A stretch of 64,000 bases of DNA from Danionella cerebrum (Eukaryota). This document shows, piece by piece, positions 1 through 64,000 of the stretch. Below the pieces are notes generated by a model. It searched no databases and was not told the origin of the DNA. It was given only the letters and a program-made list of their open reading frames with translations. The translations under genes were made by a program, and so were the position numbers. The stretch's first letter is position 1. Each line of letters starts with the position of its first letter. The stretch spans positions 427,535 to 491,534 of the forward strand of contig SRMA01025353.1 in NCBI GenBank assembly GCA_007224835.1, given 5' to 3'.

Positions 1-106
1 TGATAAAAGACACTTGACTCTTTTCTCCAGCCTCTGGGAGCACTGGGAAAAGACCGTTCTTTCTCTCCTGAGCCCAAAACAGAAACAGCTTCTGACTGTT
101 TTTGTT

Positions 107-295
107 TCAGGAGTAAAAGGCTCTTGATAAACCGACACCAGCCACAGTCCACTCCTTATGAAGCTCTCCCGGATTCTCTGTGAGCATTAGCTTCTTTTGC
201 AATTGCCCTTTGAAACTTTTGCCCTTGTGGAAGGTGTCAATGTTGGTCTTCTGCGCATCCACCGAGTCAGCAGTCTTTTGCATGATGAAATACAT
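107..295 (-). other. Unassigned 62-aa ORF (MQKTADSVDAQKTNIDTFHKGKSF...). Could be a terminal or first exon of an unidentified minus-strand gene extending beyond the window start.
   Basis: ORF track only. An in-frame TAA immediately upstream of the first ATG. No phase-compatible acceptor for ZNF gene 1. No family recognised. Confidence 0.15.
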
Positions 296-594
296 GAATT
301 AGCTGACTAGATTGAGACACGGAGTCTTCATAATATTCTACATTTTTATATATTTAGTGAAATATTGTTCTTTAATTCATAATAACATTAAAGGCTTGAA
401 ATAATTCACTTCGTGTCTACTAAATGAATATAACATACAATGTAAACTTATGTAAGCACACTACTGGGAAAAATTGACTTTCCATTCAGTATTGATTTTT
501 TTTTGGGGCACATAGTAGTAAAAACATTTCATGGTTTGTAAACTCTCAGTAGTGGACCATGATGAGTTCTAGCTTCCGATTGTGCACCTCATCA

Positions 595-662
595 TCACAG
601 AGTCTTTGTCAGAATCTCCTTCACTCTTGTCTTCGTAGAACTGGCAAAGATTAGCACATGTC
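595..662 (-). CDS. ZNF gene 1, terminal coding exon (short tail ...GHVLIFASSTKTRVKEILTKTL*)
   Basis: Strong acceptor ttatttttgttattcctgcag|GA on the minus strand (AG = plus 663-664). Its phase 1 matches the upstream donor. Stop TGA at 595-597. Confidence 0.4.
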
Positions 663-802
663 CTGCAGGAATAACAAAAATAATGTCGTGTATTCCTTGA
701 AAGATGTGGACTTTCTTGAAAATATTAGCCCTCCGGCGCACACACACACACATACACAGATATATATATATTTATATAAATTCTGATAACGTTAACATTT
801 AC

Positions 803-1507
803 CATGTTTCATCCGAAGGTGCTTTAGAAGGGCTGACGTTGTGTACTCTTTGCGCCCGCGAGAAATGACGGCCATACACATAAGGCACACTGCTTTGCTA
901 CAATCTCCCTCTTTCAGAGAGAAATACTTCCATACTGGGCTTGATTTGGCAACCGTCCTCTTTTGCATTTCGCAGCATTTACTGCTACAGTTTGTCCTGT
1001 TGCTACAAAGTATGTTGTGATACGAAACGTGATTATCCTCAAGAGATGAACTGCAGTGCTGAAAGGCTAAGGGAGGAATGTCAGCGTTGGTGTATGTTTG
1101 CTGAGTCGGGTGTTGAGTTCTGTAGACATCCGATATCCCTTGAGGCAAGTCTGGACATTGTGGAGACCAGTCCTGATACACATCTTCAGCACTTTGCATT
1201 TCATCTCCTGAACTTGAGTTCGAGTTTATGTATTCGACTTTAATTTTAGGGGCAAAATGAGAGTCCTCCACAGGAATCGTGTCATTGTTTTCCACAAACA
1301 CGTCCGAACTCTCGTTGGCTTTTGGTGGTGATTCTCTCTTTGCGTTGATGGAGTATCGAGGTTTTTCTGATTTGATGAGTGGGTGGAGCTCATCGTGCCT
1401 CTCACTCGGGTCCCCTGGGATCTCCTCAATGGTTTCTGGGTCTTCATTCTGACTACAGATCCATCCGGGGTGAATGGGGGAGATGGACTGATATGACTCC
1501 AAAGTAG
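803..1507 (-). CDS. ZNF gene 1, exon 2. A Ser/Pro/acidic region ending in a BED-type zinc finger (PVWKYF...CLMC...TTSALLKHLRMKH).
   Basis: Acceptor ttttttctttctttcttataag|CT (phase 1) joins in frame to the exon 1 donor. A BED C2H2 signature is present. Donor CATG|GTAAAT at 797-802 falls immediately after the last His of the finger. Confidence 0.6.
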
Positions 1508-1964
1508 CTTATAAGAAAGAAAGAAAAAAAATAAAGAATACTCTAAACATGAAATGTGTTAGCTATACGAATATCTGGAGCATCAACAGCAATAAACAAA
1601 ATGCAATTAATACCTTTCTCACAGCATTGAGCAGTCCACGTATATTTTAATTACATTTATTTAGCAAGCATTTCTCATGTTTTGTAAATACTTTTTAATT
1701 TATTTGACAATATTTTTTAGAAGTTAGTATCTTCCTTTGTTGCTGATAACATATACCAACTATTTGACCAGTCAACTCCCTATAATGACATTAAATATAG
1801 GTCAACTATTATTTAAACCTAATTTAAATAACATTTAACAAGGTTTTGTATATTCTAGTTTACCATACCATATATGCTTTTGGCTAGTTTTGGCTAATTA
1901 ACTCTTATAACAAAGATAACTCTATAACAAAGAATCTTATTTATTATTTACTCTGTAACGTGAA

Positions 1965-2185
1965 ATAACAAATAAGCATCTCGTTATTTAACCAAATAAC
2001 AATAAAGCATTTCATTATTTATGACGTGGTAACTAAATAATAATTATAAATAAAGCATTTCATTATTTATGACGTAGTAACTAAATAATAATTATAAATA
2101 AAGCATTTCATTATTTATGACGTGGTAACTAAATAATAATTATAAATAAAGCATTTCATTATTTATGACGTAGTAACTGTAATTT
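1965..2185. repeat. Minisatellite, about 4 tandem copies of a ~60-bp AT-rich unit (ataaagcatttcattatttatgacgtRgtaactaaataataattataa). Each copy has a TGACGT (CRE/ATF half-site) core.
   Basis: Direct reading. Near-identical units start near 1990, 2050, 2110 and 2160, alternating between TGACGTGG and TGACGTAG. Confidence 0.85.
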
Positions 2186-2517
2186 CAATCTAGGAACTAA
2201 AGCAAACAAAGCATCTCATTAATTATAACCCAGGAACTCGGAGAGAAACAGTCTCGTATTTTGTTTGACAAGTTCTTGTTTTGTTGTGACAGTAACAATA
2301 AGTTATTTTGTCGTTAACACGACTTACATATTTTGTAACTTATTTGCATAAGAAATAACGGCCAAGATTCGAGGATGATCGCTTTTATCTCGACCAGAGG
2401 CTCACTCAGACCGATACCAAAACAGACGCATGCAACACAACACGTGAATTAGACCAAGTATTTAAGAGCTAAACAACCACGATATTTCAAGCAAAAATAC
2501 TGCTTTAATCGTCATAC

Positions 2518-2697
2518 CAGCACTGGTGTCCATGGAGAAACAGCCGGTGTCTCGAAGCATTTCTTTAAGCCGCTGGTTTTCGCTCCTCACGCGCTCCGTT
2601 TCCTCCTCGTACTCGCGCACCGTTTTACCCACGGTGAAGAGGATCTCCTTCACCGCGGCCATCAGGCGCTCGGTCATAAACGAGTTCAGCCGGTCGA
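2518..2697 (-). CDS. ZNF gene 1, first coding exon. This is the fish-type N-terminal leucine-rich/coiled-coil domain (MTKLDRLNSFMTERLMAAVKEILFTVGKTVREYEEETERVRSENQRLKEML...).
   Basis: ATG at 2695-2697 (minus). Phase-1 donor GCTG|GTATGA at 2511-2517. Paralogous to the first exons at 11550-11739 and 14159-14348. Confidence 0.65.
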
Positions 2698-4512
2698 GTT
2701 TAGTCATTCTGCTGTTTAGTTGTGGCTTTATGGTTGAAATGATAGTGAATACAACAGGGAAAGTCCCCTTAAAATCAACCCGTTTGGTCAGTGTTGTTGC
2801 GCTGCCTGCTAAACTGTCTTCATCGCCCAACACAGGCCAGGAGGAGACACTGCAGGCCCTCAAGTAAAGCGATCGTATCAAATAGAACAAGAATTTAGAT
2901 CGAGTATATTAAAGTGTGTATTCTTTTTATTTAGGGAAAGTGAACACTTTTGAGCATCCCGAGGAAAAGTGTCCAGCAACGTCATCCTCAACGGTCGTTC
3001 AGTTGCCTAGTTACAAGCCTGTCAATCATACAGGTCAGATTCTCAACATTTGCTCTATCTATGTACAAGTTTATATATTGAAATATAGATTTATATATAT
3101 GCTGACTTGAAATGATTTGTCTTATAATACATGGCACTTTATATACCACTTTACAAAAGTCCTTTTGACACTTTTACCTGGTAAATGTTAAATATCTCAG
3201 ACTTCAAATGTATTATACAGACACAGTTCTTACATTTTCCTCACACAGTGATTTATCTTTCTTCCCTCTACTACCTCTAGATTTTTTTTGTTTACTTTTT
3301 TGTTACTTAGTCCCTTAGGATAAAAGGGTCTGCTAAATACATACATGTAAATATCTTTCCCTATGGTTTTTTTGTACCACTGATGTATCTAAAGAATATT
3401 TCCAATAAAGTAGCCAGCTATTTAAAAACTGAACATAAATGCATTAAAAAAATCTACATTTTATTTACTATGTCAACATTAAGGAGAAGTTAATTAAGGA
3501 GTTTTCATAATGGGTGCGTTCCTGAATAGTGGAACTGGACTGTGATTTAAAACCCAGAAGGCACAAAAGGTAAAATTCCCTTGTAAAGGCAATATATTTG
3601 TTCTTGTTCAAACGCAATGCTGAGTGTCTTTGCTTTGTGTTCTTATGTAAGAAAGATACTTTTTAGAACAAGTGATCCAATGTAATGTTAATATTGTATT
3701 AATTTGATTCTAAAATATTATCTATACATGTAAAAAAACAAATGCAATGTTTGCATCGAGCTTTTATTTATATGAACACATTACTTGAAACATCAGCTTT
3801 TGGTACTTTTTATCATATGTACAGTCCCTAAGCTAACAATATAATATAAATTCAACAAAAACCCACAGCCATTTTGCTCTAATAAGTCTCCTCTTGGTTC
3901 TCTAAAGCATCCAAATAATTTCAGCTTTGAACTGTATTGATTGAACTAGATTAAAAACAATTAATGTTGGGTTTGTTTATAGAGTTAAAACAACTTCAAA
4001 CAAACAAAAATTAAAGTAAAATTTGAGACCCTGGTACGTTCAAGTCTTGTAGACATTTTTCCAAGTCTCACAAACTCGATTAAACAGAATAGCATTCTTA
4101 GTTTGGAAGTTCGTCACAACTACTATTGTGTATCCAGGTCCCAGACCACAAAACACTAGAATCGGATTTGTAGACGACTTTAGGACGATTCCTATGCATT
4201 AATGGGTCTCCACTGTTGTCTGGAACAGATAAGGGCAAGAATCTGATATCGACTTGAGACTTTCTAATAATTTATGCACCATTCTAGCTTCCTTTTCAGT
4301 CACCAATGAAGAGCATAAAAACCATCTGTTCTCATTTGGATCAGTTGTCTCATCACAAGTGTGGGATTGTGAAAGTTGGGGTCTCTGTGAACCATTTACA
4401 AAGAACTTGATTTCTGACACTAAAAAATTATGAACAACAAAACTACTTTACATTCTATGACCAATTGGGAAAGGAAGCAAAAAAAAAAAAAACGTTTAAT
4501 TTCTCTACAAGT

Positions 4513-5706
4513 CTAAGACTTCTCTGAGATAATCTGATCTGGTTCATCATCATTGCGGTTTGTGGGTTCTTTAGATTCATTCTGGATGGTGTCGGTTGTG
4601 TCAGGAGCTTTTAAGGTAGAATCGCAGGAAAGATTTGTCCCCGCATCTGAACTTTCCTTTTGTTTGCTTGGGGATTCTTCTTTCTCATCATCATCTGAGA
4701 GGAGAACACATGTATTCAAGTTTTTCTGCAGCCTGTAAGAACTTATTTCCAACACGTCATCTTCAGTATCCGACAGAACATAACAATCTGAAGGACCGTG
4801 ATTCTCCATGATGTTAGAACAAGTTTCCTTTAACACTTCAACAAGCTCCTCATCATCCGAGAGGACGACACAGCTTGATTTCAGATCGTCCTTTTTCTCA
4901 GCAGCATCGGTATTCTTGAACCAAGACTCGAAATCACTGTTCTGTTTTAGAAGGGTTAAACGAATTGAGGAACTGGCTATTGAATCACTCTTTCCAGGAG
5001 AGTCTAGATGTTCGGATGGAGATGATCTGAAATCTTGATTTTCATCTACTTTACTCAACAACTGGTCTGAAGCACAGGGAAAACTACAGCTTATCTCCTC
5101 TTGGCGATGCTCTGGTGTACTTGGTTTAGATGTTTGATTGGTCTGTAAACTCTCCTTGGGGAGCTCCTCTGCTAAGGGAGAGTCATGCTGTGGGGAAGAA
5201 ACCACAACAGAGATTATCTCAGTTTTATGTAAAAAGTTGCAGCACATTTCAGGCATGTTTTCAACACCATGAGCAAAGCATTTATCCACTGCTTTGGAAT
5301 CCACGGAAGTTTCCGCTGATGTTTTTTCATCCCCAACCACCACGGAGGATATTTGATCATGATCAAAGACCCTTCTTTCAGAACCTCTTGATTTTAAGGC
5401 CTCAGGCAAAAAGCTCCAGTACTTGAGATCCCTTTCAACAGGTTCTAGAACAATCATGGGCTGCAAATTGAAGTCTTTCAAGTCGTAACTGGCTCTCTTG
5501 GCGTTTTTTGGAATTTTCTTGTCAAATGCCCCATATCCACCAATAACCAATTGTGGTAGGATCCCAGGTTTGGCAGCAATCTCTTGCGCAACAATATCAG
5601 GACTGCTTACGAGATTTTCAGGCTTTGAGTTGGATCCGCTGTTGTTTACATCCAAAGAGCTTGATTCATTCATGGTTTCTTCCAAACTTTCGCAGTTCAT
5701 TAGAGG
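4513..5706 (-). CDS. ZNF gene 2, terminal exon. A ~398-aa Ser/Asp/Glu-rich tail with three repeats of a SUMO-interaction-motif-like block (CVVLSDDEELVEVL, CYVLSDTEDDVLEI, CVLLSDDDEKEE).
   Basis: Acceptor ttttcccccaatgcag|CCT (AG = plus 5707-5708) in phase 0, matching the upstream donor. Long ORF to the stop at 4513. Confidence 0.6.
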   Translation of the reverse strand, partial: PLMNCESLEETMNESSSLDVNNSGSNSKPENLVSSPDIVAQEIAAKPGILPQLVIGGYGAFDKKIPKNAKRASYDLKDFNLQPMIVLEPVERDLKYWSFLPEALKSRGSERRVFDHDQISSVVVGDEKTSAETSVDSKAVDKCFAHGVENMPEMCCNFLHKTEIISVVVSSPQHDSPLAEELPKESLQTNQTSKPSTPEHRQEEISCSFPCASDQLLSKVDENQDFRSSPSEHLDSPGKSDSIASSSIRLTLLKQNSDFESWFKNTDAAEKKDDLKSSCVVLSDDEELVEVLKETCSNIMENHGPSDCYVLSDTEDDVLEISSYRLQKNLNTCVLLSDDDEKEESPSKQKESSDAGTNLSCDSTLKAPDTTDTIQNESKEPTNRNDDEPDQIISEKS

Positions 5707-5783
5707 CTGCATTGGGGGAAAACAGTGACAATGACTACGCTTCCAAAGTCATTCAAAGTAGTAAATTGTACTATGTACCGTAC

Positions 5784-6002
5784 CTCCTCCACCTCTAGAC
5801 CTGAGAGGTTACGATTAGGCACTTCTCCATAGAACAGTGGAATCCGTTGCCGATAATGATACGGTTTATCACCAGTATGATTCTGTAAATGAATCAAAAG
5901 TTCCATTTCCAAGGAAAACATTTTGCCACAAAGAGGGCAAGGAAGAAGCCCTTTGGTTCTGCTCTGCGATAACAACTTTACAAATTTGGCTTGTTTGGGG
6001 GA
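5784..6002 (-). CDS. ZNF gene 2, exon with a single C2H2 finger (PCPLCGKMFSLEMELLIHLQNHTGDKPY)
   Basis: Acceptor ttttcttttaacag|TCC (phase 0). Donor GAGGAG|GTACGG at 5778-5783. C-x2-C-x12-H-x3-H pattern. Confidence 0.6.
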
Positions 6003-6083
6003 CTGTTAAAAGAAAAGCGAAATAAATCAATGGAATGTGCAAGCTCATATTACATAACGTGATTTAATTTGTAAGACACACAC

Positions 6084-6386
6084 CGTTTCAGTTCTTCCTT
6101 CTTCTTCTTCTTCTTCCTCAGTCTCAATTCCTTTTTCAGTTTTCACGTCGTCAAGTTTAAATTTCCTCTTCCTCATACTACGTTTACCTCCCGTGTCAAA
6201 CATTTCTCTGATTGTAAGTTTCCCTAGATGTGCAGTTTGCAGAATATGCAATTTAGGCAAGTCCACAACACATCCTCGTAATTTGATATTTTTTGATTTT
6301 CCAGTTTTTAGTTTGAACTTCTTAGTGACGCTCTGCGCATCACATGTAGAGGTGTTGGATTCTTCAGCTGCTTGCTTCTCCGATGG
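6084..6386 (-). CDS. ZNF gene 2, basic/acidic linker exon (KKFKLKTGKSKNIKLRGC... ETEEEEEEEGRTET)
   Basis: Acceptor ttgattgacaag|CCA (phase 0). Donor GAAACG|GTGTGT at 6078-6083 (phase 0). No in-frame ATG, so it is an internal exon. Confidence 0.5.
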
Positions 6387-8377
6387 CTTGTCAATCAATA
6401 AAAAAGTCAAACGGGTTAGTACATAATTGTTATTGACTTTTTCATGCACCTGGAAGTCTTACGAAAAACCCCCTACTCATACCTGGTGTAGCGTTCTGGT
6501 GTGTGGTTCTGGTGATGCCTTTCCAGCAGATGCTTCTTTACTGTTGGGTAATTTCTCCACCAGTTCTTCTTTGCATGACTATGAGAAAGACAAATTTCCA
6601 ACCTCAATAAGAGCATGAACGTAAACAAAAACATAACTAATCAGAACAGAGTTTTGCGTAACATATCATCATTTCTTTTTATGTTTCCAAGTCTTCACGT
6701 GAAGCACTAGAGATTGAAGGTTTTCCAAAACAACAGAAGACAGAGGAACCTTGGTTGGTTTTAGAACAAGGAAAGGCATTCACCACCCACAACCTTTATC
6801 TGTAAACTAAAAAAAAAAAAAACTTTTTTGTATGAATCACCTCAATGGTTATTTTTTAATTGTAAATCTGCCAGACTCCATTATGTATTTATTAAAACTT
6901 TCTGTACTTACCAACCAAATTTAAGCCATTGATTAAAATGTAAATGAGAAATCTAATGGTGTCTGTTCACTTACTGACGTCTTGCTGCACCAAAATGAAT
7001 TTGGAGCCATCATTATTGTTATATACCAGTAAAACGAGATTTCCGCATTAGTCTAGAGCAAACACCCCAGATATTTTCAGAATTATTCATATAATGCACC
7101 TGAAAGCTATTCTTTTTTTCTTCACAGCCTCAATTTTTAAGCATGAAAGATGAAATATTCCCACTGACCATCCATTTCTATGTGGACAGGAAACAGATTG
7201 GAACTTCTTCACTGGCTCCTTGGGAGACTACGAGGAAGACCTATTTCCAATCTCGATAAAAGTATGCGTGATCAGAAATCTAATCAGAATTGCGCTGCAT
7301 GAAGATCCCTATCTCCGTCTGGATTTTCCTCTTTCCATTATCTTAGATACAATTTAGGATTGTGACACTTCATGTGAAGAAACCTCTTTGAGAGTTTTCT
7401 CACACTTTAGACAGTGGAATCTTATTTGTTGTTTCAAGGAACCCTCCCTATTCCTTCATCATTTTCAGTCTGTCCCTGAAACAAATCCAAGGCCAGTTGA
7501 TTAGAGGAGGAAAAGTACAGGTTGCAAAAAGTGTAGCATTCCCTGAACACAATGTGTTTTTTTTTTATCGATTCATCATTCCATAGTAAACTCTGTGTGC
7601 TTATAATGAAGGATTCCAAGACTCATGCACGTATTAGTTTAATAAAGCTCATTTAGCCACCCAGGAAAGAAAGGAGGGACTGAGAAGCTGGTTCCGACAA
7701 TCAATGGGTAGGATTGGACCCGCTATTAAGGACGTGGGTTATTAGGAAAACTGATTTAGGCCTAAAATCCAGATCGACTCCCCCCAAAACATGTCATGTA
7801 AACAGTCCTTAAAGCCATAATGTACAGAGGGCTCCTGGACCCAGCTCGGTCTAGACTGACGCCATCTTTCAGGAGGAAAATCCCAAAGGAATGGCTTCAG
7901 AAGAAAGCTACATGGAGGTGCACCCATCCAACATAATGGAGTGAGCCATACTGCTACGATAAATGGAAAAAAGCATTCTAGTGAGTAATTTTGGTTAGAC
8001 TCAAGAGTTGTGGATTAAAAATGTAAAACTTTTACCTCAAAAGTCCAAAGTAGAACACGAAGGACCATGAACGATACAAGAACGCAAATTAATCGGGATA
8101 TTCTTCAAATTATGAATTTGCCTAAATTTTAATTTAAAGCCACTCTTGAACATTTGTAGAATAAAACAGAAGTGCAGACTCAAATGCAAACAATGATATT
8201 TAGAAAACATTTAATAACAATCAAATCATGCACAGGCAGAACGGGTTTTTTTTTAACTGTGTACATTTTCTATTTGCCTGCATTTAATTTGCAACACATA
8301 TATATTGGCTGCGTTTCTGATTATAAAATCTTCCTCGTCTCACTTTCTCCTCCAAAACTTTCTGGTTCGACCTTCAC

Positions 8378-8629
8378 CATTTTAATGGGAGCTCTGCGTG
8401 AAATGTTGAAGGGTGTCCCGACTGCATAGCTCTGCCGTTTTCCCTCTAGGAAGGAACGTGGATGAACTTGTCTAAGGTGACTCCACAAATTAGTGGTGTT
8501 CCTCTGACCAGCATTGGTGGACCCCTGGCTAACTTTAGCAGAACATTCACGGCAGACAGCTTCTCCAAATAACCCTCTTGAAAAGTAGTCCCAAACTTTG
8601 CTATAACAACGTTTTGCCCGAAAGCCCAC
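8378..8629 (-). CDS. ZNF gene 2, BED-type zinc-finger exon (SKVWDYFSRG...AVCRECSAKV...NTTNLWSHLRQVHP)
   Basis: Excellent acceptor ttgtttatttttctcgcag|GTG (phase 0). Canonical BED signature W-x-F...C-x2-C...H-x4-H. The proposed donor ATG|GTGAAG at 8372-8377 is of moderate strength. Alternatively the ORF runs to a stop at 8321 and the downstream exons belong to a separate gene. Confidence 0.5.
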
Positions 8630-9444
8630 CTGCGAGAAAAATAAACAATATATAATATTTGCCATTTATCCAATAAAACTTTCTCATGTGTACCTAACTA
8701 ATTAAGTAAGCATTATTTTTGTAACGATTAAGGGTGCACTTCAAATTAAACAAACCTGATCAGAACACTGTGAACAGGAAAAGTGCTTGAATTACTGACG
8801 AATCTAAAGATCATGCTAACGCTTTTGTGAAATATCCATTATCTTCATACCTCGTTCAAAACATAAAAATATTTCACACATTTCAGCAGCAGAGAGGGTT
8901 TTTTTTTCCATTTCCATGTTGCTTAAAAAGGTTGCCCTGCTTAATAATGTGGAATACCTTCCTTAAATTGGGCTCATCTGGCAACCAGAGATGCACTGAA
9001 TAATAACCCCAGGTAAATTTTGATTGTGTTATTTTGAATGAACTTTTGTGTACAAGCTCTGTTTTGGACCTCAGACTCACCATCAATAGTGCTTCCACTT
9101 CAGATGTTGCTTTCTTGTTGCCATCGAAGACTGCCTGTTGCTGCAGGCTGATCCTAAAATAACTCCTTAGTATCCGACAAATCCCTAAACTAATAGCACA
9201 CCTATTTTGAACCAATGAAAACAAGCTGATCCCACTTTCAAGATATTGATCATTGTCCACTGATCAATCAGACTATTATTCTTAGGTGAAAGCATTTGAA
9301 CAATTGAAACAAAAAGACCATAAAAGAGCACTCTGATACATACATTATCATAATGTAGCATTTTACTTGTGAAAAATAGCGTACATGTAGACATGTACCG
9401 TATATTAATATACCATTTATGACAGAAAAACAAAAGTACAGTAC

Positions 9445-9813
9445 CTTGGGTACTTCTGTCTCCATGGTGGCAGCCTCATCAGTGGTCGATTGTGATGGAG
9501 TGCATTGGTTCATGTCGTGTTTATGGGTCCTCATGTGCATGGTAAACTGAGCATGCCCTGCAAGGGTCCGATCGGGGCACACTGGGCATTGCATGAGAGT
9601 ATAAAGTCTTTTTTTCCCTTTTCGACGGCGCTTAGATTTCGTCCCTGTAACATTGTACTTAATAAGAATGCTTTCCTTATTGTCAAAAGTCGTTTCATCT
9701 AACTTTTCTTGACCAACATCAGTGTATGCTTCAGGTGCTGTGGTATTATTTGTCTCCACAGAGTCATCCATCAAATCATCCTCATCGTGTTTGCTGTGAT
9801 CGTGATGCTGTGT
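9445..9813 (-). CDS. ZNF gene 2, exon 3. His/Asp-rich stretch, a basic KRRRKGKK patch and a degenerate C2H2-like finger (CPVCPDRTLAGHAQFTMHMRTH).
   Basis: Acceptor tttttttttttttttgcag|ACA (phase 0) fits the phase-0 donor of exon 2. Donor AAG|GTACTG at about 9439-9444 is weaker. Paralogous in layout to exon 2. Confidence 0.5.
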
Positions 9814-10148
9814 CTGCAAAAAAAAAAAAAACAACAACAATATAATACGCATTTTGATGATAATGCAAATGCAGAACTTTCTCTCAGACATTAATTTGTA
9901 TGGATGTATAGCTATGGAAATTTAAATTTTTTTAATTAATTATTTCCACTTTGGATTATTCATTTGTTTAGTTAATAAAAAAATTGTTATATTGTAACGT
10001 TTCTTAAATGGGTGGGTCATCCCTCCTATTTTTTTTTTTTTTTAGTCTTTTAAGCATTTTTACATGGTATGGACGACTAAATTCACATGAGCTTTTTGAA
10101 CCCACAATAAGGTTAGTAAAATATAAAAATCTACTAAACGTCACTCAC

Positions 10149-10588
10149 CTGTGAGAGCCCATATTTTTTTTTTCCTTTTCTACTATTTCCATAGAAGAAC
10201 GTCTTGCGCTCGCGGCATGTATATCGCGGACTATCGTTGGAATGGATCCGCATGTGAACCAGCAGTGTCTGCTTTTTTGCAAACACTTTTCCACAATCTG
10301 GACAAGCAAAGGACATCTTCTGTCGTGTGTTCTGCTCCTTCCAGAGCCTGAACCTGGAGGCTTGTAAGGAAAGATCATATTCCATAGGAGCCATGAAACT
10401 TTGAGCATTCTCTTGTGCCTTCATTAACGTGACCATGATTTCAGGTCCGCTTAGAGGGCGTACAGTCGAGTTATTTTCAATGTCAGCGACATCTGAATTC
10501 AGTTCAAATCTGGGGCTGGCAGGTCTTTCATCTTCGTTTGATGGACTAGTTTCCTCTGGGATGGGAATGGTTGGCTTTTCTGATGAAT
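10149..10588 (-). CDS. ZNF gene 2, exon 2. Acidic/Ser-Pro region plus one C2H2 finger (FACPDCGKVFAKKQTLLVHMRIH) and a basic KGKKKYG tail.
   Basis: Acceptor aaattttcag|AT (phase 1) joins in frame with the exon 1 donor. Consensus donor CAG|GTGAGT at 10143-10148. Confidence 0.65.
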
Positions 10589-11549
10589 CTGAAAATTTTA
10601 AATTTAAGACATTTAGATTGCAATCTCTGCTCATGAAACTGAATTTATGAGACTTCAGTCAAAATGTCTCCCAACTATTTTACCATTAGAGGTCATACAC
10701 TCATTGACCACTTTAATAGGTACACCAGTCTGCTCGTCAACGAAAATTTCTTAACAGCCAATCACATGGCAACAACCAAATTATTTCAGGCAAGTAGTTT
10801 AATCTGCTGCAGTTTAAACCAAGCAGGGAAGAAAGGTTACGGTAAAGCTATACATCTCATTGGCATAGGCCATAACTGAACATAATTAAATGTTTGTTCT
10901 TACAAATTATGTACATTCCTCTTCAACTTTGTGGACTGACAGTTTAATGATTTTAAAACCCAATGTTTGCAATTTTATAAATACTCTTGAAAGTAATTCA
11001 ACTCATTAAAAAAACGATTAAATTAATTTTACAATATAATGGAGTCACCGCCTATGGACATTAATGGGAATAAATAATAGAAAGTCTTAAAACGTTTAGC
11101 TATATCAAAGCATTACACGTGTAGAAAACTTTTGTCCTTATGTAACTTTCCTTTAATGTAACATTGTATGTTTGTTGTTTGTAATTTAAAAAAAAAATAA
11201 CGTTGTATATTTTCGAAAGTGTAATCAAAGTCATCCGAATAGCGCGCCATTTTGGCCGCGCATGCGCATTAACAATAATTACGTCTAATTTTATTAATGC
11301 CTCTTAAAGCATTTAAATACAATGTCATTTCACTTAGAACGTAAAATACTTCTGTTTAAATGTAATGTCTATATTTTTGCTGGGATCACCATTAATTTAA
11401 GCTAAAGTGTTCTATTACCACTACAATGATCAAACGGCTAGTAATGGCCGCTGTTAACAAACGTCTTCCCGAGGAATCGTCACAACATGCCATCATTTCA
11501 GCGCACCTTTCTATATAAAAACTAAATATATCTAATTGTATTAAGTTAC

Positions 11550-11739
11550 CTGCCCACTCTGCAGAATTTGATTCCTGTTTCCAGCGAAGATTTCGTCGCA
11601 GTTCCTCGTTTTCTTTGCGCACACGGATCGTCTCCTCCTCGTACTCCAGCAGTACTCCGCCGACCATCTCCATGATCTGCTCCACCGCCGCCATCAGGCG
11701 CTCGTTCACCGCGCGATGCAGCAGCTGCAGCTTCGTCAT
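11550..11739 (-). CDS. ZNF gene 2, first coding exon (N-terminal coiled-coil domain MTKLQLLHRAVNERLMAAVEQIMEMVGGVLLEYEEETIRVRKENEELRRNL...)
   Basis: ATG at 11737-11739 (minus) with an in-frame stop upstream. Phase-1 donor GCAG|GTAACT at 11544-11549. Paralogous to the first exons of genes 1 and 3. Confidence 0.65.
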
Positions 11740-12419
11740 TTTCAGTTTTTTAGTGCGTGTAAACACTTCACAAGCGAAAGAGCTAGCAGTCTCTTTTAGT
11801 TCTCATAGCCAGGATCACCTCCGAGTCGGAAGAGAGAAAATAAACACGTTGGCTGCCACCTAGAGCACTGGAGAAGAACTGTTGTCAGACATTTAAACAT
11901 TTGAATCTAAAATATTAATATGAATCCACAACCTAATGTTGATCAAAGTAACTTTTAGATTAGCTAATAAAATAATATTAATCAATGCTATTTATGGTAT
12001 TACATTAAGCTTATAATGCCAATAAGAACGGTTACATGTGAAGCTGCTTGAGTTGTAGTGATTTCAGCACGATACTTTTGATTTGATGGCTTGTGCCATT
12101 TATAGATAAGTGCAATTCTAAAATATCAAGGCTCAAATCTAGGCAAATATATTAGTTTAAGAGGTATTTATTCCCTAAAGCCACAATTATAAATCTCAGG
12201 GTTTATTAGAAACTACAAGGTAATCAATAATGAATCACGGTCCAGAAACAATCAGGATTGTTTACAGATCATTAAAGATTGACAACAGATAAAGTAGCAT
12301 GGTATTTAAATATTTCACTCTCTGAAAGAATTGTTGTTATTAACAGATTTTATTAAAGATGTCATTAATGTGCATAAATTTTGGCATTTTATGGATTTCA
12401 ATACCTTTTATTGACCTCC

Positions 12420-12900
12420 ATACACAGGTGAGTCCAATTATGAGAAAGTATTAAAGTGTTTTCCATCTTTGCATCTTCTCTAAAGAGGGAGAGCCTCAAA
12501 ACAACTTCCAGATGAGGCTGCAAACCTTGATTGTTCAAGAGCACGGTTTAGAGGAAGGGTATACAGAAGATTTAATCTCTCAGTTTTAACTGTGAGGAAT
12601 TGAAAGGCCAGTTCTAGTTATGGTCCAAAGTGGCAGACCCAGAATAATCTCACATAAACCGAGGCGCAGGATGATGAAAAGTCATGGACAACCCACAGAA
12701 AAGCATTTTGCCTTTTTTCAGAAAACCAACAATTTCTAAAAGAAAATCCTGACAATTTACTGAATGACTTGATCTTGCTTTTAATAGTCGGAGTCATTGC
12801 AGACAAATTGTAGTTCATCATATGGGGATTTTGGTCAGTTTATTCATGTTTAAAAGGCCTTGTAACCATTTATAAGATTTTCATTTCCCAAACAACAAAT
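12420..12900 (+). mobile_element. Internally deleted Tc1/mariner-like element. It retains the transposase N-terminal (paired-like) coding remnant and 3-prime tail.
   Basis: Fragment ...gccagttctagttatggtccaaagtggcagacccagaataatctcacataaaccgaggcgcaggatgatgaaaagtcatggacaacccacag translates to the SGRPRKIS..RRMM..V.DNPQT motif of Tc1 transposases. The tail resembles the 16.6-16.9 kb copy. Confidence 0.55.
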
Positions 12901-13173
12901 ATTTTCACAATGCAATCAGACACAACTCCTTTAAAGAAACAGATCTGAGGTGATTGCTGCAGTCTCTAGCATTAAAAAAAATCTTTATATTAAATAAATA
13001 TTTTGATAGAGGTGAAATAATTTGTTAGTGTGCCAGTAATCTATATCTAAGCTCGATCATCTTCTGTAACTTGTTAGCGTCTACTTTTCATACTTGGAAG
13101 ACAATAAATAAATAAATAAAGCATCTAAAAAAAGTGTAACTTCAGTTCTCTGTCCCACAGGAAGTTCATCTGA

Positions 13174-13976
13174 TCACTCAAAGGAAAGCAAGTGCTCCTC
13201 TTCGTGCAGAGCTCCCGCTGGTTCTTCACTTGTCCTCTGGCAGATGCGCTCATGTCTCCTCATGTTCCCACTCTGGCTGAAGGTCTTTGAGCACCAATTG
13301 CAGCGGTACGGCCGTTCCCCGGTGTGCGTTCGCATATGCATCCGAAGGTAATCAAACTTTGAAAAGTTTCTTCCACACCAGTGACAGATGAAGGACCTCT
13401 CGTGCAATTTTTTGTGCAACTGCAGCTTTGACAAGTCTTTCAGATGCCTTCCGCACTTGTTGCACTTATACGGCCCTTCGTTATCATCGTCATCATCCAG
13501 ATCGAGATTTATTGCAGATGCCACTCTTGCTCTGGCAAACCGTGCACGAAGCCAGTCCTTCTGCGGTGGTCTCCTCAGTGTTTCAGTGACTCTTCTCAGC
13601 CGCTGACTGGTTTCTGAGGCTATATTTGAGTTGCCGTGTGCAGGGGTTGTGGTAACTGATGATGTTATCGTGATGACCGTCTCTTCCGTTTCAGATTTTA
13701 TTCTTGGGGTTGCTGCAGTGTTCACAGCCTCCTCGAAACTGGCGTCAAACTGTGGGAATGTCTGCCGCTCATCTGCGGATAAGGCATCTTTAAGGTCACC
13801 GTGGACTATCTCGGACTTACAGACTGAAACAATGTCTAGCATCGGCGTCTCCAAACAGCCCGGTGACACTTGAATTGGGACACTGTCTTCAGTTTGCTGA
13901 TTCTTTTCTGATTCAGATGAAGTCTTGATGATGCGCGGTGGCAATTCTGATGCTGTGAGTTCAACAGGAACCTTTC
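13174..13976 (-). CDS. ZNF gene 3, exon 2. Ser/Thr/acidic region plus three tandem C2H2 fingers (YKCNKCGRHLKDLSKLQLHKKLH; FICHWCGRNFSKFDYLRMHMRTH; YRCNWCSKTFSQSGNMRRHERIC).
   Basis: Acceptor ttaatctatggtttcag|GA (phase 1) is in frame with the exon 1 donor. Canonical H/C links TGERPY. Stop at 13174-13176. Confidence 0.75.
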
Positions 13977-14158
13977 CTGAAACCATAGATTAATTGCATG
14001 GTACTATTAGAGCATTTTAAGAAGCTGCAGTCATTTATACCACAAAACTACAATTTTCTCCAACTTCTGCACAGTACTGTATTGGTAACCGCTAATTAAA
14101 CACACCAATATTTTATATTTATACAAATACAAATGACTCAATATAAACTGCCACGTAC

Positions 14159-14348
14159 CGTTTAATCGAGTCTCGTTCCTGCTCAGAGCATCCTCCAGCT
14201 GCTGTTGGAGTCTCGCGTTTTCTAACCGTGTTTGGGCTGCTTCCTTCTGGTAGATGTTCACCGTCGCTTCAACCTCCACCCAGATCTCACGAATGACGAT
14301 AGACATCCGCTTCATTAGAGCGGAATGTAGCTTATCCAGTCTTGACAT
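14159..14348 (-). CDS. ZNF gene 3, first coding exon (N-terminal coiled-coil domain MSRLDKLHSALMKRMSIVIREIWVEVEATVNIYQKEAAQTRLENARLQQQLEDALSRNETRLN)
   Basis: ATG at 14346-14348 (minus). Consensus phase-1 donor AAACG|GTACGT at 14153-14158. Confidence 0.75.
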
Positions 14349-15234
14349 TTTCAAAGCGTAAATGTAAAACAAATCCGCTAAAAGTGCGTATAACAGACCT
14401 TATAAACACTTGTTTTTTCGTGGCCGTTTCAACAGCTACCCGAAGACTCTAGGTACTCACTACTGCCACCTGATGTACTGTAGAGCAACCGTCGTCGTCC
14501 TCGATCGATGGTTCTGATCTATAGTATATTTAACCCATAAATATACAAAATATTTAATCATAAATATATCTAAGATTTAATAATTTTCTAAAGTATATGC
14601 TTTAAATGTCCATCATTTCATTCGGACATTATTCAGCCGAACATAAATCATCCGAGTGGCAATTAGCTTAACAAAGAGGGCGTAAAATACAAATAAAAGC
14701 TTACCAGAAAGTCATGGTTATTTATAATTCCAAGACACAGGGTAATCACGGGAGACAATACGGATATCTTCACAAAATCTGCAAAAAAATATTATTATAT
14801 ATTATAAATTAAGCCACAAGAGGACGCTCCTGTTTCGTATTTGAGTCTACAAGGCATTCATTTATAATAATACAGTACTCTTAATAATAGTCTTCATAAT
14901 TAGCATACGAGTTAAGCCATTATATTTACCGGTACTTTTACAATTTAAAACAAGACTGTTTTCCTTGTGACAAATTTTAGGACATACTAATAACCAGCCA
15001 ATAATACATAATCTTCTCAGAAACATAGCATTCGTTTACATTTTATACATGTTACTATTAATAATACATTAAAATCGAAACTGCTGTGTGATGTTCTTGC
15101 ATGTAAAAAAAAAAATAATAATATCATGAGGTAAAAATTGTGTTTTTAGGAGGATATTTTTTTTTAATTCACTACTTTAAGTAGTGAAAAAGTTTTTACT
15201 TTATTCACTGTGCTGGCAGATACTTATTCATGAT

Positions 15235-15335
15235 GTACTACAACAGGGAGGCGTGTAATTGGAGGCAAATATTTTCTGCAGCAGGACAATGACCCCAAAC
15301 ACACAGCCATATAGCCCACAGGGGTCAAGAACATT
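15235..15335 (+). mobile_element. Tc1-like transposase DDE-domain fragment (…QQDNDPKHT…)
   Basis: ctgcagcaggacaatgaccccaaacacacagcc encodes LQQDNDPKHTA, which is diagnostic of Tc1/mariner catalytic domains. Confidence 0.6.
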
Positions 15336-16156
15336 TGCACATTACTGTACAAGATGATTTCTTAGAAGCATTTTAGAAGGTTTAAGCATCATTATTACCA
15401 GTAAGTTTCAGCACTGCCATGTATTTTGTAATTAATCAGCTAAGCTTTTAAACGTTAAAAGTGCATTTCTTCTCACTGGACGTGTCTTCCCGTCTGCTAC
15501 TCAAAAATACCCCCCTTTCAATCACTGTCTCCGTTGCAATGCTTCAACTTTAAACCAGTCTCTCTGCAGCTCCCATTAACCTAACTCACTCACACTCACA
15601 CCGTCTCCAGAGCCTTTTAATAATGCATGCCACTATACAATTCAAATGAGATAGATTTTTAAGCACAGTCGTGAAGTATGAGCTCAGGCATCCTCCCTCC
15701 ATCCTGCATCCAGCCCGTCCTCTCACTTTCCTCCTCGCCTAACAACCGTTGCCCTGGAAACTGTTACGTCCTGGAGACATATGCGGTAGAGATGAAACAG
15801 TGCTGAGGGAAAGAATGTCCAACAGAGAACCAGCAATGAGAGACCTGAAAGGTGTTGTTAGTGACAGAAAAGGACTAGACGACGGTGGCATAATAAGAGA
15901 GACTTTACTGGACTCATTGATGCACTATCAGAGGATCTATGACATCTAGCCAACTCTTCAGATACACATCGTTGCTCCAAAGCAATTTGTTAAGGCATGC
16001 ACAGGCAGGTCTGGATAAATTAGGTTTATATTTGCAAGAACACTTCTCATAATTTTCCAAATGCAGCTGAGTTTTTCAGGGCAAAAAAACACAAGGCTAC
16101 TTCACACCCATAAATACTTGAGATACAAACATGACCTCAGAGCTGGAGTCTTGAAT

Positions 16157-16880
16157 ACTGTCGTGTGCAAAAGTTTCACAATTTTCCTTTATAAATTTCT
16201 TTGCATCTTCTCTAAAGATTGGAACATGGGCGCCTCAAAACGACTCTCAGATGAGCTGAAAACATTGAGTGTTGAAGATCGTGTTTTAAGGGGAAGGTTA
16301 CATTAAGCTCTCAGAGATTTGAAAAACTGTGAGGAACATTTTGCACGATTGGAAGACCAGAAGCACAGTTCTAGTAAAGGCCCGAAGTGACAGATCAAGA
16401 AAATCTCAGATAAGCAGAGGCACAGAATGGTGAGAACTGTCACGGACAACCCACAGACCAGCTACAAAAACCTACAACATCATCATCTTGCTGCAGATGG
16501 CATCTCTTTGCATCAGCGCACTTTACACAAAAAGATGCTGAAGCACATTTGGACAAGCCAGATTCATTTTAAGATGAAATAATTCATTTTAAGAGTTAGT
16601 TGGGCCGTCAAACCTGACTAGAGATGTTCCGATCCAAATTACCTTCTGCCAGAATCTGAAACCGTTCTGAGGCTGTTCTTTCAGCAAAAGGATGATGCAC
16701 AAAATACTTAATTTTTCTTTGGTGGTGCCTAAATTTATGCACATGCCTAATTTTGTTTAAATAATTCTTGCACACTTTGCACAAATCACTTCTCAAGGAT
16801 CAGTATTTAACTGAAATTTCTTATCCTGACAGATTTATGAAGGAAAATCCTGAAAATGTGGAGGGGTCCCCAAACCTTTG
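16157..16880 (+). mobile_element. Non-autonomous (internally deleted) Tc1-like element with degenerate 5-prime TIR, transposase N-terminal remnant and 3-prime TIR
   Basis: The 5-prime end tactgtcgtgtgcaaaagtttcac matches the inverted 3-prime end ggggtccccaaacctttgcacaccactgta. The interior encodes ...SGRPRKISDKQRHRMVRTVTDNPQTSYKNLQHHLAADGISLHQRTLHKKMLKHI.. and then jumps straight to the tail. Confidence 0.65.
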
Positions 16881-17914
16881 CACACCACTGTATCTGTGAT
16901 GAATAGAAAAGTTATGAAACGTATTTTTATCTGTAGGTAAACATGCTTTAAGATCATAGTTGTAGCATAGACAGCAAACAAAACAGACAGCAGCAATTGA
17001 AAATACAAACCAGTCAAAATACTAAACATAGGTTCATTGAAAGCACTGCAGTGTTAACAGTCAAGAGTTGCGTCACGAATATCAAAGAGATTCAGATCAC
17101 ATGACATAAATAGAAGCAGGATCTATATGTACAGACACATATATACAAACAGGTATACCTACGTATACATATATACAAGCAGATACAATATAAATATATT
17201 TACGTAAAGAAAGTACAGAAGGCATTCGCTGACGGCACGAGTGTGATCTGGTGTGCATGCACTCATTCATATTTCAGTGTTGGAGCAGCCAAAAAGTCCA
17301 TTTCAGACCCATTTCATCATGCAGGATGTACCTTCTGCAAAGTTCGTATCCATAGTGGAAAAACCAAAGCTGATTGGAGCTGGTTTACCGTGTTCCGAGG
17401 CACAGCTTGAGCTGGTTTGTCCACCAGGGTTCACTACCCAAGATACTGTCTGTGAGGTTTTCGTACCGATTAAGACTTCACTTATTTACAAAGTGCTACG
17501 CAAGAAATACTTTGCCTCTAGGACAACATAAAATATTGTAAAGGAGGAATCTGTGATTGATTCTAAACAATCTTTTTGGTCGTTGTCTGAGGTCGATAAT
17601 GGAACGTTTCGCTTGTTCAGTGCTACATCGCTCTCCATCAGGGTCTCTTACTAAAGGAGGAGGCTTCAGTTTGCTGCAAATGAAAGCGACATGGAAACAA
17701 GGAAATTGGCACCCCCTGTAAACCCTGGTCCCGTAACTGATAATGATTCAGTTGAGACCAATTGGAGCTTGAGACCAATGAAGGGGAGGAGCTACAGAAC
17801 ATTGGAGGTTAAGGATAGGGAGTAGAGTTAGTAGAGTCAATAGCCCCTCCCATCTGGTACTCGGTGAAGCTGATCTTCTCTGATGCTCTGCAGCGGCACC
17901 ATCTCAATTCGTTT

Positions 17915-19012
17915 TAGACAGGTGTGAAAAATGGAAATCACATTAATATTTTTGCTTTTAAACTAGGAATTCTTCTAGGCACACTTGCACAAAGTCTGGG
18001 ATTTTGCCGGATTATATTAAATCAAACAGGTGCTAAAGATCATAAGTCAAAACCCAAGCATGAACTGAAGGAATGAGGTGAGGACTGGCCAAACTCAGCA
18101 ACCAAAGAAGGCAAAAATGAGCTCAGCAACAACACACAAGGTAGTTTTACCGGAGCAACAAGGTCACTCCCAAACAAAGATTCCAAAGCAGACTGGGGTT
18201 TCAAGATGTGATGCACAAAGAAATGGAGCTGGAGATCGTAAAGCAAGGAAACTTGGGCAAATCAAGCTAATTATGAAATCAGAAGATGTCCATCAACTCA
18301 GAACTGGCAGAAACCAGTGGGACCTGTCTACTTTCCATCTAGTTTTGGCAAATACAACAGAGTATCCAATCAGGAGTAGTTGATATTGTATAGCGGGCAG
18401 TGAAGTAAGAGTCTCATCCAGATGTGGTTTGGATATAGTACCATTTCAATCCTCAAAAAATAATAATAATAAAGGGCAAGGTGTACAGAGAAGGAAGCTA
18501 CTCTCTAAAGAAGAAGAAACCTACTCCCTAAACAGGTACTGAGCCTGCTGGGAGGCAAGAGGAAGCAACCAGAGCACCTCCCACCCACAATAACAGACAA
18601 CCAGGGACCCACATATCCACAAAAACACAGGAACTTGGGTAGAGAAAAATAACACCAGGCGTTATAGAAGATCTGCAGGAAACAGTTAAGCATGGTGGAG
18701 GTTCCTTGATCGTGTGAGTCTGCATTTCCACAAATTGAGTTGGAGATTTGGAGTTCTCAATGCTGAGAAATACTGATAGATACTTCTCCATCATAACGAG
18801 CATCAGGGAGGCACATGGCTCAAAAATTAGTATGCAACAGCATCTGGGATTACAAAAAAACCACATCCAAAGAAGATCCAGGGTTAGCTCTCCAAGATGT
18901 TTGGAACAAGCCGAAGTCCTTCAAAAACTGTGTGCAAGTGTGGATGGAAGCGCCGCGGCTAGTTTGAAGGTAAAGGGGGATTGCGCCAAATGTTTTATTT
19001 TTTCACACCTGC
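17915..19012 (+). mobile_element. Degenerate Tc1-like DNA transposon with short TIRs (caggtgtgaaaaa ... tttttcacacctg) and a frameshifted transposase remnant
   Basis: The left end acaggtgtgaaaaatgg is inverted at the right end ttttttcacacctgcc. The interior has TVKHGGGSLIV (gttaagcatggtggaggttccttgatcgtg) and a C-terminal ...AAASLKVKGD motif, both typical of Tc1 transposase. Confidence 0.6.
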
Positions 19013-19264
19013 CTAATTATAGATCAATGGTTAATTTCTTTATCTATTGTTAGCTTGCATTTGTGATGTCATTTCCTGTTTCAGTCACAAGCATGCCCCA
19101 CCTCAGCACGAGTCTTGGCTGAGTCCGTGTTTTGGCACAGTTGGATGTGGCCAGAAGGGAAAGGAAAGAGATCGCTGCTTCATTAGTAGAATCATTAGTT
19201 TTTGCTCTTCGATAATTTTTCACATTGTTTCTGTTCGCCTTGAAGGGTCTGGCTGAGTATCCCT

Positions 19265-19460
19265 TTGACGAAGAAGGCAGGGGGGTGGGGTGGGGGGGTA
19301 TGATATTGGTTTCCACTCTCACTCACATACACACACAAGCAGCCAATGAGAAGCAGCATGGTTCCCTCTCAGCTCTGCTGCATTCCCTCCATCTCTAGGG
19401 TATCTTTTCATCTGAAGCCACCCCCCTCCCCTCCTCCCCCTTGATCCTTCTCTTCTCTCC
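19265..19460. repeat. Low-complexity G-run (gggggtggggtgggggggt) followed ~130 bp later by a same-strand C-run (cccccctcccctcctccccc)
   Basis: Direct reading at 19283-19301 and 19416-19440. Potential G-quadruplex / i-motif forming tracts. Confidence 0.8.
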
Positions 19461-20499
19461 CTCCATCCTCCCATCTGCGTGAAACAAAAGACTGCAGCCT
19501 GGTCTCGATCTTTCCTGAGATGTCTTCCCCTCTTCCTTTGTCGCTCTATGCAGGCTTAAGATATTCATCTTCTCTTGCGTCTTAATCTACGCATCTGAAA
19601 GCCGCATAGGAGTTCAACGTCGAGAGGCTCGTTTGTCTGTTCATGTCCGATAAGAGATGAAGTGTAGATTTAAGAATAGAAAGAGCACTCTTCCCTAAGT
19701 ACACATCCATCACGGGAAATAAGAAAACCAAGAGGAGCTCTTAGAGTAATCGAACTTATCAGTAGCCAATAAAAAAGCTTTCTGCTATTTAATACAATCA
19801 AACGGACTTTAGTGTGAGCTCTGCGTTACTGGAGAGGTCGTGTGCGTAAACATTTTCACCAAAAACGCTCCTCTTCCATCACATATTCTTCACTTCCCTC
19901 AGATTCTGACGAGCGCGGCGAGATCATCTTTCTGACATGTTCTGGAAGGAGGAGTCCTTTGTTGATTATCAAACCCAACACTGATGCATGTCACTGTTGA
20001 TGAGGTTTGGGAGCTCAAAAAGGTGCTAAAAAGGTCCATGCTGCGTTTGATAATGTAAAAAGATAACGGTAGCATCCTGCTTTGGTCTTCAGAGGGAGAA
20101 TTAAAATGGTTTAAAAGTAGGCAAATGAGACATGGAAGAAGAAAAAGATCATGGATTGGTTGTGAAGCTTGGACATTTTACTTCATTGCGATGGCAGTCA
20201 GGTCTTAAGTATTACTGAAAAAAGAGGAAAAAGAGTTAAGTTGACTTTTTTTAAATGCAGTTAAAGTTAATAAACATCTCAAAAAGTTTTCTAGGTTGCA
20301 AACATCCATCAATCACTGGATATTTTCTTTTTTTTTTTTTTTTTTGTAAACCATTCTCTGTAAACCCTAGAGATGCTGGTGCATAAAAATCTTAACAGAT
20401 CAACAGTTTCTGAAATTCTCAGACCGACTCGTCTGGCAACAACTACAAATCGTTTAAATCATCGTCCCCAATCTGATGCTCGTTTTTAACCGCAGCAGA

Positions 20500-20615
20500 T
20501 CGTCTTCACCGGGCCTAAATGCATTGAGTTGCTGCCGTGTGATGGGCTGGTTAAAAATTTGCATCAACGGGCAGTCCGACAGGTGTACCTAATAAAGTGG
20601 CCAGTGAGTTTATGA
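20500..20615. repeat. Interspersed repeat fragment (…caggtgtacctaataaagtggccagtgagt…), a common teleost/zebrafish repeat motif
   Basis: Motif recognition only. Confidence 0.3.
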
Positions 20616-20753
20616 CACGTCTATAGTTAAATCCTCTGTTATTATGTTAAACGTTGTGCAATAATCAAGAAGTTCACAATCAAATCTGATTTACTTCCAG
20701 ACCATAACCAACAGTTTCACCCAAGGCTTACTTTGGATGTGAAGGATACTCAC

Positions 20754-20886
20754 CGCCCCAATTAATCACGATAGTAACAATGATGATGATGATCCCGCCA
20801 ATCAATGACACGATGGAGAGGATTTTTGCATTCTTGCCAAGACGACGTGCGCCATCCACGTTTCCTTGCTGCAGACTGTTACGAGA
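20754..20886 (-). CDS. prrt2: prrt2-like (CD225/dispanin), penultimate coding exon ([44 protein letters not shown])
   Basis: Acceptor cacatttttag|TCT (phase 0) and donor GGCG|GTGAGT at 20748-20753. Near-identical to the human PRRT2 C-terminal transmembrane region [21 protein letters not shown].... A tiny last exon lies further downstream and was not located. Confidence 0.7.
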
Positions 20887-20989
20887 CTAAAAATGTGAAT
20901 GAAATCCAATGAGAATTTTATCAAAATCACAACAGAAACGTTCCAAATGACCCTGAGCAAAAATTTACATATTAATATCAAATCAATGA

Positions 20990-21650
20990 CAGCCTGACGT
21001 CTCTTGAGGTACTTGATGATGAGGTAAAGCAGGACATTCTTCTTGGAAAGAACTCTTGTAAATTCTTGCATGAACGGCACATTTGAGTTCTCCCTAGAGT
21101 GGTTCAATGCTATTGAGGTCAGAAGCCTCAGACGGTTCCTCCAGAACCTTCTTCGTTCTGGTGGTACTAGTGACACCTGGACTTGGCCTTGTGATTCAGA
21201 TCGTTGTTGTGTTGGAATCTCCAGTAACGTCCCATGCTCATCTTCCTGGCTGATGATGCACATTTTCCTCCAGAATCCTTTGGGACCATGCTGCTTTCAT
21301 CTTCAGTGAATCCGCAAAAAACATCAGTGACCCGCCTCCATGCTTCACAGTGGTGTTCCGTTCATGTGGACTCCTCTCCAAATGTAACGTTTATGGTTGT
21401 GGCCAAAAAGTAAAAGTCTCATTTCTCCGTAGATCCTATCACAGGTCTTTTGCTTTCCCCATCGTTCAGAATTCAGAAATGTCGCCGCATCATTGGTCTA
21501 TCAGGAGCCTGAAACTCAGAAACCTTTTCTGCACAAACATTGATTGAGTTGAGGATGGCTGTCTTTACCAGTCACTCAAATCCTTCTGTGTCAGTTTTTC
21601 TGCATGTTATCAGGCAAAGAATCACAAGGGTGTGCAAACTTTTGGAAAAA
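20990..21650 (-). mobile_element. Tc1-like transposon fragment in reverse orientation, inside the prrt2 intron. It terminates in caagggtgtgcaaacttttgg.
   Basis: The plus-strand ORF 21043..21309 is the antisense read of transposase and resembles the antisense ORF at 54497..54811. The gtgtgcaaa TIR-like end is at ~21630. Confidence 0.5.
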
Positions 21651-22198
21651 ATTTGGAAAGTTTCCATTCATATGTTCTTAAAAAATGGCCAAGAAATTAG
21701 AAAATGTTGCCAGGGAGTGTAAGCTAACGAGCACGACTGTACATTAATCTCTGCAGGCCACTAAGAAGATTTCAAAATAACAGACTGCACAATGACGGAA
21801 GAGGCGTGGCATTAAAACCAAATATCACCACACACACTTCTGAACATTTGGGAAAGCCAACGCTAATCTGCAGTTTGTCCAAAACTCTTCAAGCAATGTT
21901 TACAATCGAACCCTCCAAAGAGCGATCCATAATGATGAGGACCCCATTTCAAAGCTTCAGCAATTACCAAATGTATGCATCAATGTTCTGAAAATAACTC
22001 TGCACCTTTTTCGTAGAGAGTTTTCCAAGACTAAAGGCTGATCATCTCATGGCTGTACATCAACTTGGAACAACTTGCACCGGTTTTTGAATTCTGTTTT
22101 CATCCCAACTTGGGAGGAATTGCGAATTCAAGATTCTTGAATTGCATACACAAGACAAAGAAATGGAATTGAAACTTAAAGAAAAGTGGAGCACCCAC

Positions 22199-22491
22199 CA
22201 TCACAGAGAACGTCAAGCCAACGATGTTGATGGGCCAAACGGGGCAGAGGCAGGCCAGAATGGCCCATACAAGATAGTCATTGGGTTTGGCTGCATCTGC
22301 TCCGGGATCGGTGGCTGCGCTGGGCTGTCGGGAGAGGGATGGTCGGGGCGAACCCCCATGACTCACTGACCCCGAGCGACTGCTGAGCCTAGCACGACCG
22401 TTTGCATGCGAGCTGCTGGGTTTGGCATGCTGTTGACGTGGAGATGAACTGGATGGAGGGCTGTCTGTAGGAGCCGTGCATACGCCGTTAC
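22199..22491 (-). CDS. prrt2: prrt2-like, central exon: Pro/Ser-rich region plus the first CD225 transmembrane segment (KPNDYLVWAILACLCPVWPINIVGLTFSVM)
   Basis: Acceptor tctccctcatctccataacag|GT (phase 1) and donor ATG|GTGGGT (22193-22198). The segment matches the PRRT2 motif DY-ILAILSCFCPMWPVNIVAF. Confidence 0.7.
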
Positions 22492-22600
22492 CTGTTATGG
22501 AGATGAGGGAGAGATACATAAGAGACTTCTTTCCTATTCAGTCAAGGAAGGATGTCCAACAAGCCGTACAAGGTACTGAACATTCCCAAATAACTTACTT

Positions 22601-22845
22601 GTTTCCATCCTCTCATCGATGACGGCTAGGTGATCTTTGGGTGGGGCATCCAATGAAGGGGCGGAGTCTGTAGCCGCAGGAGTAGGTGCTGTGGCTGGAG
22701 CTGGATCTTGTTGCTCATTCTGTATTGGCTGGGAGGTGATGGGTGTGTTGTCCGAGTCTGTTTGTGGTTGTTGACTGGTTTCTGGCTCTGATGTTTGCTT
22801 TGCCTCCGCAGCAGCGGTAACGCTGGCATCAGTGTTTAAATCCAT
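22601..22845 (-). CDS. prrt2: prrt2-like, first coding exon (MDLNTDASVTAAAEAKQTSEPE... Pro/Ala/Thr-rich N-terminus)
   Basis: ATG at 22843-22845 (minus). The ORF-track start is TTG. Consensus donor ACAA|GTAAGT at 22595-22600 (phase 1). Confidence 0.55.
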
Positions 22846-23569
22846 TCCCAAGGTGCAGATGTCAGCGTGTGCAAGGTAAAGTCAGGCTTCTATATCTTTA
22901 TGAACTTGATGAGAACTGTTGGGCGTAAATAAATAGTTATTAGAAGAGGTCCTGTTCACGTACTGGTACAATACAGTCAAATACAGAGAAACTTGGGATA
23001 AATCTACACGTCAGCTTAGCGAATTAGCATTTCTGTTCCTATAATGGACAAAAAATAAACTATTGAACTTTTGGACACTAATGAATGTATTTTTGGGACT
23101 CATTTACAGAGAAAGCATAAGCATCCCTATTTATGTTTAGGGTAAAATTTAGTGGGCACCTTTCATGTGAGTCTATTTGAACCAGACACAAACAAGTCTT
23201 GAAAGCCCTTCTGTATTAATCCTTAGAAATCTGCGGGCTTTTTGAGGGTTTAAACAGCTTTTCTGATTTATAACGAAGATAAAAATTGTTGAGACAAAAT
23301 AAATATTAATACATCACCCAAACAAGTTAAGACAAGTTCAAAACAATGTGTAAATTAAATAAAAAAAAAGTCGAAACACAAGCTATATCACAGGTCTTTT
23401 ACTTCCAAGGGTTATCACCTCATTTCACCACTAGATGGCACCGATTTAGGGTTTGTAATATGAAATTGAAAGACGATCACACATTTTCTCACATAAAAAT
23501 TTTGCTAATTATTTACCCAATGTTGTCATCAACTCATGGTTTTCATTCACTCATTTGCTTTACCAATTT

Positions 23570-23800
23570 GGTCACAGGTGTCTACTGGTGCCTATATCGA
23601 GCGCACTACGGGCAAGAGGCGGGGGTACACACACATTTACTCCTAAGGGGGATTTACAGTATTCAATTAACCCAGTTAAGTGATTCAATTGGGATTGGAA
23701 ACCAAAGCACCTGGAGAAAACCCATGCAAACACAGCGAGGGGAGCCTCGAACCTGTAACCTTCTCACGGAGAGCCCCACAGTGCTACCCACTAATTGTGC
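23570..23800. repeat. DANA-like SINE fragment (…ggaaaccaaagcacctggagaaaacccatgcaaacacagcgagg…cgaacc…cttctcacggagag…cacagtgctacccact)
   Basis: Matches the conserved core of abundant zebrafish SINEs. It accounts for the spurious 244-aa ORF at 23346..24080. Confidence 0.6.
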
Positions 23801-24949
23801 GTTTATATCTCTAAAACGTTTACAGAAAGGACCAGTTTTGGTCCATCTTTGTACAAATCCACCATTTATAAATGAGAAAATCAAACAATCATGGTTTTCA
23901 TGGAAATGTACAATTTTTTTTCTTGTGACAGCAGCTGCCCCTGGAGACAAACGTTTCCAGATCATTCACACACCCTGGAACAATAATTCCTCTCGTTTCT
24001 TCACCAATATTCTTTTGCAACCTACAAGAACATACGCCTCGGTTCACATCTTGCAGGATGGCGTTTGTGATCTATTCTAAGTCACAAATCAATGTAGAAA
24101 CCAAGCAACTGAAGGTACAAAGCATGAGCTCCTCAGCAGAACCAAATCCAGACCAATACTGTTTACATTAATGGAGACATGCTGCAGAAACAAATGAGCA
24201 ACTCGCTCTCCAAAACAGAAAACAAGATTTAAAAGGTTGCACATTTCACTTTCTCTTCCGCAACTATTCTCTTTCTAATTGTTAATCACTTGAACGAGAA
24301 TCTTTCCAGCAACACAGCAGGTAAATAATTAAAAACTAATACCACAACAGCCAGCGTTTTAGCTCTCCGTCTTCATCCCTCTCTTCTCAGATGCTGTAAA
24401 CTGCATTTAATGATCCTCTAAAACCCAAAGAGCCTCTTTAACAAATCTTTCAAAATCAGTATTTTCACCTGCCTGATCCGATCAGACCACTGCTTTAAAC
24501 ATGTATCCTTTTAAAAGATCTGAACAGAGTTTTTTCTAAACTGACATTTTTGAGTATAAATAGTCACTGGTTCATTATATATGATGTAACATCTGAAGGA
24601 AAACAGATATCACCCATATCACTAACTGATGTCATTAAATACACTTTGCAAACTCAAGCTTAACACACATTTCAATTTAATACACGAATGCGGCTTTAGT
24701 TTAGACACAGGTACAGACTCCTAGCCCACACGAAACCCTACTTTTACCAAAAAGAAGCTAAAGATTCATTTTTACCATAAAGGAGAGAGCTGGAAGAAAG
24801 TGACACACCCTCAGCATCCAAACAGCAACTGATGCTGAAGTACCAGCAGCAAACTCACCTCAATCTGACGCAAACGGCAAAAACATTCACATGATCCCTC
24901 TCAATAATCTGGAAGTATTGATGGAGCTAAAACGGTCTTTAAAAGCTTT

Positions 24950-25340
24950 CTTGATGCTCTCAGACACGTATTCAGTGAGGAAAGTGTGTTTTATCCAGTC
25001 TGTCTCTGACTCGCACCGCGTGCGCATGCTCGGCTCGGTAATGCGTTTTTAGGAGGATTCTTTAGGAGAAAGCTCTGGATGCTGCTGGAGATGCGTCCGA
25101 ATCTCTTCAGTGATTGGAGTAACTCGGTTCACTAAGCATCTTTGTGCGGCGTGGTACACGTGGCACGTTAATCTCGTGTTCTGGAGGTTTACAATTAACC
25201 ATCACTGTCAGATCCATTCACTTTATATGACTGGAAAACGTTTAATTAGGGTTCATTCGTTTATTTTGATCGCGTGCGTCTGCTCGTGCGCGGGGATCGG
25301 AATCGTTGGCGACTGGTGCATTTTTCGCCAGAGAGGGCTA
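24950..25340. promoter_or_regulatory. CpG-containing block (…ctcgcaccgcgtgcgcatgctcggctcgg…gatcgcgtgcgtctgctcgtgcgcggggatcgg…). Candidate promoter or 5-prime UTR region, possibly for the minus-strand prrt2-like gene.
   Basis: Local CpG enrichment in otherwise AT-rich, CpG-poor DNA. No exon could be assigned. Confidence 0.25.
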
Positions 25341-26589
25341 CGGTAATCTTTAACATCCTCAAATGAGCAACAAATAGTTGTTTATGTAAACATACAAAGA
25401 ACTTCATATTTAGTGTTAAACTTTTTTACACTTTAATATTTTACCCTGATTTCTTAAAAGCAGTCCTACCGCTCGGAGTTCATCCTGGCTCTGATCCTGA
25501 GACAGAAAGTAGACTTTGCCACAAAACCAACTCTTCTTTACATACCACGATCTAGAGATTTTTCAGGAAGAGTGCACCAAATGGTTGCCATTTCTGTCCC
25601 TGGGACTTTATATGTATTCAAAAGCATTCAAGTTTCTTCTTAAACTAAGCACATGCTTACTACATGCTATTCTCATTGTAAATCTAAGTGTTAACATTTA
25701 AAATATTGATAAAAGCCACATTAAATAACAGTAAATTGTGCCCAGTGTCTGATTTATGTGCACCATGTGGTTATTAAGCATGTAGATGGCTTCTAGATAT
25801 GGCCTATAAATGCTCCGTTTCTTTTGTCATCCCAGTTCCTGGACATTGGGGCTGTGTAAAAAAAAAAAAAAAAAAGAACTGGAGCAAACTGTTCACACAA
25901 TTACATTTAATTTGGAAATCAAGATCCCAGAGTCTGGAGAACGAGCGTAGGGAGAAAAACCGTGTTGAATGGAGTCATATGTGAAATGTTATTTTCTGAG
26001 GCTGGTCCATTGGGTTTTCTGAAGTCCACCTTAAACCAAGTCTTCCGTTAGGTTCATTTAGAGTGCTTCTTGCTTACTTTTGCAGATAAGCTTTATGGAG
26101 ATATAGATTTCACAAGGACTTGGCATCTACCAATGATACAAAGTTGGTTCAATGACATCAGACCCAACTTTGCAGATGACCTGAAGGCAGCCATCAAGGA
26201 AATGTGCCTCAGGCTTATTAGAAATAACCTTACCTTGATGCAAAAGGATGTCAAACAAGGATGCTATTTGATAAACTCAACTGGATTTTGTTGATTTGAT
26301 CAACGTACTGAACATTTCAGCTCTGGTCAGAGAAAGTATAAAGAAATGACAATTTTCGAAAGCTAAATATTTATTTTTGAAAAAGCAGCAAAACATTCCA
26401 AAAGGACTTTGGGCTTCACAGAATCAATTAAAGGCACTCTAGGCAGATTTAAACATGGAACACATTTACTCAAGGTTTAAAAGAATCCTGTGTTAGTAAA
26501 CATTGCTATGGCTAATAATGCGATCAGGTGGCTTTACTCTGTGGCATATTTATCATTTCTGCATATGAACCATTTTTTCTATAGTTTGT

Positions 26590-26715
26590 TTATTCATCTT
26601 TGTCCTTGCCCTGCAGCGACCCCAGGAGGCCGTTGGCAGTAGTGAAGAGATTGATGGGAGAAGTGCCGTCAGTAATAAGAGTAGACTTCAGACCCAAAGA
26701 CTGCAGGAGCTTCAC
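26590..26715 (-). CDS. mvp: mvp exon 16, last coding exon ([24 protein letters not shown]...KDKDE*)
   Basis: Acceptor ttttattgtcttccag|GTG. Stop TAA at 26590-26592. Homologous to the MVP C-terminus [25 protein letters not shown]. Confidence 0.85.
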
Positions 26716-26803
26716 CTGGAAGACAATAAAACGGTACTGTTAACATCTACAGTTCCACAAAAACCAAACGCTAGGTTTTTTTAAGGAGACAATGATCCCT
26801 CAC

Positions 26804-26992
26804 CTGTAGCTCTGGTCCAGCTCTCGCCATTTCCTTCAGAGTTTCAGTACCCAGGTTCTCCATCATGAGCTTGAAGCGCTGACTCTCAATCTCTGCTAAC
26901 TTCTGCTGCTTCTCGATCTCCAGCTGGTCCATTTGTTTCTTATAGCTCAACTCTTGCTCACGTGCTTTGCACAGGCGAGCCAGCTCAGAGTC
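26804..26992 (-). CDS. mvp: mvp exon 15
   Basis: Acceptor catgttag|GAC. Donor CTACAG|GTGAGG. Encodes [63 protein letters not shown]. Confidence 0.8.
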
Positions 26993-27066
26993 CTAACATG
27001 GAGAAATCCGCGTTTACAATCCACCAATTCAACCTGTATAATTGATAAAAGCGTATAAAGACATAC

Positions 27067-27193
27067 CGCCTCAATCTTCTGAGCATCTGCTTTGAGTTTG
27101 GCTTCCTCAACAGCTGCCTCTCCCTGAATACGAGCTGCCTCGGCTCTAGATAGCGCCTCTGCCTTTGCAGCTCCTGTGCTCTCCACTGCAGCA
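27067..27193 (-). CDS. mvp: mvp exon 14 (…[42 protein letters not shown])
   Basis: Acceptor ctttcag|TGC. Donor GAGGCG|GTATGT. Matches the MVP cap-helix region. Confidence 0.8.
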
Positions 27194-27270
27194 CTGAAAG
27201 ACAGACAGAGTGTTTACTGACCACGAGCGTGTCGGAGTTTAGTATAGCACTGGTCATTTTCGTTTATTCA

Positions 27271-27388
27271 CCTCTTAGCCTCCAGCTCCAGCAGTTCTTT
27301 TCTTGCCTTCTCAGCCTCTGCCTGGTCTGTGATCTTCTGCCTTTCCAGGCGACCCCGAGCTTCCTGCTCCAGACGCTCTGCTTCATGT
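27271..27388 (-). CDS. mvp: mvp exon 13 ([39 protein letters not shown])
   Basis: Acceptor cttcctgcag|ACA. Donor AAGAG|GTGAAT (phase 2). Near-identical to human [40 protein letters not shown]. Confidence 0.85.
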
Positions 27389-28056
27389 CTGCAGGAAGAA
27401 AAGTCTTGGCCATAGCTCACGCTTATCAAAGAGGATGCTAACAAGTCTGATGCTAACTCAAATACAGTCAATAAACTAGCCACAACAGCAAGATAATAAG
27501 CGCTAGTTGGGACTTGAAAAACAAAGACAATATAGCTACACCTTACGTGTACAATTCCTGACAAAAAGTCTTGTCGCTAATCTGTTTTAAAGAAACACCT
27601 GCTATTAACCTCACGTGAAAGGTTAAAACCCTTCCAAATTATGTTTAATAAACTGAAATAAAACTAGTTTCACTGAAAAAAAGATTTAGCAATTAATCAA
27701 GACAATTTTGCCTACACAGAAATTGATCAGATTTAGTGCAAATAAAAAAATAGCAAATTAGTTAGTGGTGCTGTGAGATCCAACTTCAATATCTTGTATG
27801 ACTTCCATGAAAGATTGCAACAGATAGCAAAGAAAGCAGTCTTGCATGCCCCCCAAGTTCATCAGTAATCTTGGGTTGCGTCTTCTATGCTTCCTCTTTC
27901 ATCCTACCCCAGGCATGCTCAATAATCTTCATGTCTGGTGACTGGGCTGGCCAATTCTGGCTGTGGCCCAGTGGAAATTTACAAAAGAACTACATTTGGC
28001 CTAATATCTAATCTAAGGACCTCTAAGATTAGAAACCTTAATACTTGGATCGTACC

Positions 28057-28277
28057 GTGCAGTAGCCTCTTGGGAATTGGTGGTGATCTCAATGGCAAGC
28101 TGAACACTCTTCTGCAGGGCGTCCCGGGTGCGCTGGTCCACCGGCTCCACAGACTGAATGTCCACACTGCTGATGATCAACCCGTTCTGACCAAAGCGCA
28201 GACTGGACCGCACCGCGAGCTTCTCATCGAACCCAAAAACAGCTGAACAGATGATCCTATTGGAGTTCTGAGAGGAA
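28057..28277 (-). CDS. mvp: mvp exon 12 ([71 protein letters not shown])
   Basis: Acceptor cctctcag|AAC. Donor GCACG|GTACGA (phase 2). Strong identity to the MVP shoulder domain. Confidence 0.85.
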
Positions 28278-28479
28278 GAAAGTCAAAAATAAAATCAGAC
28301 TGATTTATGTATGCAGATTTCCTACAAAGATTTCCTTGTTGACTTGTAAAATCTGTGCAAAAGCATTTGAACCCCAGGCTCTAGAAGGCGTAAAATATTC
28401 ACCTTCAACTTTTAATGGAAAAGGCAATGAAATTATCTATTAAACATCAGAGAAATGTATATTTGATTATTTTAATAAT

Positions 28480-28760
28480 AGTTACAACTTAATTTTTTAC
28501 GACATCACTACCAGCTCCCTAGCAACCATTCTGTTTACCCTAGCAACCTAAATTTTCGGAATTCTATCTCAGCTTTGGAAAATAATAGAAACATGGGGGT
28601 TGGTTTATTTCACTCATAGGGACATTTGGAACATTATATTGAGCCAATGACCACTCTATAGCAACCAGGCTGTTTACCATAGCAACAAACTTGGCATATC
28701 ACTATCTCAGCTTAGGAAAATCATAAGGACATGGGGTTTGGTTTATTTTACTCCCATTTA
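28480..28760. repeat. Dimeric SINE-like repeat (…ccctagcaacc…tctcagctttggaaaataatagaaacatggggg ttggtttatttcactcat…) in an mvp intron
   Basis: Two ~130-bp subunits in tandem. The same family recurs at 29790-30110 and 49440-49640. Confidence 0.6.
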
Positions 28761-28876
28761 AAATTGGCTTTTAAACTGCATTTAAAAACCAACATGAAAG
28801 TTTATGTGAAAACTTTAACTTTTGTCTGCTAACAATGATTAGTTGTTGCTAAAAGCACACATCTGGTGCGTTGAAT

Positions 28877-29023
28877 ACCTTGTGGAAGTCGTCGAACTGC
28901 ACTGAAGCAACAGCTCCTCTGATTCTGGAAGCGATGGCTTTACAAGCGTCTCCCACAAAATCCGGCACAGAGAACAATGCTGCCGCCTGGGCCACATCAG
29001 CTGGCTGTTTAATGTCAAAGTGC
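28877..29023 (-). CDS. mvp: mvp exon 11 (W)[48 protein letters not shown]
   Basis: Acceptor cggcatcag|GCA completes the Trp codon begun in exon 10. Donor CACAAG|GTATTC. Confidence 0.85.
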
Positions 29024-29110
29024 CTGATGCCGAGTCATAAAAAGAGATAGTTAGCTGTTAGTTTCCATTTTACAACTTTTTACCGAGACTTTAGATCCTT
29101 AAAAACATAC

Positions 29111-29308
29111 CAGTTATAAGAGAGCTGCAGCTGCAGACGGGCGTGGTCAGCCGTCTCGATGGTGATGATGTCAGTGCAGAAGTCTGGGCCGAGCAGAAGA
29201 CAGATAGTTTTGATGACATTAGGACGTTTAGGCTTGTCTCCGGAGAGGGAGAGAACCGTAAACTGCTCATCGGGTCCCAGCATCACCATTTCAGGTCCAA
29301 ACATCACC
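29111..29308 (-). CDS. mvp: mvp exon 10 ([66 protein letters not shown])
   Basis: Acceptor tgttatcaag|GG. Donor AACTG|GTATGT (phase 2). Confidence 0.85.
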
Positions 29309-29394
29309 CTTGATAACAGTAAGAAGATAACGAGGAAGACGATTTATAGTGACAACACCTCAGTTCTGATATGAGGAGTGAATGAAATGTACCT

Positions 29395-29638
29395 GGCCTT
29401 CTTTTCTCTGTAGTCATACACCTGCACAGCTGCATTGTGGGGAATACGATAGGCCACCACTCTAGTTTTATCTCGCTCGCCTTGTGCGAAGCCCCTTCCT
29501 CGCTCAGAGCGGTCAGCCAGTGGGTCACGGGATTGAGCCAGTAGTGTCTCAACATTGGCGGGAAGCTCTTTCTCCCACAATTCCTCATCCTGCGTCAGCA
29601 TGTAGGTCCGGCCAATCACAGCACGCACCTAAGAAGCA
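29395..29638 (-). CDS. mvp: mvp exon 9 ([79 protein letters not shown])
   Basis: Acceptor cttcttag|GTG. Donor GCCAG|GTACAT. Confidence 0.85.
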
Positions 29639-29789
29639 CATGGTCAGGTGAGATGGAACGCTTTCATCAGTTAAATATTTACCAATGACTTACAATGGCC
29701 ATTAAAAATAAATGGGATAAGGAAACAAGGAAATCTTCAAGGAAATACGTCAGGTTAATCATAGTACAACTTACTTTTTATGAAGGATA

Positions 29790-30110
29790 TTTTTTACTTT
29801 CAATGACAGCTCCCTAGCAACCAAACAGTTTACCCTAGCAACAAAATAAGCATATCTATATCTCAGCTTTGGAATATAAGAGCAACATGAGGGTTGGTTT
29901 ATTTCACTCATATTAACATGTGGAACATTGCCACTGATTTCTCAATAGCATCTCAATGTTTTACCCTAGTAACTAAATCTAGATCTCAGCTTCAGAAAAT
30001 GCTAAGAAAATAGGACTTGGTTTATATCACTCATAGTGAAAAGGGTACCTTTTAACAACATTGATTTCGCCCTAGCAACCAGATTGTTTACCCCAACAAC
30101 CGATTTAAAG
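29790..30110. repeat. Tandem copies (~2.5) of the same SINE-like unit (…tctcagctttggaatataagagcaacatgagggttggtttatttcactcat…) in an mvp intron
   Basis: Direct repeat comparison with 28480-28760. Confidence 0.6.
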
Positions 30111-30388
30111 AAATCTAAAGCTCAGCTCAAGAAGATCTTTAATAAATGCATTAACGTTGATATCACTCTGTCACAAGGGACCAACATCAAACTTTTAGGC
30201 AGTCAATTACAACACTTATCAGCCAATCAGAAGCCTTGCAAAACGTTACACCTTTTTCAAAAACGTTTTCAAAATGTACGTGTGGACAGAGAGGATAAAC
30301 GTGCATAAAAATCCCCGTTTTCGGGGGGACGTATGGACAAGCTTGATTTCCACCGAATGAAAAGGATAAATTCTCTGTCACATCTTGC

Positions 30389-30583
30389 CTTTCCAGTCTT
30401 GATATCCCGAACATAAATTCCCTCATTTTCATCCAGGGGGATGGCATCTCTTCTGAGCAGGACCTCAACGGTGGCTGGCGGGACGTATTCAACTGGCCCT
30501 CGCAGCATCCATCGGTCACCTGGGCGTCTCTGTATGCCCCTCTTTTTGCTCTTGCCTTCCTCTTTTTCTTCTGGCTCAACCTG
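30389..30583 (-). CDS. mvp: mvp exon 8 ([65 protein letters not shown]). It ends at a probable GC donor.
   Basis: Acceptor ctgcttcag|CAG. The only position that conserves the MVP sequence (...KTGK|VRAVIG...) has AAG|GCAAGA at 30383-30388, which is a GC-AG intron. A GT donor is not available in frame. Confidence 0.7.
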
Positions 30584-31263
30584 CTGAAGCAGCGAGGCAG
30601 GGGTGAAAGAAAGAAGCAGGGAGGAGTAACAATGGCAAACATTAGTGCAAGGTGGAGACGGACTCTGAAGCACAACTGGCAGCCCATCACACTGTGTTTG
30701 TGTGAGCAGGGATGAGTGAGAACGAAACAGAAGGGAGTGAAGGATGTAAATCATAATTTAAATTAAAGTTGAGGGTTCAATGCATTTATAAAAGGGAGAG
30801 GGAAGAAACGAATAGCATTTACATTTCAGTAAAACAGAGAAGTACAACACTTGCAATACAGGCTCCCGGAACAGAAAAACGAGTGGGTGAAAAGTGTTTC
30901 TTTACTGTTTTTTTTTTTATTGTAAAAACATTTGTGGAATGCTGAAACATCACATTAACTCTTTAGATCTAAGCATGGACCTTGCGAAACCAGTCGTATC
31001 TGTGTGCACTTAACATAATACACCCACTCTCTGCTTTTGTGGCTAACTCCACTGGTCTCCACCCTGCATACAAACAATCTGTGCATTTTTGTCCTGTTTG
31101 AATATCATTTTAATGAATCACAAGCTCTCTTTTCCTCCAAAATGCACAAATACAGTTGTGCACTTAAATAAACTTAAGTGCATCACATTTTTTTGCTTTC
31201 TTTGCCATTTTTTAGAAAATATGAATGATAAAAGCACACCGCAACTTTTAATATTCTGTATTC

Positions 31264-31330
31264 CCCCTTTTACATCAACCTGAAGTCTCTTGAGGTAGTT
31301 GTTGATGAGGTTCTTTATCTTCTCTGTTGG
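31264..31330 (+). mobile_element. Short Tc1-like 3-prime-end fragment (gaggtagttgttgatgaggttctttatcttctctgttgg) in an mvp intron
   Basis: Inverted copy of 32466-32530 and related to 54810-54870. Confidence 0.45.
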
Positions 31331-31498
31331 TAAAGCAGCCCATTCTTCTTGGTTAGTTTATTTAAAATAAAGGCTTGTATTGTAAATTAGTATATGCGTA
31401 GTAATGGCTTTATTCTGGGTGTGTAAACTTATGAGCACAACCGTATGCCGTAAACGTGTGATTTGTTTTAAGAATGCTGCATCAAACGTGTCCCGTAC

Positions 31499-31624
31499 CC
31501 CCTGAGTGTCGATGAAAGCCTCGACAGCCCGCAGCACAAGCCCTTCTTCCTCAGACAGCACGTACACATCCTGGATGCCATTCTCCAGATGCTCTCCTGG
31601 CATGAGAAAGAATGAACGCTCACC
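31499..31624 (-). CDS. mvp: mvp exon 7 ([33 protein letters not shown]…). The 3-prime end is ambiguous: donor at 31499 (GGG|GTACGG) or 31526 (GCT|GTCGAG).
   Basis: Acceptor tcctctccag|GGT. Homology [33 protein letters not shown]. Confidence 0.65.
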
Positions 31625-31738
31625 CTGGAGAGGAAATGTAAGAGCATTCAATCTCTAACACAACAATATAAAAACATTCCCAATGCATTGAACCCATAAT
31701 TTAAATCCTGCAAAAAGAGCAAAATAAAAGCCCTTCAC

Positions 31739-31975
31739 CTTCACCACTCTTTTCTGTCCCAGCTGAGGTTTGCCATCGACGCCCATGGGATCCAGAATCA
31801 CGCAGTACTGCCTGCTGTTCAGAGTGGTCACATCCACCACCCCGATGACCTCCTCGGCGACAGAAGGAATGTGGGCTTCTCTGTCTGCCACAGTCACCAA
31901 CCACTCTTCTCCAGTGCGGCGATCACGGCGCCCAGCATCCCGAAACGGGCGCAGAGCTCTGACGTGCAGAGCTTT
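31739..31975 (-). CDS. mvp: mvp exon 6 ([79 protein letters not shown])
   Basis: Acceptor cttgtgtttcag|AAA. Donor GTGAAG|GTGAAG. Confidence 0.8.
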
Positions 31976-32162
31976 CTGAAACACAAGCAGGCGCTGATGA
32001 TTTAGCAACAGCCTCAAGGGAGCTCTCTTCATTAGTCGAGTGTCTTCATCATTAATTACTTTCCTGCTGCACCAATTAATCCTTAACCCCTCAATAAATG
32101 TCCTCTGAACTGCTGTGATGGTCTAAGACGGGAAACCTGAAGGAAGAGCTACCTTGTCTGTG

Positions 32163-32247
32163 AGGATGAAAGCATTCACAATATCCACGACTTCTTCATG
32201 AGCTCCAGGAAGGTAAGCTCCAACTTTGCTGACCTGCCATTCCTCAC
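32163..32247 (-). CDS. mvp: mvp exon 5 ((G)[31 protein letters not shown])
   Basis: Acceptor ctctctcag|GT. Donor GACAAG|GTAGCT. Confidence 0.8.
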
Positions 32248-32465
32248 CTGAGAGAGACACATCCGCATACATTCAAATTGCAAAGTGGTACTAGGTTGCC
32301 AAACCATTATGAGTGTTTCCCCTAGATTTACAAGAATATTTTCCTTCTATGTACTGATAAAGTAGCTATTAGCTGTAAAAAGCTAATCTGATTATTTTAA
32401 AGCACAGATATTTGAATAGAAGACAAGAGTTTACAATAATTGGTGGCATTTTGACAAGAAGAATG

Positions 32466-32530
32466 TGCTTTGCCAACAGAGAAGATAAAGAACCTCATCA
32501 TCAACTACCTCAAGCTATTTCAGGCTGGCA
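32466..32530 (-). mobile_element. Short Tc1-like 3-prime-end fragment (ccaacagagaagataaagaacctcatcatcaactacctcaag). It is the inverted partner of 31264-31330.
   Basis: Reverse-complement near-identity with 31290-31330. Confidence 0.45.
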
Positions 32531-33207
32531 TTGATTTGACAACATATTAAGATGTGTAACTTTGCTCAGGGTCATTATGATTTAAAAAGAGTGAACACAG
32601 TGGTTTAAATATAAATGGCTTCTTCCAACCGCTAACTTTGATTTTGTGTTATTCGTTATTCCTGAAAAAAGGTCAACAAATCAGAAAACTTATTTTGTCC
32701 TCCACCTTCTGACTCTTTCAGGTCATGTCCGTGTTCTTGTACTTTTCAAGAGTCGTTTAATTTAATTTAATTTAATTTACACACATTTCATAGACATTTT
32801 AGTTCAAAATTAATGAAATAACAAATAAATGTCAGTTCTTGCTTTCTCTGGGGTTTGGATTCCCAGCACAATATTCTAGTGAGTCACAGGAAGAGCAAGC
32901 CATTTTTGTAAGGGTGCATGCGGGTTCAGAGCAGTGGGGCATTCTGGGTTTTGTAGTATTAACAAACAACCCTGGGAGAAATTGTGTACATCTTACAAGC
33001 TAAATATCACTTGTCACTGCAGCACCTTCATTAGCTTCTGCGTGGTATTGAAAGTCACCAATTATGAAGAATGTTGACCTACTTTATGTCCGAATTGTAG
33101 CAATTCTGTCAGACGTAAAGTAGCAGGTGCCCCTCTTATTGAACGGTAGGGGAAAAACTGATTTATGTTTTGAGCAACATTGTGTTTGTACACCAGGTCT
33201 CACGCAC

Positions 33208-33339
33208 CAGTCACTCTCGGGGCACCATTGCGGTCCAGACCCTCTTTCCGTGCCCGGAGACGAATGGCCTGATTCTCTTGGATCACCGTAGCCTTAATGA
33301 CTTCCAGTACTGCCACTTCCTTCCTGGGAATGTACGTTC
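33208..33339 (-). CDS. mvp: mvp exon 4 ((G)[44 protein letters not shown])
   Basis: Acceptor tttttcaacag|GA. Donor ACTG|GTGCGT (phase 1). Confidence 0.8.
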
Positions 33340-33588
33340 CTGTTGAAAAATAAAAACACTTCATGTGAGATCTGCCATTTAATGTTTTGATTTTGACATG
33401 TTTAAAACATGTAGGTAACAACTGCATTTCTGCATGCCACAACCCAACCACATCATTCAGTGGGCAAAACTGTATGAGGAACCACTTTAATTTCCTTATT
33501 TTCTTTAGCACTTCCTCAATTCCAACTGAAATTTCTTCATGCAGGTAAACAAACAGGCTTCAAGCTAACGCTAATGCTGCAGTGGTAC

Positions 33589-33712
33589 CTGGTCCCTCAA
33601 AGAGCCACTCATCTCCAGCAACTTTCTTCTCTCCTGCAGCATCCTCGAAGTCCAGAAGGGCCTGCAGACGCAGAGCTGTGTCGGGATACACAATCTGCAG
33701 TGGCGTCACATC
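33589..33712 (-). CDS. mvp: mvp exon 3 ([42 protein letters not shown])
   Basis: Acceptor ccatggtag|GAT. Donor CCAG|GTACCA. Confidence 0.8.
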
Positions 33713-33837
33713 CTACCATGGATACCAACAGAGATGAACACAAGCGTTAATGACCATGTATGGCAAGCTTGTTCACTTATCGAACATGACAGAACTAGGC
33801 AATAACATCTGGAGGTGCATGACGCTTGCAACTTCTA

Positions 33838-34033
33838 CCTTCTGTATCTCTTCACCAGGGTACAGAGGGAACGGATCCTGGGTCAGCCGGATCTCCAGGT
33901 CAGCGTGTCGGAGCTTGGCTTGTCCTGATGCATCAAACTGTACGCGGGACTCATCATCACGGGCGACGGGGTTGACCACAACACAGTAGTGCCGCGGTGG
34001 CACCATGATCATCCGCACAGGAGCAAACAGAAC
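33838..34033 (-). CDS. mvp: mvp exon 2 ((R)[65 protein letters not shown])
   Basis: Acceptor cccctacag|GG. Donor CAGAAG|GTAGAA. Confidence 0.85.
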
Positions 34034-35643
34034 CCTGTAGGGGAAATGAAAAATGAAGTTCAGTGAAGGAAGTGAGTAAACGCTGTAACAGCGCACATAT
34101 GAAACCTGGGGGAACAAGGCCGGGATTGAAAAAGAGTATGAAAGAATCCAGATTTCAAAAAAAGAGGGTGTAATCGATGGTCCACGGGTGACTAAAATAG
34201 AAAGACATGCACGCACATACAAAAGCAGAACACCCCAGCCATCTTCTGCCTCATTTAAATATGCTAATGAGCATAACTGTATGGGAAACAATGCACCTTT
34301 TCAGAAACTGAATTAACTGAGCTTTTGATAGTATTTTTTTGGCCTTAACGCAACAAAGAAGAAAAAAAATTGGAGAGTTTGTCTGATGCGGTCGATGTAA
34401 TGAAAAAGGTAGAATTCACAACGAGAAACGCCACACTCGTTTTAGTCACAAGAGCAGTTTGTCAGGGGAATGTGACAAATTAAAAGTCCCTTAAACCTTC
34501 TGTTAGAAGCTAAATTGGACGAGTGCTAGAGCGCTTGTGTTATGTTTAATTGCTTTTTCTATCAGGTTCAAGACCCCGTTTCTTTTATTTCCTGCTCTTT
34601 CACTTTTATTTCAACTTCAGATCCTTTTATTGTCCAATAATACATTAATCTTACCATTTTTATCGTCATAATCAGACATTTTTTCTTTTCCTGTGCATTC
34701 ACACAACAAACTTTGCCGGAAAAAGCTAATCTTCATATTAGAAAACACACATAAAATGTGATGGAAAACAAAATTGTGAAACAAAAATTCAACGGTCCAC
34801 AACATTAAAATGAACAGCATGAATAGATTAGAAACACAGAAGATACCGTAAACTTGCCAAAAATCGACAACAATTGTGAACGGAAAAGGGAAATTATTTT
34901 ATCAAATTTTTAAAAAACAAAAATCCCATAACCCATTCTTTTTAATTGTGACTCCAATATGTATTTCCTGCTCCTTCACTTTCAAATTCATTCAATATCC
35001 GATAATAAATTGATAAATGCAACAATTAATCTTGCTGTTACAATATTTACCATCATGATCATACCCTGTAACTGCGTCATTCACAGATCCTGGATCAGTG
35101 CTAAAGCGACTAAAATGAACATAGGCTTATGCTTCACACAATCAACTATAGGCGTCGCCAAAGAATAAACCAAAAGCAATTAAGAGTACGCCAGACATGA
35201 AGCTTGTGTGGAGAAACGCACATTCCCACGTTCTACTCACTATTAGTAAATCTGACCTTGAGCGTGGAAGCTGATATACGGCAGATATTATGTTGATACA
35301 TGTGTCAGGGATGATTTTACAGCTTCTACGGTTTCTCAAGCTTCTTCACAAGGTGCTTATTGTGATATTTCTGTATCCTATTATGTTGTTACACTCCTAT
35401 TCATGAATTGATCTCTTCAGCTGTTGTTTGGTTTCTAGGCAACGGAGAAATGCAAACACCGTATTACTTTGTTCCCCAGCAACACTGAACATTGGCACAC
35501 CTTTTTTGTTTGCATATGAGCACCTGGCATCCTAAACACCCTCGCAGTTTGGTTGCATACACCGAATCAATCTTGACAGATTACATCTTAAAGCAAAACC
35601 TGTTTCTCGAAGGCGATTTCACAATGCAGTTACTCAGGCTCAC

Positions 35644-35771
35644 CTCTCATTGTCCTGACGAATGTATGTCAGAGGGCCGATCTCCACCCGCGCAATGTTC
35701 GTGTTCTGATCTAAGACATGGATGTAGTGGTGGGGGGGGATCCTGATGATTGAGCCTCCTAGATCTGCTTC
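35644..35771 (-). CDS. mvp: mvp first coding exon (M(M)[42 protein letters not shown])
   Basis: ATG at 35769-35771 (a second in-frame ATG lies immediately upstream at 35772-35774). Donor GAGAG|GTGAGC at 35638-35643. Homologous to the MVP N-terminus [32 protein letters not shown]. Confidence 0.8.
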
Positions 35772-36516
35772 CATCATTCTTACCACTGGCATTCCACTCA
35801 CAGTCTGAAATAGAAACATTGATTATTTTTTTTACAAAGCCGTGTTGCATAGGACTATTTCAGGATCATGGTAAAATAGAGACGTCCTGCTCACAAAGTG
35901 ATTACAAAATAAATTCTGCGACTTACAAAGCTGTCTGCATGCACTTTAAAACCAATAATGTAGAAGTCAGCTACTTTCACGAGCGAACACACCTCAGTTT
36001 CTTATCGATTTTACGACACCGCTGCTACGACTGGTCTGTGGGAGCTTGAGGCAGAGGTTATAACTGATAGATAACATGTGATTAGTGTTTCAGGTTTAAT
36101 TTAGTTTGCAGGTTGCAACATCTGCCTCGTTTTGAGCTACTCAAGGCTTTCATCACTCCCTGAATGACTCTTGGGTAATCTGTGAAACATTTAAAGCAAT
36201 TTTCTAAACACTCTATTCCTATACATTGATTTGATAGTGCCAAAATATGTACCACTGTGTTATCATATTGGTTTCATATACTTAACGAAGGTTTTATTTA
36301 AAAAAGGGAACTATTAAAGAAGTAGGTGAGTAAAATAAATCTAAATATACATTTTGTTAACTTTGTGCATGTCTACTTTAGAAATGCACTGCTGTAAAAT
36401 GTGAACAGTTTGAATAGTTCAAATGCCATAAGAAAGTGTTGGGTGCTTTTGGAAAACAAAGCATTGTTGTACTTGATTTGGCAAAAAAACAAACAAGAAA
36501 AGTAAGTTCTATGCAG

Positions 36517-36517
<1 letters not shown>

Positions 36518-36567
<50 letters not shown>

Positions 36568-36572
36568 CATAA
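36518..36572. repeat. (CAAT)n microsatellite, about 13 units
   Basis: Direct reading: caatcaatcaat.... Confidence 0.95.
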
Positions 36573-38269
36573 ATGACTCAATCAGGTCATCTGCTGTGAT
36601 GTCAGTTGGGAGCTGGCCAAGCTCAATCTATGGCAAGCATTTTTAACATTTCATACACTTTTGACTTCCAATTACAGATATCTACAATTCTAATTTGACT
36701 AGTTACACTCGCAGTAGAGAAATCTACAATGTGATTGTGACTAGACATAACATGCATTGTAGTTATTACCAATGTATATATTTTTTAAGAATTTTTTCCA
36801 TTCATCCTTCCACTTCCACTAGTTGCATCTAATATGGATTATATTTATTTGTTTATTACTAATCCAATGTCTGCATTTTGAATTATGGCTAGGTACAACT
36901 CGGTTGGAAATATCTCAACATTTAGATATATTACATACAATTTGACTCGTCAAATAACAGTTGTGAATGTCTGTGTTTGAGTCAAAACATGAGTTCCTAC
37001 TGGTGCGAAAAAGGGATAAAATGTTAAAACGGCGTGCCATAATCGACCTATGGGTGAATGCGGAAAGGACAGATTACAACATAAACCAATATTGTATATT
37101 TTCTGTTTATAACATTGTCACTTGTACCTTCACTTGTGCAGTAATAATAAATTAAGAGATAGATTAAATAAAGCGTATTTACTTATGAACTTGTGATGTT
37201 ATAATGCAGATATTATTACTGCATCGCAATAGAGCACTACAAACATTATAATTTGTGTTCTTATTCATTTAAACCCTATTCTGCATTGCTTTTCTTAAAG
37301 AGCAAGTCATCGGATCTTATGACTCATCCGTAGCAGCAGTAAAACATTATTTCCTGGTATGGTGACAGCTGTGTCTCTAAGCCTTAAAGTTAACACTGAC
37401 ATAAAATATTTCCACATAAAGTAAACTTACATTTCAGAAGAATGGGTGTTAAACTGGCAGTGCGAGGTTGGCTCTGTCAGTTTCTGAAGCTGTAGAATAT
37501 GAAAACTGCGCAGTGGTTTATAACCAGAGAGGGGTGTGTCGTTCTGGTGAAGCGCATAGTTTCCCGGAGAAGGAGTCACTGGGTCACGTGACTTTCTGTA
37601 TCCAATCATATTTCTAAACATGTTAATTTAATTAAGGCCGTACATCTTTTTTAAGCTGTTGTTACTAAAGTTTTAAACCCAATTTTACAGAGTAAAATTG
37701 TTATATCTTGTCAAAAATGAATCCCATTGAAAATATATTTTACATTTAAATTGGTTTTATTTTACATGATAAATATATTTTTAAATTGTCTGGTCTATTG
37801 TGTGCTATTCCAGTAATGATATTGCTTTTGGGTGTGAAATATTTGCAATGCAAACCCTTTGTAAATGTCTAAATGCCAAAGATAACCTTAAATGCAAAAA
37901 GTCATAGAATCAAAAAGTCAATAATACCTAGAAAGAAAAAAAGATAAGTTGTTTTATTACAGACAAAAAAAACAATTATTCAAGTCTTTATTTCTGGAAA
38001 CTTTGATGTTTTTAGCTCTCCAATTCCTCATGGATGTGAACTATCACTGACACCTTCCTCAAGAAGGGTAAGCCACAAAGTTAATCGCTAAAGAGTGTTG
38101 TGTTTTAGCATATTCTACAGCTGAGTTCCATTTCCATCCCTTAGCCCTTTCACTTTCCTCCTCACCTCTGTTTTGCTAAGGGGTGTCCCAATTCTTTTTT
38201 GAAGAAATAGAAAGGGGTGAGAAAAATGGGTGTGTATTTTTATTAGAACTCCTCATGACATTGGGTGCA

Positions 38270-38345
38270 ATCAGATACATGTCTTAACATTTACATTTAT
38301 GCATTTAGCAGACGCTTTTATCCTAAGCGACTTACAGTTCAGGAG
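38270..38345. repeat. Zebrafish-type interspersed repeat fragment (acatttacatttatgcatttagcagacgcttttatcctaagcgacttacagt)
   Basis: Motif typical of a very abundant Danio repeat family. Confidence 0.5.
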
Positions 38346-38599
38346 TAAACATGCGCTGTTTCTCACAAGGTCGGATAAATCATAAGACATACACATATAA
38401 GACGTTTGAGCTGATACAGAATTTTTTTTTATATTTTTGGAAGGTCTTCCAAAGAAATCTAGATCAGAAAGTTACTACATCAATGTCATTTTATTGTTAA
38501 GCGAAAAAGAAAAGGTGTGGACTACCATCAAAAGGGACAACCGCCGGATTCAACCAATCTAGTAAATAATTTGGAGAGCTTCACATATTTTCATGGAAA

Positions 38600-38837
38600 A
38601 TTTTAATTCTAATTAAATCACGCAAAACCGCAGTTTGCTAAAGGGGTTCACACTGTATAGCAAACTACCCAATCAAAATCCTCGTTACTCATGCGAGCGT
38701 GTTTCTGGTACGTACACTCTCCAATCAGAGAAAGCGATGTTGAAGGTTCTACGCATGCTCAGACGGCATCCGCCGCTCATGTGTTTCTTACGCACGCAGG
38801 CTCCGGTGGAGGTCACTGTGAACTAACTGCGCACTGG
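38600..38837 (+). promoter_or_regulatory. phb: phb promoter and non-coding first exon. CCAAT boxes at ~38659 and ~38722. The leader ends at donor GG|GTAAGT (intron starts at 38838).
   Basis: ccaatca motifs, a CpG-containing segment (ctcatgcgagcgtgtttctggtacgtacactctccaatcagagaaagcg...), and a consensus donor 400 bp upstream of the ATG exon. Confidence 0.5.
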
Positions 38838-39247
38838 GTAAGTGCTTACATTGTTTTACGCTAGCGGTTTTTTTACAATTAGTTTTAGGAATGATTTATA
38901 TCTTACATTTTCATCTTTTTAAGTTCAACGTGTCCGTAGGATCGATGTGTTTGGGAAGAATGCACGGTTACTCGCCAGTTGCATCATTAGCCTGTAGCTT
39001 GCTAAACGATTAAAGTACAACTGTTCACAAGCACGTTTATATTTGTTATGTTTATAATTGCATTATTCAATATCCCGCTAGTGTTTCGCGTGGTTTTGTT
39101 TAGATATAGGAAATCAGGTTAGCACGTTTCATTCATGTCAGGGTCAAGGCTGGCAGCTCGAAGTGGATTCATTTACATTTTTCAGGAATATTTACATGCA
39201 TAACGATCCATAATTAATTTCTTTTCCAGGACTGTCGCATTATTTCC

Positions 39248-39332
39248 ATGGCGAAGCTCTTCGAGTCCATTGGGAAGTTAGGATTGGCCTTGGCCGTTGG
39301 AGGAGGTGTAGTGAACTCTGCTCTGTACAATG
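39248..39332 (+). CDS. phb: phb coding exon 1 ([28 protein letters not shown]-)
   Basis: The exon starts at acceptor cttttccag|G (39230). ATG at 39248. Donor AATG|GTGAGT. Identical in layout to the human prohibitin N-terminus. Confidence 0.9.
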
Positions 39333-39515
39333 GTGAGTTTAGTGGTCCTCATCTGCCTGAAATCTGCTTATTAAATCGTTGGTGTAAAGTATTGACGATG
39401 TAAATTATGACTCCCATTGATATGGCTCTTATTAGTTCACATAAGTAATTCCATTCCAGCGCTTCCATAAGAAAAAAATCGGTTTAAGTTCCTAAAAAAA
39501 GCGTTTCCTCCGCAG

Positions 39516-39677
39516 TGGATGCAGGACATCGGGCGGTGATCTTCGACAGGTTTCGAGGAGTTCAAGATGATGTTGTAGGAGAGGGCACACACTTTTTGAT
39601 TCCTTGGGTACAGAAGCCAATCATCTTTGACTGCAGGTCCCGTCCTCGCAATGTGCCTGTCATAACTGGAAGCAAAG
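39516..39677 (+). CDS. phb: phb coding exon 2 ([54 protein letters not shown])
   Basis: Acceptor tcctccgcag|TG. Donor AAAG|GTACTA. Confidence 0.9.
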
Positions 39678-39794
39678 GTACTAAGACTGTTCTGTTTATT
39701 TTACTGTGGTGCATTAAAAAAAATGATTTTCTGCTCTACCAAAGAAATCTCCAGACTTATTGTTTGGGATAATGGTTTGTTTCTGTCCTCTCAG

Positions 39795-39936
39795 ATTTGC
39801 AGAATGTTAACATCACGCTGAGGATTCTGTTCAGGCCAGTTGCTGGGCAGCTGCCGAGGATTTTTACCAGCATTGGCGAGGATTATGATGAGAGGGTTCT
39901 ACCCTCCATCACAACCGAGGTCCTAAAGGCTGTAGT
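39795..39936 (+). CDS. phb: phb coding exon 3 ([48 protein letters not shown])
   Basis: Acceptor gtcctctcag|AT. Donor GTG|GTGAGT. Confidence 0.9.
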
Positions 39937-40546
39937 GGTGAGTGCCAAAAAAAGACTTGACCGTGTTTAAGCTGCACTTTAAACTCTGTTGTCTCTGCTG
40001 AAAGACTTTGGGCTTCATAATGTTGCATTTTGCGTTTTTTTTTTTTTTTTAATGAGTGCGTTTTGCATACACACATCACACAAAAACATTACATTAAGTT
40101 TTCCTTTAACTCTTAGAAGTCTCTGCACGATTTCAAAATTTTATTTTTGGTTCTAGACAAACATTTGAAGAGTTATGACTTAATTTGCAAGGAAGTTCAA
40201 ATGAAATGTGACTATGCGCAATTTGTCTTTCAGTTTCATTTTAAATCAGTGCCATCTACTGGTGAAAAGGAGGGATAACCCTTGGAAAGTACAAGACCTG
40301 TGATATGGCTTGTGTTTTCCAAAGTTAGGGCACCAGAAAATTGTACAGCAAAACTGTTTAAAATGGCCCGAATTTCTAAGGGTTAAAGCATTTAACCTTA
40401 ACACACTACAAAAAGGGAAAAAAATAACTTTTCTCCTTGTATATTATTTCTCTATATGTGTGTATTAGTAAAATAAATAATTTCCCATTTATCTAAGGCC
40501 TACCGTCTTATGTGTAATGGTTTTTGTGTCTTGTGTCTTGCCGCAG

Positions 40547-40663
40547 GCTCGGTTTGACGCTGGCGAGCTGATCACTCAGAGAGAGCTGGTGTCCAGACAG
40601 GTCAGCGAAGATCTGACCGAAAGAGCCTCCACCTTTGGCCTCATTTTAGATGACGTGTCTTTG
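40547..40663 (+). CDS. phb: phb coding exon 4 ([39 protein letters not shown])
   Basis: Acceptor tcttgccgcag|GCT. Donor TTG|GTAAAC. Confidence 0.9.
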
Positions 40664-40746
40664 GTAAACGCCTTTTTCTTGTCTGTACCACTGTGTTTTC
40701 CTCTCCTGCGTCTCACCACATTTCTCCCCTGCACAGACACATCTGA

Positions 40747-40832
40747 CATTTGGCAAGGAGTTCACAGAGGCTGTTGAGATGAAACAGGTGGCACAGCAGG
40801 AGGCTGAGAGGGCCAGGTTTGTGGTGGAGAAG
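40747..40832 (+). CDS. phb: phb coding exon 5 ([32 protein letters not shown])
   Basis: Acceptor ctcccctgcacag|ACA. Donor AAG|GTACGG. Confidence 0.9.
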
Positions 40833-41976
40833 GTACGGGTGGCATGTTAATTAAACATTAAACATGTAAAAGGCCAACATTTTGATGGATAAACATGGAA
40901 GATTTAAAATAATTTTAGTTCATTATTATTTTAATTCTTTTTCTTTTCAGAAATAGATGGAGGAAGGTTTATCTTTTGTGTTTACATTACAGGTGGACCG
41001 ATACACTTTTTTTCCAAAATTTGACCATCTTGGCACATACACAGATTTTAACTGCTTTGCAAAGCAAGAATGGATTGAAATGTGCAAAATTAACATCTTA
41101 ATAAACATATAAGGAAAATCAGTGCCGTTTTCAATTGTAATGTATGTGTAAAGCGTAGTGCAGCGAATAATATAGTTTAACAAAGAAACAAAATTAGAAA
41201 TTTGTCACTTGTAACTTTAACTAAGAATGTAAATGCCTCTCACAACATTCAAGATTATGTTGAACCCTGTGAAATGAAGCATCATGATCATCATTTTAAT
41301 GCCCTTTTTATATCGTTTTTATATTTGACCTTATAAAAAAGGAGAAATATCGAAAAAAAGAAGGTATTGAATATATATATATAATTTTTAAGGAGGTATT
41401 CAAAATAAATTTATATTTTAACATTAGCATGGTTGTTTCTCAAAAAACATCAAATTCTAAACAAAAAGTATTCTAAAAAGCAGAACAATAACTCAAATAT
41501 CTTATTTATTGTTCACCCTAACGCGTGCCTCACACGCTCTTCTTCATTTTTGCGTCAGTATGCATATAGATGTACAGGGTCGCCACCTGGTGGTCACTTA
41601 TGTAAAAATCCACCACAAACGACGCAATGTTGCGCTGCGAACAGAATCTTGTTCAAGATCCCGGTGTTGCTCCAGTTTATTTCATGAAGCTTGAAACAAT
41701 AGACAGCTAGAATGTTAATAACGACACAAGCATTTTTGTGTTTTTTTTTTCGTTGTGATTTTTTAATTACAACACTCACTTGGAATAAACAAATATTTAA
41801 AATTGCAAAACACCATTTTACTGTCTATTAAAAATGAAAATACATACATTTTCACATTGCTTTGCACTCACTTTAACAGAAAAACAAGAATATTGGGTCG
41901 AATTTTGATTTGTCATCAAACGTGACATTTGTGGAGAAAACGGCAGCTGTAGTTTATCTGATGATTGTGTTCTCAG

Positions 41977-42189
41977 GCGGAGCAGCAGAAGCAGGCAGCC
42001 ATCATCTCCGCAGCTGGAGACTCTCAGGCTGCTCTGTTGATCGCTAACTCTCTGGCAGAAGCTGGCGATGGCCTGGTGGAGCTGAGAAAGCTGGAGGCCG
42101 CCGAGGACATCGCCTTCCAGCTCAGCCGCTCACGCAACGTCACCTACCTCCCGTCCGGCCAGGGGACGCTGCTGCAGCTCCCGCAGTGA
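41977..42189 (+). CDS. phb: phb coding exon 6 ([70 protein letters not shown])
   Basis: Acceptor gtgttctcag|GCG. Stop TGA at 42187-42189. AATAAA at 42259-42264. Confidence 0.9.
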
Positions 42190-42258
42190 CCGGCCCGATG
42201 GCTAGAAACACAGTGACACACTCGCCTCACTTTCTCTCTTCTACCTTTGCTTTTTCAG

Positions 42259-42264
42259 AATAAA
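42259..42264 (+). other. phb: phb polyadenylation signal AATAAA
   Basis: Hexamer located 70 nt downstream of the stop. Confidence 0.6.
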
Positions 42265-43789
42265 GTTTACCTAGAGACCTGAAACTGCTTGTAGGCAAAT
42301 GTTCAAGAGACAAAGATGTGAGCTGTTGTGTTCTCTCCGCTAGCCCACGTTCTCTTTCTGAATGAACGCCACACACTGATTTCAGCACTTGGCAAGAACA
42401 AATCAAGAGGGTGCAACCAAATGTGCTGCAGATTTAAATGTGCTTAAACATTGTTTTCTCCCTTTGAGTCGATTATTGCCCCAAACACACGAATTGAGCT
42501 CAACATATTGCAAAAATAAATTATTGTTCATTGGTGAGTGCTGGGACAGTTTGTGCTGTTTCACTCTTTCCGGAGTCTGTTTATTGTATGTTGCAGAATT
42601 AATGCCTTTGTTTTCCACATGTTGCAAATTAGTCAATAAACTACGGTTTGTTTATATTAAATCAAAACTTGACTTGGGCTTTTTCACTTCATTTTAAAAG
42701 TTTTTTTTTAAACATTGCATTCTGTCAAATCCACAGAGATTCTAAATAGAATTTCATCTTTTTTGTTTAAATCAACATTCTGCAGTGTTAGCATAGCTTA
42801 GCACATGTCATTGAATCCAAATAGACCGGTAGCATCAATGTATAAAATCTTTTTCCCTATTAATACCACATTCCCCTACTTAGAGCTTGATTCTGTTAGA
42901 AATGTGCATCTTAATACTAGCAGAAAATGAAGCGATAACAATATTGGGTGAATTTCTGCACGTTTTACATTGAACTAAAGTTAGTTCATTATAAGCTTAG
43001 AAAATAGATTTGTATCCTGATAAATATTTTAAACACAGTCTTGTAATATCGAAAGATGGATCACCATTTATATAGGAGAAATATGGTAAAAATAAAAATG
43101 TGTATCCGTTTGCTCAAGGTTATATGTTCAAGGTTTTCACTGTAATTTGAAACCTATTCAAAAACTACATTTTATATGACCATTACAAATGTTTAGGTAG
43201 CATTACGAATAAAGCGACTGAGTAAGGAATACGATGAGGAAACACTTAATACTAACCACGCTTTTGTGATAAAATAGCTGTAAGCTACACCCTGGAACTC
43301 CTTATAACCCTTGTGTTCCTCTAAAGAAACCGATTTTGGCTCTTGCAGCTGTGGCTTTACACTTTTTAACTGGTGTTATTGGGAATTATGGCAGAGTGGG
43401 AATACTGGGGCAGATATGTGTCTGGGTGATGTGATTGTCGCATTGTTGCTGACTCAAATAAACACATGCTACTCTCTCAATGCCATGAAAACGTGTTCTT
43501 CCAAACACTGGCTCGCTCCTTGCAACTCTTTTGTTAAGGTCCCTGCGTGATCTGTATCTTGGGTCACTTTGTTGGTGGTATACTCTAAAACACATATTCC
43601 TTGCTAATTTTACACCGTGATGTTGATGAAAGCACATTTTGCACAAAAACACATAGAGCCCTCAACAACAGAGATATTATTTAAAAAGATCAAGCGGTTT
43701 TGGTTCCTCTGTTCGTGTAGATCTTCTGCAATAAACCAATGAAAAATCTATTTTTGTTAGTTTAATTAGGCAAATTTGTCGATGATTAA

Positions 43790-44900
43790 GTTAGTGATAC
43801 AAAGGAACCGGAGCAGACCGTGGCTCAGTCTTCTCGGAGGATGTCTGAAGGACCAGCCCAAGCTTGGAGCAGCTTGCCATGTATAGCGAAGAGTTCTGAG
43901 GCCACCGGTCCGTCACAAACAACACACAGACGTTTTCGTAGAGTTTTTCCACGTGACAAACAGTAAGCCACCACTCAAGCCTAGTTTGTCTTTTTTTAAG
44001 ATGTGTTTTATCCGTTCCCTCCACAACTTGAGGCGCTGGGTTGGAGGGAGAGGGCGCTCGCGTCTCGGGTAAGTACTTCGTCCTCGCTACAAGTTAATTT
44101 GTGATTTTGCATCTATTTAGTGATGACAGTCGTCCGCGTGCATGGAAAGCATCCTCGGAACATCTGTGCAGGTATGGAGCGCTCCGTGCTGCTGACAGCT
44201 GATGCACGACACGGGCTCGTGTTTGGCCGATCTGCAGCTTTTTGTTTGGGGAGAAAACGTGATTATGAATATCTGCTGTTATGCATTTTAATGCATGCGT
44301 GGCATCGTGCAACTAAAAGCTCGGTGAGTTTGCAGATGCGAATGACTAATATCTGAGAATGAGTCGGTTTCGGGGCGTAAAAGTGAAAGTCGTCCACGAC
44401 GCAGATGTTAGCTTGCTATGTGAGCCACGTTCTTATAAAGTCGAGATCTTGCGGACTATTTAGAAGCATGTCGATGAAAATCAGCGCAAACCGACTCAGT
44501 TTAGCAATAGCGGGTGGTGTATCACTGGAGCTCCCACGCAGGAGAGAGCTGTGCTCCCCGGCGGCTTTAGCGGCGCTAGCCGCAGTCTGGCGGCCTGCAC
44601 GCCTGCCTCCCGTCCAACCAATGTTTCCTTCGGGTTAACCCTTTCTTTGCGTCGTTTTCCCTAAAAGTTACTCAACGCCAGTACGACCCAGCACACCAGT
44701 TGCTTCATTTTAAACCAATCTCACATTACAATACGCCATAAATAAGAAGTGTCGCACAATTGTGGTGATATTTATCGTGTAGTGTTTAGTTTGTTTGTGT
44801 TGTGGATGCGCGCGCTAGGCCCCTCAGACCCGACGCTAGCCCGAGCAGCTAGCTCTGCTTTCTGGAGGAGCGTCGAAGGAATTGTGACTTTTGGTGTTCG
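43790..44900 (+). promoter_or_regulatory. znf652: CpG-rich island between phb and znf652. Candidate znf652 promoter and non-coding exon 1, with donor ctcggg|gtaagtac at ~44069.
   Basis: High CpG density (…gcgctcgcgtctcgggtaagt…, …ggcggctttagcggcgctagccgcagtctggcggcctgcacgcc…, …gtggatgcgcgcgctaggcccc…). It lies upstream of the spliced leader exon at 49040-49224. Confidence 0.45.
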
Positions 44901-45647
44901 GGAACTTTTGTCTGTTTTTGTAAAATGTCGTTTTAAACACGTTTGTATTGGTTTTTGTTGCGAGAAATGCGCCCCTTTGTTTTTGTTGTTTTTAATCCAG
45001 GCTAACATTCACAACCTCCAGACTCTTGCTTTGAGAAGCACCAGGTTTTACAGAAGTCTTTTGGTAGTTTTAGAATGGAAACATCTCTATGATTTACCTC
45101 CTCTTGTTTTAGTAGAAATGCATCTAATTGATTATAAATCTAGATAAGTATTTTAAAAATTGAAATGTATTTATTAGTGGAATAACGATACACTACTCAG
45201 GAGACGACACATATCTCGATATCTTCACGATATAATATGTAACGGAGACTCACAATGTTCCGGACATCATGTTATTCCAGATACTCAACCTTTTGTCATT
45301 TTCAGAAATAAATTCTTCCAGGTCAAAGCTCAAAGATTTCTTTTATTTGTCCCTTTTCATAACGACCATCTGAGAGACATTTCATTGTTTTTTTTATTAT
45401 TATTATTTTCTTCGAAATAATTGGTCCAAAACACATTAATCAAGTTTTTTTTAAAGTTCGTAAGACCCTTACCCCAGCGATCTGAAGTGCAATCAAGCCA
45501 GTGTCCAAGCAACAAAACGCTGTATAATGAAAAAATGCTCCAAGTGTGCGGAACATTGTGAGTCTAAGTTAATTAAACAAAATGAAACGGAAACAGCCTT
45601 TTACTTTTGAAATTATTTAAATGTTTAAGCTGTCAACGTCTAAATAA

Positions 45648-45790
45648 AGTTTAAAACCATAACATTACACATCAGGCTCAGTGAGTACCATAGTTTTAAT
45701 CACAAAACAATGAAGTTTAAAACTGTAACATTATACATCAGGATCTATGAGTAACTTTAGTTTTAATCACAAACACTAATAAATTCAAAA
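45648..45790. repeat. Tandem duplication, two ~72-bp units (…aaaaccataacattacacatcaggctcagtgagtaccatagttttaatcacaaa…)
   Basis: Direct comparison of 45648-45715 with 45716-45790. Confidence 0.75.
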
Positions 45791-48700
45791 ACAATGGACG
45801 GGCTGCCCGATGTGACACCACCTCCTCCCGCTCTATAATTGTTAGTGACCCCTTTTACATCAACAATGTATTTTCATGGTAAAAAGGTCTTTTTTTTTCG
45901 CTCCCAAGTTGATTAGTACAGGAGACTGAAGCACGTCTGACCAATCACAATGCAGCTTCTTGCTAGAATACATTATCTTGTAAACATTCTGCATGGTGGA
46001 ATGATTACTACGTTTTGTGGCATCACTTGTGTGATGCCTGGCATTAAAAGCCTTGGATTGGAGTGTTGCTTAAAGTGCATGTGAAGGCAATAAGTGACTC
46101 AGCTTGTGGTTAATAGCATTACATAAGAGCACTCATAGACCCCAGCAGCTCGTCCAGGTTCTGAGGTTGACCTTTTTTGATTGAACAATTAATCCCATCA
46201 TCAATGGTCTGTTTTCTCTTTGAGAGGAATCATGTTAGATTTGGACATTTCTTCCAAAGCCAAGTCATCTTAATAGTTTATAGAGCTTCTAAACTCAAAA
46301 ATGTCACCACATCAAACCACCCTGGTTCTTATGTGCGAGGAAACCCTGATTTACTCACCGTTATCATCCTCCTACGTGTTGTCATCTCCTTCCACCTTGA
46401 ATGATTCATTGATAGTGCCTGCACTCTTTTCCCAGATCTCTGTTTATTTTATTTACCACAACAAGATGCAAAACATGGATTTGAGATGTAGATGTGAATG
46501 ACCGCTTCTTTATTTCACTTGTAGAAAGTTGGCTGCCGATTTTGCTACAAAAGGAACAAACACAAGTGATTCTTTAAAAGCGAGAGTAAAATCACAAAAG
46601 ACTTTCTAAACTAAGCCTTGAATTTGAGTCTAGAACAGGCTCTGAGATATGGGCATATACCTGAAATCACGTACAAATCACAAAGAGAGAGAGCCGCTGA
46701 GAACATGTCCAATATATTGATTAATGTGGACTTGCTTTTTGGCGTTTAAGGACGTCAAGGAAATATTTTGTTTCAATGTGAACTTGGTAAATGATTAAAG
46801 ATGTTATCCGTCTATAATTAAAGCAACAAATACTGAACCGGTGTTTAACAGGTTTTTTCACAATTAAAAAGGTAGTTTTTTTTTGTAAAAATTAAAAAAA
46901 GTTGAAAAAGAATTAATTGCAAAAATAAATTATGAGCTCATTGTTTTTTTTTGTTTTTTTTTTAAACATAGGCATTATTCATAATATGGATGGCTATGTA
47001 TGTCAGGTTGAAAAATCTTGAGATATAAGGTCAAAATTTTGTGATTCAAATTTGAAAAGTCACAAAAAATGCGATTTAAAAAAAAAAGTAAAAATTTTGA
47101 GATGCATGTCAAAAGTTTGATACAAACTGTCTAAATTGTGAGATATATAAAGTTGAACGTTTTTGAAGATTTATTTTTTTTATTATTTACAAGTGGCTTA
47201 TTTACACTCACATGAATCAAATGTTGAAATGAAAAGGACAAACAGATTGTAGCCGTAGCTAGCGGCCTTCCTGTGACTCCAACTCACTCGCTCTGGAATC
47301 TGTGGCCTCTCATGCACCCGTCATGTGGTCACATACACTGCGCTCCTCAGTTCTGAGAAAGCTTCAGAGCACACAGGAAGAAACGTGGAGGTGTGTTTGT
47401 GTGACTGTACACTGGATGTGTAGGCACTGGGTTGTGTGGTTTATTTCGTAGCTGTTCTATTAACTTCTAGCAAATGTTGGAGGAGAGCTTCAATGTTTCA
47501 GGGGAATTTAATCACAATATCTGCATGAAAGCTCTAATGTAAAGATCAGTGGATTTTTATAATTTTCGGCCAAACAAATGGACTTTAGTCCAACCCCTTG
47601 ATGTAGTGGACTGTGTGGCAGACTTATACATGAGGGAGGTGAGGTTTCGAATCCCAAATTTGTAGTCCTTTAACAACCCTCACCCTGTTCTATTCCAGTC
47701 ATCACATGGTCCTTTCTGTTCCAAATAAAAGCAAAAAATGCCCCCCTCCTTCCCAAAAAACACAAATGTATCTGTTTGTATGTGTATGTATCACTGTGCT
47801 GAAACTATGCACCCAACCTCAGATTATGTTTCTTATAACATGCACCAAGTTCTGTTTCAATACACTAAAGTGTTGCAGAGACCAAGCCTCTTGACCATTC
47901 TGATGAGCGTTATTTCAGATTGTTTGTTAATTATTGAGAAAACGTTGGTCAGAAGATGTCCTGCACAAATATCATGGAAATTGTTTGAACATAGGATAGG
48001 GGGATTAGCTTGATTTTTCTTTAATTATTTTAATAGTTGCATGTTAAATCATACCTTTCTTTGTTGAATTCTTGCTATTACCCACTAGCTTTCTCTGAAA
48101 ATTTGCTCAAACTGTTATCGTTTGCCGTTTTGAGTGTGTTTTATGAACTGAACTCGAACCAGACGAGAACAAAAACTTAAAAAAACGTTAGTTTGTCCAC
48201 CCGCTATAACAAGTGAAGGGAGATAAGCTTATTGTTAAGTTAGCTGAGGATTTCTTGGATAATAAAAAATAAAAAATCTATGTGGGCCAGATTTTTAACA
48301 GTCATGTTAAACAGATCACATTGAGTCTATAATGTCTATATCTCACACTGATGATGGTGTTCAGAGATGTTCACATGGAGCAGGAAGTGAAGGTGTTGAG
48401 GCCGTTACTCTGTATTACCAGAGTTATCTTCCTGTTTGTGGCTGCTGTTTACTTCTTTAGCTTTAGATTGTGATGATCTATATCTAAGGTGTTGTATGTT
48501 GTTGCTTATTCTCGTCATTCATTGAGGAAAATATCTTTCCTTGAGCGTAGACGCTCTACGGGATCCCCACAAATCACTGAAACTTGTCTCTTTCGGTTCG
48601 TAAGTGAATCAACAATGATCAAAAAGATAAATGCACGTTAGTTTTTCTTATTAAAAGCGACTTGTTTTGTGGTAATTCAGAAATGGTTGAACTTTGCTGC

Positions 48701-49039
48701 ATGTGAACTTTACTTACGGTGGAAATTGTCAAGTTCTTGTGGTTGAATTTGAGTTGCAAGCACATATGGTTGCGGTCTGGTGTGTGTATATCTGATAGTA
48801 GCGAGATTCGATACGACTACATCTTAACCAGGATGCACTTTCGTTTCTTTGTGTTCACTCATTATGCCTTTGGTTTCAATTAAAGTAGAAATAACGATTA
48901 TACAACACTCTCCAGTAATGGGGTGATAGTCTTTGTGCAGACTAGTCTCATTACGTTTAATGTTTGCAGAGGTTTGTTAACTCTGAAGTTTCTTGATGCC
49001 TTCCATCTTCACGTGCGACTTCATTTTGTTCTCTTTCAG

Positions 49040-49224
49040 GTGCCAGCTGGCTGATTTAAGTAATCTGTTATAAGATCGATGCATTCCGTACAAAAGCAAA
49101 GAGAAGTCATCATATCAATGCAAGAAAGCAAGATGCTGATGAGCGGTTGACGTCGGGAATAAAAACACATCGCTTCATCTGGATTGGGATGAAATGCCTG
49201 CATAGATGCAAAGTGAGACCTAAG
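49040..49224 (+). other. znf652: znf652 non-coding leader exon (5-prime UTR)
   Basis: Acceptor ttgttctctttcag|GTG at 49039/49040 and consensus donor TAAG|GTGAGC at 49224/49225. No long ORF. It lies between the CpG island and the ATG exon. Confidence 0.4.
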
Positions 49225-49439
49225 GTGAGCGCTTTGGGATTGAAAAACTGTATTTAGTTTGTCATTCATTCTTTATTGTTAAATTGGCTTGCCATAGCCA
49301 ACATATTGATATTGTGTTTAAATGTATTAATATTTTGTCTTCTTTTGAGATAAATTATTAATTCATATAAAATAAGTAGATAACTGAACTGGATCCGAGT
49401 TGGTATATCTATCTAGAAATTCTGGGAAATTGTTGAGAA

Positions 49440-49640
49440 TGCTGAAGACAACATCTCAGCTTTGGAAAATAAACAAGACACTGGGGTCTGTTTATAAAAC
49501 ACTTTAAAACATAATAAAAAAAGGAACATCATATTGTCATTGACCTCAGACTGTTTACCCTAGCTACAAAATTGTCATATCATTATCTCAGCTTAGGAAA
49601 CCATAGAGACATGGGAGTAGGTTTTTGTTACTCACTATGG
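49440..49640. repeat. Copy of the SINE-like family seen in the mvp introns (…tctcagctttggaaaataaacaagacactggggtctgtttat…ctgtttaccctagctac…tctcagcttaggaaaccatagagacatgggagtaggttt)
   Basis: Sequence similarity to 28480-28760 and 29790-30110. Confidence 0.55.
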
Positions 49641-50227
49641 AAATAGTCTAGTTTTTTGCTTGCAGTTTGTAAAAAGTGGTGTTTATGGGCTTCTTTAGTT
49701 CTGTGTTTTTCAACCAGTGAGTTTATCTGTTTTTTTTTCTTTAAAGTAATATGCAAATGCTCAGCCTATAAGAAGTGGACGGCTTTGGAGCTTTCTTTGA
49801 GAATAGTTTGTTTTTAGAGAACAATACAGATCTGCGGTGGCTAATAATTAAAAATAAAAATCTGATCATTAAAACGCATTCAAATGTGAAATTTTTAAGT
49901 GAAGTTCTTGTAAAATAAACTGAAATATAATATTCTTGATGCCACCCTTAGGGATTTGGGATTCTAAATTGGGATTTGGTTGTAAAGATTGATCAGTGTT
50001 TGTAATTTTAATCAAGGTATTTCTCTTTTTGTTTCTCGTGTGCCGCAGTGAAAGCTATGGAGGCTCGTATTGGTCTAGGATAAGTCCTCTCATCCAGTTT
50101 ATCCTTACGGTCCCTTGCCCTCCTCTCAGTCACCAGAGAGGAGGGGTACATTACCTTCAGCGCATCAGCCTCGACTGCAAGGAGGGATTCGCCTCAGACA
50201 TCTATCCGTAGGAAGCATCGACTTCCA

Positions 50228-51223
50228 ATGAAGTCCTGCCAGACACTGAGGGAAGAGGTGCCCGGCCTGGCGACTATGTCTCAAGAAGACCGGCAACTGA
50301 CTCAACCTTCCCAGACGTACTTCCATAGCACGTCCACCCCTGATTCTGAACTTTCGTCCAAACTGTACAAGAGGGAAGCTCTGGTGAAGATCATTGATAA
50401 AACGATGGGTACCAGACCAGAGATGCCCTCAGATGGAAGTCCCCACCCTGACCTGACTCAGCCATTTTACCGGGAAGGATCTAGATCATCGGGGACAAAA
50501 AGTGGAAATGGAGGGATGCTGGAAGATTCCGAAGGCGAAGATGGTGGTGGAGCGGAGGATGAATTCCAGCGTGGACAGATCATTGTGGAGGTCAACCTTA
50601 ATAACCAGACCCTGCACGTTTCCAAAGGAGAGGGAGCGACAAACCCAAGCTCTGCAGGGGACGAAAAGAGCAATAGTGAGGTGGAGGATGAGGAAGATGA
50701 CGAGGGTGAAGAGGTGGATGAAGAAGAGGACTACAGTGCTGAGGAGGATCTCGAAGAGGAGGATCCTGATCAAGATGATGATGATGATGATGAGGAGGAG
50801 GAGGAAGAGGTGAACAACAATCGTAGAACAAGAGCACAACGAACGCAGAGGGGTCGAACCGCAACCCAGCTTCAACGAAAGAGTCGCAGAGTTACTGCGG
50901 GGAGTGTAGCCATGACAACCGGTGTGACAACCAGGGGACGGAGGAGGAATGAAGAGGCACCACCCCAAAAATGCAAATCTGCCAAAGACCCCAAAAGCTC
51001 AGTGTCCTCTTCACCAGGGGGTGGAGCCAAGGGAGAGGGGGAGGAGAAAGAGACGCTGGCGTGTGAGAAATGCCCCCGGGTGTTCAACACCCGCTGGTAC
51101 CTGGAGAAGCACATGAATGTGACGCACCGGCGCATGCAGATCTGCGACAAGTGCGGGAAGAAATTTGTGCTGGAGAGTGAACTCGCTCTGCACCAGCAGA
51201 CGGACTGTGAGAGGAACATCCAG
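50228..51223 (+). CDS. znf652: znf652 coding exon 1 (the exon starts at ~50049). It includes the acidic stretch [12 protein letters not shown] and the first 1.5 C2H2 fingers ([22 protein letters not shown]; [27 protein letters not shown]).
   Basis: ATG at 50228 in a conserved context (SCQTLREE…MSQED versus human SCQELVEN…MAQED). A 9-codon uORF at 50056-50082. Donor CAG|GTGAGG at 51223/51224. Very high identity to human ZNF652 ([41 protein letters not shown]). Confidence 0.9.
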
Positions 51224-52105
51224 GTGAGGGTTTGATGTGATGGAGCTCTCGATGTTTCATTCGGCATCGATTCAACATGAGGGCGATTATGGGATCAGAA
51301 AGTCCCACTGGTAATTGTGGTGAAAATGTGAAGTTGGTAAAACTCGATAAGTTTAAGATTTTGTTTATGCAACCTCTGCTTCAAAGAAGGTTGATTTGAA
51401 CCTCGTCATTGATTTATTTATCAACAAAAAGCCAAAAACATCAATGAATTGCTCTTATTTGTGCAGAGGCAACAAGTGAAGCAGCATATGTAGCGTATAC
51501 TCTAGTTGTATTTATATATTGACTTTAGGTGAACATTTAGATGCTGATTTGTGGGTATTAAAGATCGTGACCCGGTATTAAACTTCAATATTGTTTTTAA
51601 TAATATGAAAGCCCATTTCCACCAGGCTAAATAAAAAAATAATAATGGCTTAAAGTCAAAATTGTAAATAATACAGATTTTTTTACAGATAATTTAGATT
51701 ATTTCAAGTGAAATTTCTAAGATACGAGTCAAAATTGCTTCTTTTTTTACTTTCGAGCTCAAAAATGACTTATTTATGTCCAAATTTTGACTTTGTGTTG
51801 AAAAATCTTACTGTCTATGTGAAAAAAAAAATATTTTTAAGTCAAAATTTCAAAGCCAAAAATGTGGCTTTTTTTTTCATCTCACATGAACTGCATTTCA
51901 AAAATCAGATTCAAAATTTTTATCTCTTAGAATACTTCCTAGAAAAGTCTGTAAAGGCAGATTTACCTCAAGTTTGAGCTCTCAGCTGGTGAAAATGTGC
52001 CAGCATCGGAGCTGAGCAGCAGAGGGCGACCTCATGCTTGTGTAGCTGCCGCTGTATGTACCGCTGGATGCTGTGTGTAACAGTATGTATCTGTTTGTGT
52101 CGCAG

Positions 52106-52253
52106 TGTGTGTCATGTAATAAATCCTTCAAGAAGCTGTGGTCCCTCCATGAGCATATTAAAATCGTTCATGGCTTTGCCGAGAAGAAATTTGCCTGTGA
52201 GATTTGTGAGAAGAAATTCTACACCATGGCTCATGTCCGAAAGCACATGGTTG
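52106..52253 (+). CDS. znf652: znf652 coding exon 2 ([49 protein letters not shown]-)
   Basis: Acceptor gtttgtgtcgcag|TGT. Donor GTTG|GTACGT. Near-identical to human. Confidence 0.9.
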
Positions 52254-52332
52254 GTACGTATAGTTAAATGCTCACAGACACATGAAATGTTCCCCAAGTG
52301 GAGATTTTTTGTTTTTTGGTGAATGTTTATAA

Positions 52333-52563
<231 letters not shown>

Positions 52564-53311
52564 TAGCTTCAGGTTTTTTGCTTAAAAAAGTACTAGAGAT
52601 CAATATTTTCCCTCAAACTCTATCTTTTGAATCTTTTTTTTCTCTTTGGTTCTTAAATAAAATGTACACTAGCATCAAGTTTCTACAGGAACTCATCTAG
52701 AAGGTTCCATCTCACCTAGCCTCCTACATAGCTGTTTCTCTTTCAGTTCATGACTGGGTTTCAACCTACATGTGACTGTTTGGCATTAGCAGCTGTGTAT
52801 CATGCACCGGACTATAATTCTTCCAAAGCCTTTATGCAAGTATAGCTATATGACTTAATGCTTGTCTGAAGAGAAGAGGTTCTAACACCAAATATTGTTT
52901 TAAATGAGATTTTTTAGCATTTTATCACATAATGGTATACTTAACTGGTTTCAGACGACGTTTTCTTATTAGTCACAAAGTAGATGTTTCTCAAAGCTTT
53001 GCTACACGCTCCTGTTTGTTTGACTTTTAATCATTTCGCTTGCTCCATACTCCCTTAAACGCTTTCTTTGATGCATCTTTTGAGATGAAAGAGAATTATG
53101 GGCTGTTTATAGGTCCTTTGAGGGTGGTCAAGGAGGAGCCCGTTGGTTTTGGCTGAGTGAGATTGGCCTGGTTCCTATGTATAGAGCGTTAATGACTGGG
53201 TTCTGATCCGTAATCGCCGGTTACTGCAGCCTGGTTCTGATTTAAGGTGAGGCTCAAACGGCCTCCACCCACTTGCTGTCTGTTTCTAAATCTGTGTCTC
53301 TCTTTGTGTAG

Positions 53312-53456
53312 AACTGCGACGAGAGGTTCCAGTACAAATACCAGCTCCGCTCGCACATGAGCGTTCACATAGGACACAAGCAGTTCATGTGCCAGTGGTG
53401 TGGGAAGGACTTCAACATGAAACAGTATTTCGATGAGCACATGAAGACTCACACGG
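53312..53456 (+). CDS. znf652: znf652 coding exon 4 ([49 protein letters not shown])
   Basis: Acceptor tctctttgtgtag|AAC. Donor ACGG|GTGAGG. Confidence 0.9.
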
Positions 53457-54139
53457 GTGAGGTGACGCATGCACCTGTTAAACATGTCCATAAGTATACA
53501 CACCCTGGCAAAGTTTCGATTTCTGGCCCATTTTAGTGAAGCCGTTTGTCAAACAACTGTGTTTATCCTGTCCCACTTAAAAGCCATCACATGGGAGAGT
53601 AAATGCTTTGCTGAGTTGGACAGTTTTGCTTTCTCCAGGGGAGTAAAACACCTGGTGTGGTGTTTTCTCCTCTGGATTGGAGCATTGAATGTATGTAAAT
53701 ATTTAATAGTTGTGGTTCCCACGAGTCAGTTTACATCAGTTGTGTCAGGACAAGGCGGGGTTGGACTGAAAGGGAGATGGGGGAAAGGTTTAAGAGTGAA
53801 AAGAAATATGGTATGTTCAGGTCGGTATTTTTCCAATTAAGTCCGTAGACAAAGACAAACCATGTCCGTTTGTTATAGTTCATGCAGTGTTTACACTTTT
53901 AAACCATAATGACAACAGGTCATTTTATTTTGGCCTGATACCATGCACAAAAACTAACACAGAAGGGTTTGAGCCGCTGATAAAGATAACCCTCTTCACC
54001 TCGACTTGTTTGCTTGGAATCAATAGTGAGGCGCCGACATTTCTGAATTCTGAGCACTGGGGAAAACAAAAGAGTTATCTATGGGAATTGTACAAAACAG
54101 AAAGGGGATATGAAAAAGATCAGCAAGGAACCAATCAGC

Positions 54140-54900
54140 AGTGCTCAAACTGATGAGGAAGTGGAAAGTGAGGGATTCTGGGGATTCGCATTTCTGCCAC
54201 AACTGCCAGAACAATGGTAAGGGATGCAAAGAAAAACCCACAAATAACTAAACACAGGGGCGCCCAAACAAAGGGTTGCTGTTTCAAGGAGCACAATAAG
54301 GAGACACTTAAAGAAGAATGGGTTTCATGGTTGAGATGCCAGAAGAACACCACAAATATCATGAAGTAGCTGCTTTAAATACGGCCAACAGCCACGAGAC
54401 AAGCTAGTAGCAAGTAGTTCTGAAGTTAGTAGTAGTTTCTGAAGTTATTTGGAGCAATGAGACCAAAGTTTTACTATTTGGCCACAACCATAAACGCTAC
54501 ATTTGGAGAGCAGTAAACAAACGGAACACCATCCCCACTGTGAAGCACGGGGGGATGGTTTGGTGATGTGTGAGCTCCAAAGGCACAGGAACATTGGTTG
54601 AGAAGATGAAGGCAGCATGTTCTGAAAGGATACTGATGTGCATCATCAGCCCGGAGGTCAAGTCCCTCGTCATTGGTTCCACCAGAACAAAGTGAAGGTT
54701 CTGGAATGTCCATCTCAGTCTCCTGACCTCAAGATCATTGAAGCAGTCTGGGGAGAACTCAAACGTGCAGGAGTTGGAAGCACCAAGAAGAATGGGCTGC
54801 TTGACAAACACAGAAGATAAAGAACCTCATTGACCATTACCTCAACCTCATCGACAACTACCTCCGGCTCTCACTGATGTTACAAAATGTTAAAAGCTAG
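54140..54900 (-). mobile_element. Tc1-like transposon fragment inserted in the last znf652 intron, in reverse orientation
   Basis: The plus-strand readings encode KHGGMVW.CVSSKGTGTLVEK and WFHQNKVKVLECPSQSPDLKIIEAVWGELKRA, which are transposase motifs. The tail (…agaagataaagaacctcattgaccattacctcaacctcatcgacaactacctc) is shared with 31264-31330 and 32466-32530. Confidence 0.6.
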
Positions 54901-55141
54901 GGTGTGTAAACCCTTGATCAGGCTCATTTGCAAAGTTTCTGTAGTTATTTTAATTTATAAAGAGTAAACCGTTTTTAACAATAAATGGCTTCACAAAACC
55001 ACTAACTAAGAGTTGTGAAAAAACTTTGTATTCTCATTCATATTTTCAGAAAAATGGCTGTGGTTCTAGAAATAATGTCAAGTTTAACCTTGTGGGACCC
55101 CGGTTGCTCTCTCTAATAGCACCCCACTTCCTGTTACTTGA

Positions 55142-55687
<546 letters not shown>

Positions 55688-58289
55688 ACTGAACCGGGAA
55701 TGTCATTCTCACATGAAAGCAGGAACTCGTTCACGTGAGTGTGTTTGACCGAACTGGTAGTATCTACTTGCCACTTGTGCTCGTGACCAAACAGGATTGA
55801 TTGTTCGTTGTGGAAACAGACGCAAATCTTCGAAAGCATTACTTTGGTTGACTCCACCTCACGTCAAACTCTCAAGACGACGTGCCATTGGGATTCCGGT
55901 GACACAAACACTCTGTCAACTCAGCTGCTCAAGGTTCAACGGGTTCAAACGTTCACAAGGTCTACATTTCAAAATGCAGTGTGTTCTCTTCAGAAAAGCA
56001 GGTCTTTCCATGAGTAGTAGACGTAGAGGTCAGAACTTCAGTCAAACTCTCTGTCGCCTCATTCAGTTTGTATTCCAATGATTTCTTTATATATAAACGA
56101 ACGTATTCTGGTGTAGCTCTTCGATGAGCTCCTCGGAGCCTGAGACTGTTAAGGAAGACCAATGCTGTGATGTGTCAAAGGACGAGAAACCGCATTCGTT
56201 TTACCGTGAGCTAACTCACTTAACCTATATTTTATTTGTATAATCTAAATGAACTTGCTCTGTGAGTCTTTTTAATCAGCGGCTACGTTTGTGGAGGTGA
56301 CACATGTTGTTGTTGAGAGTGTCTGGAGTCATTTATTCAACTGAATGTAGGAGGTGTGTGTTTGTGACTGATAATACGCCTGTGGTGCTGGTATCAAAAG
56401 CTGCTTTTTAGTCCCTCTGTCTCTTGTAAATGATTTTTATCACGAGGATGATAAGTCGGCGTGAGCGATGAATGTTAGAATGGCTATGTATTAACAAAGT
56501 TAACGTGATCGAGAGCCTTGAGTCAATCAGACTCTATTGATTATTGGTTTTGATTGTAATGATTTGTTGTCTCTCGTTAGATCAATCCTCTGCACTTTAC
56601 TGCCAAGTAAGGGGTTTGCGCAACTGACAAAAATGTGTATCACGTGTTTCACATGAAAAGCATCATGGGTCTCTTTCTGTAAGTGACATCTGTTTATCCC
56701 TTTAGAGTATATTTGTGTCCCTTTATGGAACTCAGATGCTTTTTTTTCGATGCGTTTTCTTTTTCTCTATCAGGCGATAGAATGCACTTTCTAATAAAAC
56801 CTTGCTAGATATAGAAATGGTAAGCGGATCATACCATGCTTATTTTCGTGAGGAGCCTCCTTCAGGCTCTCGACTGCAGAAGTTTATTTTTAGCATCGTG
56901 TCTGGTACCTCTGACCTTCTTTGAATTCTGTTTTATACGGTTTTCCTGTTTTTGAGATGCTCTGTGTTGCTCTGTCTTTTACATTGTTCATTTAACACTG
57001 CTAACTTTAAAGAAGTAAAGATGAAATGGCCACAAGCACAAATCATGTGTGTGTGTTCTATATCTGCATTGTTGACTGTTTGAGAGAGATATACAACAGT
57101 TTTGGCAAAATTATCTTGAATTTCGTTTATAAATCTTCAGTTGTCTAGATGAGAAATGTCAGTTAAATATATCATGTAGGAGACAAACACGGTAAAATTT
57201 GAAAAGTGAAAAAGTTTTGTGCCATTTCACCATGCATAGCGCACCCTTTGTTTTGCTCAAATGGATATTTTAATTTCATCAATCCACAGCACCTTATTCC
57301 AAAATGATGCTTGCTCGTCCAAATGTGCTTTAGCATTTCTCAAGCGACACAGTTTGGGGTGTGTGCAGAGAAAAGGCTTTTACCTCATTACTTGTCAATG
57401 ATCTAATTGTGTAACGTGCACCATCTGCAGCAAGATTATGGTCTGTGGGTTGTCTGTAACTTTACTTTTGCTTATCTGCGATGTCTGCTAATCTTTTTTT
57501 ATTGGTTTGCCATTTCTGGCCTTAACTAAAACGGTGAATTCTGGTCTTCCAATTCCGCACAATGTTCCTCACAGTTGAAACTTGGAGCTTAAAATCTCTT
57601 TTAGTGTTCTGTATCGTTGCTTTCAGCCCATCTGAAATAGTTGGTTTTGAGGATCTCTATACCTATTTTTGTTTAAGTAATTCTTACACACTTTCCATAC
57701 ATCATGTAAACTATATTTTATTTCTCAAATATCAGTGTGTGTGTGCGTGTGTGTGTCTCCTGTATAAATTAAACTTTTTTAAATCTAATAATTATTTCTA
57801 AAGGAAAATCTGGAAAATGTAAAGTTGGGATACAACTTTAGTAAATATGTAAAATACTGTGTCTAGCATGTTTGATAATACTCCTTAAAATTTGTGGCTT
57901 TGTTTAAAAAAGCTCCTCATTTAACTTTTAGCGTTTTAAGACTTGCACATTTGAAAGGTCGACTATTTATCTATTGATGCGAAAAAATATAAATACACAC
58001 GTGAGAGAATGCTGAATAGACAAGTTTGGCTGACCTTGTTAAAAGGCTCAGTCCCCAAGCGACCGTTACCTCGTGTATAGATATGAAGTCTATTCAGCAG
58101 TTCTCCGGGTTTCGTACGGTAGCGTTTTGATTAAAAGCTGTTTAGGAAAATAAATCAAATTCAATATTAAAATTTCCGTTTTTCCCAAACATTCCTATTT
58201 TTATAATGCTACAGTTGCACAGGGGTTTAAAATCGAGTTTAGGACGACGTTTCTTATTTGGAGATTATGGGCGTGGTTGTGATTAAAGA

Positions 58290-58425
58290 GGCGGGGTCCC
58301 ATCATGTACGTCACATTCGCTATGACAAGATCTGCGGCGTCTTTTAAAGTCCCCAGCGCCGTTAAACCGCCGCAGAGAACAGCCGCCGGTGGTGATGGAC
58401 ACATGACCCGAAGATCTAACTCCAG
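58290..58425 (+). other. phospho1: phospho1 non-coding first exon (5-prime UTR) with a GC box (gaggcgggg) immediately upstream
   Basis: CpG-containing segment. Consensus donor CCAG|GTATTT at 58425/58426. It contains short uORFs (ATGTACGTCACATTCGCTATGACAAGATCTGCGGCGTCTTTTTAA). None is in frame with the main ORF after splicing to 59302. Confidence 0.35.
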
Positions 58426-59350
58426 GTATTTCTCTCTGTAACTCTCATTCATGCTTTATTTTGTACAAAGTGTTCTGAAATAAGAATTGTTATGTTGCAT
58501 CTCATGCATTGTAATAATGGTCTTTAAATGAAAGCAAGGTCATATTCTTCTGCTGAAAGTGGTATTTTGGTGAATGCAAAGGTGTTTTTCTGTTATGGGA
58601 TTGAGACCTTTAGGTGAATTCTGAAAGAACTAAAACTACTGACCTGGATGCAAAGGCTCACAGTCTCAGAGCAGCTTTTCTAAGTAGCAATTATTCACTG
58701 AACACTACAAAAATAGCCTTAAAGGGAACATTTACACAAAAATCTCATCTTTGAGAATATAATTAACGACTGGTGCATTTTTTTTCTACACAAGAACAGT
58801 CAAAAATAATCAGTACTATCATCATATTTTTTTAAATGCACTTTTTGAAACTTTTGTACATTACAAAAAAATTTCCCTTCTGCATAAAACTTTTTTTGCC
58901 TAAAAAGTGCTTAGATCCTTAGAAGTGCTTAGAGTCCATTCTGGGTCTGATCCAGGAAAGCAAATATCTCTGGATGGTCCTTAAAATCAAGTGTCTGTGA
59001 TATGACCTTCTCTCAAACTGCAAATTTAAGTGATTTTAATTTTCCGCACAAACTAGACTTTGAGTGGCACAATGTGTGCACTGGTTTGTTAATAAGCAGC
59101 TGAACCCTAAAACCCTGGACTCTCCAAATGCCTTGGTTTATGCTTGTACTGTGCATGAGCGAGGTTAGAACACCAGTCTATGGGCATCTTCAACTTTGTG
59201 TAAACAGAATATTCTTCTGTTCAGCTATAGCTTAAAAGTTCATGACTTGGTTGCTTTCATAAAGTCATGAACTGCTCTCACTGACAATCTTTGACTTGCA
59301 GACGAAGAGCAGAAACCTGAGCTGTGGTCCGGTCTCTCTTTGAGTAAACG

Positions 59351-60172
59351 ATGAAGGACTCAGTCTTTAACTGCTGCGTTTCCTCTCCACACCCGCCTGG
59401 AGCCATGGAGGAGCACCACCCAGTTAGGCATGCCCGCTTCCTTATGTTCTTCGACTTTGACGAGACCCTGGTGGACGAGTGCAGTGATGACTCCATGGTC
59501 ACAGCGGCACCGGGTGGAGTCCTTCCTGGCTGGTTGAAGGACACATACCGTCCCGGCCGCTACAACGAGTACATGCAGCGAGTGCTGGCTTACCTTTCAG
59601 AAAAGGGCATCAGCCCAGCTGCAATTCGCTCCACCATAGAGAAGCTCCCTCCCTGCCCAGGCATCCCCTCGCTGATGCAGTTCCTGCTCTCCCAGCCTTC
59701 CAGAGACTTTGAAGTGGTTTGTGTGTCTGATGCCAACACGGTTTTCATTGAGACGTGGTTGCAGCACATGGGCTTCCTGCCTCTCTTTCAGCGCATTTTC
59801 ACCAACCCTGCTCATTTTGATGAGAATGGACAGCTGAAGCTCCATCCCTTCCACTCCCATGACTGCCTGCGCTGCCCCGTCAACATGTGCAAAGCAGCGG
59901 TGGTCAGGCAGTATGTGGCTCAGCGCCTTCGGGAGAAAGGTGGCCGGCCCTACCAGAAAATCCTCTACATGGGAGATGGTGCCAATGATTTCTGCCCGTC
60001 ACTCACCCTCTCGCAAGTTGATGTAGCTTTTCCACGCCGGGACTTTCCAATGCACAAACTGATCCAGGAGATGGAGGAAGCCAAACCTGGAGAGTTCAAG
60101 GCCAGTGTGGTGCCCTGGAGAAGTGGAGAGGATGTCATCAACACCCTAAGAAAGATTACAGAGAGGCCATAA
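59351..60172 (+). CDS. phospho1: phospho1, phosphoethanolamine/phosphocholine phosphatase (HAD superfamily). Complete CDS in one exon. The exon starts at acceptor ttgacttgcag|A (59302).
   Basis: 273-aa ORF with the HAD motif I FDFDETLVDE. Strong similarity to human PHOSPHO1 (FDFDETIVDENSDDSIV…YNEYMQRV…DANT…GDGANDFCP…DVAFPRR.YPMH.LIQE). AATAAA at 60329-60334. Confidence 0.9.
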   Translation: MKDSVFNCCVSSPHPPGAMEEHHPVRHARFLMFFDFDETLVDECSDDSMVTAAPGGVLPGWLKDTYRPGRYNEYMQRVLAYLSEKGISPAAIRSTIEKLPPCPGIPSLMQFLLSQPSRDFEVVCVSDANTVFIETWLQHMGFLPLFQRIFTNPAHFDENGQLKLHPFHSHDCLRCPVNMCKAAVVRQYVAQRLREKGGRPYQKILYMGDGANDFCPSLTLSQVDVAFPRRDFPMHKLIQEMEEAKPGEFKASVVPWRSGEDVINTLRKITERP

Positions 60173-61039
60173 ATGTAGAAGTATTTTTTTGTGTAATTTG
60201 TTGAAACCAAATGCTAATTCAAATGTCATGCACGAAAATATGAACTGTACTTTTAAAATGTAATGTCATCATTTTTTTCCACACCAAACTTCATTTCTCA
60301 TCATCCTGAGTGGTACGCGTAAGTACTGAAAATAAATGGCTATTTCCAGATTCCCACCAAAGATCTGCTATGGAATGACATTTAACCAATGTCCATAAAA
60401 AAATGTAACCACACGAAAAACAAAACCCATGTAAAGACTATATCAAACCAACAAGTGGTATTTTCATTTTGTGACCTTTAAAACAATTATTCATTCTCAG
60501 TAGACATCCCTACTGAGCCAAATTTTGCTTCCCCATCAGATTTCCCTGCTTCAGTATTTCGCACATGCACAGTCCTTCAAACACCTGAGCACACAAACCG
60601 GTTTGGTCTTTTTTTCAGTTTAAAGCACAAAATATACTTTTTTTTTCTCTGTAATTCATTACTTCTTCAAAGCAAAGCATAAGGGATATTTACTATATTA
60701 CAAAAGCTAAGCTTTGCCATTTAAAGGACCAAAAATGACTTTAAAATAATTAAAACACAAATACAGAAATTAAAAATGTGGAAATAAACAAGGGACAATT
60801 TCACAAAAGTATGCTGAAATGTAGAAATACATTAATTACATTTTTAGTTTTTTGGTTTATTTGTTTATAAAACATTCTGAAACCTTATACAAGCATGTTT
60901 TTATTCATTGATTCATTCAAATTTTAATTATTGTTTTATTTGTTTTACTTATACTTAAGTAATAGTTCAGTCTGTAAATACATTATTTGATATTTCTATT
61001 ATTTCTATTGTTTATTTTTTTTATATTTAGTGTTTTTAT

Positions 61040-61327
61040 TTTATTTTTAATATGGCATTGATGTTTAATACACCAGCAAAAAGTGTGCGAAACACTTTTG
61101 AAGCAAACATTTCCACCTGGCGGCGGCCGCACGTCGGGACCTCCTGCACCAAAACAATACGCTCTTCCTCATTGGTCAGCAACGATCACGTGACTTTACA
61201 GCTGATTTCCGTGGATGGCGTCTTTTCACAGACTCGGATCAGATGTTCGTCCGTACCTCGCGAGACATGAATTCCCCTTTTATCGCAGTGAAATCACAAA
61301 ACTCACCCTGACAGCAGACCAGCAGTG
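61040..61327 (+). promoter_or_regulatory. natd1: natd1 promoter / 5-prime UTR (CpG-rich: …cctggcggcggccgcacgtcgggacc…cgtacctcgcgagac…)
   Basis: CpG cluster immediately upstream of the natd1 ATG at 61328. Confidence 0.45.
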
Positions 61328-61427
61328 GCGATGGCCCAGGCTCCTCCGATGAACGTGCTCGAGATCAGCGCTCATTTCCGAGTAGAGCACGACAAGAATC
61401 GACGACAATTCAGCATCCGACTCAACG
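61328..61427 (+). CDS. natd1: natd1 coding exon 1 (MAQAPPMNVLEISAHFRVEHDKNRRQFSIRLN-)
   Basis: ATG at 61328. Donor AACG|GTCAGT. Matches human NATD1 …IRVEHDRRRRQFTVRLNG. Confidence 0.8.
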
Positions 61428-61732
61428 GTCAGTAATGCGACATTTATGGTGGTCGCGGGGAGGAGGATAGCAAACCACTGAGCAAAAATGTGCCTTTTGA
61501 TATCAATACTTCGAAGGGTTAACGTTAAATTATGTTACGTCGTAGATAGGTCAAGCGATGCCTTAATGTTTGCGATATATGTCGTTGAGGGATTCTGTCA
61601 AGGATTTTTACCTGTTTTCTATCCCTCTGGGAAATTAGCGGTTTAAACAAGCGACTAATCTAATGGGAAGGGGGCTGAGACTTTTTTTCGTGTAATAAAT
61701 CTCCCCTGGCTGTTACGGTTAAATTTGATTTT

Positions 61733-61795
61733 CAAACGCAACGGTTTCTTTTCAAACGCAACGGTTTCTTTTCAAACGCAACGGTTTGTTTGAAT
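61733..61795. repeat. Three tandem copies of a 21-bp unit (ttcaaacgcaacggtttcttt) in natd1 intron 1
   Basis: Direct reading. Confidence 0.9.
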
Positions 61796-62201
61796 TTCTC
61801 ATCAAGATTCAATCATAAAGTTGCTAGCTTTTCCGCTAGCTATCCCATCCAGACTTTGTTTTTATGCTTCTGCTTCCTTTTCCATTTGCTTTTTATTTTA
61901 TAATTGATAAATACACATTTGACGACACTTCTGTCTCAAATATTGAACGCGGGAGCTTGTGTTTACAAGCAAATAGCTCAGGGGTCATCCATGAAAATAA
62001 TCCATAGTTAATGAGTTCTCACAGAAAAAATTATTTTATAGTGGCATCTGCACATCCCACAAAAATGCATTTGTACTGTGTTGTTTATAAATAACAAGGC
62101 ACAGTCATACATTCTATTGGCCAATCTGATCCGTATACCCATTTCTCTCTTTTAACTACATGCTGCTTGAATTGCTGTCTGTTCTTGTGCTTGTATTGAA
62201 G

Positions 62202-62320
62202 GTTCCCATGACAAGGCCGTGCTGCTTTATGACTATGTGGGTAAAAAGACTGTGGATTTGCAGCACACAGAGGTTCCTGAAGCTTACAGAGGACAAGAGA
62301 TAGCCAAACATCTGGCCAAG
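62202..62320 (+). CDS. natd1: natd1 coding exon 2 ((G)[39 protein letters not shown]). It carries the GNAT acetyl-CoA motif R-G-Q-x-I-A.
   Basis: Acceptor tgcttgtattgaag|GT (phase 1). The exon end is placed by homology (human …[40 protein letters not shown]|AALDF…) at the weak donor AAG|GTTGTT. Confidence 0.7.
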
Positions 62321-63462
62321 GTTGTTGAAGGTTACAGCAAAACACATTATAAGGCATTATCTACTTTCAGCCCATTGAAACTGGAAGTTGAAATCTTTAC
62401 AAGGAATTAGGATCTCAGATTTTTGGTTTGTCAAAATGTTAATGTGTTTAGTCAAAGTACCGTTGAAGAAAGAATTATGAGGCTCCCCTGTGAAATTGTA
62501 TTTTTCAGAATATTTCCCTAAATGATGTTTAACAAAGCAAGGCACAGTTTGTTGTTGCCAACATTTTCATCTACCCGTCGAATGTGGCCCGGGTACCATT
62601 TTGGAGAATTCTATCTTAAAATTTTACCATTTTCACATTTCAGTCAGCAGTTTTCTGAACCATAAAATTAACCGCCATCAGACAAATTCTCAAATTACAT
62701 TTTCTCCCTCTTTATTAAAAACAGTAATAAATGTCTACAGTAATCAATTTTCCTTCTTTCTAAACTACTGCCTAAGCAGTTTCTGAAAAGTTACGTTTAT
62801 TGCTTGACTCACTGTTTCTCAGTCAAGTGTGCACATATTTAAATGTCGGCAGGAGATGGGTTGGGGTGTTGTGCTTTTGTATGTGCGCTCATTTTCACCT
62901 TGATTGGTATGTACACCAAGATTCTGTGTGCAACCCGTGTATGTGCAGATTAGCAAATCTATGTAAATGTAAGACAAAAGGCACTGTAAATTTCAGCATA
63001 ATCATTTTAAAATGAATCAGGTTTGACTACTGGGGAAACTAGGAAACAGCAGGGGAATACCCTTGACAAGACAAGTGGTGAGTTCACTGCAGTGAATCAC
63101 TCATTAACCTGACTTGCAGGTTTTGGACTGCCAGATGAAATTGAAAAACCTAGGGGAAACCCATGTGATTTGTATGAATACAAGGATTATTCATCTTAAC
63201 CTGATCTTTCAGATTTGTTGGTCTTCTGAATGTTAGTTTGGCCCAATCAAGTTCACTCACTTTGCTCATTCTGAGGTGGATGAGAAATGTTATTCTGTTA
63301 ATATATTGAGTATCATTACAACATAGATGCTAGAATACAAATGTGAAGGTGAAACAAGTGTTATTCTTAAATCTATATTGCATTGTACACCTTCAATATT
63401 GGACTGGTCATTTAGTGTACATTGAATTCATTTTTGTAAACCTTTCTGTTTCTACTTTTTAG

Positions 63463-63579
63463 GCTGCAATGGACTTTGTGGTAGAGGAGGACCTAAAAGC
63501 CCATTTGACCTGCTGGTATATTCAGAAATTTGTCAAAGAAAACCCACACCCCCACTACTTGGAGCGCATCCTCCACTGA
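63463..63579 (+). CDS. natd1: natd1 coding exon 3 ([38 protein letters not shown])
   Basis: Acceptor tttctactttttag|GCT. Stop TGA at 63577-63579. Matches human [28 protein letters not shown]. Confidence 0.8.
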
Positions 63580-64000
63580 AATAATGAAGATAAACAATGT
63601 TTTGGGGCTGGATGGGGAACCCTAAGCTGTTTATTGATTGAAGATAGGGATGACTATGAATCCATAAAGCTCTCGCATGGGGAACGTGACGTGGACTTTC
63701 AAGCCAAACCAGAAGTGTGAGAGGATTACGACTGCCACAGTGATCTAAACAATATCAGTTGCTGACTTTAAAACTCCAAATGCGCCTTCTGATTTTGTGG
63801 GGCTCCTAAGAGAGATCCATACATCTTTGTGTTGGAGCCAGCTTGGAGTTTTTGGGACATCACAATGTAACCGTCCCATTTGGCAGAGCTGTCAAGTGTG
63901 TTTGCCAAGGCCGATGATGCACATGGAGACAATCATCCGCCCATGTTCTCACTGGGCTAAACTCAGGATGCACACTCAGTAAAGTACCTCTGTTATCACA

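What the first reader, a model, noticed from the sequence alone, without database searches (positions are those of the whole stretch)
595..14348. Tandem cluster of three paralogous fish-type zinc-finger genes with a shared N-terminal coiled-coil exon and divergent finger content (BED versus C2H2)
Three minus-strand genes begin with clearly homologous first coding exons: MTKLDRLNSFMTERLMAAVKEIL..EYEEETERVRSENQRLKEML, MTKLQLLHRAVNERLMAAVEQIM..EYEEETIRVRKENEELRRNL and MSRLDKLHSALMKRMSIVIREIW..IYQKEAAQTRLENARLQQQL. Each ends in a GT donor at the same codon phase (phase 1), which argues for tandem duplication of one ancestral gene. Downstream, the DNA-binding modules have diverged sharply. Gene 1 ends in a BED finger. 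Gene 2 mixes C2H2 and BED fingers. Gene 3 has three classical C2H2 fingers. The N-terminal domain looks like the N-terminal module found on many teleost-specific C2H2 ZNFs, possibly the FiNZ-type domain. I cannot verify that from memory.
Basis: partly seen in the sequence, partly recalled or inferred. Interest (0 to 1): 0.7.

Follow-up and report, generated by a model that had tools for sequence, protein, structure and literature searches.

The report
Ancient fish zinc-finger gene cluster
Three neighbouring genes in this Danionella fish sequence all start with the same long-helix exon and then carry different DNA-binding zinc fingers; they are real, old, conserved but uncharacterised genes, and their shared start is a widespread fish domain that has no Pfam entry and is not the "FiNZ" domain.

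Summary
The window is Danionella cerebrum DNA. Three minus-strand genes start with homologous first exons. Each has 190 coding nt and a phase-1 GT donor, and a profile finds no fourth copy in the window.

- **G1** (2707→595) is the ortholog of si:dkey-93n13.2. It has the helix, a low-confidence linker and one BED finger.
- **G2** (11739→4513) is the ortholog of zgc:66474. Its long form has C2H2 fingers only. A short form ends in a BED exon with its own stop (8629..8321). Carp and Sinocyclocheilus proteins match this short form end to end.
- **G3** (14348→13174) is exactly TRY95628.1 and has three C2H2 fingers.

The duplications are old. The order CD225–G3–G2–G1 is conserved in loaches, where a fourth paralog follows G1. 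Denticeps has a single helix+BED gene in the held stretch at the same MVP–CD225 position.

The shared exon is not FiNZ. It is predicted as one 52-residue amphipathic helix (pLDDT 96). It has no Pfam or PDB match, yet it hits 1,504 protein clusters, and every named hit is a teleost, from eels to flatfish.

I infer, without testing, that it is a coiled-coil pairing or effector module, analogous to SCAN, BTB or KRAB. This is an ordinary ZNF cluster with a moderately interesting unnamed domain.

The parts
14159..14348 (-). G3 exon 1 coding part: ATG at 14348, 190 nt, phase-1 donor GTACGT. Encodes the N-terminal helix domain.
   Evidence: profile E=6e-26. The spliced model equals TRY95628.1 exactly.
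13174..13976 (-). G3 exon 2: acceptor TTTCAG|GA, linker plus three C2H2 fingers, stop TGA at 13176..13174. Protein of 330 aa.
   Evidence: Pfam zf-C2H2 in 3 stretches, E=7e-14. Exact database match. Full-length orthologs in Cypriniformes at 39-59% identity.
11550..11739 (-). G2 exon 1 coding part: ATG at 11739, 190 nt, phase-1 donor GTAACT. N-terminal helix domain.
   Evidence: E=1e-27. 81% identical to zebrafish LOC327500/zgc:66474 residues 1-64.
10149..10588 (-). G2 exon 2: linker plus C2H2 finger FACPDCGKVF..HMRIH, followed by a degenerate finger remnant. Phase 1 in, phase 0 out.
   Evidence: Pfam zf-C2H2 E=5.6e-7. Identical in the annotated DNTS_017849 protein.
9445..9813 (-). G2 exon 3: acidic and basic linker plus an atypical C2H2 finger (CPVCPDRTLAGHAQFTMHMRTH).
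   Evidence: Only a weak Pfam zf-met match, E=0.0055.
8321..8629 (-). G2 alternative terminal exon: acceptor CTCGCAG|GTG in phase 0, BED finger, own stop TAA at 8323..8321. Gives a 435-aa short isoform made of helix, C2H2 fingers and BED.
   Evidence: Pfam zf-BED E=1.9e-9. Splice context. The 435-aa model aligns end to end (E=1e-119) with the carp 'Zgc:66474' 450-aa protein A0A8C1DLB0, with the junction ..PK|V.. at the same place. Sinocyclocheilus cluster members are 454-461 aa.
6483..6578 (-). G2 long-isoform exon (SCKEELVEK...TLHQ), used in the annotated DNTS_017849 protein in place of the BED exon.
   Evidence: Splice sites are CTCATAG| and |GTATGAGT.
6084..6386 (-). G2 long-isoform exon: basic and acidic linker.
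5784..6002 (-). G2 long-isoform exon with the last C2H2 finger (LPCPLCGKMF..HLQNH). The acceptor at 6002 is supported by homology. The database model starts this exon at 5882 and cuts the finger.
   Evidence: Zebrafish and Megalobrama orthologs align from 6002/5969. Pfam zf-C2H2 E=8e-4, below cut-off.
4513..5706 (-). G2 long-isoform last exon: about 397 aa with no Pfam match, three VLSD(D/E)-type acidic motifs, stop TAG at 4515..4513.
   Evidence: No Pfam family. 29-33% identity to the zebrafish and Megalobrama C-termini.
2518..2707 (-). G1 exon 1 coding part: ATG at 2707, 190 nt, phase-1 donor GTATGA. N-terminal helix domain.
   Evidence: E=6e-30. AlphaFold2 predicts a helix over residues 3-53/54 at pLDDT about 95.
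792..1507 (-). G1 exon 2: acceptor TTATAAG|CT in phase 1, low-confidence linker, BED finger. Either reads through to ..MKHGKC* (stop 794..792) or splices at 803|802 (CATG|GTAAAT).
   Evidence: Pfam zf-BED E=1.1e-10. 39 homologs at E<=0.001 (si:dkey-93n13.2 family), most full-length at 39-70% identity; the BED part is 72-94% identical.
595..662 (-). G1 optional exon 3: acceptor CCTGCAG|GA, tail GHVLIFASSTKTRVKEILTKTL, stop TGA at 597..595. Gives a 320-aa form.
   Evidence: The tail matches the C-terminal extension GN(A/V)LIFGSAKKRRMKEITRKTV of cyprinid orthologs in alignment A2.

Best explanation
**What it is.** This is part of an old, conserved tandem cluster of zinc-finger transcription-factor-type genes in Danionella cerebrum. 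The genes lie on the minus strand downstream of MVP and a CD225-family gene.
- G3 is an unnamed three-finger C2H2 protein, DNTS_017834.
- G2 is the ortholog of zgc:66474.
- G1 is the ortholog of si:dkey-93n13.2.

**Shared module.** Each gene starts with a 190-nt coding exon for a module of about 55 residues. The module is predicted as one continuous amphipathic helix. It belongs to a very large N-terminal domain family of teleost zinc-finger proteins that has no Pfam model.

**Origin (inferred from synteny).** The cluster grew from a single helix+BED gene by tandem duplication before or early in otophysan evolution. The copies then acquired or kept different DNA-binding ends. G1 has BED only. 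G3 has C2H2 only. G2 has both, chosen by alternative 3' exons.

**How it most likely works (inferred, not shown).** The helix forms a coiled coil that pairs these proteins with themselves, with each other or with a cofactor. Its C-terminal half has a heptad pattern with an invariant Asn, as in dimeric leucine zippers. That would make it a protein-interaction or effector module placed before a low-confidence linker and a zinc-finger DNA-binding end, as SCAN, BTB or KRAB are in other ZNF families.
For: **Species and gene models**
- The G3 model equals TRY95628.1 of Danionella cerebrum.
- G2 matches DNTS_017849 at 88% identity over 100% of the query, with zgc:66474/LOC327500 orthologs in Cypriniformes, Characiformes and Siluriformes.
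- G1 has 39 homologs at E<=0.001, most full-length, named si:dkey-93n13.2 in several species. Their BED finger is 72-94% identical.
- G3 has full-length orthologs across Cypriniformes.

**Exon structure**
- All three first exons have 190 coding nt and phase-1 donors.
- All downstream junctions are in frame.

**BED short isoform of G2**
- It aligns end to end with carp A0A8C1DLB0 'Zgc:66474', and Sinocyclocheilus members share the cluster.

**Synteny**
- Triplophysa dalaica has CD225 -> G3 ortholog -> G2 ortholog on one strand.
- T. tibetana has G2 -> G1 -> a fourth helix+C2H2 gene.
- Prochilodus has G2 -> two BED paralogs.
- Denticeps has MVP -> CD225 -> one helix+BED gene -> PDZ gene, with only one helix exon in 21 kb.
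- The window itself carries MVP and CD225 exons upstream on the same strand.

**Domain family**
- The profile of the domain hits 1,504 50%-identity cluster representatives at E<=0.001 and 298 at E<=1e-10, mostly at residue 1 of the protein and many followed by C2H2 arrays.
- Named hits come from Elopomorpha, Osteoglossomorpha, Otophysi and several acanthomorph orders.

**Structure**
- AlphaFold2 predicts one helix over residues 3-54 at pLDDT 95.7.
- In full-length G1 the helix is followed by a region of low confidence at 68-228.
- Hydrophobic columns recur every 3-4 residues along the whole helix. N44, L47 and L51 are invariant or nearly so.
Against: - There is no transcript evidence from Danionella itself. 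The junctions rest on frame, splice consensus and homology to annotated proteins of other species, many of them computational models.
- The coiled-coil or dimerisation role is inferred from a monomer prediction and the residue pattern. No oligomer was modelled and no interaction data exist.
- No single heptad register fits the whole helix.
- The neighbour-joining tree of the 55-residue domain does not place G1, G2 and G3 as each other's closest relatives, and the support values were not read from the output. G3 groups with characiform sequences that lie on other contigs. A common local origin for G3 therefore rests on position and exon structure only.
- Which finger type is ancestral depends on one outgroup, Denticeps.
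Confidence: 0.8

Rival explanations
1. The genes are FiNZ-type zinc-finger genes: members of the cyprinid-specific, rapidly expanding FZNF family that represses transposable elements.
For: The gene layout is similar: a short N-terminal domain exon followed by a finger exon. The host is a cyprinoid fish. The FZNF layout is described in PMC10547256.
Against: - FiNZ is 28 aa, glutamate-rich, unique to cyprinids and precedes arrays of at least 5 fingers.
- The published FiNZ residues V11/I13/E15/F21/Q29/T32/D33 do not match the corresponding columns here (M/L/V, E/K, L/M, E, T, E, Y).
- No FIKEESE-like motif occurs in the window.
- The domain here is about 55 aa, helical and found from eels to flatfish.
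- The three genes are conserved orthologs found in one or a few copies per species, with 1-3 fingers or a BED finger.
Confidence: 0.02
2. The N-terminal helix is the 'KRAB-like' domain of actinopterygian ZNFs proposed by Carotti et al. It would work as a TRIM33-binding repression domain rather than as a dimerisation coiled coil.
For: [quoted passage not shown] The family found here is also N-terminal, widespread and attached to C2H2 arrays.
Against: - Their sequences could not be retrieved.
- Of the residues they list (A25, L27, Q29, L37, L48, K49), only K48-type positions loosely fit alignment A1.
- Their family has one or two genes per species and includes gar, bichir and sturgeon. Here there are hundreds of clusters, and all named ones are teleosts.
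- Pfam KRAB gives no match at E<=1.
- A single 52-residue helix is unlike the two-helix KRAB fold.
Confidence: 0.12
3. The shared first exons, or the G2 BED exon, are not genuine exons. They would be copies of a dispersed repeat or a hAT-transposon fragment (BED fingers are typical of hAT transposases) lying inside introns.
For: BED fingers derive from hAT transposases (established knowledge). The database model DNTS_017849 skips the BED exon.
Against: - Only three copies of the helix exon occur in 64 kb. Each starts a conserved orthologous protein.
- The flanks of the three exons do not align.
- The BED exon has a strong phase-0 acceptor matching exon 3.
- Its product is collinear with carp and Sinocyclocheilus zgc:66474 short proteins, including the junction and the tail after the finger.
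- I saw no transposase-like ORF among the minus-strand ORFs downstream of it.
Confidence: 0.03
4. The three genes are a recent Danionella-lineage tandem triplication. Their fingers would have diverged quickly, as in fast-evolving KRAB-ZNF-like arms-race clusters.
For: The genes lie in tandem on one strand with identical first-exon length and phase.
Against: - Each gene has its own orthologs across Cypriniformes or Otophysi in the same order.
- Paralog identity in the helix is only 27-53%.
- DNA similarity is limited to the coding part of exon 1.
- The G1 BED finger is 72-94% identical in its homologs, which points to purifying selection.
Confidence: 0.02

Closest known systems
Zebrafish zgc:66474 (LOC327500) and si:dkey-93n13.2, with their otophysan orthologs (uncharacterised genes)
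   Same: - G2 and G1 are their orthologs.
- The G2 first exon is 81% identical to the zebrafish one, and the exon order is collinear.
- G1 aligns full-length at 42-70% identity with named si:dkey-93n13.2 proteins, and the BED finger is strongly conserved (72-94%).
- The two genes are adjacent in other species.
   Different: - Danionella G2 lacks the central part of zebrafish LOC327500 (residues about 352-674, several C2H2 fingers).
- No function is published for either gene in the searched library.
FiNZ-ZNF genes of cyprinids (Wells et al. 2023)
   Same: A fish ZNF family defined by a short N-terminal domain on its own exon upstream of the finger exon.
   Different: FiNZ is 28 aa, acidic, limited to cyprinids, present in about 700 copies in zebrafish, evolving adaptively, and attached to long finger arrays. 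Here the domain is a 55-aa helix found across teleosts, and the three genes are conserved orthologs with few fingers or a BED finger.
SCAN-, BTB- and KRAB-ZNF families of tetrapods, and ZAD-ZNFs of insects
   Same: The layout is the same: an N-terminal protein-interaction or effector module, a linker and C-terminal zinc fingers. The genes lie in tandem clusters, and the domain sits on a separate 5' exon.
   Different: There is no sequence match to any of these in Pfam. The module is predicted as a single long helix, not a helical bundle (SCAN), an alpha/beta fold (BTB), a two-helix box (KRAB) or a zinc-binding fold (ZAD). Here the same module is also joined to BED fingers.
ZBED proteins (domesticated hAT-derived BED-finger genes)
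   Same: G1 and the G2 short isoform carry a Pfam zf-BED finger. There is a weak sequence match to the human ZBED2 BED domain 2DJR, E=0.058.
   Different: No hAT dimerisation or transposase-derived region is present. There is a single BED finger at the C-terminus, after an N-terminal helix shared with C2H2 proteins.
'KRAB-like' ZNFs of ray-finned fish (Carotti et al. 2022, 2024)
   Same: An N-terminal domain of actinopterygian ZNFs proposed as a KRAB substitute.
   Different: Identity with the present domain could not be tested because the sequences were not retrievable. The listed residues, family size and taxonomic range fit poorly.

Membership tests
FiNZ-ZNF (Wells et al. 2023) | N-terminal 28-aa glutamate-rich FiNZ sequence | tested here: not met
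   - The domain here is about 55 aa.
- The published FiNZ residues V11/I13/E15/F21/Q29/T32/D33 do not match the A1 columns.
- No FIKEESE-type motif occurs in any frame of the window.
- The authors' HMM itself was not available.
FiNZ-ZNF (Wells et al. 2023) | Restricted to cyprinid fish | tested here: not met
   The domain family includes eels, bonefish, mormyrids, characins, catfishes, gobies, opah, soldierfish and flounder.
FiNZ-ZNF (Wells et al. 2023) | Second exon with a long array of C2H2 fingers (the paper's general ZNF annotation kept only sequences with at least 5) | tested here: not met
   G3 has 3 fingers. G1 has none, only a BED finger. G2 has isolated fingers spread over several exons.
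Pfam zf-BED (PF02892) | Score above the gathering cut-off of 20.6 bits | tested here: met
   G1 exon 2 scores 41.7 bits (E=1.1e-10). G2 exon 8629..8321 scores 37.9 bits (E=1.9e-9).
Pfam zf-C2H2 (PF00096) | Score above the gathering cut-off of 25.2 bits | tested here: met
   - G3 exon 2 scores 51.8 bits in 3 stretches.
- G2 exon 2 scores 30.1 bits.
- The G2 finger at 5784..6002 scores 20.1 bits, below cut-off.
- The G2 exon 3 finger gives only a weak zf-met match.
Unnamed teleost ZNF N-terminal helix family (profile A1 built here) | Significant match to the 55-column profile at the protein's N-terminus | tested here: met
   The three window exons score E=6e-30, 1e-27 and 6e-26. They were among the sequences the profile was built from, so this is partly circular. 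Independent support: 1,504 library hits, mostly starting at residue 1.
KRAB / SCAN / BTB ZNF subfamilies | Pfam match to KRAB, SCAN or BTB in the N-terminal region | tested here: not met
   None of these families matches the three N-terminal exons at E<=1.
'KRAB-like' ZNF of actinopterygians (Carotti et al.) | Sequence similarity to the published KRAB-like N-terminal alignment | not testable with these tools
   Only accession numbers and a few residue positions are available. The sequences cannot be fetched by accession here.
Orthogroup zgc:66474 | Best hits named zgc:66474, with a collinear first exon, first finger and C-terminal exon, and a conserved neighbourhood | tested here: met
Orthogroup si:dkey-93n13.2 | Full-length collinear similarity and a conserved position downstream of zgc:66474 | tested here: met
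Coiled-coil (leucine-zipper-like) dimerisation domain | Continuous helix with an a/d hydrophobic repeat | tested here: inconclusive
   A continuous helix is predicted at high confidence. Hydrophobic columns recur at 3-4 residue spacing, with N44/L47/L51 conserved. No single heptad register fits the whole length.
Coiled-coil (leucine-zipper-like) dimerisation domain | Demonstrated oligomerisation | not testable with these tools
   No multimer prediction or experiment was possible with these tools.

The most novel reading that the evidence does not exclude
The 55-residue N-terminal helix may be an undescribed, teleost-wide effector or dimerisation domain of zinc-finger proteins, a fish counterpart of SCAN or KRAB. 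This MVP-CD225-linked locus would then preserve its early state, a single helix+BED gene as in Denticeps. From that gene the module spread to C2H2 genes. Coiled-coil heterodimers among the cluster paralogs, and between the two zgc:66474 isoforms, would combine BED and C2H2 DNA-binding specificities.
Probability: 0.2. Interest if true: 0.6.

Novelty: new member of a known kind. Interest (0 to 1): 0.3.

Why it matters
The locus itself is an ordinary conserved cluster of uncharacterised zinc-finger genes. Two things may be useful to specialists.

1. **The shared N-terminal module.** It belongs to a very large teleost family (1,504 clusters at 50% identity). That family has no Pfam model, and I found no name for it in the searched literature. 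It should not be confused with FiNZ. Fish lack KRAB-ZNFs, and how their ZNFs recruit partners is still an open question.

2. **Domain exchange on one N-terminal module.** The locus shows a single helix+BED gene in Denticeps against G3–G2–G1 here, with a fourth helix+C2H2 gene after G1 in loaches. One of these genes, zgc:66474, still switches between a BED end and a C2H2 end by alternative 3' exons.

The work also corrects the Danionella annotation. DNTS_017849 omits the BED isoform and truncates the last C2H2 finger. My exact G1 protein model was not found in the protein collection.

Tried and rejected
- **G2 "long" model through the BED exon.** My first long model for G2 spliced out of the BED exon at an internal GTGAAG donor (8378) into 6386. 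I dropped it. The annotated protein uses exon 6578..6483 instead, with good splice sites. Carp proteins show the BED exon as terminal.
- **Neighbour-joining trees of the 55-aa domain.** The run on all 190 domains timed out. The reduced 49-sequence tree recovers each orthogroup as its own group, and a few unlabelled library sequences nest inside them. It does not join G1, G2 and G3, and the support values were not read from the output. I treat it as uninformative for deep relationships.
- **PDB sequence search with the helix profile.** It gave only weak, generic coiled-coil matches at E>=0.04. A fold search on a single helix would be meaningless, so I did not run one.
- **Literature searches.** Searches for the domain motif strings and for the gene names zgc 66474 and dkey-93n13.2 found nothing. 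A search for a named teleost ZNF N-terminal domain found only general ZNF papers.
- **Exact-sequence look-ups.** My G1 and G2 models were not found. Contig look-ups for P0001 and P0210 returned nothing.
- **hAT-fragment reading of the G2 BED exon.** Considered and rejected; see the rival explanations.

Full report
**1. What is in the sequence**

Their coding segments are 2707..2518, 11739..11550 and 14348..14159. Each is exactly 190 nt and ends one base into a codon, before GTATGA, GTAACT and GTACGT.

The similarity is above chance. Within the 64-kb window, tblastn gives E=1.6e-12 for G1/G2, 5e-9 for G1/G3 and 0.006-0.011 for G2/G3. A profile of the domain scores the three exons at E=6e-30 to 6e-26. 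Nothing else in the six-frame translation scores better than E=0.5. There are therefore exactly three copies in the window.

**2. Gene models**

*G3.* The model is 14348..14159 plus 13976..13174, giving 330 aa. It is identical to TRY95628.1, "hypothetical protein DNTS_017834" of Danionella cerebrum. That match also identifies the organism. Pfam finds three C2H2 fingers.

*G1.* The model is 2707..2518 plus 1507..792, giving 301 aa ending MKHGKC. Alternatively, a donor at 803|802 joins a third exon at 662..595, giving 320 aa.
- Suckers, loaches, characins and catfishes have the GKC end.
- Cyprinids have a tail, GN(A/V)LIFGSAKKRRMKEITRKTV, that matches the Danionella exon-3 product GHVLIFASSTKTRVKEILTKTL.
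- Pfam finds one BED finger (E=1.1e-10).

*G2.* The shared 5' part is 11739..11550, 10588..10149 and 9813..9445. Two 3' ends follow.
- **Short form.** Exon 8629..8321 has a strong phase-0 acceptor, a BED finger (E=1.9e-9) and its own stop. It gives a 435-aa protein. This aligns end to end (E=1e-119) with carp A0A8C1DLB0 "Zgc:66474" (450 aa), including the ..PK|V.. junction and the tail after the finger. Sinocyclocheilus proteins of 454-461 aa are in the same 90% cluster.
- **Long form.** The exons are 6578..6483, 6386..6084, 6002 (or 5882)..5784 and 5706..4513, as in DNTS_017849 (896 aa). Homology to the zebrafish and Megalobrama proteins supports the upstream acceptor at 6002, which restores a C2H2 finger that the database model cuts.

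So "mixes C2H2 and BED" is correct for the short isoform. The BED exon and the distal exons are alternatives.

**3. Orthology and age**

- G2 is the ortholog of zebrafish zgc:66474/LOC327500. Relatives occur in Cypriniformes, Characiformes and Siluriformes.
- G1 is the ortholog of si:dkey-93n13.2. It has 39 homologs at E<=0.001, most of them full-length. The BED finger is 72-94% identical in them, 75% in the clupeiform Denticeps.
- G3 has full-length orthologs throughout Cypriniformes, loaches included. Characiform sequences have a G3-like helix.

Gene order is conserved:
- Triplophysa dalaica has CD225 → G3 → G2 on one strand.
- T. tibetana has G2 → G1 → a fourth gene with the same helix plus C2H2 fingers. 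The fourth gene is also annotated in Myxocyprinus.
- Prochilodus has G2 followed by two BED paralogs.

The window itself has MVP exons (about 27-34 kb) and a CD225-family exon (22.1-22.5 kb) upstream on the same strand. In Denticeps the order is MVP → CD225 → one helix+BED gene → a PDZ gene. Only one helix exon is found in the 21 kb held. The Denticeps helix is closest to G2 (58%) and its BED finger is closest to G1.

The simplest reading is a single helix+BED ancestor that duplicated in tandem in the otophysan lineage. That G3 arose locally is less certain. The tree of the 55-residue domain does not join the three groups, and the support values were not read from the output. At the DNA level only the coding part of exon 1 aligns among the paralogs, as expected for old duplicates.

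**4. The N-terminal module**

It has no Pfam match. The Pfam lists precomputed for its homologs show only zinc-finger and a few unrelated families. There is no significant PDB sequence match.

A 17-sequence profile (A1) finds 1,504 cluster representatives at E≤0.001 and 298 at E≤1e-10 among 1.84 billion proteins. In most hits the match starts at residue 1, and many are followed by C2H2 arrays. Named examples come from eels, bonefish, halosaurs, mormyrids, characins, gobies, opah, soldierfish and flounder.

AlphaFold2 predicts one uninterrupted helix over residues 3-54, with mean pLDDT 95.7. In full-length G1 the same helix is followed by a low-confidence region (68-228) and a poorly modelled BED finger. 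Hydrophobic columns are 4, 7, 11, 15, 19, 22/23, 26, 30, 33, 40, 47 and 51. R14, E36, E43 and N44 are invariant. The C-terminal half has a regular 3-4 spacing with Asn44 in a core position. This fits a coiled coil. No oligomer was modelled, so that part is inference.

**5. Not FiNZ**

Wells et al. define FiNZ as a 28-aa glutamate-rich N-terminal sequence unique to cyprinids, with about 700 genes in zebrafish (PMC10547256). The FiNZ residues listed by Carotti et al. do not match the corresponding columns here. The window has no FIKEESE-type motif.

The "KRAB-like" domain of Carotti et al. cannot be compared, because only accessions are given. The few listed residues and the family's size and range fit poorly. 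I keep it as a minor rival.

**6. Mechanism**

*Shown:*
- the gene structures;
- the finger types;
- conservation of the genes and their order;
- the predicted single long helix;
- the size of the helix family.

*Inferred:*
- The helix is a coiled-coil interaction module for self-pairing, paralog pairing or cofactor binding. It would tether the zinc-finger DNA-binding ends through a flexible linker, as SCAN, BTB or KRAB modules do in other ZNF families.
- G2 can present the same helix with either a BED or a C2H2 end.

*Speculation from the motifs alone:* the long G2 tail carries three VLSD(D/E)-type hydrophobic-acidic motifs, with one similar motif visible in each of the zebrafish and Megalobrama sequences. 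These resemble SUMO-interaction motifs.

**7. Verdict**

It is wrong about FiNZ, and it needs refinement on age and on G2 isoforms. This is a conserved cluster of annotated but uncharacterised genes. The moderately novel element is the large teleost N-terminal helix family, which has no Pfam model, and its coupling to both BED and C2H2 fingers.

Noticed in passing
L001:13274-14946 (Triplophysa tibetana); would lie left of window coordinate 1: A fourth paralog lies directly downstream of the G1 ortholog. It has the same N-terminal helix (MTKLQIINTFLTERLMAALNEIMDM..) plus C2H2 fingers and is 380 aa. It is also annotated in Myxocyprinus (LOC127450890). The Danionella cluster therefore probably extends beyond the window's left edge.
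   Followed up: partly
window 26985-34291 (-) and 22100-22851 (-): Major vault protein exons (Pfam Vault/Vault_2) and a CD225-family, PRRT2-like exon lie upstream of the cluster on the same strand. The order MVP, CD225, then helix gene(s) is the same in Denticeps, and loaches share the CD225-then-helix-genes part.
   Followed up: partly
window 50228-55687 (+): ORFs that may belong to another C2H2 zinc-finger gene with a long acidic stretch. It has no N-terminal helix domain. It resembles a MAZ-type gene from memory only; its identity was not established.
   Followed up: no
window 59351-60172 (+): A single 273-aa ORF matches Pfam Put_Phosphatase (PF06888, E=7e-81), a PHOSPHO1/2-type phosphatase gene.
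   Followed up: no
window 4513-5706 (-): The last exon of the long G2 isoform carries three hydrophobic-acidic motifs: CVVLSDDEELVEV, CYVLSDTEDDVLEI and CVLLSDDDEKEE. The zebrafish (SCVVISDGEDTDEMPSI) and Megalobrama (CVVLSDVEDNVDEDVL) C-termini each show one similar motif. These look like SUMO-interaction motifs, judged from the sequence pattern only.
   Followed up: no
window 8321-9445 versus zebrafish LOC327500 residues ~352-674: The central part of the zebrafish protein, with several C2H2 fingers, has no counterpart in the window. The Danionella gene appears to have lost or shortened these exons.
   Followed up: partly
window 10149-10260 and 5784-5900 (-): After two separate C2H2 fingers in G2 the same degenerate motif recurs: H..(S/T)..PY.YR.R...FYG. 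The orthologs have it as RPYxYRxRKxxFYGD. This suggests an internal duplication of a finger plus a decayed second finger.
   Followed up: no
window 792-806 (-): The G1 donor site CATG|GTAAATGTTAA also encodes the conserved C-terminus G-K-C-stop when not spliced. Non-cyprinid orthologs all end in MKHGKC, while cyprinids splice to an extra 22-aa exon. One sequence serves as both splice donor and conserved coding end.
   Followed up: partly
L002:4076-6824 (Prochilodus magdalenae): A gene called with Tc1/mariner-type transposase domains (HTH_Tnp_Tc3_2 + DDE_3) lies between the zgc:66474 ortholog and the two BED paralogs.
   Followed up: no

What the first reader, a model, noticed from the sequence alone, without database searches (positions are those of the whole stretch)
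803..950. BED zinc finger encoded at the very 3-prime end of an exon, with the splice donor immediately after the final zinc-ligand His
In ZNF gene 1 the BED finger (PVWKYFSL…CLMC…TTSALLKHLRMKH) is C-terminal in the protein. The donor CATG|GTAAAT falls one base after the last His codon. This leaves only a 22-aa tail from a small terminal exon (595-662). BED fingers are usually N-terminal in ZBED proteins. A C-terminal BED finger fused to the family-specific N-terminal domain suggests exon shuffling or exon capture from a hAT element.
Basis: inference. Interest (0 to 1): 0.5.

Follow-up and report, generated by a model that had tools for sequence, protein, structure and literature searches.

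The report
BED-finger gene with a young intron
A conserved carp-and-catfish-group gene ends in a transposon-type BED zinc finger; the splice site just after the finger is real, but it arose recently in the carp order from the gene's last codons and does not record how the finger was acquired.

Summary
On the minus strand a 3-exon gene (2707-2518, 1507-803, 662-595) encodes a 320-aa protein. Its Pfam BED finger (aa 253-298, E=1.8e-10) ends at His298 (806-804), one base before the donor CATG|GTAAAT. The 803→662 junction is supported by three spliced transcript contigs from related cyprinoids and by NCBI cyprinoid models with the same 22-aa tail. A fourth transcript retains this intron and ends GKC*.

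The finger is hAT-transposase-like: its nearest outside relatives are N-terminal BED fingers, some with the hAT dimerisation domain. Host N-terminal domain plus C-terminal transposase DNA-binding domain is the usual host-transposase-fusion layout.

The intron, however, is not a shuffling scar. Characins and catfishes encode Gly-Lys-Cys-stop here using GGG/GGC/GGA, with no GT. Only Cypriniformes have GGT, which creates the donor, and they also share a conserved acceptor 80-170 nt downstream. The ancestral protein therefore ended three residues after the finger. The BED finger also shares its exon with a ~190-aa linker, and no transposase body survives.

This is an ordinary, publicly annotated but unstudied gene (si:dkey-93n13.2 family) with a neat case of splice-site birth. 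Interest is low to moderate.

The parts
2518..2707 (-). Coding exon 1 (190 nt, ATG at 2707, phase-1 donor CTG|GTATGA). It encodes the N-terminal helical domain shared with the neighbouring ZNF genes.
   Evidence: The AF2 model gives one helix over aa 3-53 with pLDDT above 90. Genes 2 and 3 have the same 190-nt phase-1 exon. No Pfam family matches.
1508..2517 (-). Intron 1 (1010 nt). It contains a 48-bp tandem repeat at 2001-2178.
   Evidence: It is absent from transcript contigs L001-L004.
803..1507 (-). Coding exon 2 (705 nt): a ~190-aa acidic, disordered linker plus the BED finger.
   Evidence: Linker pLDDT is 30-40. The acceptor is TTCTTATAAG|CT.
804..941 (-). BED zinc finger, aa 253-298. 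Zinc-ligand codons: C271 887..885, C274 878..876, H293 821..819, H298 806..804.
   Evidence: Pfam PF02892 E=1.8e-10. The ligands are invariant in the family. dN/dS is 0.02-0.05 against other Otophysi.
792..803 (-). GGT AAA TGT TAA: the ancestral last three codons (Gly-Lys-Cys) plus stop. In Cypriniformes GGT+AAA doubles as the 5' splice site G|GTAAAT (exon ends at 803, GT at 802..801).
   Evidence: GKC-stop is conserved with synonymous codon changes in characins and catfishes. GGT is found in all seven cypriniform sequences examined.
663..802 (-). Intron 2 (140 nt). It is alternatively retained and contains a (TA)n(TG)n microsatellite. The polypyrimidine tract and CAG acceptor lie at 663-685.
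   Evidence: The acceptor block TTGTGTTATTYCTGCAG|GAAAT is conserved in five cypriniform sequences, including a sucker and a loach.
595..662 (-). Terminal coding exon 3: the last two bases of the Gly codon, 21 further codons (HVLIFASSTKTRVKEILTKTL) and TGA at 597..595.
   Evidence: A homologous 22-aa tail with the stop at the same position is present in cyprinoid transcripts and models. Cross-species similarity ends exactly at the stop.

Best explanation
Gene 1 is the window species' copy of a conserved otophysan gene that NCBI names 'uncharacterized protein si:dkey-93n13.2'. It encodes a small, probably nuclear, DNA-binding factor with three parts. The first is a ~50-residue N-terminal helix, encoded by a 190-nt phase-1 exon that the neighbouring C2H2 zinc-finger genes also use; it is probably a coiled-coil or partner-binding module. 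The second is a disordered acidic linker. The third is a single hAT-transposase-type BED zinc finger under strong purifying selection.

Ancestrally the protein ended three residues after the last zinc ligand (…KH-GKC-stop). In the ancestor of Cypriniformes the Gly codon became or stayed GGT. GGT-AAA then reads as a moderate 5' splice site (ATG|GTAAAT), and a strong acceptor arose 80-170 nt downstream in the former 3' UTR. Splicing removes the old KC-stop and adds a short new tail. In cyprinoids this tail became fixed at 22 aa, basic (KKRR) in most species and diverged in the window. Retaining the intron gives the ancestral GKC end. Both forms are seen in RNA from relatives.

Shown: the gene structure, the domain call, the homologous junction in RNA, the phylogenetic distribution of donor and acceptor, and the selection on the BED finger. 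Inferred: DNA binding, dimerisation by the helix, the hAT origin of the finger, and use of the junction in the window's own species.
For: Gene model and domain. Orthologue family in Cypriniformes, Characiformes and Siluriformes, plus one Denticeps protein. Spliced junction in L001/L002/L003 and intron-2 retention in L004. After the last His codon the sequences read: Salminus GGG AAA TGT TGA, Hoplias GGG AAG TGT TGA, Tachysurus GGC AAA TGT TAA, Silurus GGA AAA TGT TGA. All cypriniform sequences read GGT AAA TGT plus stop: the window, Pimephales, L004, Myxocyprinus, Triplophysa and two Paramisgurnus copies. The acceptor is conserved across Cypriniformes, but tail coding is conserved only in cyprinoids. 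Loach paralogues use the same phase-1 donor with other terminal exons. Tail dN/dS is 0.08-0.28 among other cyprinoids. BED dN/dS is 0.02-0.05. hAT-like nearest relatives. Shared 190-nt exon 1. Helix prediction.
Against: No RNA from the window's own species was available. On the window's branch the tail has dN/dS of about 0.7-1.2 (66 nt only) and has lost the KKRR motif, so the spliced form may be less important or decaying there. L004 could be an incompletely processed pre-mRNA rather than a true isoform. The donor-age inference rests on four non-cypriniform genomes. The hAT origin rests on a ~50-aa domain, and most of the nearest outsiders are unnamed fragments. The AF2 model of the BED finger has low confidence. 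Function is untested, and no paper mentions the gene.
Confidence: 0.75

Rival explanations
1. One reading: the donor immediately after the last zinc ligand marks the 3' boundary of a BED exon that was shuffled or captured from a hAT element. On this view the intron position is a relic of the capture.
For: The BED finger is hAT-like. Host N-terminal domain plus C-terminal transposase DNA-binding domain is the usual product of transposase capture.
Against: The donor is absent in the four characin and catfish genomes, where the same positions are synonymously varying coding codons. There is no intron between the linker and the BED finger. No transposase remnant lies downstream in any locus. In documented captures the transposon-derived splice site is an acceptor upstream of the transposase ORF, not a donor after the DNA-binding domain.
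Confidence: 0.05
2. Gene 1's BED finger came from local duplication of the BED-containing exon of the upstream neighbour (gene 2, window 8630..8343), or both descend from one ancestral gene with the N-terminal domain plus a BED finger. On this view there was no independent hAT capture.
For: Two adjacent genes with the same 190-nt N-terminal-domain exon both encode a Pfam BED finger.
Against: The two fingers are only 41% identical. Gene 2's finger scores 22.9 bits on the gene-1 family profile, against 50-79 bits for hAT-type outsiders. Gene 2's BED exon has no homologue in a 5.8-billion-protein collection. The annotated orthologues of gene 2 list no BED hit. Gene 2's finger therefore looks like a separate, younger acquisition.
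Confidence: 0.08
3. In the window's species the gene ends by read-through at TAA 794..792 (…KHGKC*), and exon 3 is an unused or decaying relic.
For: GKC-stop is intact in the window. A relative's transcript retains the intron (L004). The tail's dN/dS is about 1 on the window branch, and the KKRR motif is lost. The donor is only moderate, matching 7 of 9 positions of MAG|GTRAGT (read from the sequence).
Against: The donor, the polypyrimidine tract, the CAG acceptor, the 22-codon frame and the stop position are all intact. Similarity to Pimephales stops exactly at the stop codon. All other cyprinoid models and three transcripts use the junction.
Confidence: 0.2
4. The locus is a pseudogene or a chance ORF with a fortuitous BED-like motif.
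For: None beyond the absence of any functional study.
Against: Full-length orthologues occur in three fish orders. BED dN/dS is 0.02-0.05 with saturated synonymous sites. Spliced transcripts are present in relatives.
Confidence: 0.01

Closest known systems
Host-transposase fusion (HTF) genes formed by transposase capture (Cosby et al., bioRxiv 10.1101/2020.05.07.082677; e.g. KRABINER, SETMAR)
   Same: A host N-terminal regulatory or interaction domain on its own exon, followed by a C-terminal transposase-type DNA-binding domain under purifying selection. hAT is one of the main donor superfamilies.
   Different: That survey covered tetrapods, and this is a fish gene. The partner domain is not KRAB or SCAN. 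No acceptor lies immediately upstream of the BED finger, because about 190 linker codons share its exon. No transposon remnants remain. Only the finger is retained, truncated three residues after its last ligand.
ZBED proteins and hAT transposases (Pfam zf-BED PF02892 plus Dimer_Tnp_hAT PF05699)
   Same: A CCHH BED finger with the W-x-Y/F-F aromatic signature and the 'SKAxC..C...SRG…TTS.L..HL..KH' pattern. The best outside matches are N-terminal BED fingers of hAT-type proteins.
   Different: There is no catalytic core and no hAT dimerisation domain. The finger is C-terminal. Domesticated ZBED4/ZBED-like fingers are more distant, at 43 bits or less.
Two-exon 'N-terminal effector domain plus DNA-binding array' zinc-finger genes (KRAB-ZNF in tetrapods; FiNZ-ZNF in cyprinids, PMC10547256)
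   Same: A short N-terminal domain on its own exon, followed by one exon carrying the linker and DNA-binding domain. The gene sits in a tandem cluster with paralogues that carry C2H2 fingers.
   Different: The N-terminal domain here is a ~50-aa helix, not the 28-aa Glu-rich FiNZ, and it has no Pfam family. The DNA-binding module is a single BED finger rather than a C2H2 array.
Splice-site birth and intronisation at a gene's 3' end (a new alternative terminal exon recruited from the 3' UTR)
   Same: A donor created inside pre-existing coding codons (GGT AAA read as G|GTAAA), with a new short terminal exon and co-existing retained-intron and spliced forms.
   Different: This is a general evolutionary phenomenon named from established knowledge, not from a specific family. 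No comparable case was searched for in the literature here.

Membership tests
Pfam zf-BED (PF02892) | Profile score above the gathering cut-off | tested here: met
   41.1 bits against a cut-off of 20.6, E=1.8e-10, aa 253-298, profile positions 1-43 of 44.
Pfam zf-BED (PF02892) | CCHH zinc ligands and the N-terminal aromatic signature (W..[YF]F) | tested here: met
   C271, C274, H293, H298, W256, Y258 and F259 are invariant in 28 sequences.
Host-transposase fusion genes | A domain derived from a transposase | tested here: inconclusive
   The nearest non-family fingers are N-terminal BED fingers, and two of them carry PF05699. P0183 is 58% identical. The domain is only ~50 aa, however, and no cognate transposon family was identified.
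Host-transposase fusion genes | Fusion in one ORF to a host domain not found in transposases | tested here: met
   The N-terminal helix exon is shared with neighbouring C2H2 genes 2 and 3 and with the downstream gene in other species.
Host-transposase fusion genes | Splice acceptor immediately upstream of the transposase-derived ORF, and/or flanking transposon remnants | tested here: not met
   The BED finger lies 567 nt into exon 2 with no intron before it. There are no transposase-body matches in the window or in six loci. Age could have erased such traces.
Host-transposase fusion genes | Purifying selection on the transposase-derived domain | tested here: met
   dN/dS is 0.02-0.05 over 46 codons.
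ZBED / hAT transposase proteins | hAT C-terminal dimerisation domain (PF05699) and an RNase-H-like catalytic core | tested here: not met
   Pfam finds only zf-BED. The protein ends 3 or 22 aa after the finger.
FiNZ-ZNF (PMC10547256) | A 28-aa Glu-rich FiNZ N-terminal domain followed by a C2H2 array | tested here: not met
   The N-terminal domain is a ~50-aa helix of different sequence, and gene 1 has no C2H2 finger. The FiNZ consensus itself was not aligned.
Autonomous hAT transposon | Full transposase ORF, terminal inverted repeats and 8-bp target-site duplication | tested here: not met
   No transposase body was found. TIRs and TSDs were not searched for specifically.

The most novel reading that the evidence does not exclude
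The si:dkey-93n13.2 family is an ancient fish host-transposase fusion. The fusion predates the split of Cypriniformes, Characiformes and Siluriformes, and possibly the split from Clupeiformes. A hAT BED finger replaced the C2H2 array of a zinc-finger gene carrying the N-terminal helix, producing a one-finger transcription factor. In Cypriniformes a synonymous GGT codon then turned the stop-codon region into an alternatively spliced intron that swaps the C-terminus. A second, apparently lineage-specific BED exon in the neighbouring paralogue (8630..8343) would then mark this cluster as a repeated acceptor of hAT fingers.
Probability: 0.45. Interest if true: 0.35.

Novelty: new member of a known kind. 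Interest (0 to 1): 0.25.

Why it matters
The gene model is already in public annotation, so the practical gain is small. The analysis does correct a tempting inference: here, an intron flush with a domain boundary is a derived, order-specific splice site, not evidence of exon shuffling. It also gives a clean, datable example of a 5' splice site being born from coding codons (GGT AAA) and of a new terminal exon being recruited from a 3' UTR. Finally, it points to an uncharacterised, strongly conserved fish protein with a single BED finger and the architecture of a host-transposase fusion, a class surveyed systematically only in tetrapods.

Tried and rejected
(1) A PDB sequence search with the finger gave only a marginal match to ZBED2 (2djr, E=0.045), so it did not help with ancestry.

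(2) A profile search with the N-terminal domain returned only short fragments covering exon 1, so it did not show the domain's usual partners. Genomic context was used instead.

(3) A search with gene 2's BED exon found no homologue. That leaves the exon's age unresolved, because the fetched flanks of the other loci do not reach that part of gene 2.

(4) I suspected the ORF at 107-295(-) was a Tc1/mariner remnant. Pfam gives no hit, so the idea was dropped.

(5) FiNZ was considered as the identity of the N-terminal domain and rejected on length and composition.

(6) No fold search was run. The AF2 model is a single long helix plus disorder, with a low-confidence BED finger, so any matches would be meaningless.

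(7) A literature search for the gene name found nothing.

(8) Cluster look-up of the nearest outside BED fingers gave almost no organism names.

Full report
OBSERVATION. The minus strand of window 595-2707 carries a eukaryotic three-exon gene. Exon 1 is 2707..2518 (190 nt, donor CTG|GTATGA). Exon 2 is 1507..803 (705 nt, acceptor TTCTTATAAG|CT). Exon 3 is 662..595 (68 nt including TGA). The joined ORF is 320 aa. Pfam finds a BED zinc finger at aa 253-298 (window 941..804), E=1.8e-10 and 41.1 bits against a cut-off of 20.6. The last zinc ligand, His298, is CAT at 806..804. The acceptor is TTATTCCTGCAG|GA (663/662) and intron 2 is 140 nt. Splicing yields the tail GHVLIFASSTKTRVKEILTKTL*. Read-through yields GKC* (TAA at 794..792).

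IS THE JUNCTION REAL? A search of 5.8 billion proteins found a family that NCBI names 'uncharacterized protein si:dkey-93n13.2' in Cypriniformes, Characiformes and Siluriformes, plus one Denticeps protein. The closest hits are only 69% identical, so the window's own species appears not to be represented. Four NCBI cyprinoid models (Pimephales, Sinocyclocheilus, Pseudorasbora, Carassius) end with a homologous 22-aa tail, for example GNVLIFGSAEKRRMKEITRKTM.

Three short Logan contigs encode the full protein although they are shorter than the genomic span (L001, 1425 nt; L002, 1739 nt; L003, 1333 nt). Aligned to the window they lack both introns and read ...AAACATG|GAAATGCGCTAATC..., the exact homologue of 803|662. 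A fourth contig (L004) lacks intron 1 but is collinear through intron 2 and ends GKC*. The two look like alternative isoforms. Nucleotide similarity between the window and Pimephales runs from 35 nt upstream of the acceptor to exactly the stop codon at 595, as expected of a coding terminal exon.

HOW OLD IS THE DONOR? This is the key result. I fetched the genomic loci of orthologues and read the bases after the last His codon.
- Cypriniformes all read GGT AAA TGT plus stop: the window, Pimephales, the L004 species, the sucker Myxocyprinus, the loach Triplophysa and two Paramisgurnus copies.
- The characins read GGG AAA TGT TGA (Salminus) and GGG AAG TGT TGA (Hoplias).
- The catfishes read GGC AAA TGT TAA (Tachysurus) and GGA AAA TGT TGA (Silurus).

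Gly-Lys-Cys-stop is therefore conserved as protein, with synonymous variation in two codons, and there is no GT outside Cypriniformes. The ancestral gene ended three residues after the finger. The donor is a by-product of the GGT-AAA codon pair.

The acceptor block TTGTGTTATTYCTGCAG|GAAAT is conserved in all five cypriniform sequences aligned, including the sucker and the loach. It is not detectable in the characin, the catfish or Denticeps. Downstream of the acceptor only cyprinoids share the 22-aa frame. The sucker and the loach would read unrelated tails of 50 and 34 aa. Loach paralogues are annotated with the same phase-1 donor joined to other exons (KH+A…, KH+V…). One such exon is a locally repeated sequence. 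Intron 2 is thus a cypriniform innovation, and the 22-aa tail a cyprinoid one.

Tail dN/dS is 0.08-0.28 among the other cyprinoids but about 0.7-1.2 on the window's branch. This rests on only 66 nt, so it is indicative only. The window's tail has also lost the KKRR motif.

WHERE DID THE FINGER COME FROM? I searched a BED-only profile (A2) against 1.84 billion representative proteins and re-scored the hits per domain.
- Family fingers score 113-143 bits.
- The nearest outsider scores 78.6 bits (P0067; its cluster mate P0183 is 58% identical). Its finger starts at residue 4 and continues 'KHPKEY…'.
- Next come dozens of proteins at 50-61 bits whose finger lies at positions 2-60. Among the longer ones, P0147 (643 aa) and P0175 (528 aa, Ciona) carry the hAT dimerisation domain PF05699, and P0099 has a typical hAT transposase body.
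- ZBED4-like and other domesticated ZBED-like proteins score 43 bits or less.

This favours a hAT-transposase origin for the finger, but a ~50-aa domain cannot give more than that. Most of these hits are unnamed fragments from scattered metazoans. No transposase body is detectable in the window or in six orthologous loci.

The finger is strongly constrained. dN/dS is 0.02-0.05 against other Cypriniformes and the catfish, and synonymous sites are saturated against the characins.

THE HOST PART. Exon 1 encodes a domain with no Pfam family. AF2 models it as one long helix, aa 3-53, with pLDDT above 90. The linker is disordered, and the BED finger and tail are modelled with low confidence. The window holds two more copies of this domain, in gene 2 (ATG at 11739) and gene 3 (ATG at 14348). 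All three have a first coding exon of exactly 190 nt ending in a phase-1 donor. Gene 3 has three C2H2 fingers in its second exon. The gene downstream of the orthologue in Pimephales, Myxocyprinus and Triplophysa also pairs this domain with C2H2 fingers.

Gene 1 is therefore a member of a local family built as 'N-terminal helix exon plus DNA-binding exon', in which a BED finger stands where C2H2 fingers normally are. The domain is not FiNZ, which is 28 aa, Glu-rich and restricted to cyprinids (PMC10547256).

COMPARISON WITH KNOWN SYSTEMS. Host N-terminal domain plus C-terminal transposase DNA-binding domain is the standard architecture of host-transposase fusions. hAT is a major donor superfamily (bioRxiv 10.1101/2020.05.07.082677). 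A C-terminal BED finger is therefore what capture would produce, not an oddity.

Two hallmarks of documented captures are missing here. [quoted passage not shown] Second, there are no transposon remnants. Age may have erased both. The fusion predates the split of the three otophysan orders. It may be older still if the Denticeps protein is a true orthologue, but that gene lies in different synteny. I therefore say the gene works like, and probably originated as, a host-transposase fusion, with membership only partly demonstrated.

RIVALS. A local origin from gene 2's BED exon (8630..8343; Pfam E=1.9e-9) is unlikely for three reasons. The two fingers are 41% identical, and gene 2's finger scores 22.9 bits on the family profile. 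That exon has no homologue in the protein collection. The annotated orthologues of gene 2 list no BED hit. Read-through-only expression in the window's species remains possible, at about 0.2. A pseudogene is excluded by the conservation.

VERDICT. The one modestly new point is the order-specific birth of a splice donor from the codons GGT AAA, which converts the ancestral stop region into an alternative intron. Interest is 0.25.

Noticed in passing
window 8343-8630 (-): A 288-nt cassette-like exon inside the upstream neighbour (gene 2). It is flanked by a strong acceptor (tttttctcgcag|GT) and a donor (GAAA|GTGAGA) and encodes a second Pfam BED finger (E=1.9e-9). It is only 41% identical to gene 1's finger and has no homologue in a 5.8-billion-protein search. 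It may be a lineage-specific exonised hAT finger, which would make it a better candidate for 'exon capture' than the flagged one.
   Followed up: partly
window 2518-2707, 11550-11739, 14159-14348 (all -): Three tandem genes share an N-terminal helical domain with no Pfam family. In each it is encoded by a first coding exon of exactly 190 nt ending in a phase-1 donor. AF2 models it as a single ~50-residue helix with pLDDT above 90. It is different from FiNZ.
   Followed up: partly
window 2001-2178: A 48-bp tandem repeat of 3.7 copies at 97% match lies inside intron 1 of gene 1. Two smaller arrays lie at 1899-1933 and 1963-2021.
   Followed up: no
window ~725-775: A (TA)n(TG)n microsatellite lies inside the 140-nt intron 2. 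The intron is otherwise unalignable between cyprinoids, apart from its two splice-site ends.
   Followed up: no
window 4513-5712 (-): The large 3' exon of gene 2 (a 399-aa ORF with no Pfam hit) contains three hydrophobic-acidic clusters: VVLSDDEE, YVLSDTEDDVLEI and VLLSDDDE. By eye they resemble SUMO-interaction motifs.
   Followed up: no
P0038 (Cyprinus carpio UniRef model): This model joins gene 1's exon 1 and a piece of exon 2 to C2H2 fingers of what appears to be the downstream gene. It is either a chimeric annotation or a read-through transcript between tandem paralogues.
   Followed up: no
L013:7436-7519 (copies at 4307-4375 and 1439-1516): In a Paramisgurnus paralogue the same post-His donor is annotated as splicing to a different terminal exon. 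That exon's sequence recurs elsewhere in the locus, suggesting a tail derived from a repeat.
   Followed up: partly
window 52106-55318 (+): A separate multi-exon C2H2 zinc-finger gene lies on the opposite strand, with at least seven finger matches. It is unrelated to the cluster of genes with the N-terminal helix.
   Followed up: no
L010 (Denticeps) 10001-11212: The Denticeps homologue has an N-terminal domain closer to the window's gene 2 (60%) than to gene 1 (52%), but a BED finger of the gene-1 type. It ends YKC followed by a basic tail, KMVKKRVPSK. It lies in different synteny (MVP, CD225 and PDZ neighbours), so its orthology is uncertain.
   Followed up: partly

What the first reader, a model, noticed from the sequence alone, without database searches (positions are those of the whole stretch)
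20754..42189. Gene order joins a PRRT2–MVP block (human 16p11.2) to a PHB–ZNF652–PHOSPHO1 block (human 17q21.3), with NATD1 (human 17p11.2) appended
prrt2-like and mvp are adjacent and co-oriented here, as PRRT2 and MVP are in the human 16p11.2 interval. No PAGR1-like gene is visible between them. Immediately beyond mvp, in head-to-head orientation, lies phb, followed by znf652 and phospho1 in the same relative order as on human chromosome 17q21. natd1 follows. The mvp/phb head-to-head junction (35771 to ~38600) is therefore a conserved-synteny breakpoint between two ancestral linkage groups.
Basis: established knowledge. Interest (0 to 1): 0.5.

Follow-up and report, generated by a model that had tools for sequence, protein, structure and literature searches.

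The report
Ordinary fish gene-order block; junction carp-specific

Summary
The window is from Danionella cerebrum and holds prrt2(-), mvp(-), phb(+), znf652(+), phospho1(+), natd1(+) in that order. No pagr1 lies between prrt2 and mvp. Orthology holds:
- The dispanin gene falls in the PRRT2 clade (93/100 bootstrap), not TRARG1.
- MVP and PHB1 are unambiguous against solved structures.
- PHOSPHO1 beats PHOSPHO2.
- NATD1 is an exact database match.
- ZNF652 is the weakest call; its human reference sequence was recalled from memory.

1. The phb<-|->mvp->prrt2 arrangement recurs in grass carp and loach. In a catfish a dynein-light-chain gene lies about 9 kb upstream of mvp. In a wrasse phb has a different upstream neighbour and prrt2 lies 5.45 Mb away on the same chromosome. 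In milkfish and tilapia no phb lies within 10 kb of mvp. The junction therefore looks like a cypriniform rearrangement.
2. Published maps put both 16p11.2 and 17q orthologues on zebrafish chromosomes 3 and 12, so the two regions were linked before the teleost genome duplication.
3. In fish mvp lies 5' of prrt2. In mammals PRRT2's 3' end faces PAGR1 and MVP. The pair is therefore not collinear with human.

This is routine comparative genomics of low interest.

The parts
20198..22845 (-). prrt2 (proline-rich transmembrane protein 2, dispanin/CD225 family), four coding exons: 22845-22599, 22491-22199, 20886-20754, 20214-20198; 229 aa. Intron 2 holds Tc1/mariner-like remnants.
   Evidence: Pfam CD225, E=5e-10. 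Best hits are teleost PRRT2, and the exons are 100% identical to D. cerebrum DNTS_017837. The NJ tree and source names place it with marmot, Dromiciops, Sphenodon and Polypterus PRRT2, apart from TRARG1. Bootstrap for the PRRT2 clade is 93/100. Splice sites checked; last exon found.
22846..26589 (.). mvp-prrt2 intergenic interval (3.7 kb). It holds no pagr1-like gene, only repeat-like ORFs.
   Evidence: tblastn with PAGR1 P0268 gives no hit below E=0.89 anywhere in the window. Pfam on all six frames gives nothing. No gene is called here in five other otocephalan fishes.
26590..35774 (-). mvp (major vault protein), 16 coding exons, 851 aa. It is co-oriented with prrt2 and lies 5' of it.
   Evidence: Spliced model. 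PDB major vault protein scores 1292 bits over residues 8-843. Pfam Vault_3 and Vault_4. Teleost MVPs are 84-93% identical.
35775..39247 (.). Head-to-head mvp|phb junction, measured ATG to ATG (3.47 kb). It is AT-rich. The phb 5'UTR exon ends at 38839. Blocks 37404-37600 and 38669-38854 are conserved with grass carp.
   Evidence: Sequence. CpG and GC profile. blastn against L004. The same head-to-head pair occurs in grass carp (ATG-to-ATG about 3.4 kb) and in loach (annotated gene ends 745 bp apart). No tRNA, Rfam family or large tandem repeat.
39248..42189 (+). phb (prohibitin 1), six coding exons: 39248-39332, 39516-39677, 39795-39937, 40547-40663, 40737-40832, 41977-42189; 271 aa.
   Evidence: PDB Prohibitin 1 scores 534 bits against 265 bits for Prohibitin-2. 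Teleost and human PHB1 are 92-98% identical. Model verified.
50228..55687 (+). znf652-like C2H2 zinc-finger gene, five coding exons: 50228-51223, 52106-52253, 52370-52485, 53312-53456, 55167-55687; 641 aa. It has no BTB domain.
   Evidence: Pfam zf-C2H2 only. It is collinear with a human ZNF652 sequence recalled from memory, 94-100% identical in the finger exons, with matching N- and C-terminal tails. Model. A homologue follows phb in Xyrichtys.
59351..60172 (+). phospho1 (phosphoethanolamine/phosphocholine phosphatase 1), single coding exon, 273 aa.
   Evidence: Pfam Put_Phosphatase, E=7e-81. Exact match to D. cerebrum TRY95626.1, which UniRef names 'Phosphatase phospho1'. It scores 253 bits and 51% identity to human PHOSPHO1, against 196 bits and 39% to PHOSPHO2. 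Both human sequences were verified as exact database entries.
61331..63579 (+). natd1, three coding exons: 61331-61427, 62202-62320, 63463-63579; 110 aa.
   Evidence: Model. Exact match to D. cerebrum TRY95622.1, which UniRef names 'Protein NATD1'. Pfam Acetyltransf_CG, E=5e-22.

Best explanation
The window is a segment of a Danionella cerebrum contig. I infer that it is orthologous to part of zebrafish chromosome 3, because the zebrafish mvp and prrt2 locus fetched here lies on a 67.7-Mb record whose chromosome number was not confirmed.

The window holds two small blocks of conserved gene order. One is an mvp->prrt2 pair, whose human orthologues are at 16p11.2. The other is a phb->znf652->phospho1 trio, collinear with mammalian 17q21.33, followed by natd1.

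The two blocks abut head-to-head at the mvp and phb 5' ends. The most likely cause is an intrachromosomal rearrangement (inversion or transposition) in the stem lineage of Cypriniformes. It joined two regions that already lay on the same chromosome in earlier teleosts, since 16p11.2-type and 17q-type genes were linked before the teleost genome duplication.

Within the 16p11.2-type pair there was at least one further local rearrangement relative to mammals. mvp now lies 5' of prrt2, and pagr1 lies elsewhere in the genome.

Shown here: the gene identities, order and orientation, and the presence or absence of the junction in the sampled species. Inferred: the direction, timing and mechanism of the rearrangements.
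For: Gene identities.

Species: NATD1 and PHOSPHO1 are exact matches to D. cerebrum proteins. The D. cerebrum PRRT2 and MVP models are 100% identical to the window within the cleanly aligned exons.

Junction present (phb<-|->mvp->prrt2): grass carp L004 and the loach Misgurnus L009.

Junction absent:
- Catfish L008 has a dynein-light-chain-family gene about 9 kb upstream of mvp and no phb within 10 kb.
- Milkfish L005 and tilapia L006 have no phb within 10 kb of mvp.
- Labrid L002 has a DTC/PARP14-like gene head-to-head with phb, followed by a znf652-like gene.
- In the labrid, prrt2 is on the same chromosome as phb, 5.45 Mb away.

The mvp->prrt2 adjacency, with nothing between the two genes, holds in zebrafish, grass carp, loach, milkfish and catfish.

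Linkage before the teleost duplication: zebrafish 16p11.2 homologues cluster on chromosomes 3 and 12 (PMC3484866). Hsa17q genes SOX9, AATK and CYTH1 have co-orthologues on chromosomes 3 and 12 (PMC2954789). LG3 carries the HoxB/17q21 block (PMC1310530).

Mammalian orders: KIF22-MAZ-PRRT2-PAGR1-MVP-CDIPT (PMC7945342). The fused squirrel model is PRRT2(1-342)+PAGR1(342-591). PHOSPHO1-ZNF652-PHB-NGFR in horse.

pagr1 exists in zebrafish, where c16orf53 was cloned from cDNA (PMC3484866).
Against: - Sampling is thin: one species per non-cypriniform lineage, with only 10-kb flanks.
- For milkfish and tilapia I know only that phb is not within 10 kb of mvp.
- No gar, bowfin, bichir or tetrapod locus could be fetched. 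The polarity of the change therefore rests on parsimony among teleosts.
- The zebrafish mvp-phb adjacency itself was not examined, because L001 covers only the 3' end of mvp.
- The orientation of human MVP (co-oriented with PRRT2 and PAGR1) and of PHB, ZNF652 and PHOSPHO1 comes from memory, not from a tool.
- ZNF652 orthology rests on a human sequence recalled from memory that I could not verify.
Confidence: 0.75

Rival explanations
1. First reader's view. The mvp/phb junction is an old, conserved breakpoint where two ancestral linkage groups (16p11.2-like and 17q21-like) were fused. It should then be shared by teleosts generally, and perhaps by gar.
For: The junction is shared by three cypriniform genomes spanning Cobitoidei and Cyprinoidei (this window), so it is not recent. 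PRRT2 (16p11.2) and TRARG1 (17p13.3, location from memory) are sister paralogues. This fits 16p11.2 and chromosome 17 being distinct paralogous regions after the two early vertebrate genome duplications.
Against: The junction is absent in catfish, where another gene lies about 9 kb upstream of mvp. It is absent in a labrid, where phb has another upstream neighbour and prrt2 is 5.45 Mb away. No phb lies within 10 kb of mvp in milkfish or tilapia. Both zebrafish duplicate chromosomes 3 and 12 carry genes of both human regions, so the fusion, wherever its point was, predates the duplication and is not marked by this junction.
Confidence: 0.12
2. The juxtaposition is an assembly or scaffolding artefact, a chimeric contig.
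For: None specific. The junction is AT-rich and has a TCAA microsatellite at 36518-36584.
Against: The same order, the same orientation and a similar ATG-to-ATG distance (about 3.4 kb) occur in the independent grass carp assembly. Non-coding blocks inside the junction are conserved with grass carp. The loach shows the same arrangement.
Confidence: 0.01
3. The dispanin gene is not prrt2 but trarg1 (TUSC5) or another CD225 member, as many NCBI names for its teleost orthologues suggest. The left block would then not be 16p11.2-like.
For: NCBI names many of the closest teleost hits 'trafficking regulator of GLUT4 1' or 'tumor suppressor candidate 5 homolog'. The C-terminal domains of PRRT2 and TRARG1 are similar: the window protein is 63% identical to human PRRT2 and 55% to human TRARG1 over 76 columns.
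Against: The window protein groups with tetrapod and Polypterus PRRT2 with 93/100 bootstrap. A separate TRARG1 group holds bird, skink and mammal proteins, and the bowfin protein named TRARG1 also falls outside the PRRT2 clade. The human reference sequences were verified as exact database entries. The gene sits next to mvp in six fishes.
Confidence: 0.03

Closest known systems
Human 16p11.2 BP4-BP5 interval, gene order KIF22-MAZ-PRRT2-PAGR1-MVP-CDIPT (PMC7945342)
   Same: PRRT2 and MVP orthologues are close neighbours on the same strand.
   Different: In the fish mvp is 5' of prrt2. In mammals PRRT2's 3' end faces PAGR1 and then MVP. pagr1 is absent from the locus. cdipt, maz and kif22 are not in the window. 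A second teleost PRRT2 paralogue keeps the kif22 flank.
Mammalian 17q21.33 block PHOSPHO1-ZNF652-PHB-NGFR (horse ECA11 list, PMC6617995)
   Same: phb, znf652 and phospho1 are consecutive, in the same relative order, and all co-oriented in the fish. phb->znf652 also holds in a labrid.
   Different: The flanks differ. mvp stands where NGFR would be, and natd1 (human 17p11.2, location from memory) stands where ABI3 and GNGT2 would be.
Published zebrafish chromosome 3 / chromosome 12 correspondence with human chromosomes 16 and 17 (PMC3484866; PMC2954789; PMC1310530)
   Same: The window is a fine-scale example of what these papers report. 16p11.2 and 17q orthologues share the same pair of duplicated teleost chromosomes, and gene order is scrambled relative to human.
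   Different: Those papers do not describe the mvp|phb junction or its restriction to Cypriniformes. Blaker-Lee et al. did not list mvp and prrt2 as a syntenic pair.
Orthologous loci in other Cypriniformes (grass carp CM034327.1 at 24.82-24.85 Mb; loach CM050773.2 at 31.03-31.07 Mb)
   Same: Identical arrangement, phb<-|->mvp->prrt2.
   Different: Only intron and intergenic sizes differ. Danionella is the most compact.

Membership tests
PRRT2 orthology group (dispanin subfamily with TRARG1 and TMEM233) | CD225/dispanin domain at the C-terminus | tested here: met
   Pfam PF04505, E=5e-10.
PRRT2 orthology group (dispanin subfamily with TRARG1 and TMEM233) | Groups with tetrapod PRRT2 to the exclusion of TRARG1 and other dispanins | tested here: met
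   NJ tree of 102 sequences. Clade names from sources. Bootstrap 93/100 for teleost + tetrapod + bichir PRRT2. Relationships inside the clade, including the two teleost paralogue groups, are unresolved.
Major vault protein | Full-length collinear match: vault repeats, shoulder, cap helix | tested here: met
   PDB MVP scores 1292 bits over residues 8-843 of 851. Pfam Vault_3 and Vault_4.
Prohibitin 1 (versus prohibitin 2) | Higher similarity to PHB1 than to PHB2 over the full length | tested here: met
   534 bits to Prohibitin 1 against 265 bits to Prohibitin-2.
ZNF652 (versus the paralogue ZBTB47/ZNF651) | Collinear zinc-finger array plus ZNF652-type N- and C-terminal tails, and no BTB domain | tested here: inconclusive
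   No BTB domain in the first exon. It is 94-100% identical in the finger exons, with collinear tails, to a human ZNF652 sequence recalled from memory. That reference could not be verified, and the window model is not in the protein collection. Position next to phb agrees with mammals.
PHOSPHO1 (versus PHOSPHO2) | Closer to PHOSPHO1 than to PHOSPHO2 | tested here: met
   253 bits and 51% identity against 196 bits and 39%. Both human sequences were confirmed as exact database entries, and the window ORF equals the UniRef entry 'Phosphatase phospho1' of D. cerebrum.
NATD1 | Acetyltransf_CG (GNAT-like) domain and membership of a named NATD1 cluster | tested here: met
   Pfam PF14542, E=5e-22. Exact match to 'Protein NATD1' of D. 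cerebrum, in a cluster with other teleost NATD1.
Collinear conserved block with human 16p11.2 (PRRT2-PAGR1-MVP) | Same relative order and orientation of the genes, with PAGR1 between them | tested here: not met
   In fish the order is 5'-mvp->prrt2-3' with no pagr1. In mammals PRRT2->PAGR1 precedes MVP. Only the adjacency is conserved.
Collinear conserved block with human 17q21.33 (PHB-ZNF652-PHOSPHO1) | Same three genes consecutive in the same order | tested here: met
   Window models against the horse ECA11 gene list. The strand of the human genes was not tested here.
Ancestral (teleost-wide or older) synteny breakpoint | The same junction present in lineages outside Cypriniformes | tested here: not met
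   Absent in catfish and a labrid. Not within 10 kb in milkfish or tilapia. Gar, bowfin and bichir were not testable (one search failed; look-up cap reached).

The most novel reading that the evidence does not exclude
The mvp-linked prrt2 of Danionella, zebrafish and other teleosts (the only copy found here in cyprinids, and presumably the copy used as the zebrafish PRRT2 disease model) may not be the positional orthologue of human PRRT2. Under this reading it descends from an older local duplicate that lay downstream of MVP. The second teleost paralogue would then be the true positional orthologue. That paralogue keeps the human-like kif22->prrt2 flank, as shown by the fused KIF22+PRRT2 catfish model. 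This would explain why mvp lies 5' of prrt2 in fish. My tree cannot exclude it. Support for the two teleost groups being sisters is only 21/100, and support for tetrapods grouping with the kif22-linked copy is 7/100.
Probability: 0.1. Interest if true: 0.3.

Novelty: already known. Interest (0 to 1): 0.1.

Why it matters
It matters little. The result gives correct gene models and names for a stretch of the Danionella cerebrum genome whose GenBank proteins are labelled 'hypothetical'. At least two of those models (mvp and prrt2) are mis-spliced. The result also shows that many NCBI 'TRARG1' names for teleost genes should read PRRT2. It dates one small rearrangement (mvp|phb) to the cypriniform stem.

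For users of zebrafish or Danionella as 16p11.2 or PRRT2 models, the practical points are these:
- The fish locus is not collinear with the human interval.
- pagr1 is elsewhere in the genome.
- Some teleosts carry a second PRRT2-clade paralogue.
- mvp and phb may share a short divergent promoter region. This is speculative.

Tried and rejected
- It had no record for P0001 (Danionella PRRT2), P0330 (Labeo PHB) or P0126 (Polypterus PRRT2). No non-teleost outgroup locus could therefore be fetched before the 12-look-up cap.
- The Conger 'prohibitin 1-like' locus has C1q and Tectonin neighbours. It may be the other duplicate, so I did not use it for polarity.
- Six-frame DNA references with stop codons are rejected by the Pfam tool.
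- The PDB holds no PHOSPHO1 relative.
- Exact look-ups of my PHB and ZNF652 models found nothing. The deposited models presumably differ.
- The supplementary table with zebrafish coordinates from Blaker-Lee et al. is not held.
- The Rfam, tRNA and tandem-repeat scans found nothing relevant at the junction.
- The first bootstrap run, on 102 sequences, timed out. I repeated it on 43 sequences.
- Literature searches for a published phb/znf652/phospho1 fish synteny, or for an explicit Hsa16 + Hsa17 map of zebrafish LG3, gave only indirect support.
- I considered a bidirectional-promoter reading of the junction and did not pursue it. There are no expression or transcription-start data, and only the loach annotation shows the gene ends close together (745 bp).

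Full report
**What is in the window**

The window is AT-rich vertebrate DNA (GC 0.33-0.47) with short exons and small introns. ORF listings and guided spliced models give six genes. All introns are GT-AG except one apparent GC donor in mvp.
- prrt2, minus strand, CDS 22845 to 20198, four exons, 229 aa.
- mvp, minus strand, 35774 to 26590, 16 coding exons, 851 aa.
- phb, plus strand, 39248-42189, six coding exons.
- znf652, plus strand, 50228-55687, five coding exons.
- phospho1, plus strand, 59351-60172, one exon.
- natd1, plus strand, 61331-63579, three exons.

The NATD1 model and the PHOSPHO1 ORF are exact matches to Danionella cerebrum proteins TRY95622.1 and TRY95626.1, which lie on a 523,711-bp contig. 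The deposited D. cerebrum PRRT2 and MVP proteins are 100% identical to the window within the cleanly aligned exons. Elsewhere they differ through a retained intron and skipped exons. The window is therefore D. cerebrum.

**Orthology**

- MVP: 1292 bits to solved mammalian major vault proteins over almost the full length.
- PHB: 534 bits to Prohibitin 1 against 265 bits to Prohibitin-2.
- PHOSPHO1: Pfam Put_Phosphatase, E=7e-81. It scores 253 bits to human PHOSPHO1 against 196 bits to PHOSPHO2.
- NATD1: Acetyltransf_CG domain and a named NATD1 cluster.
- The human PRRT2, TRARG1, PHB1, MVP, NATD1, PHOSPHO1 and PHOSPHO2 sequences that I used as guides were recalled from memory. Each was then confirmed as an exact entry in the protein collection.
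- ZNF652 is the weakest assignment. It has no BTB domain. It is 94-100% identical in the finger exons, with collinear tails, to a recalled human ZNF652 sequence that I could not verify. Its position after phb matches mammals.

The dispanin gene needed a real test, because NCBI names its teleost orthologues inconsistently as PRRT2, TRARG1 or TUSC5.
- I searched 1.8 billion cluster representatives and built an NJ tree.
- I looked up source names for clade members.
- The window protein sits with marmot, Dromiciops, Sphenodon and Polypterus PRRT2. Bird, skink and mammal TRARG1 form a separate group, and the bowfin protein named TRARG1 also falls outside the PRRT2 clade.
- Bootstrap support for the PRRT2 clade is 93/100.

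**The 16p11.2-like pair**

prrt2 and mvp are adjacent and on the same strand, 3.7 kb apart. Nothing PAGR1-like lies between them or anywhere else in the window. Zebrafish does have a pagr1 (c16orf53) gene (PMC3484866), so the gene is located elsewhere rather than lost.

The mvp->prrt2 arrangement, with no gene called between the two, recurs in five other fishes:
- zebrafish
- grass carp
- loach
- milkfish
- catfish

In a labrid no mvp lies within 10 kb of prrt2, and in tilapia no prrt2 lies within 10 kb of mvp.

The pair is not collinear with human. In fish mvp is 5' of prrt2. The human order is KIF22-MAZ-PRRT2-PAGR1-MVP-CDIPT (PMC7945342). A fused squirrel gene model, PRRT2(1-342)+PAGR1(342-591), shows that PRRT2's 3' end points toward PAGR1 and MVP. 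Inverting the whole pair cannot produce this difference. It needs a transposition, two inversions, or duplication followed by loss.

A second PRRT2-clade paralogue exists in catfishes and elopomorphs. In Silurus it is fused to KIF22 in a gene model, with KIF22 at the N-terminus and PRRT2 at 657-871. That copy keeps the human-like left flank.

**The 17q21-like block**

phb, znf652 and phospho1 are consecutive and co-oriented. Their order is the one in the horse ECA11 list...ABI3, PHOSPHO1, ZNF652, (NXPH3), PHB, NGFR (PMC6617995). In the labrid Xyrichtys a znf652 homologue also follows phb. natd1 follows phospho1 after 1.2 kb. Its human location, 17p11.2, is from memory.

**The junction**

The ATG-to-ATG distance between mvp and phb is 3.47 kb. 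The interval is AT-rich and has no tRNA, Rfam family or notable repeat. Two blocks in it are conserved with grass carp, one of which covers the phb 5'UTR exon and promoter.

The same phb<-|->mvp->prrt2 arrangement is present in grass carp and in the loach Misgurnus. In the loach the annotated gene ends are only 745 bp apart. This rules out an assembly artefact and places the junction at or before the cypriniform ancestor.

Outside Cypriniformes it was not found:
- In the catfish Tachysurus a dynein-light-chain-family gene lies about 9 kb upstream of mvp.
- Milkfish and tilapia have no phb within 10 kb of mvp.
- In Xyrichtys the head-to-head neighbour of phb is a DTC/PARP14-like gene. prrt2 lies on the same chromosome, 5.45 Mb away.

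Parsimony therefore favours a single gain in the cypriniform stem.

**Were these two ancestral linkage groups?**

At the level relevant to teleosts, no.
- Blaker-Lee et al. report that zebrafish 16p11.2 homologues cluster on chromosomes 3 and 12, with gene order not conserved (PMC3484866).
- Hsa17q genes SOX9, AATK and CYTH1 have co-orthologues on the same two chromosomes (PMC2954789).
- LG3 carries the HoxB/17q21 block (PMC1310530).

Both duplicate chromosomes carry both kinds of genes, so the linkage predates the teleost duplication. The mvp|phb junction is then a later intrachromosomal reshuffle, not the fusion point.

16p11.2 and chromosome 17 are probably paralogous regions from the two early vertebrate duplications. 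PRRT2 and TRARG1 are one such paralogue pair. They would therefore have been separate earlier still. I could not test gar or tetrapod arrangements with the tools available.

**Verdict**

Gene identities, adjacency and the 17q21 collinearity hold. The 'ancestral breakpoint' reading and the implied collinearity of prrt2 and mvp with human do not.
- This kind of scrambled conserved synteny between zebrafish chromosome 3 and human chromosomes 16 and 17 is long published. The gene order is visible in public cyprinid annotations.
- Interest is low.

Noticed in passing
window 792-14372, minus strand: A tandem set of zinc-finger genes. Three ORFs (2462-2890, 11392-11766, 14031-14372) share an N-terminal coiled-coil-like motif ('L..ERLMAAV.EI...EYEEE..R...EN..L'). 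They are combined with zf-BED exons (792-1502, 8321-8665) or C2H2 exons (10134-10634, 13174-13986). They are not MAZ, the zinc-finger gene next to PRRT2 in human. They look like a lineage-specific fish zinc-finger cluster.
   Followed up: partly
window ~21100-21450 (prrt2 intron 2) and ~54470-54810 (znf652 intron 4): Tc1/mariner-like transposase remnants. ORFs at both places share '...SPNV(T/A)FMVVAK', so two copies of one degraded transposon family lie in opposite orientation.
   Followed up: no
related proteins P0137, P0299, P0305 (catfishes); P0045, P0052 (elopomorphs): Some teleosts have a second PRRT2-clade paralogue. In Silurus it is fused in a gene model to KIF22 (KIF22 at the N-terminus, PRRT2 at 657-871). 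It thus keeps the human-like kif22->prrt2 flank, whereas the copy in the window is linked to mvp.
   Followed up: partly
hits (for example P0006, P0013, P0044, P0049): NCBI names many teleost orthologues of this gene 'trafficking regulator of GLUT4 1' or 'tumor suppressor candidate 5 homolog', although they fall in the PRRT2 clade (93/100 bootstrap). This looks like systematic misnaming.
   Followed up: yes
window 26590-35774 and 20198-22845, against D. cerebrum DNTS_017843 and DNTS_017837: The deposited D. cerebrum MVP model retains intronic sequence ('[14 protein letters not shown]...') and skips parts of exons. The PRRT2 model skips the first half of the third coding exon. All proteins of this contig seen here are labelled 'hypothetical' in GenBank.
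   Followed up: yes
window 30389/30388, minus strand (mvp): The mvp intron after '...DIKTGK' appears to use a GC donor (AAG|GCAAGA). No GT donor nearby keeps the conserved K|VRAVIG junction.
   Followed up: partly
window 37404-37600 and 38669-38854: Two non-coding blocks in the mvp-phb intergenic region are conserved with grass carp (69% and 73% identity). The second covers the phb 5'UTR exon and promoter. The first may be an untranslated first exon or promoter of mvp.
   Followed up: no
L008 1-731 (Tachysurus); L002 3884-8061 (Xyrichtys); L003 (Conger): Neighbours differ between lineages. In catfish a dynein-light-chain-family gene lies about 9 kb upstream of mvp. In a labrid a 1106-aa DTC/PARP14-RRM/NID-domain gene lies head-to-head with phb. 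The Conger 'prohibitin 1-like' gene sits next to C1q and Tectonin genes and may be a second phb copy.
   Followed up: no
contig lengths: In Sinocyclocheilus grahami, natd1 and prrt2 are reported on scaffolds of identical length (3,818,123 bp), so they are probably on the same scaffold. In the clupeiform Coilia grayii, natd1 (39.8-Mb record) and prrt2 (29.2-Mb record) are on different chromosomes. The link between natd1 and this block may also be lineage-specific.
   Followed up: no
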